Part shown: positions 1 through 64,000 of the stretch, piece after piece
Layout: each line of letters starts with the position of its first letter
Numbering within the stretch: the first letter of the stretch is position 1
Source: Paraspadella gotoi
Taxonomy: Eukaryota; Animalia; Chaetognatha
Direction of reading: 5' to 3'
NCBI GenBank assembly: GCA_051294375.1
Contig: CM119267.1
Coordinates: 25,245,783-25,309,782, forward strand
DNA length: 64,000 nucleotides
Made by a program: the position numbers and the translations under genes
The notes under the pieces: generated by a model
Seen by the model: only the letters and a program-made list of their open reading frames with translations
Told to the model about the DNA's origin: nothing
The model's database searches: none

Positions 1-210
1 ATCTATTACTCCTTTAATTTTTTGTGCGTTTTTTTTTTCACTACCGAATTTTTCATCGGAGGAGTCGCTTCCACAATCTACACATCTATGGTTGTATTTG
101 GAGAAATACCTTGTTTCTTAGTTCACTTTACTCACGAAAATATTTTCTAGCTGTTCTTTACACTGTTAAAAATGATATTTGTTCAGATAGCGCATTAGTC
201 TTTCAAAAGA

Positions 211-969
211 ATGGTCGGAGAGGGAGATCGTCGAATCTTTGTCGGTCATCTTCCGCCCGACGTCCGCAACAAGGACCTCGAAAATCTTTTCCGCAAATTC
301 GGCCCAATCGTTTTCGTCGACGTGCAGAGAAATAAACGTGGGCCACCCTTCGCCTACGTAGAGTTCGAGCAGCCGGAGGACGCCGCCGACGCTGTCGCAG
401 AGCAAAACGGTCGACGCTTCGCCGGTGAACGATTACGAGTCGAGTTTCCTCGCGGATCCGGAGTTACCCGCTGCTCGGAACGTCAAGAAAGTCTTCCCCG
501 TCGTTCCGTCCACCGATGTCTAGTCTCTGGCCTTCCAGCTTCGGCCACTTTGAGAGAGCTTAAAGAACGCATGGGCGATGCGGGGAAAGTTTGTTTCGCC
601 GACGTGTTGGGCGAAGGGGTGGGCGTCGTCGAGTTCTCGAGCCGAGATGAAATGTTTATGGCCGAATCGAAGCTAAACGACACAGTTTTCCGGTGGCAAA
701 GTGGGGAAGATTCTCTTCTCAAAGTTTTTGTGGATCCGAAGCGTGACATCGGGAAAAAGAGGAGCCGATCTCCCCGCGACTCTGATCGTAGTCCGCTTCT
801 GTTTGCCCACCGACGTCCTCTTCTCAACTCTGATCGTCGTCCTCTTCTCAACGCCGACTTTCGTCCTTTTCTCAACGCTGTCCGTCGATCCATTCTTGAA
901 TCGGCTCGTTATCCTCTGCTCAATGCTCGTCGTAGGCACCTTCCAATCCCAATGATGCGCGATGATTAG
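211..969 (+). CDS. SRSF1/SRSF9-like two-RRM splicing factor, divergent and intronless
   Basis: RRM1 (RIFVGHLPPDVRNKDLENLFRKFG...PPFAYVEFE...DAADAV...LRVEFPRG) and pseudo-RRM2 (RRSVHRCLVSGLP...GKVCFADV...GVGVVEF) match SRSF1/9. The RS domain is reduced to RSRSP. Confidence 0.85.
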   Translation: MVGEGDRRIFVGHLPPDVRNKDLENLFRKFGPIVFVDVQRNKRGPPFAYVEFEQPEDAADAVAEQNGRRFAGERLRVEFPRGSGVTRCSERQESLPRRSVHRCLVSGLPASATLRELKERMGDAGKVCFADVLGEGVGVVEFSSRDEMFMAESKLNDTVFRWQSGEDSLLKVFVDPKRDIGKKRSRSPRDSDRSPLLFAHRRPLLNSDRRPLLNADFRPFLNAVRRSILESARYPLLNARRRHLPIPMMRDD

Positions 970-1565
970 TGTTTTTAATTAGTTTAGACCGAAAACTTGT
1001 CCGATTCTCTTTACAGTGAAATTTTTTTTTTATTTTTGCGAGGTCGTCGTTGATAGTTCTAGTTGTTTTTCAAGTATTTTTCAGGGCTAACCGAGTTCTA
1101 TTCGTCTTTACTGTCTTCTCATTCATTGGCCATCACGCAGTTCCTTTTCATTAATATCGACCAGTCTTCAGTGCTAATCTCTTCGGAATTCATTTACCGG
1201 AAACTACCTCTTGAAGTGGAGTCCACGAAGATTTCCATTTTCGGTCGATGATTATGATTGGTAAAATTCTAGATTCGCCGACTATGATTTTCGCTTCTTA
1301 TCCTTAGGAATATAAACAATTAAACATTTAAAAATTTTACGTATTCCTGAAGAAAAATAGTCAGCTGTTACCTAATTACCCTAACCCTAAACCCTCCTTC
1401 ACAGTAACCACAGTCGGTGAATGTAGAAATAAGCCAAGAGGGAGTTTGAAAACCAACTTTAATTCATCGCTTTATTTTTATGTTAGAATTAGACGACTTT
1501 ACTTTCCAGCCCAAGGACCTTCAACTATTACTAAACAATCTTAACCAAAAGCGCCGACGACGATC

Positions 1566-2478
1566 ATGGATTTTCTCTTTGGTAAAAAGAAGACTCCCGA
1601 CGAAATGCTGCGCCAGAACCAACGGGCGCTTAACAAAGCAATGAGAGAACTGGACAGAGAAAGAACCAAAATGGAACAACAGGAGAAAAAAATCATCGCC
1701 GACATTAAAAAAATGGCTAAACAAGGCCAAATGGACGCGGTTAAGATCATGGCCAAAGATCTGGTCAGGACCAGACGTTACGTCAAAAAGTTCATGTTAA
1801 TGAGAGCTAACATTCAGGTTCTGTATTAGTATTTTCACAACTTAATTCCCATCTCACGTTTTCAATTAAAGTAAAAGCTTATTTTAATCGATTTACAGGC
1901 CGTTTCTCTCAAGATTCAAACTTTAAAATCACAAAACACTATGGCGCAAGCGATGAAAGGCGTCACCCGTGCCATGCAAAAGATGAACAACCAACTTAAA
2001 CTTCCCCAAATCCAAGTTAGTCTTCTACTTTCTAGAAATTCGATTTAGACGTTTATTCTTTTGATTTCAAAGGATTCTCCCTTATTTTTCCAACAGAAAA
2101 TCATGATGGAGTTCGAAAAGCAATCGGAGATCATGGACATGAAAGAGGAGATGATGGAGGACGCCATCGACGACGCTTTGGGCGACGAAGAGGACGAAGA
2201 AGAGGGCGACAAAGTCGTGCAGCAAGTTCTCGACGAGCTCGGGCTCGATCTCGGAGATAAGTTGAACGGTGAGCTCATAATTCTTTCTTCTTTTTTATCC
2301 AACGATGATACTTATACTGGAGGGCGTTTTTCATACAGAATTACCGATGGCCAAAGACAGCATGGCCACTCCGGCGGCCGCCGCGGCAAAAACCCCCGTG
2401 GCGGAAGGCGGCGGCGGCGGCGTCGGAGACCTCGACGCCGACCTTCAATCCAGATTGGACAATCTGAGGCGTGAGTAG
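1566..2478 (+). CDS. CHMP2A: ESCRT-III subunit CHMP2A (Vps2), 4 exons: 1566-1817, 1899-2015, 2097-2268, 2339-2478
   Basis: MDFLFGKKKTPDEMLRQNQRALNKAMRELDRER...MAKQGQMDAVKIMAKDLVRTRRYVKKF; C-terminal MIM DADLQSRLDNLRRE*. GT-AG introns keep the frame. Confidence 0.97.
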
Positions 2479-3182
2479 TCTCGCGCTCTCTTTACACGCG
2501 TATTGTGATTTGTCAGTACAATGTAAATATTGTAGCCACTTAATTATTCTTTTGTATTTTCTTCATTTGTCTGCCTCCTCGGTGCGTTTTTTTTTTATTT
2601 TCGTGGGACGACACTGTCGACAGCTGTCACAACCCGGCTTTCGAGACGTTACATTGAATTCTCAACAAATATTTTTAAGACCACCTAGTTTTTTTCCGAG
2701 TTGAATTATAATGCAGCCGAGCCTAAATTAATCTCAGATGTACGATATGAGTGGACTACAACTCGAACGCTTTTGTTAACGGAGTTTACTAGTCATTTTG
2801 TTTCTTTTTTATAACCTACTGATGATGCCTCTGCCAGAAAGTAAACCCACCTACTACTATATACAGATTACATAAGTGTGACCTATTTTCAGTTCTATCA
2901 AAGTTAGTCAAACAGTTAACGTTTGCTATCGATTTTTTTTTTAAATTAAACATCCTTGACTCTTTTATTATTATTATTATTTTATTATTATTATTTTATT
3001 CGTCAGAATTGTTTAAAATTTAATCATTACGAATTACGTTCTCTTTTGCTGTTTTGATCCATACCTAGTTAATAATTTAGGTGGCATTCCTGAAATTTCT
3101 ATGTGTCAAATTATTTTTACTGATTTCCTAGATGTTGAGCAGAACAAAAGGATAAAAAAAACGAACTGGTTGAGTCGTCGCC

Positions 3183-6100
3183 ATGTCGAATCGTCAACGA
3201 CGAACTGGGACGAACGCGAAGAGCGCGTGGAGCGACGCCCTCGCCTCCACCTCCGCCGCCGAGGGCGATCCTTTCAAGATGTTGCAGAGCGACCTCAGCG
3301 GCGAGCAGTGGGAGTTGTTCCGCAAACTTCGCGAGTTCGACGGGGATTTGGTGGCGGGACTTTCTGACTCCGAGACGGAGATGGAACCCGGCGAGATACG
3401 CTTCGACGGACTTCCGTCATCCGCGGCCTCCGGAGACACGAACGCCACCGCCTCCACCGACACCTCCGTCACCGCCACCGAAACGACTCGTCCCAGCTTC
3501 GTCGAACCCGCACGAGTTTCTTCGATGGTCGCGCACACTTTGACTTTTTCGTCGGGTGGCGCTAGAACCGTCGGCACGGCCTCCCGGGCGGACATAGCCG
3601 CTGCTTATTTAAAGGGAGAGTTGACCTTTACCGGTTAGTAGTCTACAACGTTGCTGTATTTCTTTCTTTCTGATGTCTTCTCTTAATATGTTTTCGTATT
3701 TCAGAATTCAGCAACATGATGGACGACCAGCAGAACCAAGAGTTGGAGGCCGCCCTCCTTGACGGGGCGTTGGACTCGGCCGAGTCGGCATCGATGGTGA
3801 CGTCGAGCGAAGCTGGCCAGAGTCACCTGACGGACATGAGCGGATGCGAAACTGGGAACGAGGCCGAACCCTGGGATCCGCGGCTCGATTTCGACGGGAG
3901 AAAGAAGCGGTGAGCGTGTTACAGAATCCCGTTGTAAGAATTACAATACTGATTTAGTGATTTCTATTTATTTACAGAAAAGGTATACGAAAAGCTCACA
4001 ACAAACTTGACAAGGCTCTACAGGGACTTATGGGGGAAGCGAATATGAGTTTCGCTAAAGGACAGCACGACGAGGCGGTTAAAACCTGTATGGAAGTCAT
4101 TCGTTTAGCTCCAAATGCTCCAGAACCTTTTCGGTAGCTGCATAGTGAATACACAATTGTTTTTCTTTTATTTTATATCATATTTCTTTATCTTTATACT
4201 TTTCCTTTCCTTTTCCCTTTACTCAGGACGCTAGGGATGATCTACGAAGAACTGGGCGATTTGTCCAAATGCCTCCAGTTCTATCTCATCGCCGTCCACC
4301 TCAATCCGGGCGATCCTCAGGAGTGGGTCAAAGTCGCCGAAATGAGTCTGGAGCAGGACGACCCGAAGCAAGCGATCGCATGCTACGGAAAGGCCCTTCG
4401 TTGCGACGCTGAGAACATTCCACTCATGATGAAACGATGTCAACTCCTGGAGAAAGTCGGGGAGAAGAAGAAAGCGCTAGAGGCCTACCAGTCGGTGCTG
4501 CGGTTATTGCCTCCCGAAGAGGGTCCTCGTTATATGAGCCTGGCCCGCGACGTGGCCAAAGGCTACCGCGATATCGAAGCCCTGGATCGTGCCGAGTCGA
4601 CTCTGCGCTCCGCCTTTGCCGCGCATCCTTCACTCATTCTCTCTGAAGACATTAACACCCTGACAGATATCCAGATTCGCCTCAAGCAGCACGAGAAGGC
4701 GTTGAAGATTCTGGCGATCTACTGCGGCGTCGAGTTTTTGTCCGAGGGCGGCCATCGGGTCCCGATCAAGCCGGGCGACGAGGACCGCGTTGATCCCTTG
4801 TCCCTGGAGGTTTGTCTGGTGCCACAGGATTTGCCCGTCGATCTCCGCGTCAAACTCGCCATCTGTCTGGCCTTTCTCGAGTCGGCGGCGCCACCCTTCA
4901 CCGTCGTGGAAAAAGTCCTCGACGAAAGCGCCGAAAAGATCGGCGACCTTTTCCTAGACCTCGCCGACGCCTTTGCCGAAACTGGAAATTACCAGGTCGC
5001 CAATCGTTTCCTTTCTAAACTGGTCGTCTCGCAAAAGTACAACCTCGCTGCCGTCTGGTTGCGCTACGCCGAGTGTCTCAATGCTGTCGGAGATTTGCCC
5101 ACTTGCGTTGAAGCTTACAGGTTTCTGCCACGAAAAATGACTTAGTTTTTTTTTCCCCCCGTCTTATTAAAGGTTTCTAGATATTCGTTTCAGGTCGGTC
5201 ATTACTCTTGCGTCAGGTCACAGAGAAGCGAGGATGGCTATGTCGGCCGTCTTGCAGCAATTAGGCCGTTCCGACGAAGCATTGGATGTTCTTGGAATAG
5301 AGACGGTTTCCGCTTCCATGTAAGAGATTGCTTCTTTGATCCTCATTCTTTCTCGTTTTTTCCATTTTTTATCCTTTTGAATATCATTAGCACCTCTGAC
5401 TCGGAACCCAATCAATTAGGAGACATGCGTTTGCTCCTTCAACGTTGTCTCTTACTTTATTCTCAAAAGAAGTTTGACGAGTTTTTCTTCACTGCAAATC
5501 AAATGCTCTTTGCGCATTTCAAAGATGTCTTCAGCCCTTCTCACTTGGCGACGATTCTCAGCAACCGGTCTTTAAGGCACCGAACCGAGGCTCTTAGACA
5601 GGTAAGATGAAAAGTACTAATTCGGATTCAAAAAAGATTGGCTCTCATTTTAATTCTCATTACAAATTTCAGCTTCACGGGAATGAATTGGCTCAGCGAA
5701 TTTTTTCTGCCCCCAAAATTGTAGCCGCGGATTCCGGCGTGACGGTAAACGACATGTGGGACATTTACCTTAAGGTCTGCTTTGTTTACAATAAATTAAA
5801 TTAAATTTAATAAAAATTTGTTTTCTACGACTGAGACTGCTTATTTCTTTGGTGTCGTCCTTCTAAAAATAGTGTGCCATTGGCACTGTGCCATGCAAAG
5901 AGAACTTAATTTAAACTTATTTGACTAAAGAATGAATTTAAATACGTACATACATCTCAGGTCTGTTACACTCTAATGGAGCGAAAAGATTACAAACAAT
6001 TGGAAAGTTTCACCATCGCGGCGCTGATGACCCCTAACTTCATGAAGGATCCGGCCAAAGCCAAAGAGGCAGAGTTCATCTGTCTCCTCGCCTGCATCTT

Positions 6101-6902
6101 AAACAAAAACGGACACTTTGCCTACAATTTCATCAAAGAAATCTGCGTGAAAGACGTCAACAATTATCGTGCATGGAATCTCTTCTGTCAGATAATCACC
6201 ATTTCTCAGGATCTCCGCCACAATCGGTTCTGTTTGAGACTAATGTTCAAACGGCCCGACCACCTTCCGCTGGGAATTCTCAACGGACACAACTCCCTCG
6301 TCGCGGGCTCGTACAAACATTCCTTGGGAGAGTACGTCGCCGCCCTGAAGCAAACTCCCGAAGATCCACTGATCAATCTTTTGATCGGAGTCACTTTCGT
6401 CCACATGGCGTCGCAGAAATTCGCTACGAAAAGACATTCCCTCGTCGTTCAGGTTAAGTTTCATTTTGAAAAGAGTTACGGTAATAAGAGTTACGGTAAT
6501 AATGCTTTCGTTTAAACCGATCTTTCTTAGATGTACTCTTATTTACCTCTCATCATCATGGCTGCTGTTAAGATTCATTCGGCACGACCTCATCCTATTC
6601 GATAATTACTATCATTCCTGTGACTTTTACAGGCCTGTGCGTTTTTTCATCAATACGTTCAACTCCGTGGCAAAAGCCAAGAGACTTGTTACAATCTCGG
6701 ACGCGCCATGCAACAGTTGGGCCTTTATCACGCCGCGATTCATTATTACAAGGAAGCCCTCGAGTTGGAACCCTGTATAGTGGACGAGACTGAAACTTTT
6801 GATCTGAGACGGGAGGCGGCCTTCAATTTAGTTTTGATTTACAAACACAGCAATTCGCCTTTAATGGCTCAGTTGATAATCCAAAAGTATTTAACCATTT
6901 AA
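3183..6902 (+). CDS. GTF3C3: General transcription factor IIIC subunit 3 (TFIIIC102, TPR protein), multi-exon
   Basis: LQGLMGEANMSFAKG...CMEVIRLAPNAPEPF; LGMIYEELGD..CLQFYLIAVHLNP; RHNRFCLRLM; LNGHNSLVAGSYKHSLGEY; DLRREAAFNLVLIY C-terminus. Confidence 0.93.
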
Positions 6903-7095
6903 ACTTTTCCTTCGCCTGCCCCGGCCAGTATATGCCCCTCTCTCATTGTTTTCCCTTTGATATTTATTTTAAAAGAAATTCTTCCTGTTTTTTGCGAGCT
7001 TAACAAGCGGCTTTACGCTGTTTACGACTTTGATTCCCTCGCTGAGGGTTTTGGTGGCTAAAGCGCCGTTACGTTGCCGACTCTATTCGAGAATC

Positions 7096-8032
7096 ATGTC
7101 GGGAGACATTCCGTTCAACGTCGTCTTCGTTTTGGGCGGACCTGGAGCTGGAAAAGGTGCGGATGTTTTCTTCACATATGAAATATGCATTGTATAGCTT
7201 ATACAATATTTATTTTTTAAATAAAAGGTACGCAGTGCGCTCGCATCTCGGAAGAATTTAAATGGGCACATCTGTCCGCTGGAGATCTGCTGCGTGCCGA
7301 AAGAGCGAAAGGCACAGACGTGGGCAAAGACATTGAGCGCCACATTCGTGAAGGCACCATCGTTCCTGTCGAGGTTACATGTTCTCTGCTGGAGAAGGCC
7401 ATGATCGCAGCCCAGGGTATAAATTAAAATTCTTGCAATTTTTATTCTTACCTCGGACTTAATATTTTCATCCTTCTTTTCATTTTTCCAGCCGAAACCA
7501 ACAACTTTCTCATCGACGGTTTCCCTCGAAACAAAGACAATTTCGAGGGATGGCAACGACAGATGGCGTCCAAGGCCGACGTCAAATTCACTCTCTTCTT
7601 TGATTGCCCTTCGGAAGTTGGCACAGAGCGATGTCTTCAGCGGGGGATGGCGGGCAGCGGAAGGTTGGTGCCTAAGTTTATCACTCGAGAAAGTTTACCG
7701 CAGAGAGAGATTGAGACTTGGTGTAAAAGTGTAAAAGTGTGCGAGTGAAATGAGAGGGCGCATTGATTCTATTGATAGATTGAGACGAATTTACTTTTAA
7801 TTTTGGCTTTTTTAGATTTGAAATGTTTTTTGTTGTTTTGTCTATTTTTAGGGCTGACGACAACGTTGAAAGTTTGAAAAAGCGGTTCGTGACTTACATT
7901 GACTCTACGATGCCCATCATCAAACACTACGAGAGCGCGGGGCTGTTGAGGAAAGTGGACGCCGCTCGATCCCCGAATGAAGTTTACTGTGAAGTCTCTC
8001 AACTCTTTCGCGCCTTGCAGTCCACGAGTTGA
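7096..8032 (+). CDS. CMPK1: UMP-CMP kinase, 4 exons
   Basis: [17 protein letters not shown]-loop, [47 protein letters not shown]. Confidence 0.95.
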
Positions 8033-8361
8033 CTGGACGTTTTGGTCGACCAATGACATTCCCTTTTTATTATATATTACAAAAGATTTACAATACAGCT
8101 TAAAGTTTTAGCGAAATTGTAACAAATATTGTCTAGATAAAATATAATAATGTGTTCGATCTCGTCGGAAAGGGTTCAAGTATTTTTTTTATATCTTTTT
8201 TTCTATCGTGATACACTTGTCAGGTATCAACCAAGTCATTAGTTTTCTTCCCCTTGGTTTGCAATCCAAGTAGTTATCATGTCTCACAAGTATATACTAA
8301 TGTGTTTATTTGCTAGGTATCCCTTTTATTCGAGCTTGAAATCAGGAGTAGCTTCGTTTCC

Positions 8362-9210
8362 ATGTCAGCCTCGGGTGGCTCTTCGCTTTTGCTCAAAAAC
8401 CTGATCCTCTCTCGTCCGGAACATGAGCGAGCGATCAAAGCCTTCTGCGCCGTGCTTGACCGGGTGGAGTCGGCCCTGCAGCGCCGATCCGAAGACGCAG
8501 TGGCCAAGAGTCCTCCTCGGGTCGTCGCCCTCGTTCCTTCCTACTTCCCGCCCTCGATGATCGTCGACTGCTACAACGCGGGACTAAGACATTTCGGCGA
8601 GTCGCTTCACCACGAACTCATCAAGCGCGCCGAGAACGAGGACATCCTCAGACATTGCCCTGACATCAAGTGGCACTTCTACGGCCCCATCCAGCCATCG
8701 CTGGGCAACAGCCGCCTCGTCCGAACCGCAAATCTTTTCATCATTGAGACGGTGCAGAACGAGACGGTGGCCAACATTCTCGAACGCTGCGCCGCCCAGG
8801 AAAAGTTGCCCGGACTCAAGGTGATGGCGCAAGTGAGCTGCGGCGCTGCGGTGGAGAGGGAAGGAGACCGGGCCACGCCCTTGACGGCGCACGTGCTTTG
8901 CCGACACGTCGTCGAGGATTGCCCTCATTTGGAACTCTGCGGCCTGATGCTCGACGGGTCAGCCAATCGGTCAGCCAACCGGTCGAGCAACAACGAGGCC
9001 GACGACGACGACTTCCAAATGTTGACCAAGGCGAGGTTGGACGTCTGCCGTCGGCTCCAGATCGAAGTGGAGGATTTCGAGTTGAGCATGGGCATGAACC
9101 ACGACTTCGAACTCGCCGTCGAGATGGGCAGCTCTAACGTGCGGATTGGAGGGCCCCAACTTTTTGGAAGCCCCAGCGTTTTGTCAGGAACCAAAGATAG
9201 GTCGGATTGA
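8362..9210 (+). CDS. PLPBP: PLPBP/PROSC/YggS-family protein, divergent and intronless
   Basis: YNAGLRHFGE...ILRHCPDIKWHFYG, CPHLELCGLM, ELSMGMNHDFELAVEMGSSNVRIG. The VSKT lysine motif is absent. Confidence 0.88.
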   Translation: MSASGGSSLLLKNLILSRPEHERAIKAFCAVLDRVESALQRRSEDAVAKSPPRVVALVPSYFPPSMIVDCYNAGLRHFGESLHHELIKRAENEDILRHCPDIKWHFYGPIQPSLGNSRLVRTANLFIIETVQNETVANILERCAAQEKLPGLKVMAQVSCGAAVEREGDRATPLTAHVLCRHVVEDCPHLELCGLMLDGSANRSANRSSNNEADDDDFQMLTKARLDVCRRLQIEVEDFELSMGMNHDFELAVEMGSSNVRIGGPQLFGSPSVLSGTKDRSD

Positions 9211-9499
9211 ATTAGATTTTGGCAACTCGTGGACATTTTGCGACAAGATCGACTGGGTCTTCAGAGAACAGTTAAAATTATAAAACCAATCACGCTCAGT
9301 TTTGGCTTTTAACTGGTGCACGCACCTGAAAAATGTTGCTTTGTGATTACAATCTCTATTTTAATTAAAAGTAGTTGTAGAAAGAAAACTTGTTTTCACG
9401 CGTTATTTTAATCCGTTTTTATGAACAAAAATTATATACTTTTTAACCTTTCTTAAAGATTTTTGTAAATATTTATAATAAACCTTTAAATTAAAAACA

Positions 9500-10108
9500 A
9501 TGAAAATTTGGGAATCGCAGCACACTTTCGCCCACTCATGGGAGACTGTAACGTCTGCTTTGTGGCGCAAATACCCCAACCCCCACAACACTCACGTGGT
9601 CGGCGTCGACGTGATCGAGCGTCGGGTGACTCCCGAGGGGTTGCTCGTCTCCGAGCGACTCATGACCACCCAGTGGGGCCTCGCCCATTGGGTCAAAAAA
9701 CTTATCGGGTTCGAAGACGACGCCTACGCTCACGAGATCTCCACTGTGGACGCGGGACGAAAGCGGCTCGACCTCGTCTCACGAAACTTGACATTTTGCA
9801 GCAAAGTGAACGTGGAGGAACGAATCACTTACTCGCCTGATCCCGATGATCCCGAGAACAAGACTCTGATGAACCAGCAGGCCATCGTCACCGTGCAGGG
9901 CGTCCCTCTAACGTCCTACATGGAGCAATTGATGACGACGTCCATCGCGGGCAACGCGTCCAACGGGCGGCGGGCGCTCGAGTACGTCATCCAACGCCTG
10001 CAGTCAGACGCCAAGGAGATCAAGGAGACTCTGACCAAATTGGACTCGGATTTGAAGACCTCGTTGGACGACATCATCAAGGACGGGCCGAGACCGCGAA
10101 ACATGTGA
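9500..10108 (+). CDS. PRELID3: PRELI/SLMO-domain mitochondrial lipid transfer protein, intronless
   Basis: MKIWESQHTFAHSWETVTSALWRKYPNPHNTHVVGVDV; QAIVTVQGVPLTSYME; NASNGRRALEYVI. Confidence 0.93.
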   Translation: MKIWESQHTFAHSWETVTSALWRKYPNPHNTHVVGVDVIERRVTPEGLLVSERLMTTQWGLAHWVKKLIGFEDDAYAHEISTVDAGRKRLDLVSRNLTFCSKVNVEERITYSPDPDDPENKTLMNQQAIVTVQGVPLTSYMEQLMTTSIAGNASNGRRALEYVIQRLQSDAKEIKETLTKLDSDLKTSLDDIIKDGPRPRNM

Positions 10109-10522
10109 GGGAAGAAGACGCGCGCCGACTTGCCTCTTGGATCAATCGATTTAGAACAGTTAGGGATAGCTGAGACGCGAGAGAGTTCGTTACGAAATCC
10201 AAGGAGAATTATTAACATATTATCTCCAATTATTTGCTTCTTCAAAAAATGGCTAGTCCTTTGTTAACTTTTATCGTCTCAAGAGATAATGCAGGAATCG
10301 ACAAAGAACATGCCGAAAATAGTAATAGTAATTTAATGAAATACCAAATCGGCAGATTTAAACGCGAAAACCAGATTTGATTTTAAAGCTGATCTCATCT
10401 GGTTGTTTGTTTATGTTTTTGTTGACATTTTTTTTTTAACCTACACCAGATTACGTTTTAAACGTATAGTACACCAAAGTACTTTAACTTAACCCTAAAC
10501 GTAATAATACCGCGTTAACAAA

Positions 10523-11996
10523 ATGGTGGGCATTTCTTGTCGTTTCTACAAACACAAGTTTCCCGAAGTGGAGGAGGTGATCATGGTAAACGTTCGCTCC
10601 ATCGCCGATATGGGCGCCTACGCTTCGCTTCTCGAATACAACAACATCGAAGGCATGATCCTCCTCAGCGAGTTGTCGCGTCGACGAATTCGCTCCATCA
10701 ACAAACTCATCCGCGTGGGTCGATCTGAAGTCGTCGTCGTCATCCGAGTCGATCGAGAAAAGGGATACATCGATCTCTCCAAGCGTCGCGTCTCCCCGGA
10801 AGACGTGAAAAAATGCGACGAGAAGTACGCGCGCGGCAAGTGCGTCAACAGCATCCTGCGGCACGTTGCCGAGATCCTCGAGTACGCCACCAATGAGCAG
10901 CTGGAGGAGCTCTACGAAAAAACCGCCTGGTACTTCGACGGTAAGATCGGCAAGCCGGGCGCCTGCTTCGACGTCTTCAAGAACGCCGTCCAGGACCCCT
11001 CGGTTCTCGACGAATGCGACCTGGAGCCAGAGACCAAGGAAATCCTCGTCAACGAGATAAAGCGCCGCCTGACGCCGCAGGCCGTCAAAATCCGCGCCGA
11101 CATCGAGGTCTCCTGCTACGAGTACGAGGGCATCGACGCCGTCAAGCGCGCCCTCACATCAGGGGTGGAGTCGTGCACCTCGGAGGAGAATCAGATCAAG
11201 TGCAACCTCATCGCCCCGCCCATCTACGTCCTCACCATGACGACGCTGGAGAAGAACGAGGGCCTTAACGTCCTCAACGTCGCCATCGAGAAGATAAAGA
11301 CGATCATAGAATCCGCCGGCGGGACCTTCAACATGAAGATGGCGCCCAAGGTCGTCACTGTCACCGATGAAGAGGACCTTCAGGCGCAAATGGAGGCAGC
11401 GGAGAGGGAGAACACTCAGGTACCTGGGATATTTAATTGTTTTATTATTATTATATTATTATTATAATTTATCTTTGTTGTACATTGCACAATGTATTAT
11501 TTTCTAATGTTTTTTTTCTCTCTCTCTCTCTCAATTTCATTTCTTTTAATTAATTTTAATTTAATTTCTTTTCACAATCTAGCTCAATCTGTCTTCACCT
11601 TAAACTTTCCTCACTTCTGACCACTGTTCTTTTCTAAACTCTGTGTTGGAAACTTTGCCCTCTCTCTCTCCTTTTCTTTTGCACAAATATTTTTCAAAAT
11701 TCTCAAACAATTTTTGGCGCTGATGAAGGCTTGTACACAGAGCCGAAACATGTACGTCCTGATACAATAAAATCGTTGTTGAATTCAAGTTCAAACGTCT
11801 TCTACTAATTTAAAACACAACGAAACGAAAGGAAATTCACGATGCATATTTATCATTAATTAAAAAATGATTACTACTCAACTATCAGGTGGAAGGCGAC
11901 GACGACAATTCGGACGAAAACGAGGAAGGCAGCGACGATGGTAGCGAAGAGGAGGGGGATCCGGCGAAAGCGAATGGAGTCCCGGAGGAGGAATGA
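10523..11996 (+). CDS. EIF2S1: Translation initiation factor eIF2-alpha, 2 exons: 10523-11419, 11889-11996
   Basis: [36 protein letters not shown] (Ser51 site), [27 protein letters not shown]; acidic tail in exon 2. Confidence 0.98.
11711..11771 (+). ncRNA. Minimal type-I hammerhead ribozyme core (Penelope pLTR-like remnant) in the EIF2S1 intron
   Basis: CTGATGA (11720-26), A, GGCT/AGCC stem II, GAAA (11745-48), short stem III with the palindrome ACATGT, GTC (11756-58), then AATAAA at 11766. Stem I is poorly paired. Confidence 0.65.
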
Positions 11997-12405
11997 AACT
12001 CGTGGCGAATAGTGTTAGAACTTATTTCCAGATTTAGTTTCGTCGTAACCCTTTTGTCTTTTTTTAAAGGAGACCGTTGGATTTAATTTCATAGCTGCAA
12101 TCGTTGATTGGGATTTTTTTTCAGGTTTTTAATTGAGACAGGAAACCGAATCTTTTCGACTTCTAATGTGAAGACGAACCTTATATGATAATTCAATCTT
12201 TTCGTTTCACAAAACGTCATTTTTTATCATATCGCTAACGTCTATAGACTCTCAATTTGCATTTTTTTTGTTTTTGAATAAAATCCATATTCTCGAACAA
12301 ACTATCGCGCTTTAAACAAAGAAATCCAGATTAAAAACGACTCTCTTCATTTAGAAATATTCAATTATTCATCTGTATCATTGACAACCGTTAACTTTCA
12401 CAAAG

Positions 12406-13074
12406 ATGCGACGGGATTCCGTGGTCTTCTTTTTTTGCCTCGTCGCCTCCGCGCTAGCGAAATGCAAACATTACGAGACGCTCGGCGTCGACCCCGACGC
12501 CACCGATCGCGATGTTAAAAAAGCCTTTAGAAAGTTGGCCGTCAAGTATCATCCGGATAAAAACAAGGATTCTGGGGCCGCGGAAAAGTTTCAACAGATC
12601 GCCGTCGCGTACGAAATTCTCTCCGACAAAGAGAAGCGTCGCCAGTGCGACCGATTCGGCGACGCCTCCTTTCAAGACGGCGGATTCGACGGCCATCGAT
12701 TTTCCTTCAACTTTGAGGACTTGTTCAAAGATTTCGACTTTGACGATGTCCCCTTCGAGGATCTTCATCATCACAGTCATTTCGAGACTGAGGATTTCCC
12801 GCATCGAGGATCTCGATTCGGCGCAGGTGATTCTTTCTTCTCCAACTTCTTCGGTCACCAACACGACGAAGACGACGACTACGGCGGAGGCTTCCCGTCC
12901 GTCTACGAACGCGATGACGACGACGACGACGACGACCACCACGGCTTCTTCGGTTTTGACGACGATGACGACGGCTTCAGTCCTTTTACTAGATCTTCCG
13001 GGAATTCTCAGAACTGCAAGACGACGACGAGACGCGTTGGAAATATGGTGACAACGCAAACCATCTGCAATTAA
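12406..13074 (+). CDS. DNAJB9: ER-lumenal DnaJ/Hsp40 (ERdj4-like), intronless
   Basis: Signal peptide, J-domain with HPD, G/F-rich region, C-terminal [19 protein letters not shown] resembling the DNAJB9 tail. Confidence 0.88.
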
Positions 13075-13615
13075 TTCGTATTTAGAAAACAATTTAATCC
13101 AGCAACCCTTTAAAACGTAAAAATTGTCGCTTAAATCTTCCAATCAATTCAGTATTTTGTAATTGTAATTTTTTCTTTGTGAGACATTTTTTTAAATTTA
13201 TTTATTTTATTTTTAACATCTGATTTACCATAAAACTTTGTCAACATGCCTCATGGTACAATTGTAAAAAATGAAGTTTTTTATTTTTATTTTTTGTGAC
13301 ATGAAAAATTTCATGTATCTAGTCGTACGGAAAAGATCATTTCGAACACTGTGATAATCAAAAAAACAAAAAATAAAATAATAATCTCAGGATTAATTTC
13401 GTATTTGGGCTTGTGTATTATTTATTGTATTATTATATTGTTTGAACGTTAGCGAGACCAAACGTTATAACTTACATACTCCAATTTTGTACGTTTTTGT
13501 AGTCCTCAAATTTTCTTTTTATTTCAATAAAGGAATAAGGGACTCGGGCATTTGACAATCCCGGCTGTTATTCGAAAAAAAGCGACGTAAAATAGAAAAG
13601 AAGCCAGTTGTAAAG

Positions 13616-14281
13616 ATGCCTCCATATTCTGCGACGCTTTTCGGAAAACCAGAGACTCCGGCTAAAGACTCGATCGACCCGCGCGGACTTCCATCGATCG
13701 CGGCCAAGGCGAGGGAGATCGGGGAGAACGTGGTCTCTTTTTGCGACGAAGCCTCCCTTTTATCTCCCTCCCTCCCGCCGACCATCGATGTGCTCATCCA
13801 CGATGACGTCGACCTCACAGTGAGGAAGATCGTCAAGCAGATCGTCCGCGACAAGCAACCCCTCTTCCGCGGGATGATCGAGAGCGTTCGTCCCTCCGGT
13901 TTTGACGAGTTTCGGACGGTTTTCTCCTCCGTCGTTCGCCACTTGGTCGCCGAGGGAGAGTCCGACGTCAAGAACCTCACTTGGGCCAAGATCGTGACTG
14001 CCTACGCCTTCGGAGGTCTCCTCGCCCACGCCGCCGTCGAATCCGTCGAGGGCGAGTCGTATTCCAAAGATGCGGGGCTGCGGGAATTGGGACGGATCGT
14101 TGGCGACGTGATCTTGGATCACGCCGGTGGGTGGATCCAGGCCCAGGGCGGCTGGGACGCCTTCGTTCAGCGCTTCGAGATCGTCAACGCTGAGGAGACT
14201 ATCACCCGAAAACTCATCTACTTTCTCGGAACGGCCGCCGCTCTCCTCGTCGGCCTCAGTCTCTACAAGTGGAAACGGTGA
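13616..14281 (+). CDS. BCL-2 family protein (MCL1-like, divergent), intronless
   Basis: BH1-like LTWAKIVTAYAFGG, BH2 WIQAQGGWDAFV, C-terminal transmembrane segment plus basic tail; KQPLFRGMI resembles the MCL1 HETAFQGML segment. Confidence 0.85.
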   Translation: MPPYSATLFGKPETPAKDSIDPRGLPSIAAKAREIGENVVSFCDEASLLSPSLPPTIDVLIHDDVDLTVRKIVKQIVRDKQPLFRGMIESVRPSGFDEFRTVFSSVVRHLVAEGESDVKNLTWAKIVTAYAFGGLLAHAAVESVEGESYSKDAGLRELGRIVGDVILDHAGGWIQAQGGWDAFVQRFEIVNAEETITRKLIYFLGTAAALLVGLSLYKWKR

Positions 14282-14907
14282 AGTCTCCGAATCCTCGTCG
14301 TCCCGGGGACAAATTAAAAAAACAGCATTTAATTCAAACCAGGAGGGGGGGGGACGGGATACGATAGATATCGGGGCTCTTTCTTAATATAACATTTACT
14401 AATACTCAGCGAAAAACTATTTGTTCGATTCGAGTAGATCATCTGATTGTATCTATTGAATATCATTGTCGCTGTCGTGATCAGCTCTGTCGGTTCGCTT
14501 CACTCGTTATATTTTTAGCTTCCGATAGCGTAGCAGAACTACCGAGCGAGCCTAATATTTAAGTTTTTGCATGTCACCCCCTAGATAAAAAAATTGAATT
14601 TTATTTGAAATATTGTCTCATTTTTAAACTGCTTCCTTTTTTTGTTGAGCATTCGTTGCTACGTGATTTCCATAGCACGAGCGTCGAATTCTTTCCATGT
14701 TTTTCATCTTGCAAAGTCAAATTTTATTTTTATATCATATTTAAGACATTTTCGTTTTTTTCCCCCGTAAGTTGTTCTCGAGAACCATGACCCTAATGGT
14801 TTTTGTCTCCATCGAATGTAGTTAACACAACTTTTGCTTTGTTGCGCCAAATTCACTCCCATAAATTTTTTCGATCCGCACTTCAGAATTTGGCTCGGCA
14901 CCCGGAG

Positions 14908-15291
14908 ATGCCCGTGCCCGACGAACTCGCCGACGCGCAACCCTCGACGCCCACCTTGAAGGTTCACCGATTCAGCGAGTCTTTCCTCGAGCACCGCGTT
15001 CACTTTCAAGTCGTCGGACTCCGAGGCGGCTTCTTTCTCTGGGTCGGGACGGATCCCTCGCTCGCCAATCTCTCCTGCGCCATCCAGTCGCCCTTCGAAT
15101 CCCGTCCGTCGGCCACCTCACTTTTCGGAGTCAGCGACGAAGGCGAACGATTGGCTCGAAAGTTATCGGCGAGATCGAAGAAGCAAGTCTTCGTCAGCCT
15201 CAACTTGACGAGCGACGAGAGACTTTTGCCGTTGATCGAAAAACGAATCATCGATGAGATGACAAACAACGAACTTTGCTTCGGAGTTTAA
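14908..15291 (+). CDS. PSMG4: Proteasome assembly chaperone 4, intronless
   Basis: VHRFSESFLEHRVHFQVV, FFLWVG, LANLSCAI, ATSLFG, LARKLSARSKKQVFVSLNL, IEKRIIDEM. Start taken at the first in-frame ATG, 14908. Confidence 0.9.
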   Translation: MPVPDELADAQPSTPTLKVHRFSESFLEHRVHFQVVGLRGGFFLWVGTDPSLANLSCAIQSPFESRPSATSLFGVSDEGERLARKLSARSKKQVFVSLNLTSDERLLPLIEKRIIDEMTNNELCFGV

Positions 15292-15343
15292 TTCCCACAG
15301 CCTCGGGTATCCTCTTTCCCTTCGGTTCTTTTTTTTCGACGGG

Positions 15344-16477
15344 ATGAAGTTCGAGGACAAACTGGACGGGTTGGAGGATCAGCCCGTCGCCGGGACTCGT
15401 TTGTCGGAACCGACTCCTCCGTCTCTCTTTTCGTGCAAGTGGGCGTTGGCCTTGGCCCTACCAATTATCTTCTCCATTACCTTCAACACTCCGCTTCAGT
15501 TTTACATCAAGGACTGGGTACCTTGGCTTTGGGACCCTCCTCCTCGGCCTCCTTCGGGAACTGTTTGCATCCGCAACGCTTCGTCAGGCGGCGTTAGTCC
15601 GATCTGCAAGCCACGGTGCGCCAGCGGGGAATTCGCTCTTCCCGGGATGAAGTCGTGCCACCCTTGGCTGACCTGCGAAGATCTTGGGGTGGAACATTTT
15701 GTGAAGGGCATCAAAATCGGAGAAGGCGCCGTTAAAGAGGTTCACTTCTCCCTCTGGAAAGGCTTTCCCGTCGCCGCCTCTTTCCTAAAGACCCCAGAAT
15801 ATCGTGAAGACTTTCTTCACGGGGAGGAGATGCTGCGTCTGCTGCAGCCTTCGCTGCAATTGGTCCAGTTCGTCGGATCCTGCGACGATTTATACCTGAC
15901 CGAATACCACCACCTGGGCGACGGAGCGCGCCTGGAGTCTCTCTTCCTTGACCACGTCGTCGTTGGTCTCTTGGACAATATCTCCACGCGGTTTCGGATG
16001 TGCCTGGACTTCGTGCGAGCCATCTCCTTCCTTCACTCTCACTCCCGCGTGATGTGCGACGCCAACGACGCAGACAAGATGCTCTCCCAATTCCTCATCA
16101 CCGACGATCTCAGACTCGTCCTCAACGACGTCGACGCGCTCCCCCGAGTCGACCGAGAAAAGGAGCAAAAGATTGTCTGCGGCCATCGCCAGCTTGACGG
16201 CGACTACGTGGCCCCTGAACAACTCTGGCCCTTCCAACGTCTCCAATACGACGAGGAGTTGCAGCCGCCCTATGACGAGAAGATCGACATCTGGAAAATC
16301 CCGGAGACCTGCGATCGGCTGATGGGTGACGTGGAGGGCGCCGATCATGCAAGATTTCATCTCTTCGACATCAACAAAGATTGCAAGGGAAGAGAGTCGG
16401 AGTCGAGGCCCTCGGCCGGAGAAGTTCTTTCCGCATACCACGCCGTGTGCGAACATTTAGAAATAGCTTGTTATTAA
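15344..16477 (+). CDS. POMK: Protein O-mannose kinase (SGK196), intronless
   Basis: N-terminal transmembrane segment, CHPWLTCE, IGEGAVKEV, TEYHHLG, RVMCDANDADKMLSQFL, LNDVDALP, VAPEQLWP, YDEKIDIWKIP. Confidence 0.95.
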   Translation: MKFEDKLDGLEDQPVAGTRLSEPTPPSLFSCKWALALALPIIFSITFNTPLQFYIKDWVPWLWDPPPRPPSGTVCIRNASSGGVSPICKPRCASGEFALPGMKSCHPWLTCEDLGVEHFVKGIKIGEGAVKEVHFSLWKGFPVAASFLKTPEYREDFLHGEEMLRLLQPSLQLVQFVGSCDDLYLTEYHHLGDGARLESLFLDHVVVGLLDNISTRFRMCLDFVRAISFLHSHSRVMCDANDADKMLSQFLITDDLRLVLNDVDALPRVDREKEQKIVCGHRQLDGDYVAPEQLWPFQRLQYDEELQPPYDEKIDIWKIPETCDRLMGDVEGADHARFHLFDINKDCKGRESESRPSAGEVLSAYHAVCEHLEIACY

Positions 16478-16500
16478 TATTATTAATAATTCTTAATATT

Positions 16501-17675
16501 TTTTATCGTCGCAATTGCTTTGCGTTCGCGACGATTTTGCTGTAGTTTTGCACATAAGTCGTTGTCGTCGTCGGCGTCGGCGTTCCAAATTATAGATCGA
16601 CTTTTTCATTATTAAATTTGGGTGTATGAAGCTGAAAATTTATATACAGTTTCTCATCATCGATGTCCTTAAAGTTGGGTCAGGACAGTTATTAAATGTT
16701 TTGTTTACGTTTTATCAAAACAAACAAATATCCTCTATTTTATTTTTAGGTCTCCTCTCTCTCTTTTCTCTTTTAATTATATGTAGCTAACTCTCTCTCT
16801 CTTTTCCCCAGTGCTGATTCATCGGAAAATAAACGAGTCTGCAGCTGGCTCTGCAGGGGCTTTTTCTTTTTCTCTCTTTTCTCCTGCTGCTTCTGCTGCT
16901 GCCGCTGCTGATTTGTCCGAAAACGATTTGGCTTCTCTCTCTCTGCGTTTTTATTTAAAAAAAAAAAATTTTTTTTTTGTTTTGTTTTTTTTTCAGAAAC
17001 TGTAACTTTAATTTTCCTCGGTACTTTATTTTTTTTTTAATTGACAAACGCAAAATATAATTTTTCTCTCTGTTTATAAATTAATTTTCTTTTCTCAAAT
17101 TTGATTTTTTTTATTTCTTTCCTTTCTATTCTTTCTTTCCTTTTTATTTTTTCTTTCCTTTCTATTCTATCTTTCCTTTCTATTCTCTTTCCTTTCTATT
17201 CTTTCTTTCCTTTCTATTCTTTCTTTCCTTTCTATTCTTTCTTTCATTTCTATTCTTTCTTTCCTTTCTATTTTTTCTTTTCCTTTCTATTCTTTCTTTC
17301 CTTTCTATTCTTTCTTTCCTTTCTATTCTTTCTTTCTTTTCTATTCTTTCTTTCTTTTCTATTCTTTCTTTCCTTTCTATTCTTTCTTTCCTTTCTATTC
17401 TTTTTTTCCTTTCTATTCTTTTTTTATTTCTATTCTTTTTTTCCTTTCTATTCTTTTTTTCCTTTCTATTCTTTTTTTCCTTTCTATTTTTTCTTTCCTT
17501 TCTATTCTTTTTTTCCTTTCTATTCTTTCTTTATATTTATTCTTTTCTTCTTTTTCTTTCTGTTTATAAATTAATTTTCTTTTCTCAAATTTGATTTTTT
17601 TTAGTATCAAAATTTGTCGTCAATCCAGATTTTTCTTATGCGATTGCGACGATCCTATTGCTTATAGGATTTTTT
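16501..17675 (+). mobile_element. Non-autonomous Helentron-like (HINE/DINE-1-like) element, copy 1
   Basis: Subterminal inverted repeats ATCGTCGCAA(T/C)GC ... GCGATTGCGACGAT, 5' hairpin, (GTC)n microsatellite, 3' stem-loop ATCCTA-TTGCTTA-TAGGAT, T-rich flanks. Shared with 3 other copies in the window. Confidence 0.8.
17110..17560. repeat. ~18-bp pyrimidine minisatellite (TTCCTTTCTATTCTTTCT)n inside element copy 1
   Basis: Tandem units are visible, bracketed by a duplicated ~42-bp block CTGTTTATAAATTAATTTTCTTTTCTCAAATTTGATTTTTTT at ~17070 and ~17560. Confidence 0.95.
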
Positions 17676-18030
17676 TTTAATGCGTTATAAATAGAAATTT
17701 TTTTTATTCGTTGTGTTACTTTTATTAAATGTAATTAACAATAATAGTATTTACCCTTTTGGCCTAATATTATTCATACACCTATAATTTTTATTTTATT
17801 CGTACCACTGAATGTTCTATAAATTCATCCATGTGAAGATGTTTTTGTTCCAGTAACTTACTTAGTAATTCCTAGAACTCAAACTCCAAAGTGATCAAGA
17901 GTAAGCTTAAGTTTCCAGGACATAATGTGACCATCCTACATCATTTTGAACTTAGAATATCTGATCAAGGGCAAAAACTCCAGAACTTTCACTGGATCAG
18001 CTCCTATTAACTCATTAGTAATAAAAAACA

Positions 18031-20677
18031 ATGGAATTACGCGTAGGGAACAAATATCGGCTAGGACGGAAAATTGGAAGTGGCTCTTTTGGGGATATTT
18101 ATCTCGGTACGAACATTTCTAATGGTGAAGAAGTTGCTATCAAACTTGAATGTATAAAAACAAAACATCCTCAATTACACATTGAGAGTAAATTTTACAA
18201 GATGATGCAAGGCGGAGTTGGAATTCCGCAAATCAAATGGTGTGGTGTGGAAGGTGACTATAACGTTATGGTAATGGAGCTTCTGGGTCCCTCTTTGGAG
18301 GATCTCTTCAACTTCTGCTCAAGGAAATTTTCGTTGAAAACTGTGCTGCTGCTCGCTGATCAAATGATCAGCAGAATCGAATATATTCACTCGAAGAACT
18401 TTATCCACCGAGACATAAAGCCTGACAACTTTCTCATGGGCCTTGGCAAAAAAGGGAATTTAGTGTATATAATTGACTTTGGACTAGCAAAGAAATATCG
18501 CGATGCACGGACCCATCAACATATACCTTATCGTGAAAACAAGAACTTGACCGGTGAGCTTCCGTGTAAATTTATTAAATTAAAATTAAAGTCAATGCAG
18601 ATTATCAGAAACTGGATTTTATTAATTTATTTAAATGACTACAAACAGGGACTGCACGTTATGCCAGCATCAACACCCATTTGGGAATCGAGCAATCGCG
18701 GAGGGACGACTTAGAATCACTTGGTTACGTTCTAATGTATTTCAATCGTGGATCACTTCCATGGCAAGGGCTCAAGGCTGCAACCAAGAGGTACCTTGTT
18801 TTATCGTGCAATTGTGAATTTCATTTTTAATTGAAAGCAAATGGGGATGCAATTAATTGGCAACTTTTCAATTTTTTTTTTTAAGACAAAAATACGAACG
18901 TATTTCTGAGAAAAAAATGTCGACGCCTATCGAGGAACTTTGCAGAGGATTTCCTTCTGAATTTGCGACGTATCTAAACTTTTGTCGGTCTCTTAGGTAA
19001 GCATTTGCTTGTACTGATATTGATTAACAGTCTTTAATTTTCAAAAATTAATGGAATTATTTTATACAATATACGGATGATTAATTATTCTGTTCTTTTT
19101 ATCGTCGCAATCGCTTAGCGTTTGCGACGATATTGTAACGCTTTGCGCATAAGTGGCGTCGTCGTCGTCGTTGTTGTCGTCATTGGCGTTCCAAATTATA
19201 GATCCTTTTTTATGATTAAATTCGGGTGTAAGAAGCTGAAAATTTATATACAGCTTCTCATCATCGATGTGCTTAAAATTGAGTCTGGACAGTTATTAAA
19301 TATGTTTTGTTTACGTTTTATCAAAACAAACAAATTTTCTCTTTTATTTTTATATTTTTTTCTCTCTCTCTTTTCTCTTTTAATTACATGTCTCTCTCCC
19401 TCTCTCTTTTCCCTAGTCACTGATTCATAATCATAGGGAAAAAAACGAGTCTTCAGCTGGGTCTGCAGGGGCTTATTCTTTTTCTCTCTTTTCTCCTGTT
19501 GCTTCTGCTGCTGCCTTTTGATTTCTTTTTTTTTCTGGGTGCCTCTGCTGCTGCCGCTGCTGATTCGTCTGAAAACGATTTGGCTTCTTTCTCTCTCTCT
19601 CTCTTTCTGATTAATTTTTTTCCTCTAAAAACTTTTATTATCGCCATTTATTCCCAAATTTACATCCGAGATTTTCGTGGATTTTTTTTCCTAAATATTT
19701 TAAATATCAATCAGAATAATATTTTTTTTATATATATTTAATTCATTATTTTATTTTACTTTACTTCATTTTACTTCACTTTAGTTTTTACTTCACTTCG
19801 TCAGTCTGATTCAAGTTTCACTTTGTCTTGCTGACAGTGTTTAGAGGGTCGTATTCGATCAAACTGCTTGTTTATGCGGGCTAAAAGTAAAACAAAAGTA
19901 CCTTCAATAATGTCTTTCCAGACTTAGCACTTGCTAAAAATTAAACTCGAAAATAAGTTATTTTACAGTTTTATATTTATTATTCTTTAATCTTTATTTT
20001 ATTTTATTTTTTTTTAATTTGATTTTTTTAGTATCAAAATTTGTCGTCAATCCAGATTTTTCTTATGCGATTGCGACAATCCTTATGCTTTTAAGATTTT
20101 TTTTGTCATTTAATTCGCTGTTTGAAAAAACTAAAATTGGGATTTATGAGTATCGTTCCATTATTTCCCCATGACTTTTCATCAATCCTTTTTTTTCTAC
20201 AGATTCGAAGACAAGCCGGACTATTCATATCTCCGTCAGTTATTCCGCAACCTCTTTCATCGCCAAGGCTTTACTTACGACTACGTTTTCGATTGGAACA
20301 TGTTGAAGTTTCGAGGGACGCGTGGGCCGGGAGTGCCGGGCGGCCCTCAGGAAGGCGTCGGCATGGGTGACGAAGCCGGTGGATCTGGAGGCCGCCATCT
20401 CCAGCATTCTTCGACGACACGTGGGGCCCTACCTCCTACGGCCGGGGGTGGGGGACGCCTTCCTCGCGGTCATTCCACCACTCAAGATTCCACGCCGCTC
20501 GCCCATCAAGGCGGATCATCCACGGTTCCGTCGACTCCCGTACCGCAGTACAACGCGCAGGGTGTGATGAGCGGCGGAGGGGCAGTCCGTCGGAGCAGCG
20601 CCACCAAAGACGATCCTCTGGGAAACTCAGGAAGCGGCCTTCCCAGATCATCCGTGCCTCGACATTTGAAAAAATGA
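18031..20677 (+). CDS. CSNK1D: Casein kinase I delta/epsilon, 4 exons: 18031-18553, 18649-18790, 18886-18996, 20203-20677
   Basis: [60 protein letters not shown] plus low-complexity tail. Confidence 0.96.
19096..20104 (+). mobile_element. Helentron-like element, copy 2, in CK1 intron 3
   Basis: Same subTIRs, (GTC)n, core sequence and 3' stem-loop as copy 1. Confidence 0.8.
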
Positions 20678-22823
20678 AACCATTCTCTCGCTTTGAACGT
20701 CCCGCTCCCTTATTCTCCAAGTCGGCTTTTTCGCGACCACTTCCGTTTTCAACACGTCAAATTCCCTCTCCCCCACTCCGCCCCAAACCCCTTATCAATT
20801 TGATCTTCTTGTGAATGGTCTCTAGAAAAATCATGTTTTTGTCATTTTGCTCTCATTACTTGTCTTACTTCACCCTCCTTAGTTGATAAAAACAAAGTGT
20901 AACATTTTTAGTATAATTTGTAGGAATACAAGATATCAGCGTATATGACACAATAAAGCCCGATGAAGTTATCAATAACTCTTTAAAAGAGGCGACTTAA
21001 AAGTGAAAATATATGCTGATTTTCTGGTAAAATGTTTGTTGTAGTCAAAGAGCTCCTTCCATTTGAAGAATCCTTTCGCATCCGTTCTTCATCTAGTTTG
21101 ATCAATCATTCAACTATGAATATCTATATATTGTGTTATATAACTGTTAGTGTTATTAAAGAAAATGATGATTACTTGAGTAGATTTGATTGGTAAAACT
21201 ATTGGAAAAATAAAGAGTTATTCTTCTCGTCTCGACAGGTTCCAAATTTATCTGAGTAACTTGAATAATTTTACAACTAATTTATATTTTTCACAGGGCC
21301 TGACATTTTTTTCAAGAAAATTAAAAATTTTTGTATCATGTCAAATGTTAGGATAAATATTTTAAAGCTCAATGAATGTGGGCTCATAGCTTTTTTTACC
21401 TTTATAGAATTCGAGAGAGTTTATAAAGGAAGCATTATGATTTGCTCTGATGGACTGAAAAACGATGAAGATTTTGGCTGCCGTCTTTGAGGTCGTCGGT
21501 GTGACTCGCTTTTCGTTCGCTTATCTGGTCACGCCATCAAGATAAACGTTTTTTTTTTCTTTTTCTACTGCCCAGATTTTGATACTATGTACTTATGAAT
21601 CGTTAGTAAACGTTGAATAAAAAACAAACTGAAAGCGTGGAGATGGAAGATGGGGCAGCGATCTATGGAACTCTTGATTATTTCAGAGTTGCGTCCATTT
21701 TTTGTGACAAATCTGGATTTTTTAAAAAAATGACGAATTTAATTTTAAATTAAGTAAAGATTTTATCATATGATCTGATTGAATACAGTATGAGAATTTA
21801 AATTTTATAATATTCCAGGATAAAGTATCAGAACAACTGACTCAAAAATTGATGTATAATTTTAGCGCTGTTAATAAACATTTGGAATTTCAAATCGTGT
21901 TTGACTTCGGTTTGAGATTTGATAATTTTTTTGAAATGTGAACGTAAAAAAGAGATGTGATTAGAGACGAAGGTGATAATAATCTAGTGAAATCGTGGAA
22001 CTTAAGGATAAGTGATGAAGATTAATCGGATGAGGTTAAAAAATGCGAAGAATAAGATGGAGGTTCCTGTTCATCAAAGGTTCGCGCTTAATTCACTTTT
22101 CTTATTGTCGCTCATCGACTTTCAATTCCTTCATTATTTTCGCTTTACTCTGTATTTAACTCGAGAATGATTGATGCAGCAATAGGCGAGAAAATTGTTT
22201 TACAACTTCATATTTAATGAATTAATTTTTTGGGGGTTCCTGAGTGAAAATTATTAGGTTAGGCAAATGATTAAAATCTAAGTAAACGCAAAAACGACTG
22301 CATTCATGTCATTTGCCTTTTTATTCCCGTTTTTCGCAAAGATTCGCCGCTTCTTCGTATCTTGAGACGTTCCAGATTTTTTAAAAGATCGACAATTCCG
22401 CCGGTTTCAATGAATTTTGTAATCGAAGCCAGAAAATCATTGGGACATGAATGTGCGTCGACCCTTCGGGGAAATTGAAGCCAACCCTTTTTTTTCACTT
22501 AATCGTCTTCAATAAAATTTTCTCGACGTTTTGATAATAGTCTTCTGAACAATTTTATTGACTAAGTTTTATATTTGGCAAACTTTTTTTTGTTGTTTTT
22601 TTTTTTAGTTAGCTTTCGTTAATTTTGAATTCTTCGATTTATTTTTCGCATTTATTGCCCATAGTTATAAATTTTATACTTATCCCCCCCCATCCCTTCC
22701 TCCGAAAATTCCGGACGCGGTCTCATTGTCTTAATTTCTCTCCGTCAGGAAAATCGTTCCCATTCCGGAATCATGAGAAACTAAAAACTGTGATCAGCTT
22801 CGGTCGCTCGATTTTCGCGAGCC

Positions 22824-25046
22824 ATGAATAACCTCAGCAGCTTCCGGCACCGCGTCAAGGTGACCTTGAACGCGGAGAGGACGGAGGACGAGGTTCTCGC
22901 GGAACTGAGCTACCTAAAGAATCGCGTGGACCTCACGCACAACCTGGTTGCGCAACTCAACAAAAAACTGGAGAACTTCGTCCGCGACTACGGAAAAACA
23001 ACGGAGGAGAAAAAGCTGAAAAAAATCCCCGAGGAAATCGTCTCCGTCATCATGCGACAGTTTGGGCACAACCTCCTCAAGGAATTCCCCGACACGAGCA
23101 TCCTCGGCGACGTCGTCTCTAAATGCGGGGAGACCGAACACGAAATGGCTCAATTTCAGGCCAACTACGACGCGCGCTTGGAGCACAACGTTCTCCTTCC
23201 CCTGCAGACGATGATGGAGGACGACTACGACGCCATTCAGAAGAACATGAGGACGCTGCAAAATCTTGCCATGAAGGTCGACTTGGCCAAGTCCAAGTAC
23301 AAAGACTCTCAAGACAAACTCCACAAGTATTTCAAGACTCCCGTCGGAGATCCCGAGCGGGAGAGGGAGTTGCGCGAAAAATTGAGCCAAGCCGACGACG
23401 AAGTGGAGATGGCCACGCAGAACATGGAACAGTTTAAGGACACCGTCGCCACTAGCCTCCTCGCCTTCGTCAACAAGGAGACGGAGACCTCGGAAAAGCT
23501 TATGGATTTGCTCATAATTCAGAGAGACTATCACTACAGTTGCTATCGGCAAATCGACGAACTCCTACCAATTTTGAGGGACAGAATCAAGGACTACTCC
23601 CACAAACCCGTCTACGGTTTAGAGTTGAAGGAGCACCTTCGCGTCACCGGTCGAGAAATCGCCGTCCCGTTGGAAGAATGCTCGTCGGCCATTAGCGAGA
23701 TCGGGTTAGTCGAGGAAGGGCTCTTGAGAATTCCCGGGAGCAACTCTCGAATTAAGCGAATCATCGCCGCCTTCAATTATCCCGGCCAGGTGGACTGGGA
23801 CTACTTCTCCACGGACGTCCACAGCATCGGCGGCGCCTTGAAGCAATACTTCCGTGATTTGCCTGAGCCTTTGCTGACTTTTTCGCTCTACGACGCTTGG
23901 ATCGAATGCGCGCAGGAGCTACAATCTCGGACGAGCGACGACGGGGTCTTCGATCCGACCCCGCTGGTCGCGCTGCTTGAGAAACTCCCGCGATCCAACT
24001 TCGTCAATCTTCGTTATCTCGTCAAGTTCCTCGTCGAAGTCTCAAAATCCTCTGACGTGAACAAGATGACCCCGACCAACTTGGCCATCGTCATGGGTGG
24101 GAATCTGTTGTGGCGCAACGTGGAAGATGCGTCGGCGCTTCGTCACACGCCTTTGAAGAATCTCCTAGTCGAGACCTTCATCTCTCATCACGAAAAACTC
24201 TTTCCAGATTTCAAGTTTTCCCCCAATCGACTCCTCAAGCATGAGACCTTGGGAGAGACCATCCCACCGTCAAACGCGCCGTCCGCCTTAGGAGTTTCCG
24301 CCTTGATTCTCGGCGCTCCCGCAAATCACTCCAATTCTGCTGGTCCTCTGGAGAGAGAAAGCTCCCCTTTTCTCGGTGGGCCGGGGCGGGAAGCCTCCCC
24401 ATCCACCAACTCCGCGCGAGGAGTGAAGGCTGCGGGTTCCGATGGAGCGAAGCCTAACGATAATCTCTATCCGAATTTGCTGAAACCGATGGGGACGCTG
24501 CCGCGCAAGAGTGTCAAGCAAAGGCCCGCGCCGCACCCTGGTTCTCAAGATTCCCGTCCGCTATCCGGCCCGCCGAATTTTCCGCCGCCGAGTCTTCCGC
24601 TGGCTAAAAAGGCGGCAGAGGCAGAAAACTCCGCGCCCGCCGTGCCCGCCGTGCAGGCCTCGCACGCCGCACCAGTCTCGCCCGCCATTTCTATAGTCAA
24701 TGGAGTCGATACTGCTGAAATTTCCTTGGTTGTCGGCGATGCACCGGACGGCGTCGCCCCACCCGCTGCAGCAGCAGAACCCGCTCCTCAGCCGCGGCCT
24801 CGAAAGCTGCCGCCGACGGGTGAGAAGCCGCCCGTCGCTCGAGAAGCCAAGCCCGCGCTCCCCGTAGAATCGACGCCGTCTGATTCGATTCGACCTCCGC
24901 GTCCAGCATCCAAACCACCGCTTGCTTCTAACGCTGACAAATCGCCTCAACCCGGCGGCAGGCCGCCACCGAGGCCCATGAGCGGACCGCCTCCGCCCCC
25001 ACCGAACAAGCCATCCAACAATGAGGATGCATTCACTCATTTGTAA
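22824..25046 (+). CDS. BAR + RhoGAP protein (ARHGAP17/ARHGAP44/SH3BP1 family), intronless
   Basis: N-BAR (AERTEDEVLAEL...), KPVYGLELKEHLRVTGREIA, EEGLLRIPG arginine finger, LKQYFRDLPEPLLT, NKMTPTNLAIV, Pro-rich tail. Confidence 0.92.
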   Translation: MNNLSSFRHRVKVTLNAERTEDEVLAELSYLKNRVDLTHNLVAQLNKKLENFVRDYGKTTEEKKLKKIPEEIVSVIMRQFGHNLLKEFPDTSILGDVVSKCGETEHEMAQFQANYDARLEHNVLLPLQTMMEDDYDAIQKNMRTLQNLAMKVDLAKSKYKDSQDKLHKYFKTPVGDPERERELREKLSQADDEVEMATQNMEQFKDTVATSLLAFVNKETETSEKLMDLLIIQRDYHYSCYRQIDELLPILRDRIKDYSHKPVYGLELKEHLRVTGREIAVPLEECSSAISEIGLVEEGLLRIPGSNSRIKRIIAAFNYPGQVDWDYFSTDVHSIGGALKQYFRDLPEPLLTFSLYDAWIECAQELQSRTSDDGVFDPTPLVALLEKLPRSNFVNLRYLVKFLVEVSKSSDVNKMTPTNLAIVMGGNLLWRNVEDASALRHTPLKNLLVETFISHHEKLFPDFKFSPNRLLKHETLGETIPPSNAPSALGVSALILGAPANHSNSAGPLERESSPFLGGPGREASPSTNSARGVKAAGSDGAKPNDNLYPNLLKPMGTLPRKSVKQRPAPHPGSQDSRPLSGPPNFPPPSLPLAKKAAEAENSAPAVPAVQASHAAPVSPAISIVNGVDTAEISLVVGDAPDGVAPPAAAAEPAPQPRPRKLPPTGEKPPVAREAKPALPVESTPSDSIRPPRPASKPPLASNADKSPQPGGRPPPRPMSGPPPPPPNKPSNNEDAFTHL

Positions 25047-25947
25047 CTCTCTCTCTCTCTCTCTCTCTCTCGATTAAATATATAAGAACTTAAAAGGTTC
25101 TAATCATAAAAATAAATAAAAATGATCTGTTCTTACGTATTGTTAATCATATCGTTGCGATTTTTTTCAACAGAGTTTCAGTTTACGCCTATAATTTTCA
25201 ATTTTATTTTGCCTCAGTATTGTCTTCAAGTCAAAAAGATGCGTTTAATAATAATTACTGAAACATCTCAAGAAGTAAATAAAATGTTATTAGACATTCG
25301 TTTTTCTTCGGTTGTTACAAGCTTGATGTCTACCAAGAGTTTATTAGCCATTAGTTATTAAATACAAAGGTGACTGGGTGAAAATTACATAAAATTATTG
25401 GTATTGTGGCAAAGATTATTTCTCAAGCAACTCGCTACAGTGTGAAGGACTCTGCTTTCTGAAATTATTTTTTTTATTTTTTTAACTTAACGGCTTGCAA
25501 GTTTTAACTAAAAGAACAATAATATAGTCTCCCAACCTACTATATGTATTTTTCGTTTATGAAATGTAATAAATTAATTAATTCTTGCTACTATAAGAGA
25601 GAGCGTTAAAGTAACGGTGAAATTTTAGAGAAATAATTAGTCAACCAATATAAAATGCTAAGATGTTTTTCTCCTGCCCAGAGAATTGAGTTTTGTCTAA
25701 ATCTCACTGGTCTTTGTGACGATCGCAAGCTGATTCCTTTTTATCTTATACTATTTGGACAGAGCGTTTAATCCAGGGCGATCCCTCGTCCCCCGTTATT
25801 CCGCTTTGTTTCATTGTAACGCTGATTTAGTTTTCTTTTTTTTTTCTAAATCGCTTTTTCGTTGGTGATTTTTTTTTTTTTTTATTTATTGGGTTTTGAA
25901 ATTTTACTTGGCACTTTCAATCTCCGCAGTAGAAAAGAAAAAAGGAA

Positions 25948-27579
25948 ATGAGCGGCGATCGTCGTTATTCTATCGTCGAGTATTTCGATGAACACGAGGG
26001 CTACCGTTGCGGTTACTGCAAAAGCCCCGATGGCAACTTCTCTCAAGGCATGTGGGCCCACGCCTTGACCTGTGGAGACTATCAGGACCTAATCGACCGA
26101 GGCTGGAGACGGAGCGGAAAGTATTGCTATAAGCCTCTTCTTGGCGTCATGTGCTGCCCCTCCTACACGGTAATGTGCGAGGCCATAGAGTTCCGACCCA
26201 CCAAGTCGCAGAAGAAAGTCTTGAAGGTTTTCAACCGATTCTTGGCGACCGGAGAGAAGAAAACCAAGTCCGAATCCTCCAGCGACCAAGTCATGCAGAC
26301 TCCGGAACCCCGTCAAGCTACCGTCCAGTCGCCAACTCGCCTCAACCTGTCTACGCGGCCGGTACCGAAAAAGGGAATGGGACCGGATCCCTCCAAGCCT
26401 CGGCCGGTCAAGGCAAAATCATTGAGGCGAGAGAGATGGAAATTAAAAGCTTCCGGATCTTCGTTGCAGTCGGCCGAATTTCCGTCTTTGTCTGCCGGAT
26501 CTTCATCTTTACTAGCCGAATCTTCATCTCTGTCGGTCGAATCTCCGTCTTTGGTGGGTGGAACCTCATCCTTGCGGGTTGAATCATTGTCGCAGTCGTC
26601 CGAATCTCCGTCTTTGTCGGCCGGTTCCTCGTCGCAGTCGGAAGGATCTTTAAAACTTACGGCTGGATCATCGGCCGAGTATACGAAAAAAGGAGGCGGA
26701 TTCGAAAAAACTTTAATCGATCTCATCTCGGATGGAGAGAGACTGAAAGATCCCAAAGTCAAGTTTGAATTGAAACTGGTTCGATCCCATCCTCCATCCG
26801 AGGAGTTTAGATCTTCCTTTCAAGAGTCTTATCAATTGTATAAAAAGTATCAGATGAAGATACATGACGATCCGCCGGACAAGTGCACCGAGAAACAGGT
26901 GTTTAACAGTGAAGTGAAGTGAAGTGAAAACAAACAAAGAGTTTGCTAATATTTTTATGAATTTCAGTATCAACGTTTCCTGTGCGACTCTCCTCTCATC
27001 TCGAGCGATTCCGGCGGCGAGCATCCGTTCGGCTCCTATCATCAACAGTACTATTTTGACGATCGTCTCGTCGCCGTCGGTGTGGTGGACATTTTGCCCG
27101 CTTGCGTCTCCTCCGTTTATCTCTATTACGACCCTGACTTTGACTTCCTCACCCTCGGCACGTTGTCCGCCCTTCGCGAGATTCGCTTCGCTCAGACACT
27201 CTCCTCGACGATCCCTTCCTTGCGTCGCTACTACATGGGGTTCTATATTCACTCTTGTCCTAAAATGAGGTACAAGGGTTCCTATTCTCCTTCTTTCTTA
27301 CTCTGCCCCGAGAAGTACAGGTGGCACCCGATCGAGCGATGCGTCCAGAAACTCGACGCGACAAAGTATTCTCGGTTTGAGGACGAGGAGACCGCGCCGG
27401 CCAATACTTTCGACGGGGAACTCGACCAGGTGTTGGTCCTGCACGAGGGTTTCCCCATGAACTACGGGACATATCGTGCATTTCGACCCGACGCTGGAGA
27501 CGAAGAGGAAGTCAGAGGCTACGCAGAATACGTGGGGAAATGCGCAGAGTCGATGCTGCTTTATCGCGGGAAAAATTGA
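25948..27579 (+). CDS. ATE1: Arginyl-tRNA--protein transferase 1, 2 exons: 25948-26898, 26968-27579
   Basis: YRCGYCKS, YQDLIDRGWRRSGKYCYKP, CCPSYT, GSYHQQY, VDILPACVSSVYLYYDPD, YYMGFYIHSCPKMRYKG. Confidence 0.96.
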
Positions 27580-27815
27580 GGCCATCGAATTAATCCGGTG
27601 CAGTCAATCAAAAAAAGAACAATCTGCGCCATGTCTTGTGTTGCTTTGTCTTTCGACGAAGCAAAAACAATGTTACTTGGTGCTTTTTTTTTTTTTTTTT
27701 TCATTCAGTCACTGTGACGAAGTTTTTAAATCTTTTAAATGGTTTTTTCTTTAAAAGTTTTTCTCGTGATCAAGCCCTTATATTTATTAGTTTTTGTTTC
27801 CATAGTAACAACACA

Positions 27816-30797
27816 ATGGCCGCCCATTTAAAAAAGAGGGCCTTGGCGGAGTACGGAAACGGCTCCCCCACAGAAACTCTCGCTCCAACCCCGAAAAGTT
27901 CAGAAACACAACCAGCGACGACCAAACGTCTCAAACTGATTTGGAAGCCGCAGTGGTCTCTATTAAAGGATCAACGACCGCCGGCGATCACATTTTTGGA
28001 GCGGTTGACCTCTCCCTCTCTCCCACCCTCGCAGGACGTCATGCAGATTCTCATGGAGTTTGCCAACGCGTTTCCAGTGGCCGCGGCTCAAGTCGCTCCT
28101 TGCGTCGCGGTCCTGATCGAAGTCTTCGCCAAAGAGAAGGATCCTACTGTCCGTGTCAAAATCTGTCTCGTCCTCGGCGAGCTTAGCCTCGTTCCCTCCC
28201 AAACCGCAGCCAAGAATCTCGTGGGAGAATTCAAGAAGATGATGGCCACCGAGGCCTCCCACAAGGTGAAAGCTCAGCTCTTGACGACTCTGGCGCTAAT
28301 ATGCAAGAATCATCAAAGAGAACACGCTGTGGTCGGAGCCGCCTTCGAACTGGCTAAAAACTCTGTCAAAGATACTAATCATCACGTTCGTCGAACCGGC
28401 TTAATGGTCTTGGGAGAAGCGTGTTCGCGCGGCGCTGGCACCGCTCAAAAGCAGACGGCCGCAGAGGCGCAGCGCATTATCGTCAATTTTACGCAGGATT
28501 CGGACGCTCGAGTGCGGACCGGCGCCTTCGTCGCGCTGTTGACTATGCATCGCCGCGGCGTGGCGTTGGAGCGGAGCTTGTACGAACCCGTCTGCGCGGC
28601 GCTTAACGACGAGAACGAGGGCGTGAGGGTCGCGGCCGCCGAACTCGTCTGGGTCTTGTGTCAAGTCTTCCCGGAAAGCCCCTTCGTGTGCTCGGACTCG
28701 AAGGAAGAGCTGCGACTCGTGGACGACGGGTTCGGGAAGCTCTGCTCCCTCGTCGGGGACGTCAGCATGGTAGTGCGGGCCAAGGCCGCAGGACTCTTGG
28801 GTTCGATTCATCTTGTTTCGCAAAGATTCTTGGATCAAACTCTGGACAAAAAGCTTATGTCTAACATGAGGAGGAAAGAGTCCCTTCACGAGAGGAACAA
28901 GCAAATGTACGCCAGCGGCGAGTGGGCCTCCGGCAACAAGTGGGCCTCGGACGCGCCAAAGGATCTCATCAAAGCCGAAACTCTTAGCGTCATCAGCCTC
29001 GGTGCCTGCGGCGCTTTCGTCCACGGCTTGGAGGACGAATTCTTAGAGGTGCGCTCGGCAGCGTTGGACTCGATCTGCGAGTTGGCTTCAAACTCGGCGC
29101 GGTTTGCGACTCTGTCGATGGACTTTCTCGTCGACATGTTGAACGACGAGATCGAAGGGATTCGCCTAAACGCCATCTTTTCATTGCGAAAAATCAGCCG
29201 CCACATCGTTTTTCGCGACGACCAGTTGGACACAGTTCTCTCCATCGTCGACGACGCCGCTTTCGAAGTGCGTGAGGGGCTTCATGCACTATTGGCCGCC
29301 GGTTCCATCGCTACAAAGAACGGACTCATGACTTCCGTGCTGCGCCTCTTACGCAATCTCTGCAAATATCCTCAAGACCGAGAGTCCATATGGAAATGTT
29401 TTCATCACCTGGGTGCGAATCACCCGACGCTCGTATTGTCTCTCGTCAACGAACTTTTGAGCACCCACGCCTACTTCGATACTCCGGAACCCAACATGGA
29501 CGATCCTGCCTACATCTCGGTTCTCATTCTCGTTTTCAATGCCGCCGCGCAAACGCCCACCATCGTTCCTCATTTTCCCGATCACACAGTCGGTCACTAC
29601 TCTTTCATTCGCGCCCTAATTCCGGATATCGTCCCACATTTGCCCGCTCTTAGTCCGTCGAGCTCCCATGTTGAAAACGCTGAGCAGGAGGCGTCGCAGA
29701 ACCTTTCTAGTTTCTTGCGTTCGACGCTTGACAAGATTTCGGAAGTGGCCAACCTAGAATCCGGCCAGCGTCGCCACGGCCTCGTCCAAATGCTCGTTCG
29801 CGACTTGGAGAGGGTCGCCTCGGTGGACGCCGATCTTTCGGCGACCGCGAAATGCGTGGCCACTTTTCACAGGGTTCAGATGCAGCTTGAACAAGCGCAG
29901 CTGTCTGGCGGCGTCGGGACAATAGCCGGCGCGAAAACCGATCCGCAGTCTAGTCGTTCAGAGAGTGATCGGGCCAGCGTCGTCGACGAGGCCGTCCTCA
30001 TCACCTCGCATTTGGATAAAAAGTTTTTGGGTCTCGGAACTCAAGATCGCGTGACCATTCATTGTCTTCATCTTCGCGCCAAATCCCTGCAAATGATCGC
30101 CGCCGGATCGCAGACTGACAACAAACTTCAAGCGTTTCGACTCTGCGAGCAATACGTAAAGCAGTTGGAAATACTCCAAATCTATTTGGAAAACGCGAAC
30201 GGATCCGCGGAAATCGACTCGGCCACGGAACAGATCATTCGGGCGCACTCGACGAATCAGTTGGACCCAAACAATCCGAGCGCGCTCGTCAAGTTCCTCC
30301 AGCCTCTATTCAGCGCCTCGTCGTCGTTATTACGCCTCGATCCCTGGAACAATTTGAGAGCGGCCAAAGCGGTCATCACGTCGCCCGGTCCCAGCGCCGC
30401 CGAAAACGCGCTGAAATTCGCCTCGGGAATGGGAACCTCCGTCCAAGTGCAAGCTACGCTCGAGAACGTGCGCGACGTGCACTCGATTCGGGTGCGCGTG
30501 CGTTATCCCGACCTCCAGACGCAGTTCAGTTGTCCCAATGTGACTTACGACTTTAAAAAGAAAGGACCTTTGACGTATAGACTCGTGACGAAGGTGGTTT
30601 TAACTCATGGCCAGTGGTCGGAGCCGTGTCCCGTCGAGTTGTCTATCGTCTATTGTCAAACGGACAAGGAAACTATTAATTCTGGCGGCGGCGGAAGCGG
30701 CGGCGGGAGAGCGATTGCGTCGACAGCAACGGAAGTGATCGAATTGTCAAAACCAGTCAACGTTCTTCTTAACCCGAAATCGAGCATTTTGTTTTGA
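27816..30797 (+). CDS. INTS4: Integrator complex subunit 4, intronless
   Basis: MAAHLKKRALAEY, LRLVDDGFGKLC, FLDQTLDKKLMSNMRRK, SGEWASGNKWASDAP, GACGAFVHGLEDEF, DFLVDMLNDEIEGIRL. Confidence 0.96.
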   Translation: MAAHLKKRALAEYGNGSPTETLAPTPKSSETQPATTKRLKLIWKPQWSLLKDQRPPAITFLERLTSPSLPPSQDVMQILMEFANAFPVAAAQVAPCVAVLIEVFAKEKDPTVRVKICLVLGELSLVPSQTAAKNLVGEFKKMMATEASHKVKAQLLTTLALICKNHQREHAVVGAAFELAKNSVKDTNHHVRRTGLMVLGEACSRGAGTAQKQTAAEAQRIIVNFTQDSDARVRTGAFVALLTMHRRGVALERSLYEPVCAALNDENEGVRVAAAELVWVLCQVFPESPFVCSDSKEELRLVDDGFGKLCSLVGDVSMVVRAKAAGLLGSIHLVSQRFLDQTLDKKLMSNMRRKESLHERNKQMYASGEWASGNKWASDAPKDLIKAETLSVISLGACGAFVHGLEDEFLEVRSAALDSICELASNSARFATLSMDFLVDMLNDEIEGIRLNAIFSLRKISRHIVFRDDQLDTVLSIVDDAAFEVREGLHALLAAGSIATKNGLMTSVLRLLRNLCKYPQDRESIWKCFHHLGANHPTLVLSLVNELLSTHAYFDTPEPNMDDPAYISVLILVFNAAAQTPTIVPHFPDHTVGHYSFIRALIPDIVPHLPALSPSSSHVENAEQEASQNLSSFLRSTLDKISEVANLESGQRRHGLVQMLVRDLERVASVDADLSATAKCVATFHRVQMQLEQAQLSGGVGTIAGAKTDPQSSRSESDRASVVDEAVLITSHLDKKFLGLGTQDRVTIHCLHLRAKSLQMIAAGSQTDNKLQAFRLCEQYVKQLEILQIYLENANGSAEIDSATEQIIRAHSTNQLDPNNPSALVKFLQPLFSASSSLLRLDPWNNLRAAKAVITSPGPSAAENALKFASGMGTSVQVQATLENVRDVHSIRVRVRYPDLQTQFSCPNVTYDFKKKGPLTYRLVTKVVLTHGQWSEPCPVELSIVYCQTDKETINSGGGGSGGGRAIASTATEVIELSKPVNVLLNPKSSILF

Positions 30798-30928
30798 AAC
30801 ATTTTTCACTTCGTATTTAATTATTTTTTTTCGGTTTAAGTATTTTTTTATTGTAGTTTTTTGTTTGACTTACACGAAACTATGTCCTAACAGTTGTTGG
30901 CCAAAGAGAAGACTCGGATCGTAAGTCC

Positions 30929-32770
30929 ATGACGTCGCCTTTGTCGGCAGAAGGTCCGGCGTCGTCGACGCGGTCTCGGAGCGACTCGTCGTCCTCCTTT
31001 GACGAGGAGAGTCTCGATCCTCGCGTCCAGATCGAACTGGAGAAACTCAATTTGGCCACCGACGCCATCAACCGACTCGAGCTGGAACTCGACGACTCAC
31101 GCGGCTCCTTTCGTCTGCTGCTCAACGAATCCACCCTTAAGCTCAACGCCCTCGCCAGGAAACTCGGCGGTTGCATAGACAAGGCACGCCCCTACTACGA
31201 CGCGAGGATGAAATGCAAGGAGGCGCAGACGGAGACGCAGAAGGCGGCCATTCGCTTCGAGCGCGCCAATAGTATGCACGTTGCCGCCAAGGAGATGGTG
31301 AGTTCATAGTATTAAGAATAAAGACTCTTTACAAATTTTGTTTTATATGTAGAACATCAATTGTTTATTAGGTAATATGCGAAATTTTCTATATGTAATT
31401 ATTATATTATTTATCTCACTTTTATTTTGTCTTTAGGTGGCCCTGGCCGAGCAAGGATTAGCCCGTCAGGGTCGCGGGGGCTTCGACCCGGCGTGGCAAG
31501 AGATGCTTAATCACTCTACCATAAAAGTTAACGAGGCAGAGCAGGAGCGAATCGCCAGCGAGTCCAACCACAAACTCGCCAGTCAACTCTATCAAGAGGC
31601 CGAGCAACGTGTCAAGTATCTCCAGAAGGATCTCAAGCGAAACATCGCCAAATCCAGGCCTTATTTCGAAACCAAGGCCAGGTTCAACCAGGTCGGGATT
31701 TAAATTTTGTTCATCTTAGATGTCCACATTGTCCTTTTTTTAATTAACTTATCTTTACAATCAACTCAGTTGATGGAGGAACAAAAATCTCGCGTCACCA
31801 AACTCGAGGAGCAAGTTTTACAAACGAAGAAACTCTACGCCGAGTCCCTTCGTAATCTCGAGCAAATATCAGACGAAATTCATCAGCAGCGCGAGGAGCA
31901 GCGAATGATCCGGTCCTTGGGAAGCCGCGGGTCCGGCGTCGGTGCCGAGACTCCGGATCCTCCCCATAAAGTGGAGACACCCTCGCCCGATCGTTCCAAG
32001 TATCCCTTCAAGCTTCATTCGCCTTCCGAGGCCGATTCTCCAAAAACCGCGGCCGCGGTGTCAAGCCCGAGATTTCCCTACAACCCCCGGAATCGGACGA
32101 GGAGTTGGAGCTCGCCACCGTCGACCTCAACGATATTCGCGAAAGTCTTAAGGAAATAAAAGAAAGTCTGAGCGCCTGCACGACCCCCGAGCGGGGCGCC
32201 AGCCCTATTCCTCAAGAGACAGTCGACGAGGGCGAGGAAGGGGCGGTTAAAGCGCCGGCGATAGTTCCGTCCAGTCCCTCTTCTTTCCGGGGCCTCAGTA
32301 GCGGAACCAGCGAGGGGAATCTCCTCGCCTCGGCCGCCGCGGGCGTCGGAGTCACCACTCGCAGCGCCTCGTTCACGTTCCGCTCGGGCGGGGCCTCTTT
32401 GACTCGTCCCTCTACTGCCATGAGTCGAGCCAGCTCCGCCGACGATCTTGACTCAGAGGCGGGGAGTTTGGCCTCGGTGGAGATGCTTGGCGACCAACAG
32501 ATCGAGATGCTCATGATCGACGATCAGATTCGATCGCAGGAGGCCGTCGCCTCGCGGTCTGACGTCAGTGGGGAAGAGTTCGAAGGCGCTGGCGAGGGTC
32601 TCACAAAAAGGGAGAGAGAATTGAATCAAGTGTTGAGAAGCATCTCGTTGAAGCATTCCGTGTCTATGGAGAAACTGCAGTCGATCGCGCTCAACATCAA
32701 AGAGACGAGCAAAAAGCCCATCATCAATTCGAAAAACGGAAATGATTTCTTCGACTTGGGATCTCCTTAG
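30929..32770 (+). CDS. SH3BP5: SH3BP5/parcas Rab11 GEF; exons 30929-31297, 31437-31691, 31770-32770 with an apparent -1 frame discontinuity near 32085
   Basis: LDPRVQIELEKLN, IDKARPYYDAR, AAKEMVALAEQ, FDPAWQEMLNHST, IAKSRPYFE, YAESLRNLEQISDEIH, RGSGVGAE. Confidence 0.93.
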
Positions 32771-33301
32771 CTTCGCACTTTTTTTTTGTTGGTTCTTTTT
32801 TTTTTTTTTTTTTTTGTGATATCCTCGTTTTCACTTAAGAGGAATTTATTTAATTATATGATAATTATCTTCTCATTTTACAGATTCTTAACGCTCCTTC
32901 GATGAGAGCCTCTCCTTTATTATAGGCAAAATATAATTTTATGTTATACACGATATGTGTCGTGACGAAACGCGACAATAATTTTTTTTTTCGTAATTAG
33001 CATCCACCTTTATACAAATATGTTGCTGCGATTATTTATGATACGCCACACGCTTCAGCGCAAACGTGTATATCGTTCTCGAATTTTTCATAACCTAATT
33101 TTTCTAGTCTTACTTGTATGCTTGAAATATTCGTCGTTATCCCAGTTTTTGCCAAGTTACGTACCGAGTATCAGTTGCCTTAATATATAACGTTTTTTAT
33201 GGTAATAAGTTTGGCTAATTTCATTCGATTCGATATTTTTGTCCAGAATTTAAATTCGCCCTGTATAATTTCTACAACCGGCGCTCACTTCGGCTGTCTT
33301 C

Positions 33302-36300
33302 ATGGTTACCATGCCTGTCGCAACGGTGGTTCAGCCGTTGGCGCACGGGAACGATTATAACCAGGCCGTTATTGGTAAGTTGAGACAAAAGTCTTTTTAT
33401 ATTTTATATTGATCGATGAAATGTAAATCTATTGTTCTTCGATCGCAGACGGTCACGCCGTTGACCATAATCTGACGTCTTCGACGCCTGATTTGGACAT
33501 AAGGACTTTGATCCTGACCCTGGGTCAACTTAAAACGAATATTCCGGTTGTGGTTAGAGACCACGACCTTCTTTTCCTCGACCTCTTTCTCAAGTCCATT
33601 GGCCTGCAGCGCCTTTTCAAAATTTGCCAGGGCGTCACCACCACTCTCGAATCGGGGTGGAATGCCGCCTCCGACGACGCCTCCAATATATCTCATCAGC
33701 TCTGCAGGTAATCGTGGCGAAATTAAAGAGCGTGCCGAGTTTTATTTTTTAAATTATCTTTTTTACAAATAATTTTTTTATTTGCACATTGCACAATTAA
33801 TTTCTTTCACCGCTTTATCTTTTCATTTTCAAATAGTAGTTGAAAACGATCATCTTTGCTTTCATTCTCTCTTTTTCTTTTCTGCTGTTTGTCTTTTTTT
33901 CATTTAAAGCTTTCTTGCTGTCACTCCGTCTTTGGGTAACAGTTTGACAGCTAGGGAGCTCGGTCATCTTCTGATCCAACCTCATATGAGAGCTCTTCTG
34001 TCCGCCCATGACCTTGTAGCTACAAAGGTAAAAGCGAACGTAACGGAAATTTAAAAATGAGGGATGCTGGGAATTTAAGGATTTATTGGTGGTCGGGGAT
34101 GTTATGACAGTTTTTGTAACCTCAGGCGGGATTCGAACCCGACTTACCCGAGATGGACGAACTCGACGTAGAAGAGTTGGAGGAAGAAGAAGAGTCGGTG
34201 AAGATCGTTCGGTTGGTGAAAAGGGACGAGCCGCTCGGGGCCACTATCAAAGCCGACAATGGTGAAGACTGAAGAGAAAATGTTCCCGATTGATGGATTG
34301 ATTGATTGATTGATTGCTTCTTTCTCTCACATAACCAGGAGGCGAAATTATTACGGTGGCCCGAGTGATGAGCGGCGGCGCGGCGGACAGGAGCGGATTG
34401 ATTCACGTGGGAGACGAAATTCACGAGGTCATTTTTTGACAAAAGTAGTAAATATCAATTCTCCGTTTAACTTTTACACATTTTTATCCGCCATATAGGT
34501 GAACGGAATTACGATATCCGGTCGATCACCGGACGAAGTCGTGCAGATCTTGTCCTCTCTCGACGGGACCATCACATTCAAACTCGTCCCCGCCTATCAA
34601 GAAGTTTCGGACAACAGAGAAAGCGCCGTCAGAATGAAGGTCTCGATTCTGTTTTTCGATTCATATATTTTGCACGATGACTTTTAGACAAAAATTGAAT
34701 AAAAATACATGTTTATTAAACCTATATTTTTTTAATCGCAGACGTACTTCAGTTACAACCCTTTGGAAGACAAGGTGATTCCGTGCAAAGAAGCCGGATT
34801 AGCTTTTCAAAAGGGCGATATTTTGCACATTGTCGACATGGAAGATCGAAATTGGTGGCAGGCGCGAAGAGAAGGAGATCCTAACAATCGAGCAGGTGTC
34901 CGCCAAATCCTCAGGAAACGATAACCATTATGGAATACTATTTAACTTATGGTAATATTTTAATATTATTTAACTTATGGTAATATTTTTTATTGAATCC
35001 CTAGGCCTGATTCCCTCTCGGTTGCTCCAAGAGCGGCGGGTCGTCCTCAAGCACAACGGACTCAAAAGCGGCGCCGAACTCGTTCCTCAGGATCTTAAAA
35101 ATCTGCAGAATGGCACCAACGTCAACGGAAACAACAACGCCACCGGTGAGATGAAGGAATCCGTAGCTCGGTCTTATTCTTTTTCGTCGTTGGAATCGGC
35201 AATGAACTCATTTCCGCCCAGGCAAAAACGACAAATCGAAGAAGAGCAAGAAGATGTTGAAGGTGATGTATCACGTGGACAACAGCGAAGACTTCGACAA
35301 AGACGAAGTTATGACCTACGAGGAAGTGGCGATATTTTCGCCGCGCACCGGCCCGCCTCGACCCATTGTCCTCGTCGGACCCCCTGGCGTCGGACGCAAC
35401 GAGATCAAGCGCTGCCTCCTCGCCTCTCGCCCCGACAAATTTCGCACCACGGTGCCCTTCACCACGAGGCCACCTCGACCTCACGAGCAGGACGGCGAGG
35501 AGTACCGCTTCGTCGACCGGACCGTCATGGAAGAGGACATCAGAGCGCACAGGTGAGAGAGAGAGAGAGAAAGAGAAACGAGGCTTGTATGGCAACAGCC
35601 GGGTTGCCTGTGATGCCCATTGGGATGGGGCATCTCACTGTTGGCTTTGGGGGCTTCCGACCCTCAGTGACGCATCCAGTCACTGGCGCGGTTACCCTAG
35701 GACGGTCTCGCTTTGCCAACGCAGAGGGAAGTCATTAGGACTGTGGATGGAACACTACGCCTGGGATGGTGTGTTCCCCCTCTGAGCCAATGGATTTGGC
35801 TGAACGATGGTGGACGTGAGGCGGTGTGAATATACCGCCACACTTGAATAGTTTGTTGGAATTGCCTTCCATTCTTCAGATTCATAGAACACGGCGAATA
35901 TCGCGGCAATCTCTACGGAACAAGTCTGGAGAGCGTCCGCGACCTCGTCGCCGCCAACCGAGTCCCCATCATCAATCCTCACCCGATGGCGCTGAAGAGG
36001 CTCAAGGCTTCGGACACAAAGCCCTTCGTCATCCTCGTCAAGCCGCCCCCCTTTGACCGCCTGAAGGCGACCAGGACCGCCGGCAACGCCAAGTCCACCG
36101 CCTACGAAACCTGCTCTAGAGCCTTTACCGATCAAGTGAATCTTCCATCGATTGTTTCTTTTTGCCTTTTCGTCATTGCGTGAAGCTGACGGGTCTAATT
36201 TGTTTGCAATTCAGGAATTGCAAAGCATGATTCTCGCCTCCATCAAGCTAGAAGCCAAATATGGTCATTTCATCGACGCCTCCATTATCAACGAAGATTT

Positions 36301-36949
36301 GAAGACCAGCGTCACGCAAGTTGCCGCAATTTCTAAGGTCTGTGAAAGAGAGATTTATATATATATAATATATATTAATTCATTTGACCATCATATACTT
36401 AATCAATATTTACTATCACTTTTTTAACTAGTGAAGCATAGTATAACATTAAAGCATTAAAGCATTAAAACATTAAATTATATTTATCAAGGCATAGACA
36501 ATAAAAAAAAATTTTGTAAAAAATTTATTTTTTAAAAACGGATTCAGATAGCCCATAAAAAGTTGTCTACACAAAGTATAATGCGTTTTTCAATATTTCA
36601 ATGATAAGTGGGTCAAATAATGGAAAAACTCTTTAAAATCATCATCATCATCGTCGTACCATAATTTTTATAGTTTTTGCTAATTTTAAGCAATGAAACA
36701 AAAAAATTTAAAAATATTGTAGTGATATTTCTTATTTATTTTTTTAATCTCTAACCGAATCCGTTTTAAAAATTCTGATTTTGAAAAAAAAAGATTTCAT
36801 GATTTATAGTAATACGATAAACTTTAAATGCTTTTATGTTATTAACTATATATAAAATATTAATTTTTTTTAAAATTTCGTTATCCTACAGGAATGTTCT
36901 AATGTTATTTATATTACAGAACTCTTAGTTTTTACTTTGTTCCACCTTA

Positions 36950-36980
<31 letters not shown>

Positions 36981-37071
36981 CTGCGTTTCATTTGTGATGA
37001 CAACTAAGATTTCGACTTTCCAGGCACTGGAGACGAATCCTCAGTGGGTCCCGGTCAAGTGGCTGGGATGA
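33302..37071 (+). CDS. MPP7: MAGUK p55-subfamily protein (L27-L27-PDZ-SH3-HOOK-GuK), MPP7/MPP3-like, multi-exon
   Basis: L27 ([18 protein letters not shown]), PDZ ([18 protein letters not shown]; [16 protein letters not shown]), SH3 ([19 protein letters not shown]...WWQA), GuK (TYEEV...[14 protein letters not shown]...[15 protein letters not shown]), ending [13 protein letters not shown]. Confidence 0.9.
35640..35720 (-). ncRNA. Type-P5 twister ribozyme-like RNA inside a ~260-bp structured insert (35585-35845) in an MPP7 intron
   Basis: Minus strand: GTTGGC-aaa-GCGA-GA-CCGT-cctaggg-T^AA-CCGC-GC-CAGTGAC..GTCACTG-AGGG-TCGG-AA-GC-CCCC-aaa-GCCAAC, the twister core order. One mismatch each in P2 and T1. 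Confidence 0.7.
36435..36850. mobile_element. Degenerate foldback/MITE in the last MPP7 intron
   Basis: Nested inverted repeats (TAACATTAAAGCATTAAA / TTTAAATGCTTTTATGTTA; TTTAAAAACGGATTC / GAATCCGTTTTAAA). Internal CATAAAAAGTTG and TAAGTGGGTCAAA are shared with the MITE at 57230. Confidence 0.55.
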
Positions 37072-40000
37072 CATGAGGCAACCGTTGACTCGTCCACCGC
37101 GTCCTCGTCAAGGCAAACGGACGCGGTCGTCAATCTCGTTCCACCTTCAAAGTCGCGGACGAGTCAATCGGGAAAGAGCAACTCTACGTCGTCCTCCGCG
37201 GGCGCCGGCGCCAAGGCCAAAGCCCACCAGACAGGGAACTCTCATCCCCACGCCAACGCCTCTCTCACGACGTCCTTCATCGCTACGCCCCTTCCGGACG
37301 GGGCGCCCGCGGTTAGTGTCTCAGTTGTTGACTTTTTTTTTTTACCAAGGAGTTCTGTCTCAACTGCGTTTCTCTTTCATGTTTAGCGGGCAATCGGCGT
37401 CAACAGAAAAGATCCTTCGACCTCATTGCCAGGTTTGTTTCTTAATTTCTCTCCTTTACTTCTAAACAAATGAATTTCCCTTCAATCCTCTTCCTTCTTC
37501 TCCTTTTCCAGGCAACAACACCACCATTGCCCCAACCCCGAATCACGTTCACTTTTCTTCCCCGAATCAACTGGGATCGAAACTCTCCTCTTCCGGCGTC
37601 GTCGTCGGCGCGCGCCCTCCCTCTGCCGGTTTCCCGACTTCCTCTCAGACTGCGCCCGCCATTCCTCCTCGTATTCCTCCGCCGCCTCCCGCCAAACAGA
37701 TCTTCGATCCTTCATCCGCCAATCCACTCGTCGATGCCGTTTTCCAACCGATTCCTTCCTCTCTGCGTCCGCCGTATCTCGAGGACGGTTCCTCGTTCGG
37801 CGTTCCCCTTTCCGCTCCTCTCCTCGCGCCCTCTTTCGGCGCCGAGTCGTCCCACGCGCAAATTCCTACCGGGAACTCTTACGCCATCTCTGCCGCATCC
37901 GTCGCCGCCGCCGTTCCCGCCGGCTCCGCCGCCCTGGTTCTCTCCCCGCTCGGCTTCTCCGCTGGATCCGTCGTCACTCAGGTATGTGGGTGAAATCCGT
38001 CTGCGGATTTTATTTATTTTAATTATTAGTTTACAAATAAAACCATTACAGTCATGCGCGCCAAAATAAGCGCGCCACTTTATATCAGCCTTTAAAAATC
38101 ACCCTGTATATTTGAATTTTATAAATTAAAAAAATAGGGTCATTCAATTCAACTTCATTCTACCCCATTTTATAAACTGGAAAGCGTTTATCAAAATGTC
38201 TCTCTATTACATTTTTACAAATGTTTTTAAGATTGCTAATCAAATTTTTAATTCAATATTATTGCAGTCGTTTAGGCTGCAACTCTTCAAATTCAGTGTA
38301 GATTCATTGTAGCTCGAATTTCTTTACCATCTATTTAACTGAAGATTTTGTTCATGACTGGAAAACCAACAGAGTAACAAGATTAATTGTTTAATTCTCC
38401 CCTTCTAAACTAACCCATACCGTGTTTTAACTTCATACCTAAAATTTAAAAAAAAAACGAAAAACAAATCTTTAAAAAATGTGCTTACCCATTTAACTTA
38501 ACAATTTTGTTATTTACCCATTTAAAAAAAAAGATTAAAAACATAATGTTGAAATATAAATAAAAACTTATTTTTTTTGTGATTACTGATGATTATAATG
38601 TATTTCTCGATATAATAGCTCTAATACATCAATGATTACGTATTGTTATGCTGAATGACCTTTCCTCTTAAAAGATGAAGAGTTTGGCATAAATTTTATC
38701 AAAATTGGGCTATCCATTTGGGAGCAGTGATTTTTTAACAAAGAAAAATACTCCACAGCAAAACTAAACGTAAAGAAATTGGATTCATTTATTAGATTAA
38801 TCTTTTTTCTTTCTTCTTTCTTTGTAATAGTAGGGACGTCTGGCGTTAAGCGAATAAAAAAGTTGTTATTTTACTCACTGAATAAAAATACTTAAAATAC
38901 TTACAAAATACATAAAATTAATAAAATTATTATTGCGATAACATTGTTCAATCACATGCAATACATCTAGTGCCTTTTTTTTTCATTGAAATCGATAGAT
39001 ATTAACTAAAAATATTAGAATTAATTTTTCTTTTTGATATAATAAGAAAACCAAACTTCCGTCACTTGATGTCGTCAGGTTACTAGTAAATATGCATTTG
39101 AGGATTCCAAATCTGTTTTTAAAATTGACCTACGTAGACGCGCATAGACACGATATGCCTTGAAAGCAAGTTGTTCCGTAACTGTTAAAAAAAAAGTAAA
39201 AAATCATGTAGGAACCTTAAAAAACATATGATTTAAATATGATAATTTAGGAGTTCAAACTTTGTTCCCCCTGATTTAAAAACTATTGACATAGGGCTAA
39301 TAGACTGTATTATCAGATTTTTAAGTTGTGGTCATCTTCAGGTGAAAATTAAAACCATTGCATAAAGTCCATTAGCTATATTAATATAAAAAAATTATTA
39401 AAAAACAACTACAATCTTTCAATAACACGCTAATGCATGTAGCTGTATGGTTAAATTATTGTTTTCAAGCGATTGCGACGATATTGTAACGCTTTTTTGC
39501 ATAAGTGGCGTAGTTGTCGTCGTCGTCGGCGTTTCAAATATAGATCGCCTTTTTTATGATTAAATTTGGGTGTATGAAGCTGAAAATTTATATACAGCTT
39601 CTCATCGATGTGCTTAAAATTGGGTCTGGACAGTTATTAAATATGTTTTGTTTACATTTTATCAAAACAAACAAATTTTCTCTCTTTTATTTTTATATTT
39701 CTTTCTCTCTCTCTTTTCTCTTTTAATTACATGTCTCTCTCCCTCTCTCTTTTCCCTAGTCACTGATTCATAATCATAGGGGGAAAAAACGAGTCTGCAG
39801 CTGGGTCTGCAGGGGCTTATTCTTTTTCTCTATTTTCTCCTGCTGCTTCTGCTGCTGCCTTTTGATTTCTTTCTCTGCAGCTGGCTCTGCAGGGGCTTAT
39901 TCTTTTTCTCTCTTTACTCCTGCTGCTTCTGCTGCTGACTTTTAAAAAATTTTTGTAACAATCTATTTCCATTTTTTGTTAAAGTTTTCGATCTTATAAT

Positions 40001-43000
40001 TCATTATAATTTTTAGGATGAGAAAATACTTTTTTTGAAAATGTATATTAAATTGATACAACCAATATAAAAATTATCCATTCATTTAATAATTAAGCTA
40101 TCTTGCCCATGGCTTTGGACAGGCTTTGGTGGTTTTACAAGATAATAGCAGGTCTCTGCAAGCTTTTAATGAAGACTCTCTCACAGTCTCGTTTATACGC
40201 TATTGTAATGGCAAAAAATAATCATAATTATTAGCATTTTACCATAATTCTTTAGCCACACTACTTATAAGTAAGAAAATACTAAGTGAAAAAGAATCAA
40301 ATTATAATGAAAACAATATTTTTAAACAATTTTAAATGTCAAATAACAAAAGTAAACCGGAAGCGCAGAGACGACCGCCGCCAGGAAGATCTGGCAAAAC
40401 GCTGCGTCATTAGGAGTGCCGAAGAGAAAACCGCGCGGCGGCACCAAATCCAAACAAAGAGCGAGCCAGTGACGCCGTGCCTTTACTGGACAGTGAACGA
40501 ATGAGAGGTGGCCTGAATCCCAGCGAAGAGAGAGAATCTCTGAGGGCGATGGGCCGAGAAAAAGCGAGCGTTGGACCAAGGATCTCGGCGAGACCGGGAG
40601 TTTTGACGAGTCGATGACGCGCAGTGATGAGGCTGCAAACCAAGGAGAAAACGACCAACGTGATCCAAATCATTATTTTTTCTTAAAATATCTTTTCCAA
40701 AAAAATTTGTAATATTTTTTTTTTTGATATCCAGTTCACTAATTATAATTTAATCAATCAATTTGTCAATCAATATTTCATTTGAAGAGGTTCTTTCCTA
40801 CTTCTGCACTATCATTCAAAATGTTTGTTTTAAACGGAATACATTGTATTATCTCGAGAGGAAAAACGAGAGAAACCGATATAAAAACGCGTTTCCTTAT
40901 ATGGAGGAACGCTCGCACGATCGGACCTTACCGAGAGCACCTTGAGATACTTAATGAATGACTTTCATTAAACGATAAAAGTGGACTCTTTACAACGTGA
41001 ACCTTTATAACGATAGAGAAATGGGCATCAAATGAAAACTACGGATGCACTGTACATTGTAAAACACTAAACAAATGTAGCTAAAATAACGGTAACGAGA
41101 TAAAGGTAAAAGAAGACGCTCGAGTTACGATTGTGAAATCGAACGAACTGAGAGCGTTTGTTTTTTCTCTTCTCGAAGGTTTATTTGTCGATTCTGTGGC
41201 TTCACATTTAACATATTTAAAATACAAACCTGAAAAGTTATTCAAATAAAACAATGAATTTGTTGAAGTTGAAACTCCAGTAGTAGGACTAAACTCTGAC
41301 AAAAAAAGCCAAAGGTTTTTTTAATATATTCTTATACCGGCCAATGTAGAATGAGGGCAATATTGCTTTTGTTAAGTTTCAAAAAAATCCGACCATAAAT
41401 ATAGAAAATATTAACCAAAATCTTCGGAAAATCCACCCCTTCTTTGGAACATTTTTGCCATTGAAGATTTTTCCCGAATCTGACTCCCGGTTGATAACTC
41501 TTAGAATTCCGATCGTTAGCTCCTCTTTTACTTTTACTTTAAATAAAAAGTTCACCAAAATGGACTAATTCACTTTACCATGATCGTTTCATATAAAAAA
41601 AACTAAATAAAATATAAAGGAAAATTTTGAGAGCCCTTCAGACACTTTACCAGAGGATTCCAGACTTTGACGTCATTTGTGAAACTGGAGCATATCTCAA
41701 TCACGTTTATATTGTCTTGAAGTGAAAAAATCCCTTTCATTTCTATATAAAATAAAAGATAAAAAAATTTTTCGTAAAGAAGCAGTCAATTTGTTCTGGC
41801 TTGTTTGATATCAAGATGTTGATGATTTGACAAGAGGAAAAAAATGCAAGCCCTTCAGATGCAACAGGATCGGAATCAAGTGTTTTTACATCAATTTTTT
41901 AGCCCAATTTTTCCCAGGAGCGTTTATATTGTTTGGTAGTCAGATTTTAACGAAAATCTCCATTGAAAAAATCTTCCTCGATCTCTAAGAACGACGTTAG
42001 CTCCTACCAGTAGTTATTTTTACAAAATTTGGAAATCTGTTCTTTGACGGATTCGTTGATTCAGGACCAAAAAGGAAAAAAAGAACACGAAAAAACGATT
42101 TCGGACTCGGTAAGATCTTTTCGATTCGATAAATAGAACCAAATTTCCGAAACTCGATCCCAAACCTTTTTTCATAATATTTTTATATTTTTGGATAGAG
42201 AATGACTGGAATAATGTAAATCTTAAGTTACATCTAAATTGGCCCATGGGTTTAGAAGAAATCGACCAAAAAACAACCAAAATTCCTCTCCCTTTTTTCA
42301 ACATTCTAGCCTTTTAAGATTTTCGTCGATTCTGACTTCCTCTTACAAACTTATAATTCTGCTAGTTAATTTTTTTTTCCTTTAATGAGCGAAAGGAATC
42401 CACAACTTTCTAATCTTTTATAATGTCTAGGTAAAAAAATATAATACATTACATTAACATTGGAATATTGTGAAAGTGTAATGTCTTGTGAAGCCTGTGA
42501 AAGTTGAGTAATTAAAAAATTGCCTATTTTATTATTAAAAACTGACATTAAAGTGAAGAAGTTGAACACTCTTTGGGCTCCTTTCAGTAAACGTCCCTGT
42601 TCTCTAAAATAAGATAATGTTTACTTTTTGCTGGTGGAAAAGAAAGATAAATACTTAGACTGTGATGGGGTGAATAATATTTTGTAGAATTTTGTAAGCA
42701 TGCTTGTAAAATCAGACAAGCAATTATTTAAGTGACAAACAATTTAATTTTCTTTATCCAAAAAACTTTTAAGTTTTACTAGAGTACAATTTAGCTTTTT
42801 TTTCTTTAGAATCATTAAAAAGAATTTAATTTTTATTTATTCTTATGGGGTGTCATTAGTTTTAAAATTCTTATAATATTGACTTAGTTTGACACTCACC
42901 CTGTAAAGAGATTTCAGCAAAAATAATTCTAAAATTGTATCTTGAATGTGCCCTATGATTATGGCTTCATTTTGGTACTATTGCCAACCATTTATCTTTG

Positions 43001-44758
43001 TTCCTTCAAAAGATATTAGGAAAAATAAGTTTTTTCTCTTAACCTTCCTTTTGATTTCTTTTTAAATAAAAATTTCGCGATGAAAACTGGACCAATTCAC
43101 TTTACCATGTTGGTTTAATATGAAAAAATTGGTCAATAATAAAAAGAAAAATAGAACGAGCTCTAGGGACACAAGGCTTTTGGAATCTCATAATTCGAAG
43201 TACCATTTATAATTTTTAAGCAAGATTTTCGCCTACGATAAACGATCTTTTAAAAACGTACGAGATTTTGTTCGAGAGGGATAGCTGGACAACTGGATTG
43301 ACCCAGATCCTTAATAATAATTTCCAAGTTATTAAAAAATAAGATGAATGATTGTAAAGCTTTTCCTTCTTGATTTGGAACACTCGAGTTTAAAAAATCA
43401 TCTTTTAAAGCACTTGACCGATTGTGATCAAACTAATACACATGGTTTCATTTGGTTTTTAATTTTATTTTTTTATATAATTCATAAAAATATTTTTATG
43501 GAGCGTCTGGAATTTAAAGTTATAAAGTGGCGCGTTTTTTAAATTGTTAGCTATTGATTGAGTTCGTCAGTCAACTTGGTTCTTACAGTCGTTCTGTCGG
43601 ATCGACAATTGTTTAAACGTACGTATAGCGTACATATACGTACGTCGTACATTTATTTTAATTTAATTTTAATTAAAAATTTGCAACACCAGTACAACTT
43701 GACTTAAACTACTCTTGTTTCTTTCCCTCGTCCTATTTTTTTTCATCCTTTTCTCTCGTTTTTAAGTCATTACGGGACACTTGATTGGTCATCCACAAGT
43801 CCTTAAAACTGCTATTCATTTTTAAACTTCTTGTATTTATTTTTCTGTTCTCGTGTAGGCCCCTTCCCTTCCATTTTCGCCGTCCATCGTCCGTCTGAGC
43901 CCTTGATCATAAATTCTGCCGGCTCAGTTTTTTCGCCTGTTTCAACTTCAGTGGAACAGATGGCTCTGGAGGCGGCCGATTTGGCTCAGGTAAACTCTAA
44001 CAAAGTTCCTAGATTTTGTTTTGAATTAGCTTGATTTTCTCCTATCTCCTCTGAAATATATAATAATATATAATATTAATAAACAATAAATACTTAGCAA
44101 GCCTCGGAATTGACGGCAATCATGGAATCGCTCGATGGTGCTTTTCCCTGCAATACTAATATCGGGATTCCCATTGCCTCCTCAAACAACGTGGAACTTC
44201 GATTGAGGACACACATAACTTCTCCCTTGACGTTGGGGATGGAGGCCTCCTTAGTTCCCCCCCTCCTCGACGATTCCCCCGTCGTCATTCTCAACGATAC
44301 GGTTCGTTATAATTGTGTCATTCAAATTCCTAGAAAAGTTGTTATAACATTTTGTATTTGGTCGCAGTCTAGCTCACGGGATATTACTTCGACGGAAAGT
44401 GCGATGACTGAAAGCACATTAATGGATGTGCCAACCGGAGACCATCTCAGGTAAAAAAAATTCATACAACTGTGGTAGTGAATTCGAGGAAGAGCAAAAA
44501 TGAATTGTCAATGAATTCGATCGAAAGAATTTATTTTTGCTCTTATATGATCCAATTCATTGCCCCAATTCATTCACTATCGCAAAATCGCCAAAACTTG
44601 ATTTTCTCAGTATTCTTCATCCGATGACCAACGAAGGAATTCAAGCTCCCTCCGATTCTCAGTTCGGAATTTATTCGCCCATCCAAGCAGAAATTGAGAT
44701 TTTAATGAAGCAACCCTTACCGATCCCTATTTCGGAAACTTCAGGGAGCTTGTGTTGA
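37072..44758 (+). CDS. Putative in-frame readthrough extension of MPP7; exons 37072-37311, 37387-37432, 37512-37981 or 43859-43989, 44098-44301, 44368-44450, 44611-44758
   Basis: The frame stays open after TGA with host-like C-ending codons; GT-AG introns are phase-compatible; product is Ser/Pro/Ala-rich. Linkage to the distal exons (43859-44758) is inferred from phase only. Confidence 0.6.
39469..39943 (+). mobile_element. Helentron-like element, copy 3, truncated
   Basis: Near-identical to ~19119-19530 of copy 2; internal duplication of the CTGCAG...GCTGCT unit; lacks the 3' end. Confidence 0.8.
40410..40673 (-). CDS. Possible small secreted basic peptide (87 aa), orphan
   Basis: GC-rich island in AT-rich DNA; ATG ORF with signal-peptide-like N-terminus MIWITLVVFSLVCSLITA and host-like codons. 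No family recognised. Confidence 0.3.
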   Translation of the reverse strand: MIWITLVVFSLVCSLITARHRLVKTPGLAEILGPTLAFSRPIALRDSLSSLGFRPPLIRSLSSKGTASLARSLFGFGAAARFSLRHS

Positions 44759-46391
44759 GTTTTAAAAAAATCCAGCTTCTTTTTTTAAAACCCTTAACAT
44801 TCAAGTAATCGTGTACTTTTTTTTTTAGAAATATATTTTCTTGCATGAAACCCTGACCTCATAAAGTCATATTCTGATTGTCTTAATGTGTTGGGCGTAT
44901 CATTCTTCAATCTTCATCTAGAATTATGACCTTCATTAATCATTCGTTGCCTCATAATCGTTAGTAATAAATTAGTGTTGTAAAAAAACTGGTATTTAAA
45001 TCAAAAGAAAAAAATGTTAATACTTTTACAAAAAATTTCTTTTAAAAACTATTTAAAAAAACAACAAAATTAGGACCCCTGAATGTCTGGACAATTTTAA
45101 CTTTCTTTAAATGAGATAGTAGATAAGTAATATCTACCGTTGTTGCTTCCCTTTTCTGTTGGAGCGGTTGCAAGTTTTATTTATTCCAGAAGGATCTCCG
45201 ATTAATTTAATGACTCCGTTTAAACAAATCGTCTTCGTCTTGGGAGGCCTTATGCTTTAATATTTTTAAAAGTTTTTTTTTTTTTTTTTTTTTTTTTTTT
45301 GCGAAAATTAAAAGATAAGACGATTTTTCGTTAAGGTCGATTTTTTTTCACCTATTGGCTTTTTTCTCGTACATATTTCAACTTAATATTAATTAGACAT
45401 TTTATAGTTATTACCGTTATTTTTCGTGTATTCAATCCTCCGGATTGAGAGAATAACATTTTTGTTTTGCGTTTTTCTCATCCGTGCATGATATCATGAC
45501 AATTAATAATTAAATACTTTTTTTATTATTGTATAGTTGATTCCCGTGGTCAAAATGAAAGGACTTTTAACTCATTTCGAAAATTTACCGGATTCACCGA
45601 TTCTACGATTCCCCCCCCCCTTCCCCCCCTTCCCCCCCTCCCTTTCAATTTCTCCGCTCGTCTTCGTCTCTCCCTCCTTCGCTGAACGACATTATTAAAT
45701 TATTAAATTCCTTCACTTATCTTTAAAACTCGATCCCCGACCCGGAACAAGAAAGTATTAAGGTTGTTTTTTTGCACTCGCTTGTAAAAACATCCTGATC
45801 CTTCACTCAGTTATTTACATATCACAACTGACAGTTTATGTCATTTGCTGATAACGTTTAATATGTTCTCGAAAAATCCTTTTAAAGGAGCGAGCGGAAG
45901 CCGAAAGTTTTTTAGTTGTGACTCGGGAGTTTATTCATTCTTTCATTCTACTGAAAAAAGTTCGACGGATTATGAGAAAAATATTAAATAAATTTATAAC
46001 TGAAAAGACCATCGATGAAATCTATTTAATAAGATAATACCCTCTTGATAAAATATTTTTAAACCAAATTGGGTGAGTGAAAAATTTTGGGGATATTTTT
46101 CTTATTTTGATGAACTTTCTTTCGATTTTTATGTAAAATCCTTTTTTTTTTTTCAGCTAAAAAAAAATCTCCTTTTACTCAAACCAAAGCAACGAACCAA
46201 CATATCCCTCTGTACTTTCGATTTTGTTACGTAGCTCGTTACGTAAGCCTGAATTTCTAGCTTCTCTTTATTCCAAAGAACTTTGACCGCCATTCCGATC
46301 AAAGAAACGCTTAATCTCAAACGTTCTTCTCAAAAATATTTATCCAAAGTAATAAAACCAAATTGAAAATACAAACCCCCCAAAAAAAAGA

Positions 46392-49300
46392 ATGGACAGC
46401 GGACTTCCGGTTAAGGACGTGGGCCTCGCCGTCGACACGGGCCTCGCCTACAGCGAAGATGATTATAAAGGCCATCGAGCCGCCGCCATTTACGTCGGGT
46501 TTCAGGTAATTGACTCGTCTTGGGTTCACGCTCACTTTCCCTGCCCACGTGAGAATTTAATCGCAAAGCCTCTTTCCAACCCAGGTTCCCGTGTCGGACG
46601 CCGTTTCTTCGACGGCGGCCTCGTCCGGCCATCATGGTGCATCTTCCGGCAACAACTCGCCGAGTTTGACGGAACGCCCGTCGCATCACCGGAGTCACCA
46701 TCGTCACCGTCACCATCACAAGCGTCACCCCGGCGGCGTCAAATCCCGTCCCGACCCTGACGCCGAAACGGAGCCTCTTCCCTCCCAACGCGTTCAGTTC
46801 CTTTTGGGTGAGTTGGTCCTTGAAAAAGGAGGACGAGGGGCGCACGTCTACAAATCCAATTGGATACGAGTAAAGCATAAACATCTATCGAGATAGTGTT
46901 AGATTAATTGGATTAATTTTTGTCTGTTGTGCTTCCTGACTTCGATCAAATTCCCGGCTTGCTTTCCCCCCCCCCCAAGGTGGTGATGACGACGACGAAG
47001 AGCATTGTCCCCATCAACTCTTTTCTGAGATGGACGAGTTGCGCGTCGACGTCGACGGGGAAGTCGGTTGGAAAGAGACGGCCCGTTGGGTCAAGTACGA
47101 GGAGGACGTCGACGAAGGAGGCGAGAGGTTATTAATTAATTAGTTTAATTAAGAGTCCGTATTACAATTTTACTGAACACCTTATCCTAGTTGCTTAGTT
47201 GATTATTGTGTAATTCATCCACTTTTTTTTTCAGATGGTCCAAGCCCCACGTGGCAACACTTTCGCTCCACTCTTTGCTGGAGCTGAGAAATTGCTTGAC
47301 CAAGCAGTCCGTCATCCTCGACGCGGACGCGGCCACCATGGAGGGCGTGGCCAACTTGATCGTGGAGCAGCCCCATTGCAAGTTCTTGACAGAGGAGCAA
47401 AAGGGGAAAGTGATCGATCACCTGGTGAATTTGCGCCACCATCACCTGCACGACAAGAAGCCGACAAAGGGACCCAACTCTTCCTTTCCTGTCATCCGTT
47501 CGCTGGCGGAAATCGGGAAGAAGTCGTCGCTCGCCGCCGGCGTCCACCCATCGGCCACTGCTCCGAATCTTCAGGCCCACAAGTCCGCCTCCGCCTCGAA
47601 CGGTAACGGCGGCGGCGGCGGCGGAGGTGACCCATCGCTGAAAATTCGCAGCAGTTCTCAGACGAACGTGGACGCCGCCGTCGATGACGCCGGGCGAAAG
47701 GGTGTGCCGACGACGCCGCCCGCCGCTCGCTCCTTTGCCGTCGCTATGCTCGACGAAAAGTAATTTTTTTTTTTGGGAAGCGTTATAATTAACAATTTAA
47801 CTAAACAAAAATGAAGTTGTCGAGGTTACGAAATCCAATTCTTAATATTCCTGTGGGGTGTGGGCCTTTCACTTTTTCACATCCTCGATCGTAGGAAGGA
47901 ATCGTCTTCGGCCCAAAACGTTTCCAAATCGGCATCCAAGGAGAAGATCGTGGCCAACCCGTCCAGTTTCGGTTCGATCAAGGACCTCATCCACAAGTCC
48001 GAGTCGACGGGCAAGTTTAACAAATCCTTTATGCGAAAAATCCCTCCCGGTGCCGAGGCCCACAACGTCCTCGTCGGAGAGGTCGACTTTCTGGCTCCGG
48101 AGCAGCAAATCACCGCCTTCGTCCGCTTAGCTAAAGCCACGCACTTTGGCGACCTAACTGAAGTCCCGATTCCTACCAGGTTGGCTAACAAGAATTGATA
48201 AATGATCATTGAGCATTATTTAATAATGACATGAAACATTTTCTATTTCCAGGTTTTTCTTTATCCTCCTCGGCGCCAAACAAGGTGGCGGGAACTCTCA
48301 GCGCTACCACGAGATCGGGCGCAGCATCGCGACGCTCATGTCGGACGAGCTTTTCCACGAAGTCGCCTACAAAGCGAAGAACCGCGCGGACCTCATCTCT
48401 GGCATCGACGAGTTTCTGGACGAAGTGACCGTCCTACCTCCAGGAGAATGGGACCCCTCCATCCGCATCGAGCCCCCGCCCTCGGTCCCGTCCCAAAAGG
48501 AGCGCATCTCGTCCAAGCTCACTTCCGCCGGTCTCGTCGCCAACGGAGACAAGAAATGCGGCGGAGGCGGCTTTGGCGGCGGGAACGGCGGGAACGGCGG
48601 CGGCGTTGATGCTGGCGGATCGCCCTCTTCTCAACGAGGAGATGAGGCGAGCTCTTTCGATGGATGGGCCTCCATGGGCCTCGTCCGCACGGGTCGCATC
48701 TTCGGTGGACTCGTCAATGACGTTAAGCGAAAGGCGCCTCACTACCTGAGCGATTTTAGGGTAAAGAGAAACTGTTAAGACAGATTTGTCACGTAATGTT
48801 CCTGTAAAGTTACGACTATAATCGGGAAATGTAATATCCATATCATATCACATGATCATTTGCAATTGTAAAATAACAAAATGAAGTTTATGTCCAACAA
48901 TCCTTAGTGCAATAGAATGGACACTTATCTGTACCTAATTAAATCCAATTATATGCAAATGAGGTTTCTGTACCCGGTCCACATCAAAAATGTTTCATCA
49001 ATTTTTCCAGGACGGCCTCTCCATCCAATGCGTCGCCTCCTTCTTCTACCTCTACTTCGCCTGCCTCACGCCTATCGTCACATTCGGTGGCCTCTTGAGC
49101 GACGCCACCGGCAGAAATATGGGCGCCATCGAGTCGCTCCTCTCTGGCGTCATCTGCGGCGTATCTTATCACCTCCTGTCCGGCCAACCCTTGACCGTCC
49201 TTGGCAGCACGGGTCCAGTGCTCGTCTTCGAATCCATCACATTCCAGGTGGGCGCGTTTGTTTCTGTTATGTTAGAAACAGTTTAAAGACGACATTGGCT

Positions 49301-52300
49301 TTCAGTTTTGCGAGACCTACGGACTCGACTACATGTCCTTCCGCCTCTGGATCGGCGTCTGGACTTCTTTGCTTCTTTTCATTATGGTGGCCTTCGATCT
49401 TTCCTTCCTCGTCTGCTACATCACCCGCTTTACCGAGGAGTCCTTCGCGACGCTGATCGCCCTCATCTTCATCCAAAAGGCCTTTTCTAAACTCTTTCAC
49501 ATCCGGGAAGTTTATCCTGTCCGATTCCACGCCGACGAGCCCCTTTTGCCTTACGATCGAAACGCCGTCCATTGTGAGTGTTTGCCGACCAACGAGTCGT
49601 ATTCTGCGGCGATGTCGGACGCCACCCTCCTCAGCGCCTCCGCGGCGAAGACAAACTCGACCCTCTGGACTAACGCGTCCGCAGCAGCCGATGATTTTTT
49701 CGCCCGCTACTCCAATATCTCCGTCTACGCCTGCGAGCACGAACTCAAGGGGAGGGTGGAGCCCGAAGTCTGTTCCTTCGTCCCCGACGTTTTCTTTTTC
49801 TCCCTCATCCTCTTCTTCGGCACCTTCGCCTTAGCCTTCGCCTTCAAGCATTTCCGCAACACGGGGTTTTTCCCCACGCGCGTACGCGTCATCTCCTCCG
49901 ACTTCGCAGTCATCATCTCCATCGTCGTCTTCGTCGTCATCGATTATTCTCTCTCCCTCGCCACGCCCAAGCTCGAGGTGCCCGTCGAGTTTCACCCGAC
50001 CAATTGGCAGGAGCGCGACTGGGCCATCGATCCTTTCAAGAACAACAACTGGTGGGGGAGAATTTGGTTTTTATATTAGGGAAGCCAGGCACTCTGGGAG
50101 TGAATAAACGAGACTGTGTCTCTTTGTCTCCTTTAACCTTACCATGATGGAAAAAAAAAGTGTCGTGGTTTGGAAAAGCCAGTTAATTTTATTGTCAAAT
50201 ATATTTTTTGGCTACTAAATAAGTTTTAATAGGTAATATGACCTTCCTAAGACTGAATAAAATGATTATTTCTTAACAGTATTAAATTATTCAATGCATT
50301 CAAATACTTCCAAAAAAGGTTGTCTCTAACTGTTTTCACTTCTTTTTTATTAAGAGAACTACTTATATTAATGTTAAAATTATATATCTGATATAATATT
50401 TTTTATTAGATTTTGGACAAAAAATGATCCTTAGCAAACAGTGAAAAAGATTGATCCTCTATAAAGTAAACCAAGTTTGAGTTATTGCTGCATAATGTGA
50501 TAATTCATTGTCTTTCACTTCAACAAAATCTTTATTTTTGGATTTGTTTGATACTTGATTCTGATAATACTTCCAAAGGTAAATAAATTGCTTACAGAAA
50601 GCTTAACCGGCACCTTAAAACTTTAAAAATAATATTCTGTAACATTTACAGCATTAATGTATTTTTAATATTGTTCTTTTTTTGATATATGAATTAAGAT
50701 TCATCTTTGAATCTATCCTGATGGAAATAATGCAATAACCGTTTGACATGAGAGAAAAAAAACCAAGGATTTTTAATAGTATTGGTTAAACTCAAAAAGT
50801 AATAAAAAAGAACCGGAAATGAATATAAATAAAAAGCATAGATATATAAAAGATTAAAATGAAGGAAGCCTTTTTCACAACACATTTTCTTTTACATGGA
50901 ACTTCTAGATTTTCTTGTCATACATAAATGAAACAGCCTATATAAATCATAAAAGGCCAAAGTTTTTTTATATTTAAATTTTATTTTTAGATTCTTATTT
51001 TAAAATGCCGAAAAATAACTGGAAAGTAACCGCGACACTTTTTTTTCCATCATGGTACTTTGGGAGTGAATGAACGAGTCTTGATAGGGATCTGCTATGT
51101 CATTATCTTTTAAGAGTGATGGAAGCCTTTAACCACCAACGCCAGTCCAAAGTCAAGGGCTAGATGGTTTATTTATTAAATGAATGGATAATTTTTATAT
51201 TGGTTGTACCAATTTCTTTAATCAATTCTAAGATTTATTTCTTCTTTCGTCCAGGTGGATCCCCGCGGCGATCGTTCCCGCCGTCCTGGCAACCATCCTC
51301 ATCTTCATGGATCAGCAGATCACTGCAGTCATCGTCAACCGACGGGAGCACTTGTTGAAGAAGGGTTGCGGCTACCACTTGGATCTGCTCATCGTGGCCG
51401 CGCTCATTTTGATCAACGCCTTCTTCGGTCTCCCATGGTTCGTTGCGGCCACCGTCCTTTCCATCACCCACGTCCAGTCTCTCCGCGTCGACTCTGAATG
51501 CGCGGCACCGGGAGAGAAGCCCAAGTTTCTCGGCGTGAGGGAAAACCGCCTCACTGGCGTCCTCATCTTCGCCTTCATCGGCTTCTCGGTGCTCATGGCG
51601 CCCGTGCTCAAGCTAATCCCCATGCCCGTCCTCTACGGGGTCTTTCTCTACATGGGCGTGTCTTCCCTCAAGGGCATTCAGCTCATCGACAGATTGCTGC
51701 TCCCGTTGATGCCCAACAAATATCAACCAGACTACATGTACCTCCGACACGTGCGGACCAAGCGCGTCCACTTTTTCACGTTTTTCCAAGTGCTCTGCCT
51801 GGCGCTTCTTTGGGTGGTCAAGAGCTTCGAGGAGACGTCGATCCTCTTCCCCATCATGATCCTCGCCCTCGTGGGGGTGAGAAAGCTGTTGGAGCTTGTC
51901 TTCACCAAGCACGAGTTGGCCGAGCTCGACGACATCATGCCCGAGTTCCATCGAAAGGAAGAAGCGGAGAAGCTCGTGTCCGACGAGGAGAAGGACGAGG
52001 CCGAGCATCGGCCCAAGGACGAGGAGACGCCGTCGGACAAGACCGTCAACGAGTGCGAGAAACCCTTCCTCAAGACCAACTCCTCCTCAATCAACATCAC
52101 GGACGAAATTTGCAAGACGTCCAACTGGAAATCGCTCGCGGAGAAGGACGAGGGAAGTCAAAAGAAGCACAGGAATCACGGCGGTCACCACCACCACCAC
52201 CATCATCACCACCACCACCACCATTCCAAGAATCGGAAGAACGGTTCCACGCACAAGGTTCCCTTGGAGCCCAAGGAAGAGCGAAAGCCTTCGGTCCAAG

Positions 52301-52344
52301 AGGAGCAGGAGGATTTTCCCAACATGATCCAATTCAAAGCTTGA
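46392..52344 (+). CDS. SLC4 Na+-coupled bicarbonate transporter (SLC4A7/8/10-like), multi-exon
   Basis: [117 protein letters not shown]. Confidence 0.95.
50142..51055. mobile_element. TA-flanked MITE (Tc1/mariner/pogo-like) in an SLC4 intron
   Basis: TIR CCATGATGGAAAAAAAAAGTGTCGTGGTT ... AACCGCGACACTTTTTTTTCCATCATGG, with TA on both sides. Confidence 0.8.
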
Positions 52345-54080
52345 TTCCTTTATTATTTTTTTTATTTGGCACAAACATTGCATGCATACATAAACTTTTT
52401 TTTTATATATATATATAAATTCTCGCACTTTTCGATTTTTTTTTTTTTTTTTTTTTTTATACATTTAGTTAAAATGTTAAAATGTGCTCTTAAAGTCGGA
52501 CCAAATAAGAAGCTCAAACCTAAAGGAAATATTTTCAATTTTTCTACTTATAATATCATCAACTGATATGAACGTTGATGATATGAAATATACGGCTAAT
52601 GTGTAGTTGGTCTGATTTTAACAAAAATTATGATAATTGTTTTACAATGTGATGCCGCCGAGAGTTGAGTTTTTGTTTAGTGACCTAACGGAACAGTAAT
52701 CGTAAATACATATACATATCTGTGATTTATTAAGATTGATATATGAAGAGGGGGCGATTTCGGCAAGCGCGCTCCGCCGTCTCAGAAAATGCAAAGAAAC
52801 ACTAGTTTGATTAGTCCGAATATTGGACGGCCAACTGTGATCTTTTTGGCTTTTTCGTATAAATGCATTTTGGATGAATCTTAAATAATCACCGAAAAAT
52901 TTTTACTCGTATATTCAATAATAATTAATTGAAATTAATTATTGAAGAAATGGATGCATAAAAAAGTAAATAGTGAAATATCAAGAACACTTCACCATAC
53001 CCTTACTAATTTATTTTGTATAATAAAGTTCTAAAATTATTTTTACATAGAGACATTCAATGAGCATAATATTCTATTCCATTTATTTTGATCATGCCGT
53101 TTCTGAATTTGTAAAAATAGATTTAGTTTCAAAACGTGTCTTTCCGCCGACCTGTTTGTCATTTAGACAATTGGCCTTAAAAACCTCTTTCGATGGCCAC
53201 TGCCATCCATTTAATTTACTCAGTTACTAATAATTTATTTTAGATGCTTTACATCTCAAACCGACTCGTCATCCAAAGCTTTTTTGAGAACCAACGTATT
53301 ATTATGCTTGTAATTTTATAATTTTAGAAATTTTTCAAATGTCTTATAGTCATATACTAAAACTTAAAATGACCAACTAACTCGCGCATTTTCCGGTTCC
53401 TTTTAAAGCTTCATATTTAAAAGAATTTTTACATGGATCATCGGCTGGCTTAATAACGTTGTTAAGTTCATTTCTTCTTGGATGAGTCTATAGTTTGTTT
53501 TAGTTAAAATCATCGTACTTAAATTTAGTTAGCTGTTAAAATGAATACAAACGCGCCGCATTTGTCAATGTCTTTTCTGCAAATATAAAATCTGCTATTT
53601 ATGAACAGATTGGGCCGATAATATTAAACCTTAACGCGTTTATATCCGTACCTTTCCAGGTTTCATTTTAATTAATCGCTCACAGATTTATAAACATTTT
53701 CGATTCGTGATAACAGGAGAAAATTCATTGAACAAATAATAACTACTCAATTCAATATTGTGCCATTAATATTATTTACAAGTAAATTACAGAATATTTG
53801 AATAATCGGATCAAAATTCAAAATTCTAAGTGGCAGGGGAGGAATCAATAAATTACCTGAGTTTGTCAGTGGTCAGTCTGGTCATTGATCAATCTAACAA
53901 TCTATTAATAACGTTTCGTTTGACCGTCAACGACGGATCGGTTTAGTGTGGATTTTTAGTTTAGTCAGATTTTGAGTTCGCTAAGTATTTTCTGTAAGTA
54001 TTTACTTTTGAGCATTATCACCATAAACCGATTTTGACTCAATAACTAAAGTGCATCTTTTCCGAATCTGAATTCGAAAA

Positions 54081-54671
54081 ATGCGTCTTCTCTCCATCCG
54101 CTGCATCGTAAATTCCCGGTCATCGTCCGTTTCCTTTTTTCAATTGACCCGCGGTTTTTGCTTGTCGACGCCGTCCTCCGGCCTTCCACGCGTCTTCTTC
54201 GATGTCCGCACGGATAAAGGACCTCTCGGCCGCATCCTCATCGAGCTCCGGTCCGACATGACGCCGAAAACTGCCGAGAATTTCCGGCAACTCTGCACCG
54301 GCGAGGCGGGGTTCAGCTATAAAAACTCGGCTTTCCATCGCGTCATCCCTGGCTTCATGTGTCAAGGAGGCGACGTGACACGAGGCGACGGTTCCGGCGG
54401 CCAGAGCATCTACGGCGCCAAGTTCGCCGACGAGAACTTCAAACTGAAGCACACGGGGGCCGGGGTGCTCTCCATGGCCAACTCTGGTCCCAACACCAAC
54501 TCTAGTCAGTTCTTTATCTGCACCGCCGCGACCAAGTTTCTCGACGGGAAGCACGTCGTCTTCGGCGCCGTCGTCGGCGGAATGGACGTCGTCAAAAAGG
54601 TCGAGGCTCTCGGAAGTAAAAGCGGAAAGACGAGTCGAAGGGTCTTCATCGCCGATTGTGGCGCGGCTTAG
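54081..54671 (+). CDS. PPIF: Cyclophilin-type PPIase with mitochondrial presequence (CypD-like), intronless
   Basis: Arg/Ser-rich N-terminus, [56 protein letters not shown]. Confidence 0.9.
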
Positions 54672-54998
54672 CCCGGTGGGTTAAAGTGGTCAACACCCCT
54701 GCTGGCAGTGACTTGGAAAGGAGATGTGGTGCCAGAACCATTAGTTTGTTCCATGTTGAATAACAAACTGATGAATGATGAATGCATAATGAACATCGAA
54801 CGGACAGCAAGCCAATTCGTAGCAATCCGGTGAACAGTGACCTGAGGTGATTGTCAGCGCGACTTAAACGTTTTTTTGACTGATTTTGTTAACTGATATT
54901 AAAAAAAAAAAATATTAAGTATTTTACATGTTTCATTTTTAAGGAAAGAAATGAATTGATTCGGGTCGACTGTTTTCGTTTACGCACCGACGAAAATC

Positions 54999-56840
54999 AT
55001 GACGTCCGCCATGTCGCCATCTTTGTTTCCCGACGGTGACGATGACCTCGCTGACTTGTCTTTGATGATGGAGGCGTTCGCCGAAGCCTGGGTCGTTTCT
55101 AACCCTTCCTCCACCTTCCTTTCTGACGTTGACGACGAGGGCGCTCATTTTTCTGAAAACCGAGAAGTCGGTAAAGATTCGCCCAGCGCTGAAATGGACG
55201 ACGTTATCAAAGATAAAGCGATTGTGGATGAAAATAATTGTTCGACAGAGGCAACATCAAATTCTCAGATCGAAAGCAATACCATAAACGAGGCCCAACT
55301 TCAAAATTCTGACCGGCCATTGGAGGCCAATGGAGAACTGTCATGTCCTTTAATCAACTCGCTCAATCCTTCGTCCATTTCTAAAGGGCAGGATACGGTC
55401 GACCTCATTGTGCCTCCATCATCTCCCGATCTCTCACAACCAAGAGACTTTTCCGTAGAGTGCGAGATCGAAGACGCGACTCGATCGCCGATCCCCTGGC
55501 GTCGCCGTCTAATCTTGGGAAGTTGGATCAAGGCTAAAGACTTGGCCCAATTTGTTCTTTTGAAGGCGGGACGAATCGGGTCTAAGGCCGACGTGCCGAG
55601 GACCCGAGTCTTTCTCTCCATTCCACCCTGGCAACCGTTGGATCTGAGAGCGCTCGTCAAGAATTTGCTCGTGAGCGTCGGCGAGTTTTTAAAGCCACTG
55701 AAGGACGCCGAGCAAGTGACGATTAAGGTTAATATGAGAGAAGGAGAGAGAGTTTGATCGCTTGTATATTGACGAATGATTTGGCTATTTATTTTTAGTC
55801 GGCTAGACGTAAATTAATATGACACTTTGCGCTATCTGTCTGTCTGTTCTTCCTGGTTTGTTTTAAACTGGATGTGCCTCACTGCCTATCTCTGAGCCTG
55901 CGAGTCCCTTTGCCTTGCATCAGGTCGTCGTGGACGAGTGGCGGCGCAAAGATCTCCTCTTCAAGTGGAACGACGAAGCTGTGCGCACGACTCTGACGGC
56001 CTTATTGAGGCACTACTCTCAAAAGCGGTTGGCCGCCCTTTGTCCTTTGTCGCAGTCTTATATCTCCACCATCGTCGCCAGTTCCGCCGCCGAATCTAAA
56101 TCTCGAATTCAAATTTCCGAATCCAAATGCGCCGAGTTTGGAATTTGGTTCGAACAATTCACGAAAAGAGTCATTTCCTCCGCCGCCGCTTCTGCAGCCG
56201 CCGCTGTCCCCGCGACCGCCTCAGCCGCTGCCGTCGCGAAGGGAGAGTGCGGACCTGATCAACGCCCCATTCAGGCAGGGCGAGGGAAATATTGGGTTTA
56301 ATTTGGGCTAATAGTAACTTTATCTTATGAAATAAATTGGTGGAAAAAGGATGATGATATTGTGGCGAATCCTAAATTAGCCTACCGTAGTTCACCAACC
56401 GTGAGTCCGGGTTCAATCCCCTCACGGTACCGCTGGTTAAGTGTGATGTGGTGTCGGCATAAACACGCCAGTGACATGGGGTGGTTACTGCAGGTCCAAA
56501 GCCCTGAGCGCCAGCTTTCGGGATACGCCTCACACCCCGGGAATCACACATTTCTCCCCGTTTGCTAGCTAATACTTATCATTGCCCCATTCATTGAACC
56601 CCGCGTCCTAGATCTCTTTCCACGCCGACCACGAACTCCCGCAGCTCAAGCGTTGGTTCGCCGATCACCCGGTGCCGACGGAGGCGGAGTTCGCTTCCTT
56701 CGCCTCCGCCCTCAACGGAGGCGCTTGGCGGCAGCGGAGCGATCGCGTCCGGGTGACCGAAGACAAGTTGAGGAACTGGTGGAAAAACGAGCGAGCGAGG
56801 ATGAGGAGGAGCGAGAGGAGGAAGAGGAAAGTGGATGAGT

Positions 56841-56842
<2 letters not shown>
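54999..56842 (+). CDS. SATB/Compass(dve)-like homeobox protein (ULD-CUTL-homeodomain); exons 54999-55727, 55924-56274 or 56295, 56612-56842
   Basis: CUTL WNDEAVRTTLTALL...CPLSQSYISTIV...KCAEFGIWF (cf. SATB1 CPLSQSMISSIV...KCQEFGRWY); ULD-like ...WQPLDL; dve-type homeodomain ISFHADHELPQLKRWFADHPVP...RNWWKNERAR, not captured by the ORF track. Confidence 0.85.
56432..56515 (+). ncRNA. Type-P5 twister ribozyme-like RNA, sense orientation, in SATB-like intron 2
   Basis: GCTGGT-taa-GTGT-GA-TGTG-gtgtcggca-T^AA-ACAC-GC-CAGTGAC..GTTACTG-CAGG-TCCA-AA-GC-CCTG-agc-GCCAGC; helices covary with the 35640-35720 copy. Confidence 0.7.

Positions 56843-56882
<40 letters not shown>
56843..56882. repeat. (GA)n microsatellite directly after the stop codon
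   Basis: Visible repeat; similar (CT)n/(GA)n tracts at ~25048-25070 and ~35555-35575. Confidence 0.9.
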
Positions 56883-56884
<2 letters not shown>

Positions 56885-57053
56885 TGAATCTCGTTAGTTT
56901 AATTGTTGTTAGTTTTTTTTTTTCATATTTCAGTAACATTCATCTTTTAATTTATAATTTGCCAATTGCCATATTCATTCATTCATTCATTCATTCATTC
57001 ATTATTCTTTTAAGTTTTTACTGTTTTCACTTGAGTTGAAAGCGACCGCTAGA

Positions 57054-59974
57054 ATGGCGAACTATACGCCTCACCTCTTCACTCACGCGATGCGACGCGT
57101 GCCTCGTCAAGTGGCTCAATTTCCTGAGAGACTCAAGTTTAAGAACCGAATGACGCGTCACAAAAAGGCCAATAACGCTTTCGTCCAGCCCAAGGCTGTC
57201 GTATACCCAATGGAGGAGGAGGTACTGTACAGTAAGGCGTAGTAATATTTCTAAATTTAACTTTAATTAAAATTCTAAAAGTGAGGAACGATCAACATTA
57301 TACTAATGAACATTTAAATATTAAAAAAATTTATAATAAATTTTATAATTTACGCAGTAGGCCATATACTAGTACTAATCCAATAAATGTTAAAATTTCA
57401 AAACAGTTTTTTCTAAATTTTTTTGCAGATTTGGATTCGTCATAAAAAGTTGATAAAAAGAAATATAATTCTTTTTGAAAAATTCCTTCATTAAGTGGGT
57501 CAAAATTTAGAAAAAGCTATATTTTAACCCACTTAATGAAAGAATTTTTAATAATGATTTGTTTTTTTTTTATCAACTTTTGACGAGGAATTCAAATCTG
57601 CAATCAAAATTAAGAAAAGCCTATTTTGAATTTTTTCGATTTTATTCTACTATAAATAAATATAGCCTACTTCGAAAATTAAAAAACATAAAATTATGTT
57701 TTTTTACAAATTAATGTTCACTGATGGTATGTTGTTCATAATTGACTTTTAGAATTTCCGTACGTAACTTTCACTACGCTTTACTGTACAGTGTACATTA
57801 GGGTCAAGTGAAAGTTAGGAATTGAAATTTAGCAATTATATTTTGAAAATTATCATATTAGTGAATACTAATCTGTAGTTATTTTTCTTTTTTTTATAAA
57901 TATAGTAGCCCAGTCAGCTTATTTTGTATATAGTATTACCCTTATATAATGTCAAAATTTTAAAATGTTTTTTTTTTTATTCTGAGAATAGATTAAGATT
58001 CCTTGTTAAAAGTTGATAAAAGAAAATATAAATTTTTATCAAAAATTATGTTATTAAGTAGGTTAAAATTATAAAAAAACTATATTTTTAAATTGGAAAT
58101 TGAAAATCGGTGTCTTAATTATAGTTTTTAACATTTTTGACTAACTTAATAAAATATTTTTTAAAAAGAATTATACTTTCTTTTATCCACTTTTTGTAAG
58201 GAATCCAAATCCGATCTTAAAATTAGAAAATTAGCCTATTATATACTTATTACTATGTATAAATATAGCTCACTGGTGCCCACTAATGTATAAAATTAAA
58301 AAATAAATTTACCAAAGTATTTTTAATGGTTTTTATGTTCATGTTTTATATGCTAAATTTTAATTTTCTAAAATTTTATAATTTTCACATCACTCTAGTG
58401 TACATGTGCTTAATAAGGATCACTATAACGAATAATATCTGCTTACCTAGATCATAAGCTACTTAGTAAATAATTATATAACAAAATAAATAAATAAGAA
58501 AAATACCTCTTAAGATTATTATTAGTACTAATCGTATTATTATTTTTAGTTTTAGTATTATTATTATTATTATTATATCAAAACGCGTCGATGATCAAGT
58601 CGAACGCAATTTCAAAGTTTTAAACCATTCGATTTTTCCTTTACCCCTAAGCTGGCAGCGTGGCGCGGTGGACGCCCTTACACTCAGGAGGAACTGTGGA
58701 ACGTCTCGTTGATGTTTCCAATGCAACGTCTGGATCGGATCGCGGACTCTGTCACCCAACTCGTCCGTCAGGAGAGGATCGAAGGGAGGAAGGTCGACTT
58801 GGAGGTAAGGAGGATCGTTTCAATCATCAATAGTTCCTCACTTATCTCATTCTCATTCTCTCTCTCTCTCTCTGTCAACCCGCGCAGGATGTCCGTCCCT
58901 ACGCTGAACTCTTGATCCAACTTGCGGCGCGGAACGGAGATCGGCATCGACCCACGATGGAGATGGTCGACTTTTACCTCAAGGAGAAAGACCTCGTTCC
59001 CAAACTCTTCGACGTTCTCGTTCCCAGATTCGCCTCTTTTCGGTGCTAATTTTTTTCGCTTTCGTTGATGTTAATCCATTAATTAATCCTTTCTCATAAT
59101 ATTTTTTTTTCAGGTCGTGTTTCACCAGCCTCTACACGCTCCCTCCCGAAGATCTTCGAGTGGCTCGTCAACGGAATAAGTTGCAGCTACAGATGCGCGG
59201 AATTCTCGAGCTCAAGGTTTTTTTGCGGAAGTGGGGAAATGGGGACGGAGAGTTGGAGGGTTTGGGAAAATTTTTGCTGACAGGAGAGAGACAGGGTTGT
59301 AGTGAACGATCGAGTAAGGAGGAAAATGGATGAGTTGTTCTTGGGCGGAAAAAAGAGATATATGTATATTGTTGCAAATTCGATGGTTTATGTGGAGACG
59401 AGGAGACGAACTCATTAGTGGAATTTTTTGTAGAGAACTTACCTCGTTTCGGCATTGTTTGGCTCGGCGAAAATCAGTTGATTTTGAATATACTCAATCT
59501 CGATTTTAGAATCGAAATTTTGATCAAAGCAACAAAACGAGATTACAATAAAAATCATAATTAAATTTAAACTTTAAATAAACACGAACCTTTTCCTTTC
59601 ACCCCAAGGGAAATCCTTGGCCGGCTGTGATTCCCAATCGCCGCGACCACTCTGGCCTCCTCACTAACGTCCTTCTTCGCGCTGCCCGCTCCGCCCGCGA
59701 AGAGGAGCTCGACCGTCGGGCGCGACGGAGCGTCGCCGAAAAAGTTGACGCTGTCGGCGAGAGCTTGGAGGCGCCATCGATCGAGGCCGTCGCATCCATG
59801 ACGTCGGCGACAGATTCTTACTTGAACTTAGTCGACGAAGACGTCGAAAGACTCGAACTACGAGTCGAGGACGATCGAGCTGACGACGGCGTAGACGATG
59901 TTGACGATGATGACGACGACGATGTCAATATTCAAATAAAAAATTTGGATCTAAATCTTTCGACGAGAAGTTAA
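57054..59974 (+). CDS. MRPL17: Mitochondrial ribosomal protein L17 (bL17m); exons 57054-57221, 58652-58804, 58888-59042, 59114-59216, 59609-59974
   Basis: Spliced product VTQLVRQERIE...VRPYAELLI...MEMVDFYLKEKDLVPKLFDVLVPRF...ILELKGNPWPAVIPNRRDHSGLLTNVLL matches MRPL17 motifs. Confidence 0.88.
57230..57786. mobile_element. Foldback MITE with Tc1/mariner-like ends in MRPL17 intron 1
   Basis: TA|CAGTAAGGCGTAGT ... ACTACGCTTTACTG|TA, with long internal inverted symmetry. Confidence 0.8.
57796..58400. mobile_element. Second foldback MITE, adjacent, with related internal sequence
   Basis: TA|CATTAGGGTCAAGTGAAAGTTA ... ATAATTTTCACATCACTCTAGTG|TA imperfect TIR; internal AAAAGTTGATAAAAGAAA and ATTAAGT(A/G)GGT(T/C)AAAATT shared with its neighbour. 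Confidence 0.7.
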
Positions 59975-60199
59975 AACTTTTTAAATAAAGAGTTAACACT
60001 GTGATTAATCATTTTGTTTGGATTTTTTGTTGCAGGCGATCGATAAATATCGAAATAACTGACATTATGGACATATCTCAATCCGTGACTTTTTATAATT
60101 AGTATTTCGATTATTTATAAAAGACAAAGACACCAACTCGGTTGTCAGTCGAAGAGAGACGATATTCGATAAAGTCGATTGCAAACACCAAATTTGGTC

Positions 60200-63100
60200 A
60201 TGTTCAAAAAACCCAAACGGAACTTTCGAAAACGACAGGACAGCGACGTCGAAGACGAAGACGATGCTGCCGCTTCCGGCTTTTCCGGCCCCTTCGTCTC
60301 TCATTCCTCCGGTTCCGTTACCGACGCAGTGCGCGGTCCCGTAGTCATTCGAACCCAAATCGGCGGTGGCGGCGGCGGGACAGTCCCGCTCATGGATCAA
60401 AAGCCCTTCGTTCCAGGGTTTCACCGCGAGGTAAGTTCAGCGCTAAATGCTATTTTACTGTTAGTAAAATTGCTGTGACACTGTGAAGTCCATTAGCAAT
60501 TCGTTAACGGAATCAATGAATTCTAATAAATCAATCAATCCATTTGACAGGCTGCGACGGAAGACCTTGACGGATTGAGTGAGTTTGAGTTGGCGCAGAA
60601 ACTCAAATCTCAATCGCGGGAAAAGAAGAAAAAGAAAAAGGAGATGATGAAAGAGACGCCGCCCTCGTCTCTTCTTAGCTTCGACGCTTTGGAAGACGCC
60701 GATGTCGAACAGCCTTTCAAGATCAAAAAATCGAAGGTATGAAATTGGAATAACCAATATAAAAATTGTCAAGTTTTAATAAATTTCTTACTGTTATTAT
60801 TCTTTTTATCGTCGCAATCGCTTTGCGGTTGCAACGATCTCGTAAGTCGTAACGCTTTTGGGCATAAGTGGCGTAGGCGTCGTCGTCGTCGTCGTCTTCG
60901 TCGTCGGTGTTCCAAATTATAGATCGCCTTTTTGATGATTAAATTGACAATCGCAAAATATATATATTTTTTTCTGTTTATAAATTAATTTTATTTTCTC
61001 AAATTTTATTTTTTTTAGTATCAAAATTTGTCGTCAATCCAGATTTTTCTTATGCGATTGCGACGATCCTTGTGCTTTTAAGATTTTTAATATCCTTTTC
61101 TCCGTATTTCAGGAGAGCAGAAGATTGGAGCGAGAAATGAAGAAGGAGAAACGTTTGGAGAAAGCGAGGAGGAAGATGGAGGAGGAAGGAAGAGAAGGCG
61201 TGAAGACGGAACGAGACGACGACGACGACGACGGCGACGAGGGTCACACCTTCATCGACGCCGATGGAATTCACATCCGCGTCAAGAATTTCAACGTCCC
61301 GACCTCCGTGGCGACGCCTTCGTCTACGCTCTCTGGACGAGACGTCAAGCCGTCGGCGTTGTTGGGAGGCGGAAGAGAACCGAAGCGGGAGGATGATGAT
61401 GAGGAAGATCATAGACGTAGCGCGGAAGATGACGATGATGACGACGAAGACATCGATGACTATGGCTCCTCTTCCCCGCGCGAAGACCGATTCGGCGTCT
61501 CACGTCGACGCGCCGAGGGACCCCGTCTTCAACGAATGCTGGAAGAGGGAAAAATCCCCGATGCGGCGCTCATCCATGCCGTTCGCAAGCGGCGCCAACA
61601 GTTGGCCCAAGGCAGCGGCGTCGAGGGCGGCGCTGATTTTGTGCCATTGAAAAATAAAGCGTCTGGATCTTCGAGCCGAGGAGGCGGTGCTGGAGGATCG
61701 AGGCTTGTCAGCGAGGATCAAGAGTACGACGAAGACATGACTCAACCGCTCAAGTTTTCCGTAGATCAGTACGCGGCGCAGCGACAGGTTAGTTGGGTGA
61801 AGCTGTTGGACATAAACTCTCGTCATGATCCGTCGATTATTAAACTTTAGTAGATGTTAATTAGACCTTTATTAGACTTTAATCGGTGATTAATGTTCCC
61901 AATTTGTATTAGAAGTTGTACAATTATGTTTTGTCTTTCTCTCCTAGGAAATTCGCGACAACTTTTTGGCCGCCGAGCACGGCAGCGACGACGCCGACAG
62001 CGACGATCCTGAGAACGACGAAGCTCTCCGGCGATGGGAACGCGATCAAATCAAGAAAGGATTCACCGGCGCCGGCGGAAGTGGCGCTGCTTCCGTAACC
62101 GGCGCCAACGGTGCCAGTGGCGCTGCTTCTCCGACTCCAATGGAGTCGTTGGTCGGCACTTATTACGGATGTACGTCGGACGCGGTCAACTCGGCCGTCG
62201 CCGCCGCCGCCGCCGCCTCCCTAGTCTCTGGTTCCGCCTCTTCCTCTTCAAACGGCCCCTCCGGCGCGGCGGGCAATCGTTACGCCGCCGCTGCGATGGC
62301 CGCCGCCGCCGCCTCGGCCGCCATGCCAGACTCGATATTAGATATTAAAAAGCGACTTCGATCCCGACTGGACGGGTTCGAATCCGTTGCCCGCGGTCAC
62401 CGTCAAGAACTCGATTCTCTTGAAGACTCGCTCGCTCTCACCGAGCATTCTATCCGCACTCACGACTCAGACGTGAGGCGTCTCGAAAAAAAGTATACCT
62501 TCTTCCAGGAGACTCGTTGCTACGCGACGGATCTCGTCGATTGCCTCGACGACAAGTTGCCGAAGATCGAGGCGTTGGAGGCGTCTGCCCACGCGCTCTG
62601 GCGAAAAAGGGCGGAAAGATTACAGAATCGATATCAGGTGGATTTTTGTTTTTCAGAAATTATTCGCTAAGAATTTAAAAGCTGATAACAAATATAACTT
62701 AACTAATATTACGATTTTGTTATTTCGAGGCGGACGTGCGAGACGCGGCCGCCAGATTCGCAACCTCCAATCCATCGAAGACTCTCGACGCCGAGACGAA
62801 GAGACGGCTCGTGGATCGGGAGTGTCGACGCGCGCGACGGCGCCAGGCACGGGCGGCTACGTCGGCTTCTCGCCATGAGGAGGGCCTCTCCACCGACGAC
62901 GAGGAGGCCCCTTCGGACATCCAGACATTCAGGGACGAACGCCTTCGTCTACATCAGTCGGCCGCCGAAATTTGGGACGACGTCGTCGACGATTTCCATC
63001 GATTCGATCTCGTCCTCAAGCGCTTCGAAGAATGGAAGCGGCTGCACGGCGATTCTTATCAGAACGCTTTCGTTGCCTTTTGTCTTCCGGGACTTCTAGC

Positions 63101-64000
63101 GCCTTTTGTGCGGATGGCCTTGATCGGCTGGTCCCCCTTTCCCGTCTCCTTAGACGACGGGGGCGGTTTCGAAGACTCCGAGTGGTTCCAAAAGGTGTTA
63201 ATGTACAACGCTGCCGGCGCCCGCCTTGCCGACTCCCTCTCTAACGGTCGCGCCTTCTCACCGCACCTCAATGGCGAAGCCAGCGACGACGACATCGACG
63301 ATGACGGAGGCGTCAACGTCGACAAAGACGTCGACGGAGATGAAGACTTTAAAATTATTCCTCGTCTGGTGGAGAAAGTGATCGTCCCGAAGTTGGCGTT
63401 TTTCGTTGAGGACGTCTGGAATCCCTTGTCCTCGGTGCAGACTAGAAGACTCTCCAAGCTCTTGCAACGGCTCGTCGATGAATATCCTTCCGTCCACATG
63501 GATTCTAAGAACGTTCAGGTAATGGTGGTGACTATTCTAATTAGCGAGTGCGTATTTAGTGTCAAAATTAATGTTTAAGTATTAATCATGTTGAGCGAAA
63601 TGGCCTCGAGACGATTCTCAGTTATTCTGTTTTAACTCAGGCGATGGTAAAGGCGGTTGTGGCGCGGCTTAAGCGGTGTCTTAACGAAGACGTCTACGTG
63701 CCTCTCTACTCAAAAGAGCTTTTGACCGACAAAACCTCAGAGGCTGCTGCCTTTTTTGACCGACAGCTCTGGACCTGCATCAAACTCTTTGGCCATATCT
63801 TCCAGTTTTCACAGTTTTTGGGTTTGGCTCAGTTGCAGGTTCGTACGACAAAAGATTTAATACTAAACCAGTGGCTCCGCCAATACATGTAAATCGTTTT
63901 CAAGGGCTTAAACTGAACTGTTACTGCGCTATTAATAACATTTTGGTACTTAAAATATATTTTGTAAATCAAGATTTTTTTTTTTTTTGCTTACGTCATT
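60200..64000 (+). CDS. PAXBP1: PAX3/7-binding protein 1 / GCFC family (Ntr2-like), 3'-truncated by the window end
   Basis: MFKKPKRNFRKR, LLSFD, GKIPDAALIHAVRKRRQ, RRWERDQIKKG, KYTFFQETRCYATDLVDCLDDK, HEEGLSTDDE, SYQNAFVAFCLP, WNPLSSVQT. Confidence 0.92.
60803..61088 (+). mobile_element. Helentron-like element, copy 4 (internally deleted), in a PAXBP1 intron
   Basis: Both subTIRs, (GTC)n and the 3' stem-loop are retained; most of the core is deleted. Confidence 0.8.

What the first reader, a model, noticed from the sequence alone, without database searches (positions are those of the whole stretch)
211..64000. 22 functionally unrelated genes all on one strand and tightly packed: candidate metazoan operons / polycistronic transcription
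Seen: every recognisable gene is on +; with independent orientation the chance is 2^-21 (~5e-7). Stop-to-ATG gaps include 52 (PSMG4-POMK), 131 (INTS4-SH3BP5), 193 (GTF3C3-CMPK1), 211 (SATB-like-MRPL17), 225 (MRPL17-PAXBP1), 236 (ATE1-INTS4), 289, 327 and 329 bp. These leave little room for a 3'UTR plus promoter plus 5'UTR, and many contain U-rich tracts. Known: operons resolved by spliced-leader trans-splicing occur in nematodes, tunicates, flatworms and chaetognaths. Inference: one or several long polycistronic units, possibly broken at the larger gaps (~20.7-22.8, ~44.8-46.4, ~52.3-54.1 kb). An unbroken 64-kb unidirectional run would be unusually long.
Basis: partly seen in the sequence, partly recalled or inferred. 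Interest (0 to 1): 0.85.

Follow-up and report, generated by a model that had tools for sequence, protein, structure and literature searches.

The report
Long gene operons in arrow worm
In what is likely an arrow worm, 22 unrelated genes lie head to tail on one DNA strand and assembled RNA runs unbroken across four of them, likely because they are copied as long shared transcripts that leader splicing cuts into single messages, a mechanism already described in these animals although this run may be longer than the published ones.

Summary
Observation confirmed: 22 named genes, plus one unnamed coding unit, all lie on +, and the nine quoted gaps are exact. One contig of a same-species RNA run covers 1369-9415 with all 14 introns removed and all three internal gene gaps kept. 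That run holds 0.89 of the 31-mers of 7000-16600. Intron-free words make up 0.89-0.90 of that stretch and coding words only 0.58, so RNA cover probably runs from SRSF1 to POMK (11 genes). The closest eIF2-alpha relative found (87% identical; the next best 71%) starts with 25 of 25 letters of the published chaetognath leader SL2.0. The animal is therefore likely a chaetognath, a phylum where leader-resolved operons are published (about half of genes trans-spliced, 18% in operons, longest nine genes). No leader was seen on this species' own contigs, and no start site was mapped. Verdict: a new member of a known kind. What remains of interest is length. An 11-gene unit would exceed the published nine, and a 22-gene one-strand run is expected only 0.03-0.07 times per genome under published operon fractions. 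Side finding: a likely stop-codon readthrough extension of MPP5.

The parts
211..969 (+). SRSF1-like, single exon
   Evidence: RRM_1; covered by X1 record 1, 29-1396
1566..2478 (+). CHMP2A, 4 exons; candidate unpaired acceptor ending at 1515
   Evidence: model; three joints in X1; acceptor 6.6 bits; name recalled
3183..6902 (+). GTF3C3, 9 exons; candidate acceptor ending at 3131
   Evidence: model; 7 of 8 joints listed, the eighth implied by record length; name recalled
7096..8032 (+). CMPK1, 4 exons; candidate acceptor ending at 7046
   Evidence: model; three joints in X1, one in X2; name recalled
8362..9210 (+). PLPBP/YggS-like, single exon; candidate acceptor ending at 8345
   Evidence: PDB hits E 2e-17; no Pfam hit; inside X1 record 2
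9500..10108 (+). PRELID3-like, single exon
   Evidence: PRELI; X2 piece 9676-10134
10523..11996 (+). EIF2S1 (eIF2-alpha), 2 exons; candidate acceptor ending at 10449
   Evidence: relative L001 carries the chaetognath leader
12406..13074 (+). DNAJB9-like, single exon
   Evidence: DnaJ
13616..14281 (+). BCL2-family gene, single exon
   Evidence: Bcl-2
14908..15291 (+). PSMG4; possible 5'UTR intron 14768-14887
   Evidence: PAC4; intron inferred from sequence, acceptor 9.8 bits
15344..16477 (+). POMK, single exon; candidate acceptor ending at 15300, 9 nt behind the PSMG4 stop
   Evidence: homologues; acceptor 5.5 bits
18031..20677 (+). CSNK1D/E, 4 exons
   Evidence: model; name recalled
22824..25046 (+). 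SH3BP1/ARHGAP17-like BAR-RhoGAP, single exon; follows a 2146-nt gap (possible unit boundary)
   Evidence: BAR, RhoGAP
25948..27579 (+). ATE1, 2 exons
   Evidence: ATE_N
27816..30797 (+). INTS4, single exon of 993 codons
30929..32770 (+). SH3BP5, 3 exons, with a frame break in the last exon
   Evidence: SH3BP5; frames
33302..37071 (+). MPP5/PALS1-like MAGUK, 12 exons
   Evidence: open 611-aa model; name recalled
37072..44755 (+). Unnamed coding unit in frame behind the MPP5 stop: exons 37072-37311, 37387-37432, 37512-37981, further blocks at 43859-43989, 44098-44450 and about 44611-44755
   Evidence: codon scores; 252 open codons without Met over the first three exons; later blocks not joined in frame
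46392..52344 (+). SLC4 bicarbonate transporter, 9 exons; follows about 1.6 kb without coding signal (possible boundary)
   Evidence: HCO3_cotransp; open 1291-aa model
54081..54671 (+). Cyclophilin (PPIF-like), single exon; follows a 1736-nt gap (possible boundary)
   Evidence: Pro_isomerase
54999..56842 (+). SATB/Compass-like CUTL-homeodomain gene, 3 exons (splice sites tentative)
   Evidence: CUTL, Homeodomain; model
57054..59974 (+). MRPL17, 5 exons
   Evidence: Ribosomal_L17; model
60200..64000 (+). PAXBP1/GCFC, at least 6 exons, runs off the window
   Evidence: GCFC; model
1369..9415 (+). Span of one RNA contig (6668 nt) with 14 introns removed and three gene gaps kept
   Evidence: table 8; length equals span minus introns exactly

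Best explanation
The 22 same-strand genes are likely several long operons of a likely chaetognath (arrow worm), in which RNA runs across the gene gaps and each downstream mRNA is likely released by splicing a 36-nt leader onto an acceptor just ahead of its start codon. Shown: the genes and their strand; spliced RNA contigs of this species that keep the gaps; the chaetognath leader on a relative's eIF2-alpha transcript. Inferred: the phylum; leader addition at these genes in this species; that a stop-to-ATG gap is mostly the 3'UTR of one gene abutting the 5'UTR of the next, with almost no spacer (as in the Spadella RPS14-PCNA operon and in Ciona); that the first unit spans SRSF1 or CHMP2A to POMK (10-11 genes); and that new promoters lie in the 1.5-2.1 kb gaps.
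For:: X1 record 2 runs 1369-9415 through CHMP2A, GTF3C3, CMPK1 and PLPBP; 13 GT-AG joints are listed, and its 6668 nt equal the span minus 14 introns. Bin depths match zero intron cover. X2, another study, adds low-depth pieces in two further gaps (9221-9389, 10147-10315). X1 holds 0.89 of 993 sampled words of 7000-16600; intron-free words are 0.888-0.904 and words wholly in coding sequence 0.58. L001 is 87% identical over 300 aa (the other 79 loci 71% or less), 285 of 334 residues in full; its first 25 nt equal the last 25 of SL2.0 in Table 3 of PMC2481426. Those 25 nt have no match in the window (best: 5 mismatches), and their last 20 match in 1 of 80 loci; an acceptor of 4 bits or more lies within 80 nt of the ATG in 13 of 22 genes, against 46 of 118 other + gap windows (p 0.012) and 36 of 141 minus windows (p 0.0005); four such sites are read through unspliced in record 2; 8 of 21 gaps hold neither AATAAA nor ATTAAA. 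Literature: PMC12460157 sections 10 and 19; PMC2481426 sections 12 and 13.
Against: No leader-like loose end was seen on X1: 24 of 162 loose-end rows were shown, 6 of them X1, none at a gene start. Contigs are not transcripts, and the tool says a contig across two genes shows no single transcript. Records 1 and 2 overlap by only 28 letters, so the SRSF1-CHMP2A link is not bridged. X1 is only guessed to be RNA, and no silent stretch could be laid as a DNA control. X1 contigs for most of 9416-13100 are missing from the lay, so cover there rests on the word share alone; beyond 16600 there is no RNA evidence. Pre-ATG acceptors are weaker than true ones (median 4.9 against 7.4 bits), and 9 of 22 fall under 4 bits. 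The INTS4 tree puts the window beside Priapulus (SH-aLRT 88, quick tree, stem 1.08, no named chaetognath or gnathiferan row). The phylum call rests on one leader-bearing contig.
Confidence: 0.75

Rival explanations
1. Each gene, or most, has its own promoter hidden in the upstream gene's 3'UTR or gap. Genes may still receive a leader, but they are monocistronic; overlapping UTRs and read-through make the RNA cover look continuous.
For: In P. gotoi 10,197 genes are trans-spliced but only 3,565 are in validated operons. Contigs cannot show starts. Short-read continuity needs only about 30 bridging words per junction (inference).
Against: It does not explain 22 genes on one strand (0.005 expected per genome). 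It leaves no untranscribed room in 7000-16600. The PSMG4-POMK gap is 52 nt and INTS4-SH3BP5 is 131 nt.
Confidence: 0.12
2. The whole 64 kb or more is one directional transcription unit, as in trypanosomes, with no promoter in the larger gaps either.
For: No strand switch in 22-23 units. Under published operon fractions such a run is expected 0.03-0.07 times per genome. T exceeds A on + in the 1553, 2146 and 1736-nt gaps too.
Against: No RNA was laid beyond 13100. P. gotoi has ordinary open chromatin near start sites. The run includes a transporter and a homeodomain gene, of kinds the paper finds depleted in operons (development, signalling). The expected-count model ignores clustering of housekeeping genes.
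Confidence: 0.09
3. The spliced multi-gene RNAs are mature, unresolved polycistronic mRNAs translated by scanning or re-initiation, as described in green algae.
For: Record 2 is fully spliced and spans four genes; no leader was seen in X1.
Against: The eIF2-alpha transcript of a relative begins with a leader 56 nt ahead of its ATG. Partial leaders shorter than the word length are likely clipped as tips in assembly (inference). Acceptors are enriched ahead of ATGs.
Confidence: 0.04

Closest known systems
Chaetognath operons: Paraspadella gotoi (PMC12460157; sections 10 and 19 read, further passages, three supplementary PDFs searched) and the Spadella cephaloptera RPS14-PCNA operon (PMC2481426; sections 12 and 13 read)
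   Same: Same-strand housekeeping genes (translation, proteasome, protein turnover); leader SL2.0 on a relative's eIF2-alpha transcript; closely packed co-oriented genes were already noted in a 158-kb Spadella BAC.
   Different: The published longest operon has nine genes under a 250-bp rule; here RNA cover suggests 10-11 genes and the one-strand run has 22-23. The main text of PMC12460157 has no occurrence of 'strand' or 'orientation'. Its operon table (xlsx) could not be read, so this block may be listed there.
Ciona intestinalis operons (PMC2760879, passages; PMC7986045, passages)
   Same: Abutting genes with no intergenic DNA, single-exon genes frequent (10 of 22 coding sequences here), resolution by a leader.
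   Different: Largest six or seven genes; different leader; exact abutment was not mapped here.
Oikopleura dioica operons (PMC11067885, passages)
   Same: Head-to-tail, functionally loose housekeeping genes; a nine-gene operon is reported.
   Different: Median intercistronic distances of about 30-60 bp (PMC7986045, passages); a tunicate with its own leader.
Trypanosome polycistronic units (PMC7986045, one passage; the name 'directional gene clusters' is recalled)
   Same: Long one-strand runs of unrelated genes, resolved by a leader.
   Different: There all protein-coding genes are polycistronic; here genes are intron-rich and a single long unit is not shown.

Membership tests
SL-resolved metazoan operon (chaetognath type) | Adjacent genes on one strand | tested here: met
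   22 of 22 named genes on +
SL-resolved metazoan operon (chaetognath type) | Short distance between genes (under 250 bp in PMC12460157) | tested here: inconclusive
   6 of 21 stop-to-ATG gaps are under 250 nt; UTR ends are not mapped, and RNA cover suggests that longer gaps are UTR
SL-resolved metazoan operon (chaetognath type) | RNA across the junctions between genes | tested here: met
   three gaps bridged by one contig; contig level only, not single molecules; five more gaps by word share
SL-resolved metazoan operon (chaetognath type) | Spliced leader on downstream mRNAs of this species | tested here: inconclusive
   not seen in X1 contigs (24 of 162 loose-end rows shown); seen on a relative's eIF2-alpha contig, 25 of 25 letters
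SL-resolved metazoan operon (chaetognath type) | Unpaired splice acceptor ahead of the start codon | tested here: inconclusive
   13 of 22 at 4 bits or more; enriched (p 0.012) but weaker than cis acceptors
SL-resolved metazoan operon (chaetognath type) | One promoter per unit, none inside | not testable with these tools
   needs CAGE, ATAC or nascent RNA
SL-resolved metazoan operon (chaetognath type) | Organism is a chaetognath | tested here: inconclusive
   for: L001 leader and 87% identity; against: INTS4 tree beside Priapulus at weak support, no named chaetognath row
Nematode SL2 operon | A leader reserved for downstream genes | not testable with these tools
   chaetognaths are reported to lack operon-specific leaders
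Trypanosome-type directional cluster | Tens of genes in one unit with no internal promoter | not testable with these tools
   strand pattern fits; no RNA laid beyond 13100 and no genome held for strand-run statistics

The most novel reading that the evidence does not exclude
Chaetognaths transcribe housekeeping genes in units far longer than the published nine-gene maximum: here at least 11 genes over 16 kb and possibly all 22-23 over more than 64 kb, an animal counterpart of trypanosome directional clusters that a fixed 250-bp distance rule cuts into pieces.
Probability: 0.3. Interest if true: 0.65.

Novelty: new member of a known kind. Interest (0 to 1): 0.38.

Why it matters
The mechanism is published for this phylum, so the locus alone is a further example. 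If the unit is 11 genes or more, it would exceed the longest animal operons I found in print (nine in Paraspadella and Oikopleura, six or seven in Ciona). It would also mean that distance-based operon calls undercount polycistronic transcription in animals. That is directly testable with the full-length cDNA, leader-read and ATAC data that PMC12460157 describes.

Tried and rejected
No whole genome is held, so strand-run statistics could not be computed. The run search listed no holder on record as RNA; X1 to X4 are guesses. X3 and X4 gave only short pieces at about 85-90% likeness and say nothing on operons. The POMK alignment found no locus among metagenome contigs. The PSMG4 search, meant to show PSMG4 and POMK on equal-length contigs in relatives, returned 2 distant proteins and no close relative. 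No window neighbour lies in the 80 eIF2-alpha loci; the one hit is a 27% kinase match in L052, so conservation of gene order is untested. Rfam gave 4 matches, all under their gathering scores, and no SL RNA. TAACCCTAA as a promoter mark: 11 matches at one mismatch against 11.2 by chance; rejected. TTTTTGT lies upstream of 12 of 22 genes against 3.4 expected, but it was picked after the fact from all 7-mers, and related T-rich words have no fixed position. CpG ratios did not mark promoters. I considered Xenoturbella, kinorhynchs and homoscleromorph sponges and dropped them once the leader was found; searches for operons or leaders in the first two found nothing relevant. The Atlas and the representatives search gave no answer, so the unnamed unit has no homologue test beyond Pfam. 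Earlier scan notes held nothing on this genome or look-alike stretches; the word searches listed other genomes only.
Full report
What is in the window. Reading all 64 kb and building models by hand gave 22 named genes, all on the + strand. In order: SRSF1-like, CHMP2A, GTF3C3, CMPK1, PLPBP, PRELID3, EIF2S1, DNAJB9, a BCL2-family gene, PSMG4, POMK, CSNK1D, a BAR-RhoGAP, ATE1, INTS4, SH3BP5, MPP5, SLC4, a cyclophilin, a SATB-like gene, MRPL17 and PAXBP1. The 51 introns have a median of 95 nt. Ten coding sequences have no intron. Pfam named 14 of 27 pieces sent; PLPBP came from PDB; INTS4, POMK and PSMG4 from homologue searches; five names are my recall from the translations. A 23rd coding unit lies behind MPP5, also on +. 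Of 96 ORFs outside the models, 71 were scanned and none hit Pfam. The median gap is 414 nt, and 6 of 21 are under 250.

Is it more than chance? 2^-21 is 4.8e-7, or 0.005 runs in a genome of 21,072 genes. If neighbours are linked at the operon fractions published for Paraspadella gotoi, the expectation rises only to 0.033-0.066. This model ignores clustering of housekeeping genes, and the window was picked from many, so it shows that the run is unusual, not that it is one unit.

RNA evidence. The run search returned four runs, none on record as RNA. X1 behaves as RNA of this species: 13 listed joints fall on predicted GT-AG introns, the long pieces differ by 0-1 letters, and bin depths match zero intron cover. 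Its record 2 is 6668 nt long and spans 1369-9415. That is exactly the span minus 14 introns, so it keeps the 704, 193 and 329-nt gaps between CHMP2A, GTF3C3, CMPK1 and PLPBP. Record 1 covers SRSF1 and most of the next gap and overlaps record 2 by 28 letters, too few to count as a bridge. X2, from another study, adds low-depth pieces in the PLPBP-PRELID3 and PRELID3-EIF2S1 gaps. For 7000-16600, X1 holds 0.89 of 993 sampled words. Words free of introns are 0.904 of the stretch, or 0.888 with a likely 5'UTR intron in PSMG4, and words wholly in coding sequence are 0.58. Nearly all gap sequence from CMPK1 to POMK is therefore in the run's contigs. Limits: contigs are not molecules; no silent stretch was laid as a DNA control; X1 contigs for most of 9416-13100 are missing from the lay; nothing beyond 13100 was laid. 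No leader-like loose end appeared among the 24 of 162 rows shown. I infer that partial leaders shorter than the word length are clipped in assembly where a genomic path continues, but this was not tested.

Which animal, and is there a leader? Named INTS4 homologues reach only 42% (Priapulus), while two unnamed metagenome proteins reach 70-71%. POMK shows the same pattern, with unnamed proteins up to 77%. A quick INTS4 tree of 38 rows (37 of the 120 hits plus the window) set this clade beside Priapulus at SH-aLRT 88 on a long stem; it held no named chaetognath. A scan with eIF2-alpha returned 80 loci. L001 is 87% identical over 300 residues, the other 79 at most 71%. It is spliced, has 285 of 334 residues identical in full, and begins with 25 letters found nowhere in the window. 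These equal the last 25 letters of SL2.0, the main leader of Spadella cephaloptera, also listed for Flaccisagitta enflata (PMC2481426, Table 3). The window is thus likely from a chaetognath, and a gene in the middle of the block is trans-spliced in a relative. The species was not determined.

Signals in the DNA. A matrix from 49 intron acceptors finds a site of 4 bits or more within 80 nt of the ATG in 13 of 22 genes. Controls give 46 of 118 other + gap windows (p 0.012) and 36 of 141 minus windows (p 0.0005). The sites are weaker than true acceptors, median 4.9 against 7.4 bits. The sites ahead of CHMP2A, GTF3C3, CMPK1 and PLPBP are read through unspliced in record 2, so that path does not use them as ends of cis introns. 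The POMK site lies 9 nt behind the PSMG4 stop. Eight of 21 gaps have neither AATAAA nor ATTAAA, which fits 3' ends made close to or together with trans-splicing; this is inference.

How it likely works. RNA polymerase likely starts at the head of a block and runs through many genes. Introns are removed in cis. A 36-nt leader is likely spliced onto the acceptor ahead of each downstream gene, and the upstream mRNA likely ends a few bases before it. In the Spadella RPS14-PCNA operon three bases separate the two sites, and Ciona operon genes abut directly (PMC2760879, passages). On this layout a stop-to-ATG gap is 3'UTR plus 5'UTR, which explains why a 704-nt gap is fully covered. New promoters most likely lie in the 1.5-2.1 kb gaps, but I have no evidence on them.

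Comparison with what is known. PMC12460157 (sections 10 and 19, passages) reports 10,197 of 21,072 genes trans-spliced, 18% of genes in operons, no operon-specific leader, and a longest operon of nine genes under a 250-bp rule. Its main text does not contain 'strand' or 'orientation'. Three supplementary PDFs held one passage on operons. The spreadsheet with the operon list could not be read and may already list this block. PMC2481426 noted closely clustered co-oriented genes in a 158-kb BAC. Ciona operons reach six or seven genes, and a nine-gene operon is reported in Oikopleura (PMC11067885, passages). The Flaccisagitta genome preprint (10.1101/2025.03.14.643333, passages) does not mention operons. 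I saw no longer animal operon in the listings of searches, which cover open-access text only.

Verdict. The feature is real and works like a known system in the phylum where that system is published: a new member of a known kind, interest 0.38. The open point is size. RNA cover suggests 10-11 genes in the first unit, and the one-strand run has 22-23. I give 0.3 to the reading that chaetognath units are much longer than published.

Noticed in passing
window 37069-37981 (+), further blocks to about 44755: MPP5 ends in its usual C-terminal motif (recalled) and UGA-C, but the same frame stays open for 252 codons over three GT-AG-joined exons with no Met; GC at third positions is 0.74 in the first exon against 0.66 in MPP5. 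Likely stop-codon readthrough giving a Ser/Pro-rich tail; alternative splicing around the stop exon is the rival. No RNA or homologue test was obtained.
   Followed up: partly
window about 32030-32075: The last SH3BP5 exon changes frame near a short A run; the downstream frame stays coding-like to the stop at 32770. Possibly an assembly error.
   Followed up: partly
window 40360-40634 (-): A GC-rich block with an acceptor-like start and a donor-like end on the minus strand, inside a long intron of the unnamed unit; one frame is open, no Pfam hit. The only candidate for an antisense exon in the window.
   Followed up: partly
window about 16500-17000, 19100-19600, 39460-39950, 60800-61100: A dispersed repeat of several hundred bases in four copies, all in the same orientation, in one gap and three introns.
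   Followed up: no
window 17040-17560: A pyrimidine-rich tandem array with a 9-nt period between POMK and CSNK1D.
   Followed up: no
window 35580-35860, 54675-54860, 56380-56560: Three GC-richer non-coding blocks of 180-280 nt in two introns and one gap; the third holds a B-box-like word (recalled motif). Possibly SINEs or small RNAs; Rfam gave no match there.
   Followed up: no
window 57392-57634 and 57944-58088: An AT-rich palindromic element with a second partial copy in MRPL17 intron 1, MITE-like; it explains the weak Rfam microRNA match.
   Followed up: no
window 22824-25046 and 27816-30797: INTS4 (993 codons) and the BAR-RhoGAP (740 codons) have no intron, while MPP5, GTF3C3 and SLC4 keep 8-11; their orthologues are multi-exon in other animals (recalled). 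Ciona operons are also rich in single-exon genes.
   Followed up: no
window 8362-9210 and 211-969: The PLPBP-like protein is divergent (no Pfam hit; PDB E 2e-17), and the SRSF1-like protein has almost no RS tail; both may be divergent paralogues.
   Followed up: no
window 1331-1352: Run X1 lacks 22 nt here, an allelic difference in the SRSF1-CHMP2A gap next to the point where its two contigs break.
   Followed up: no
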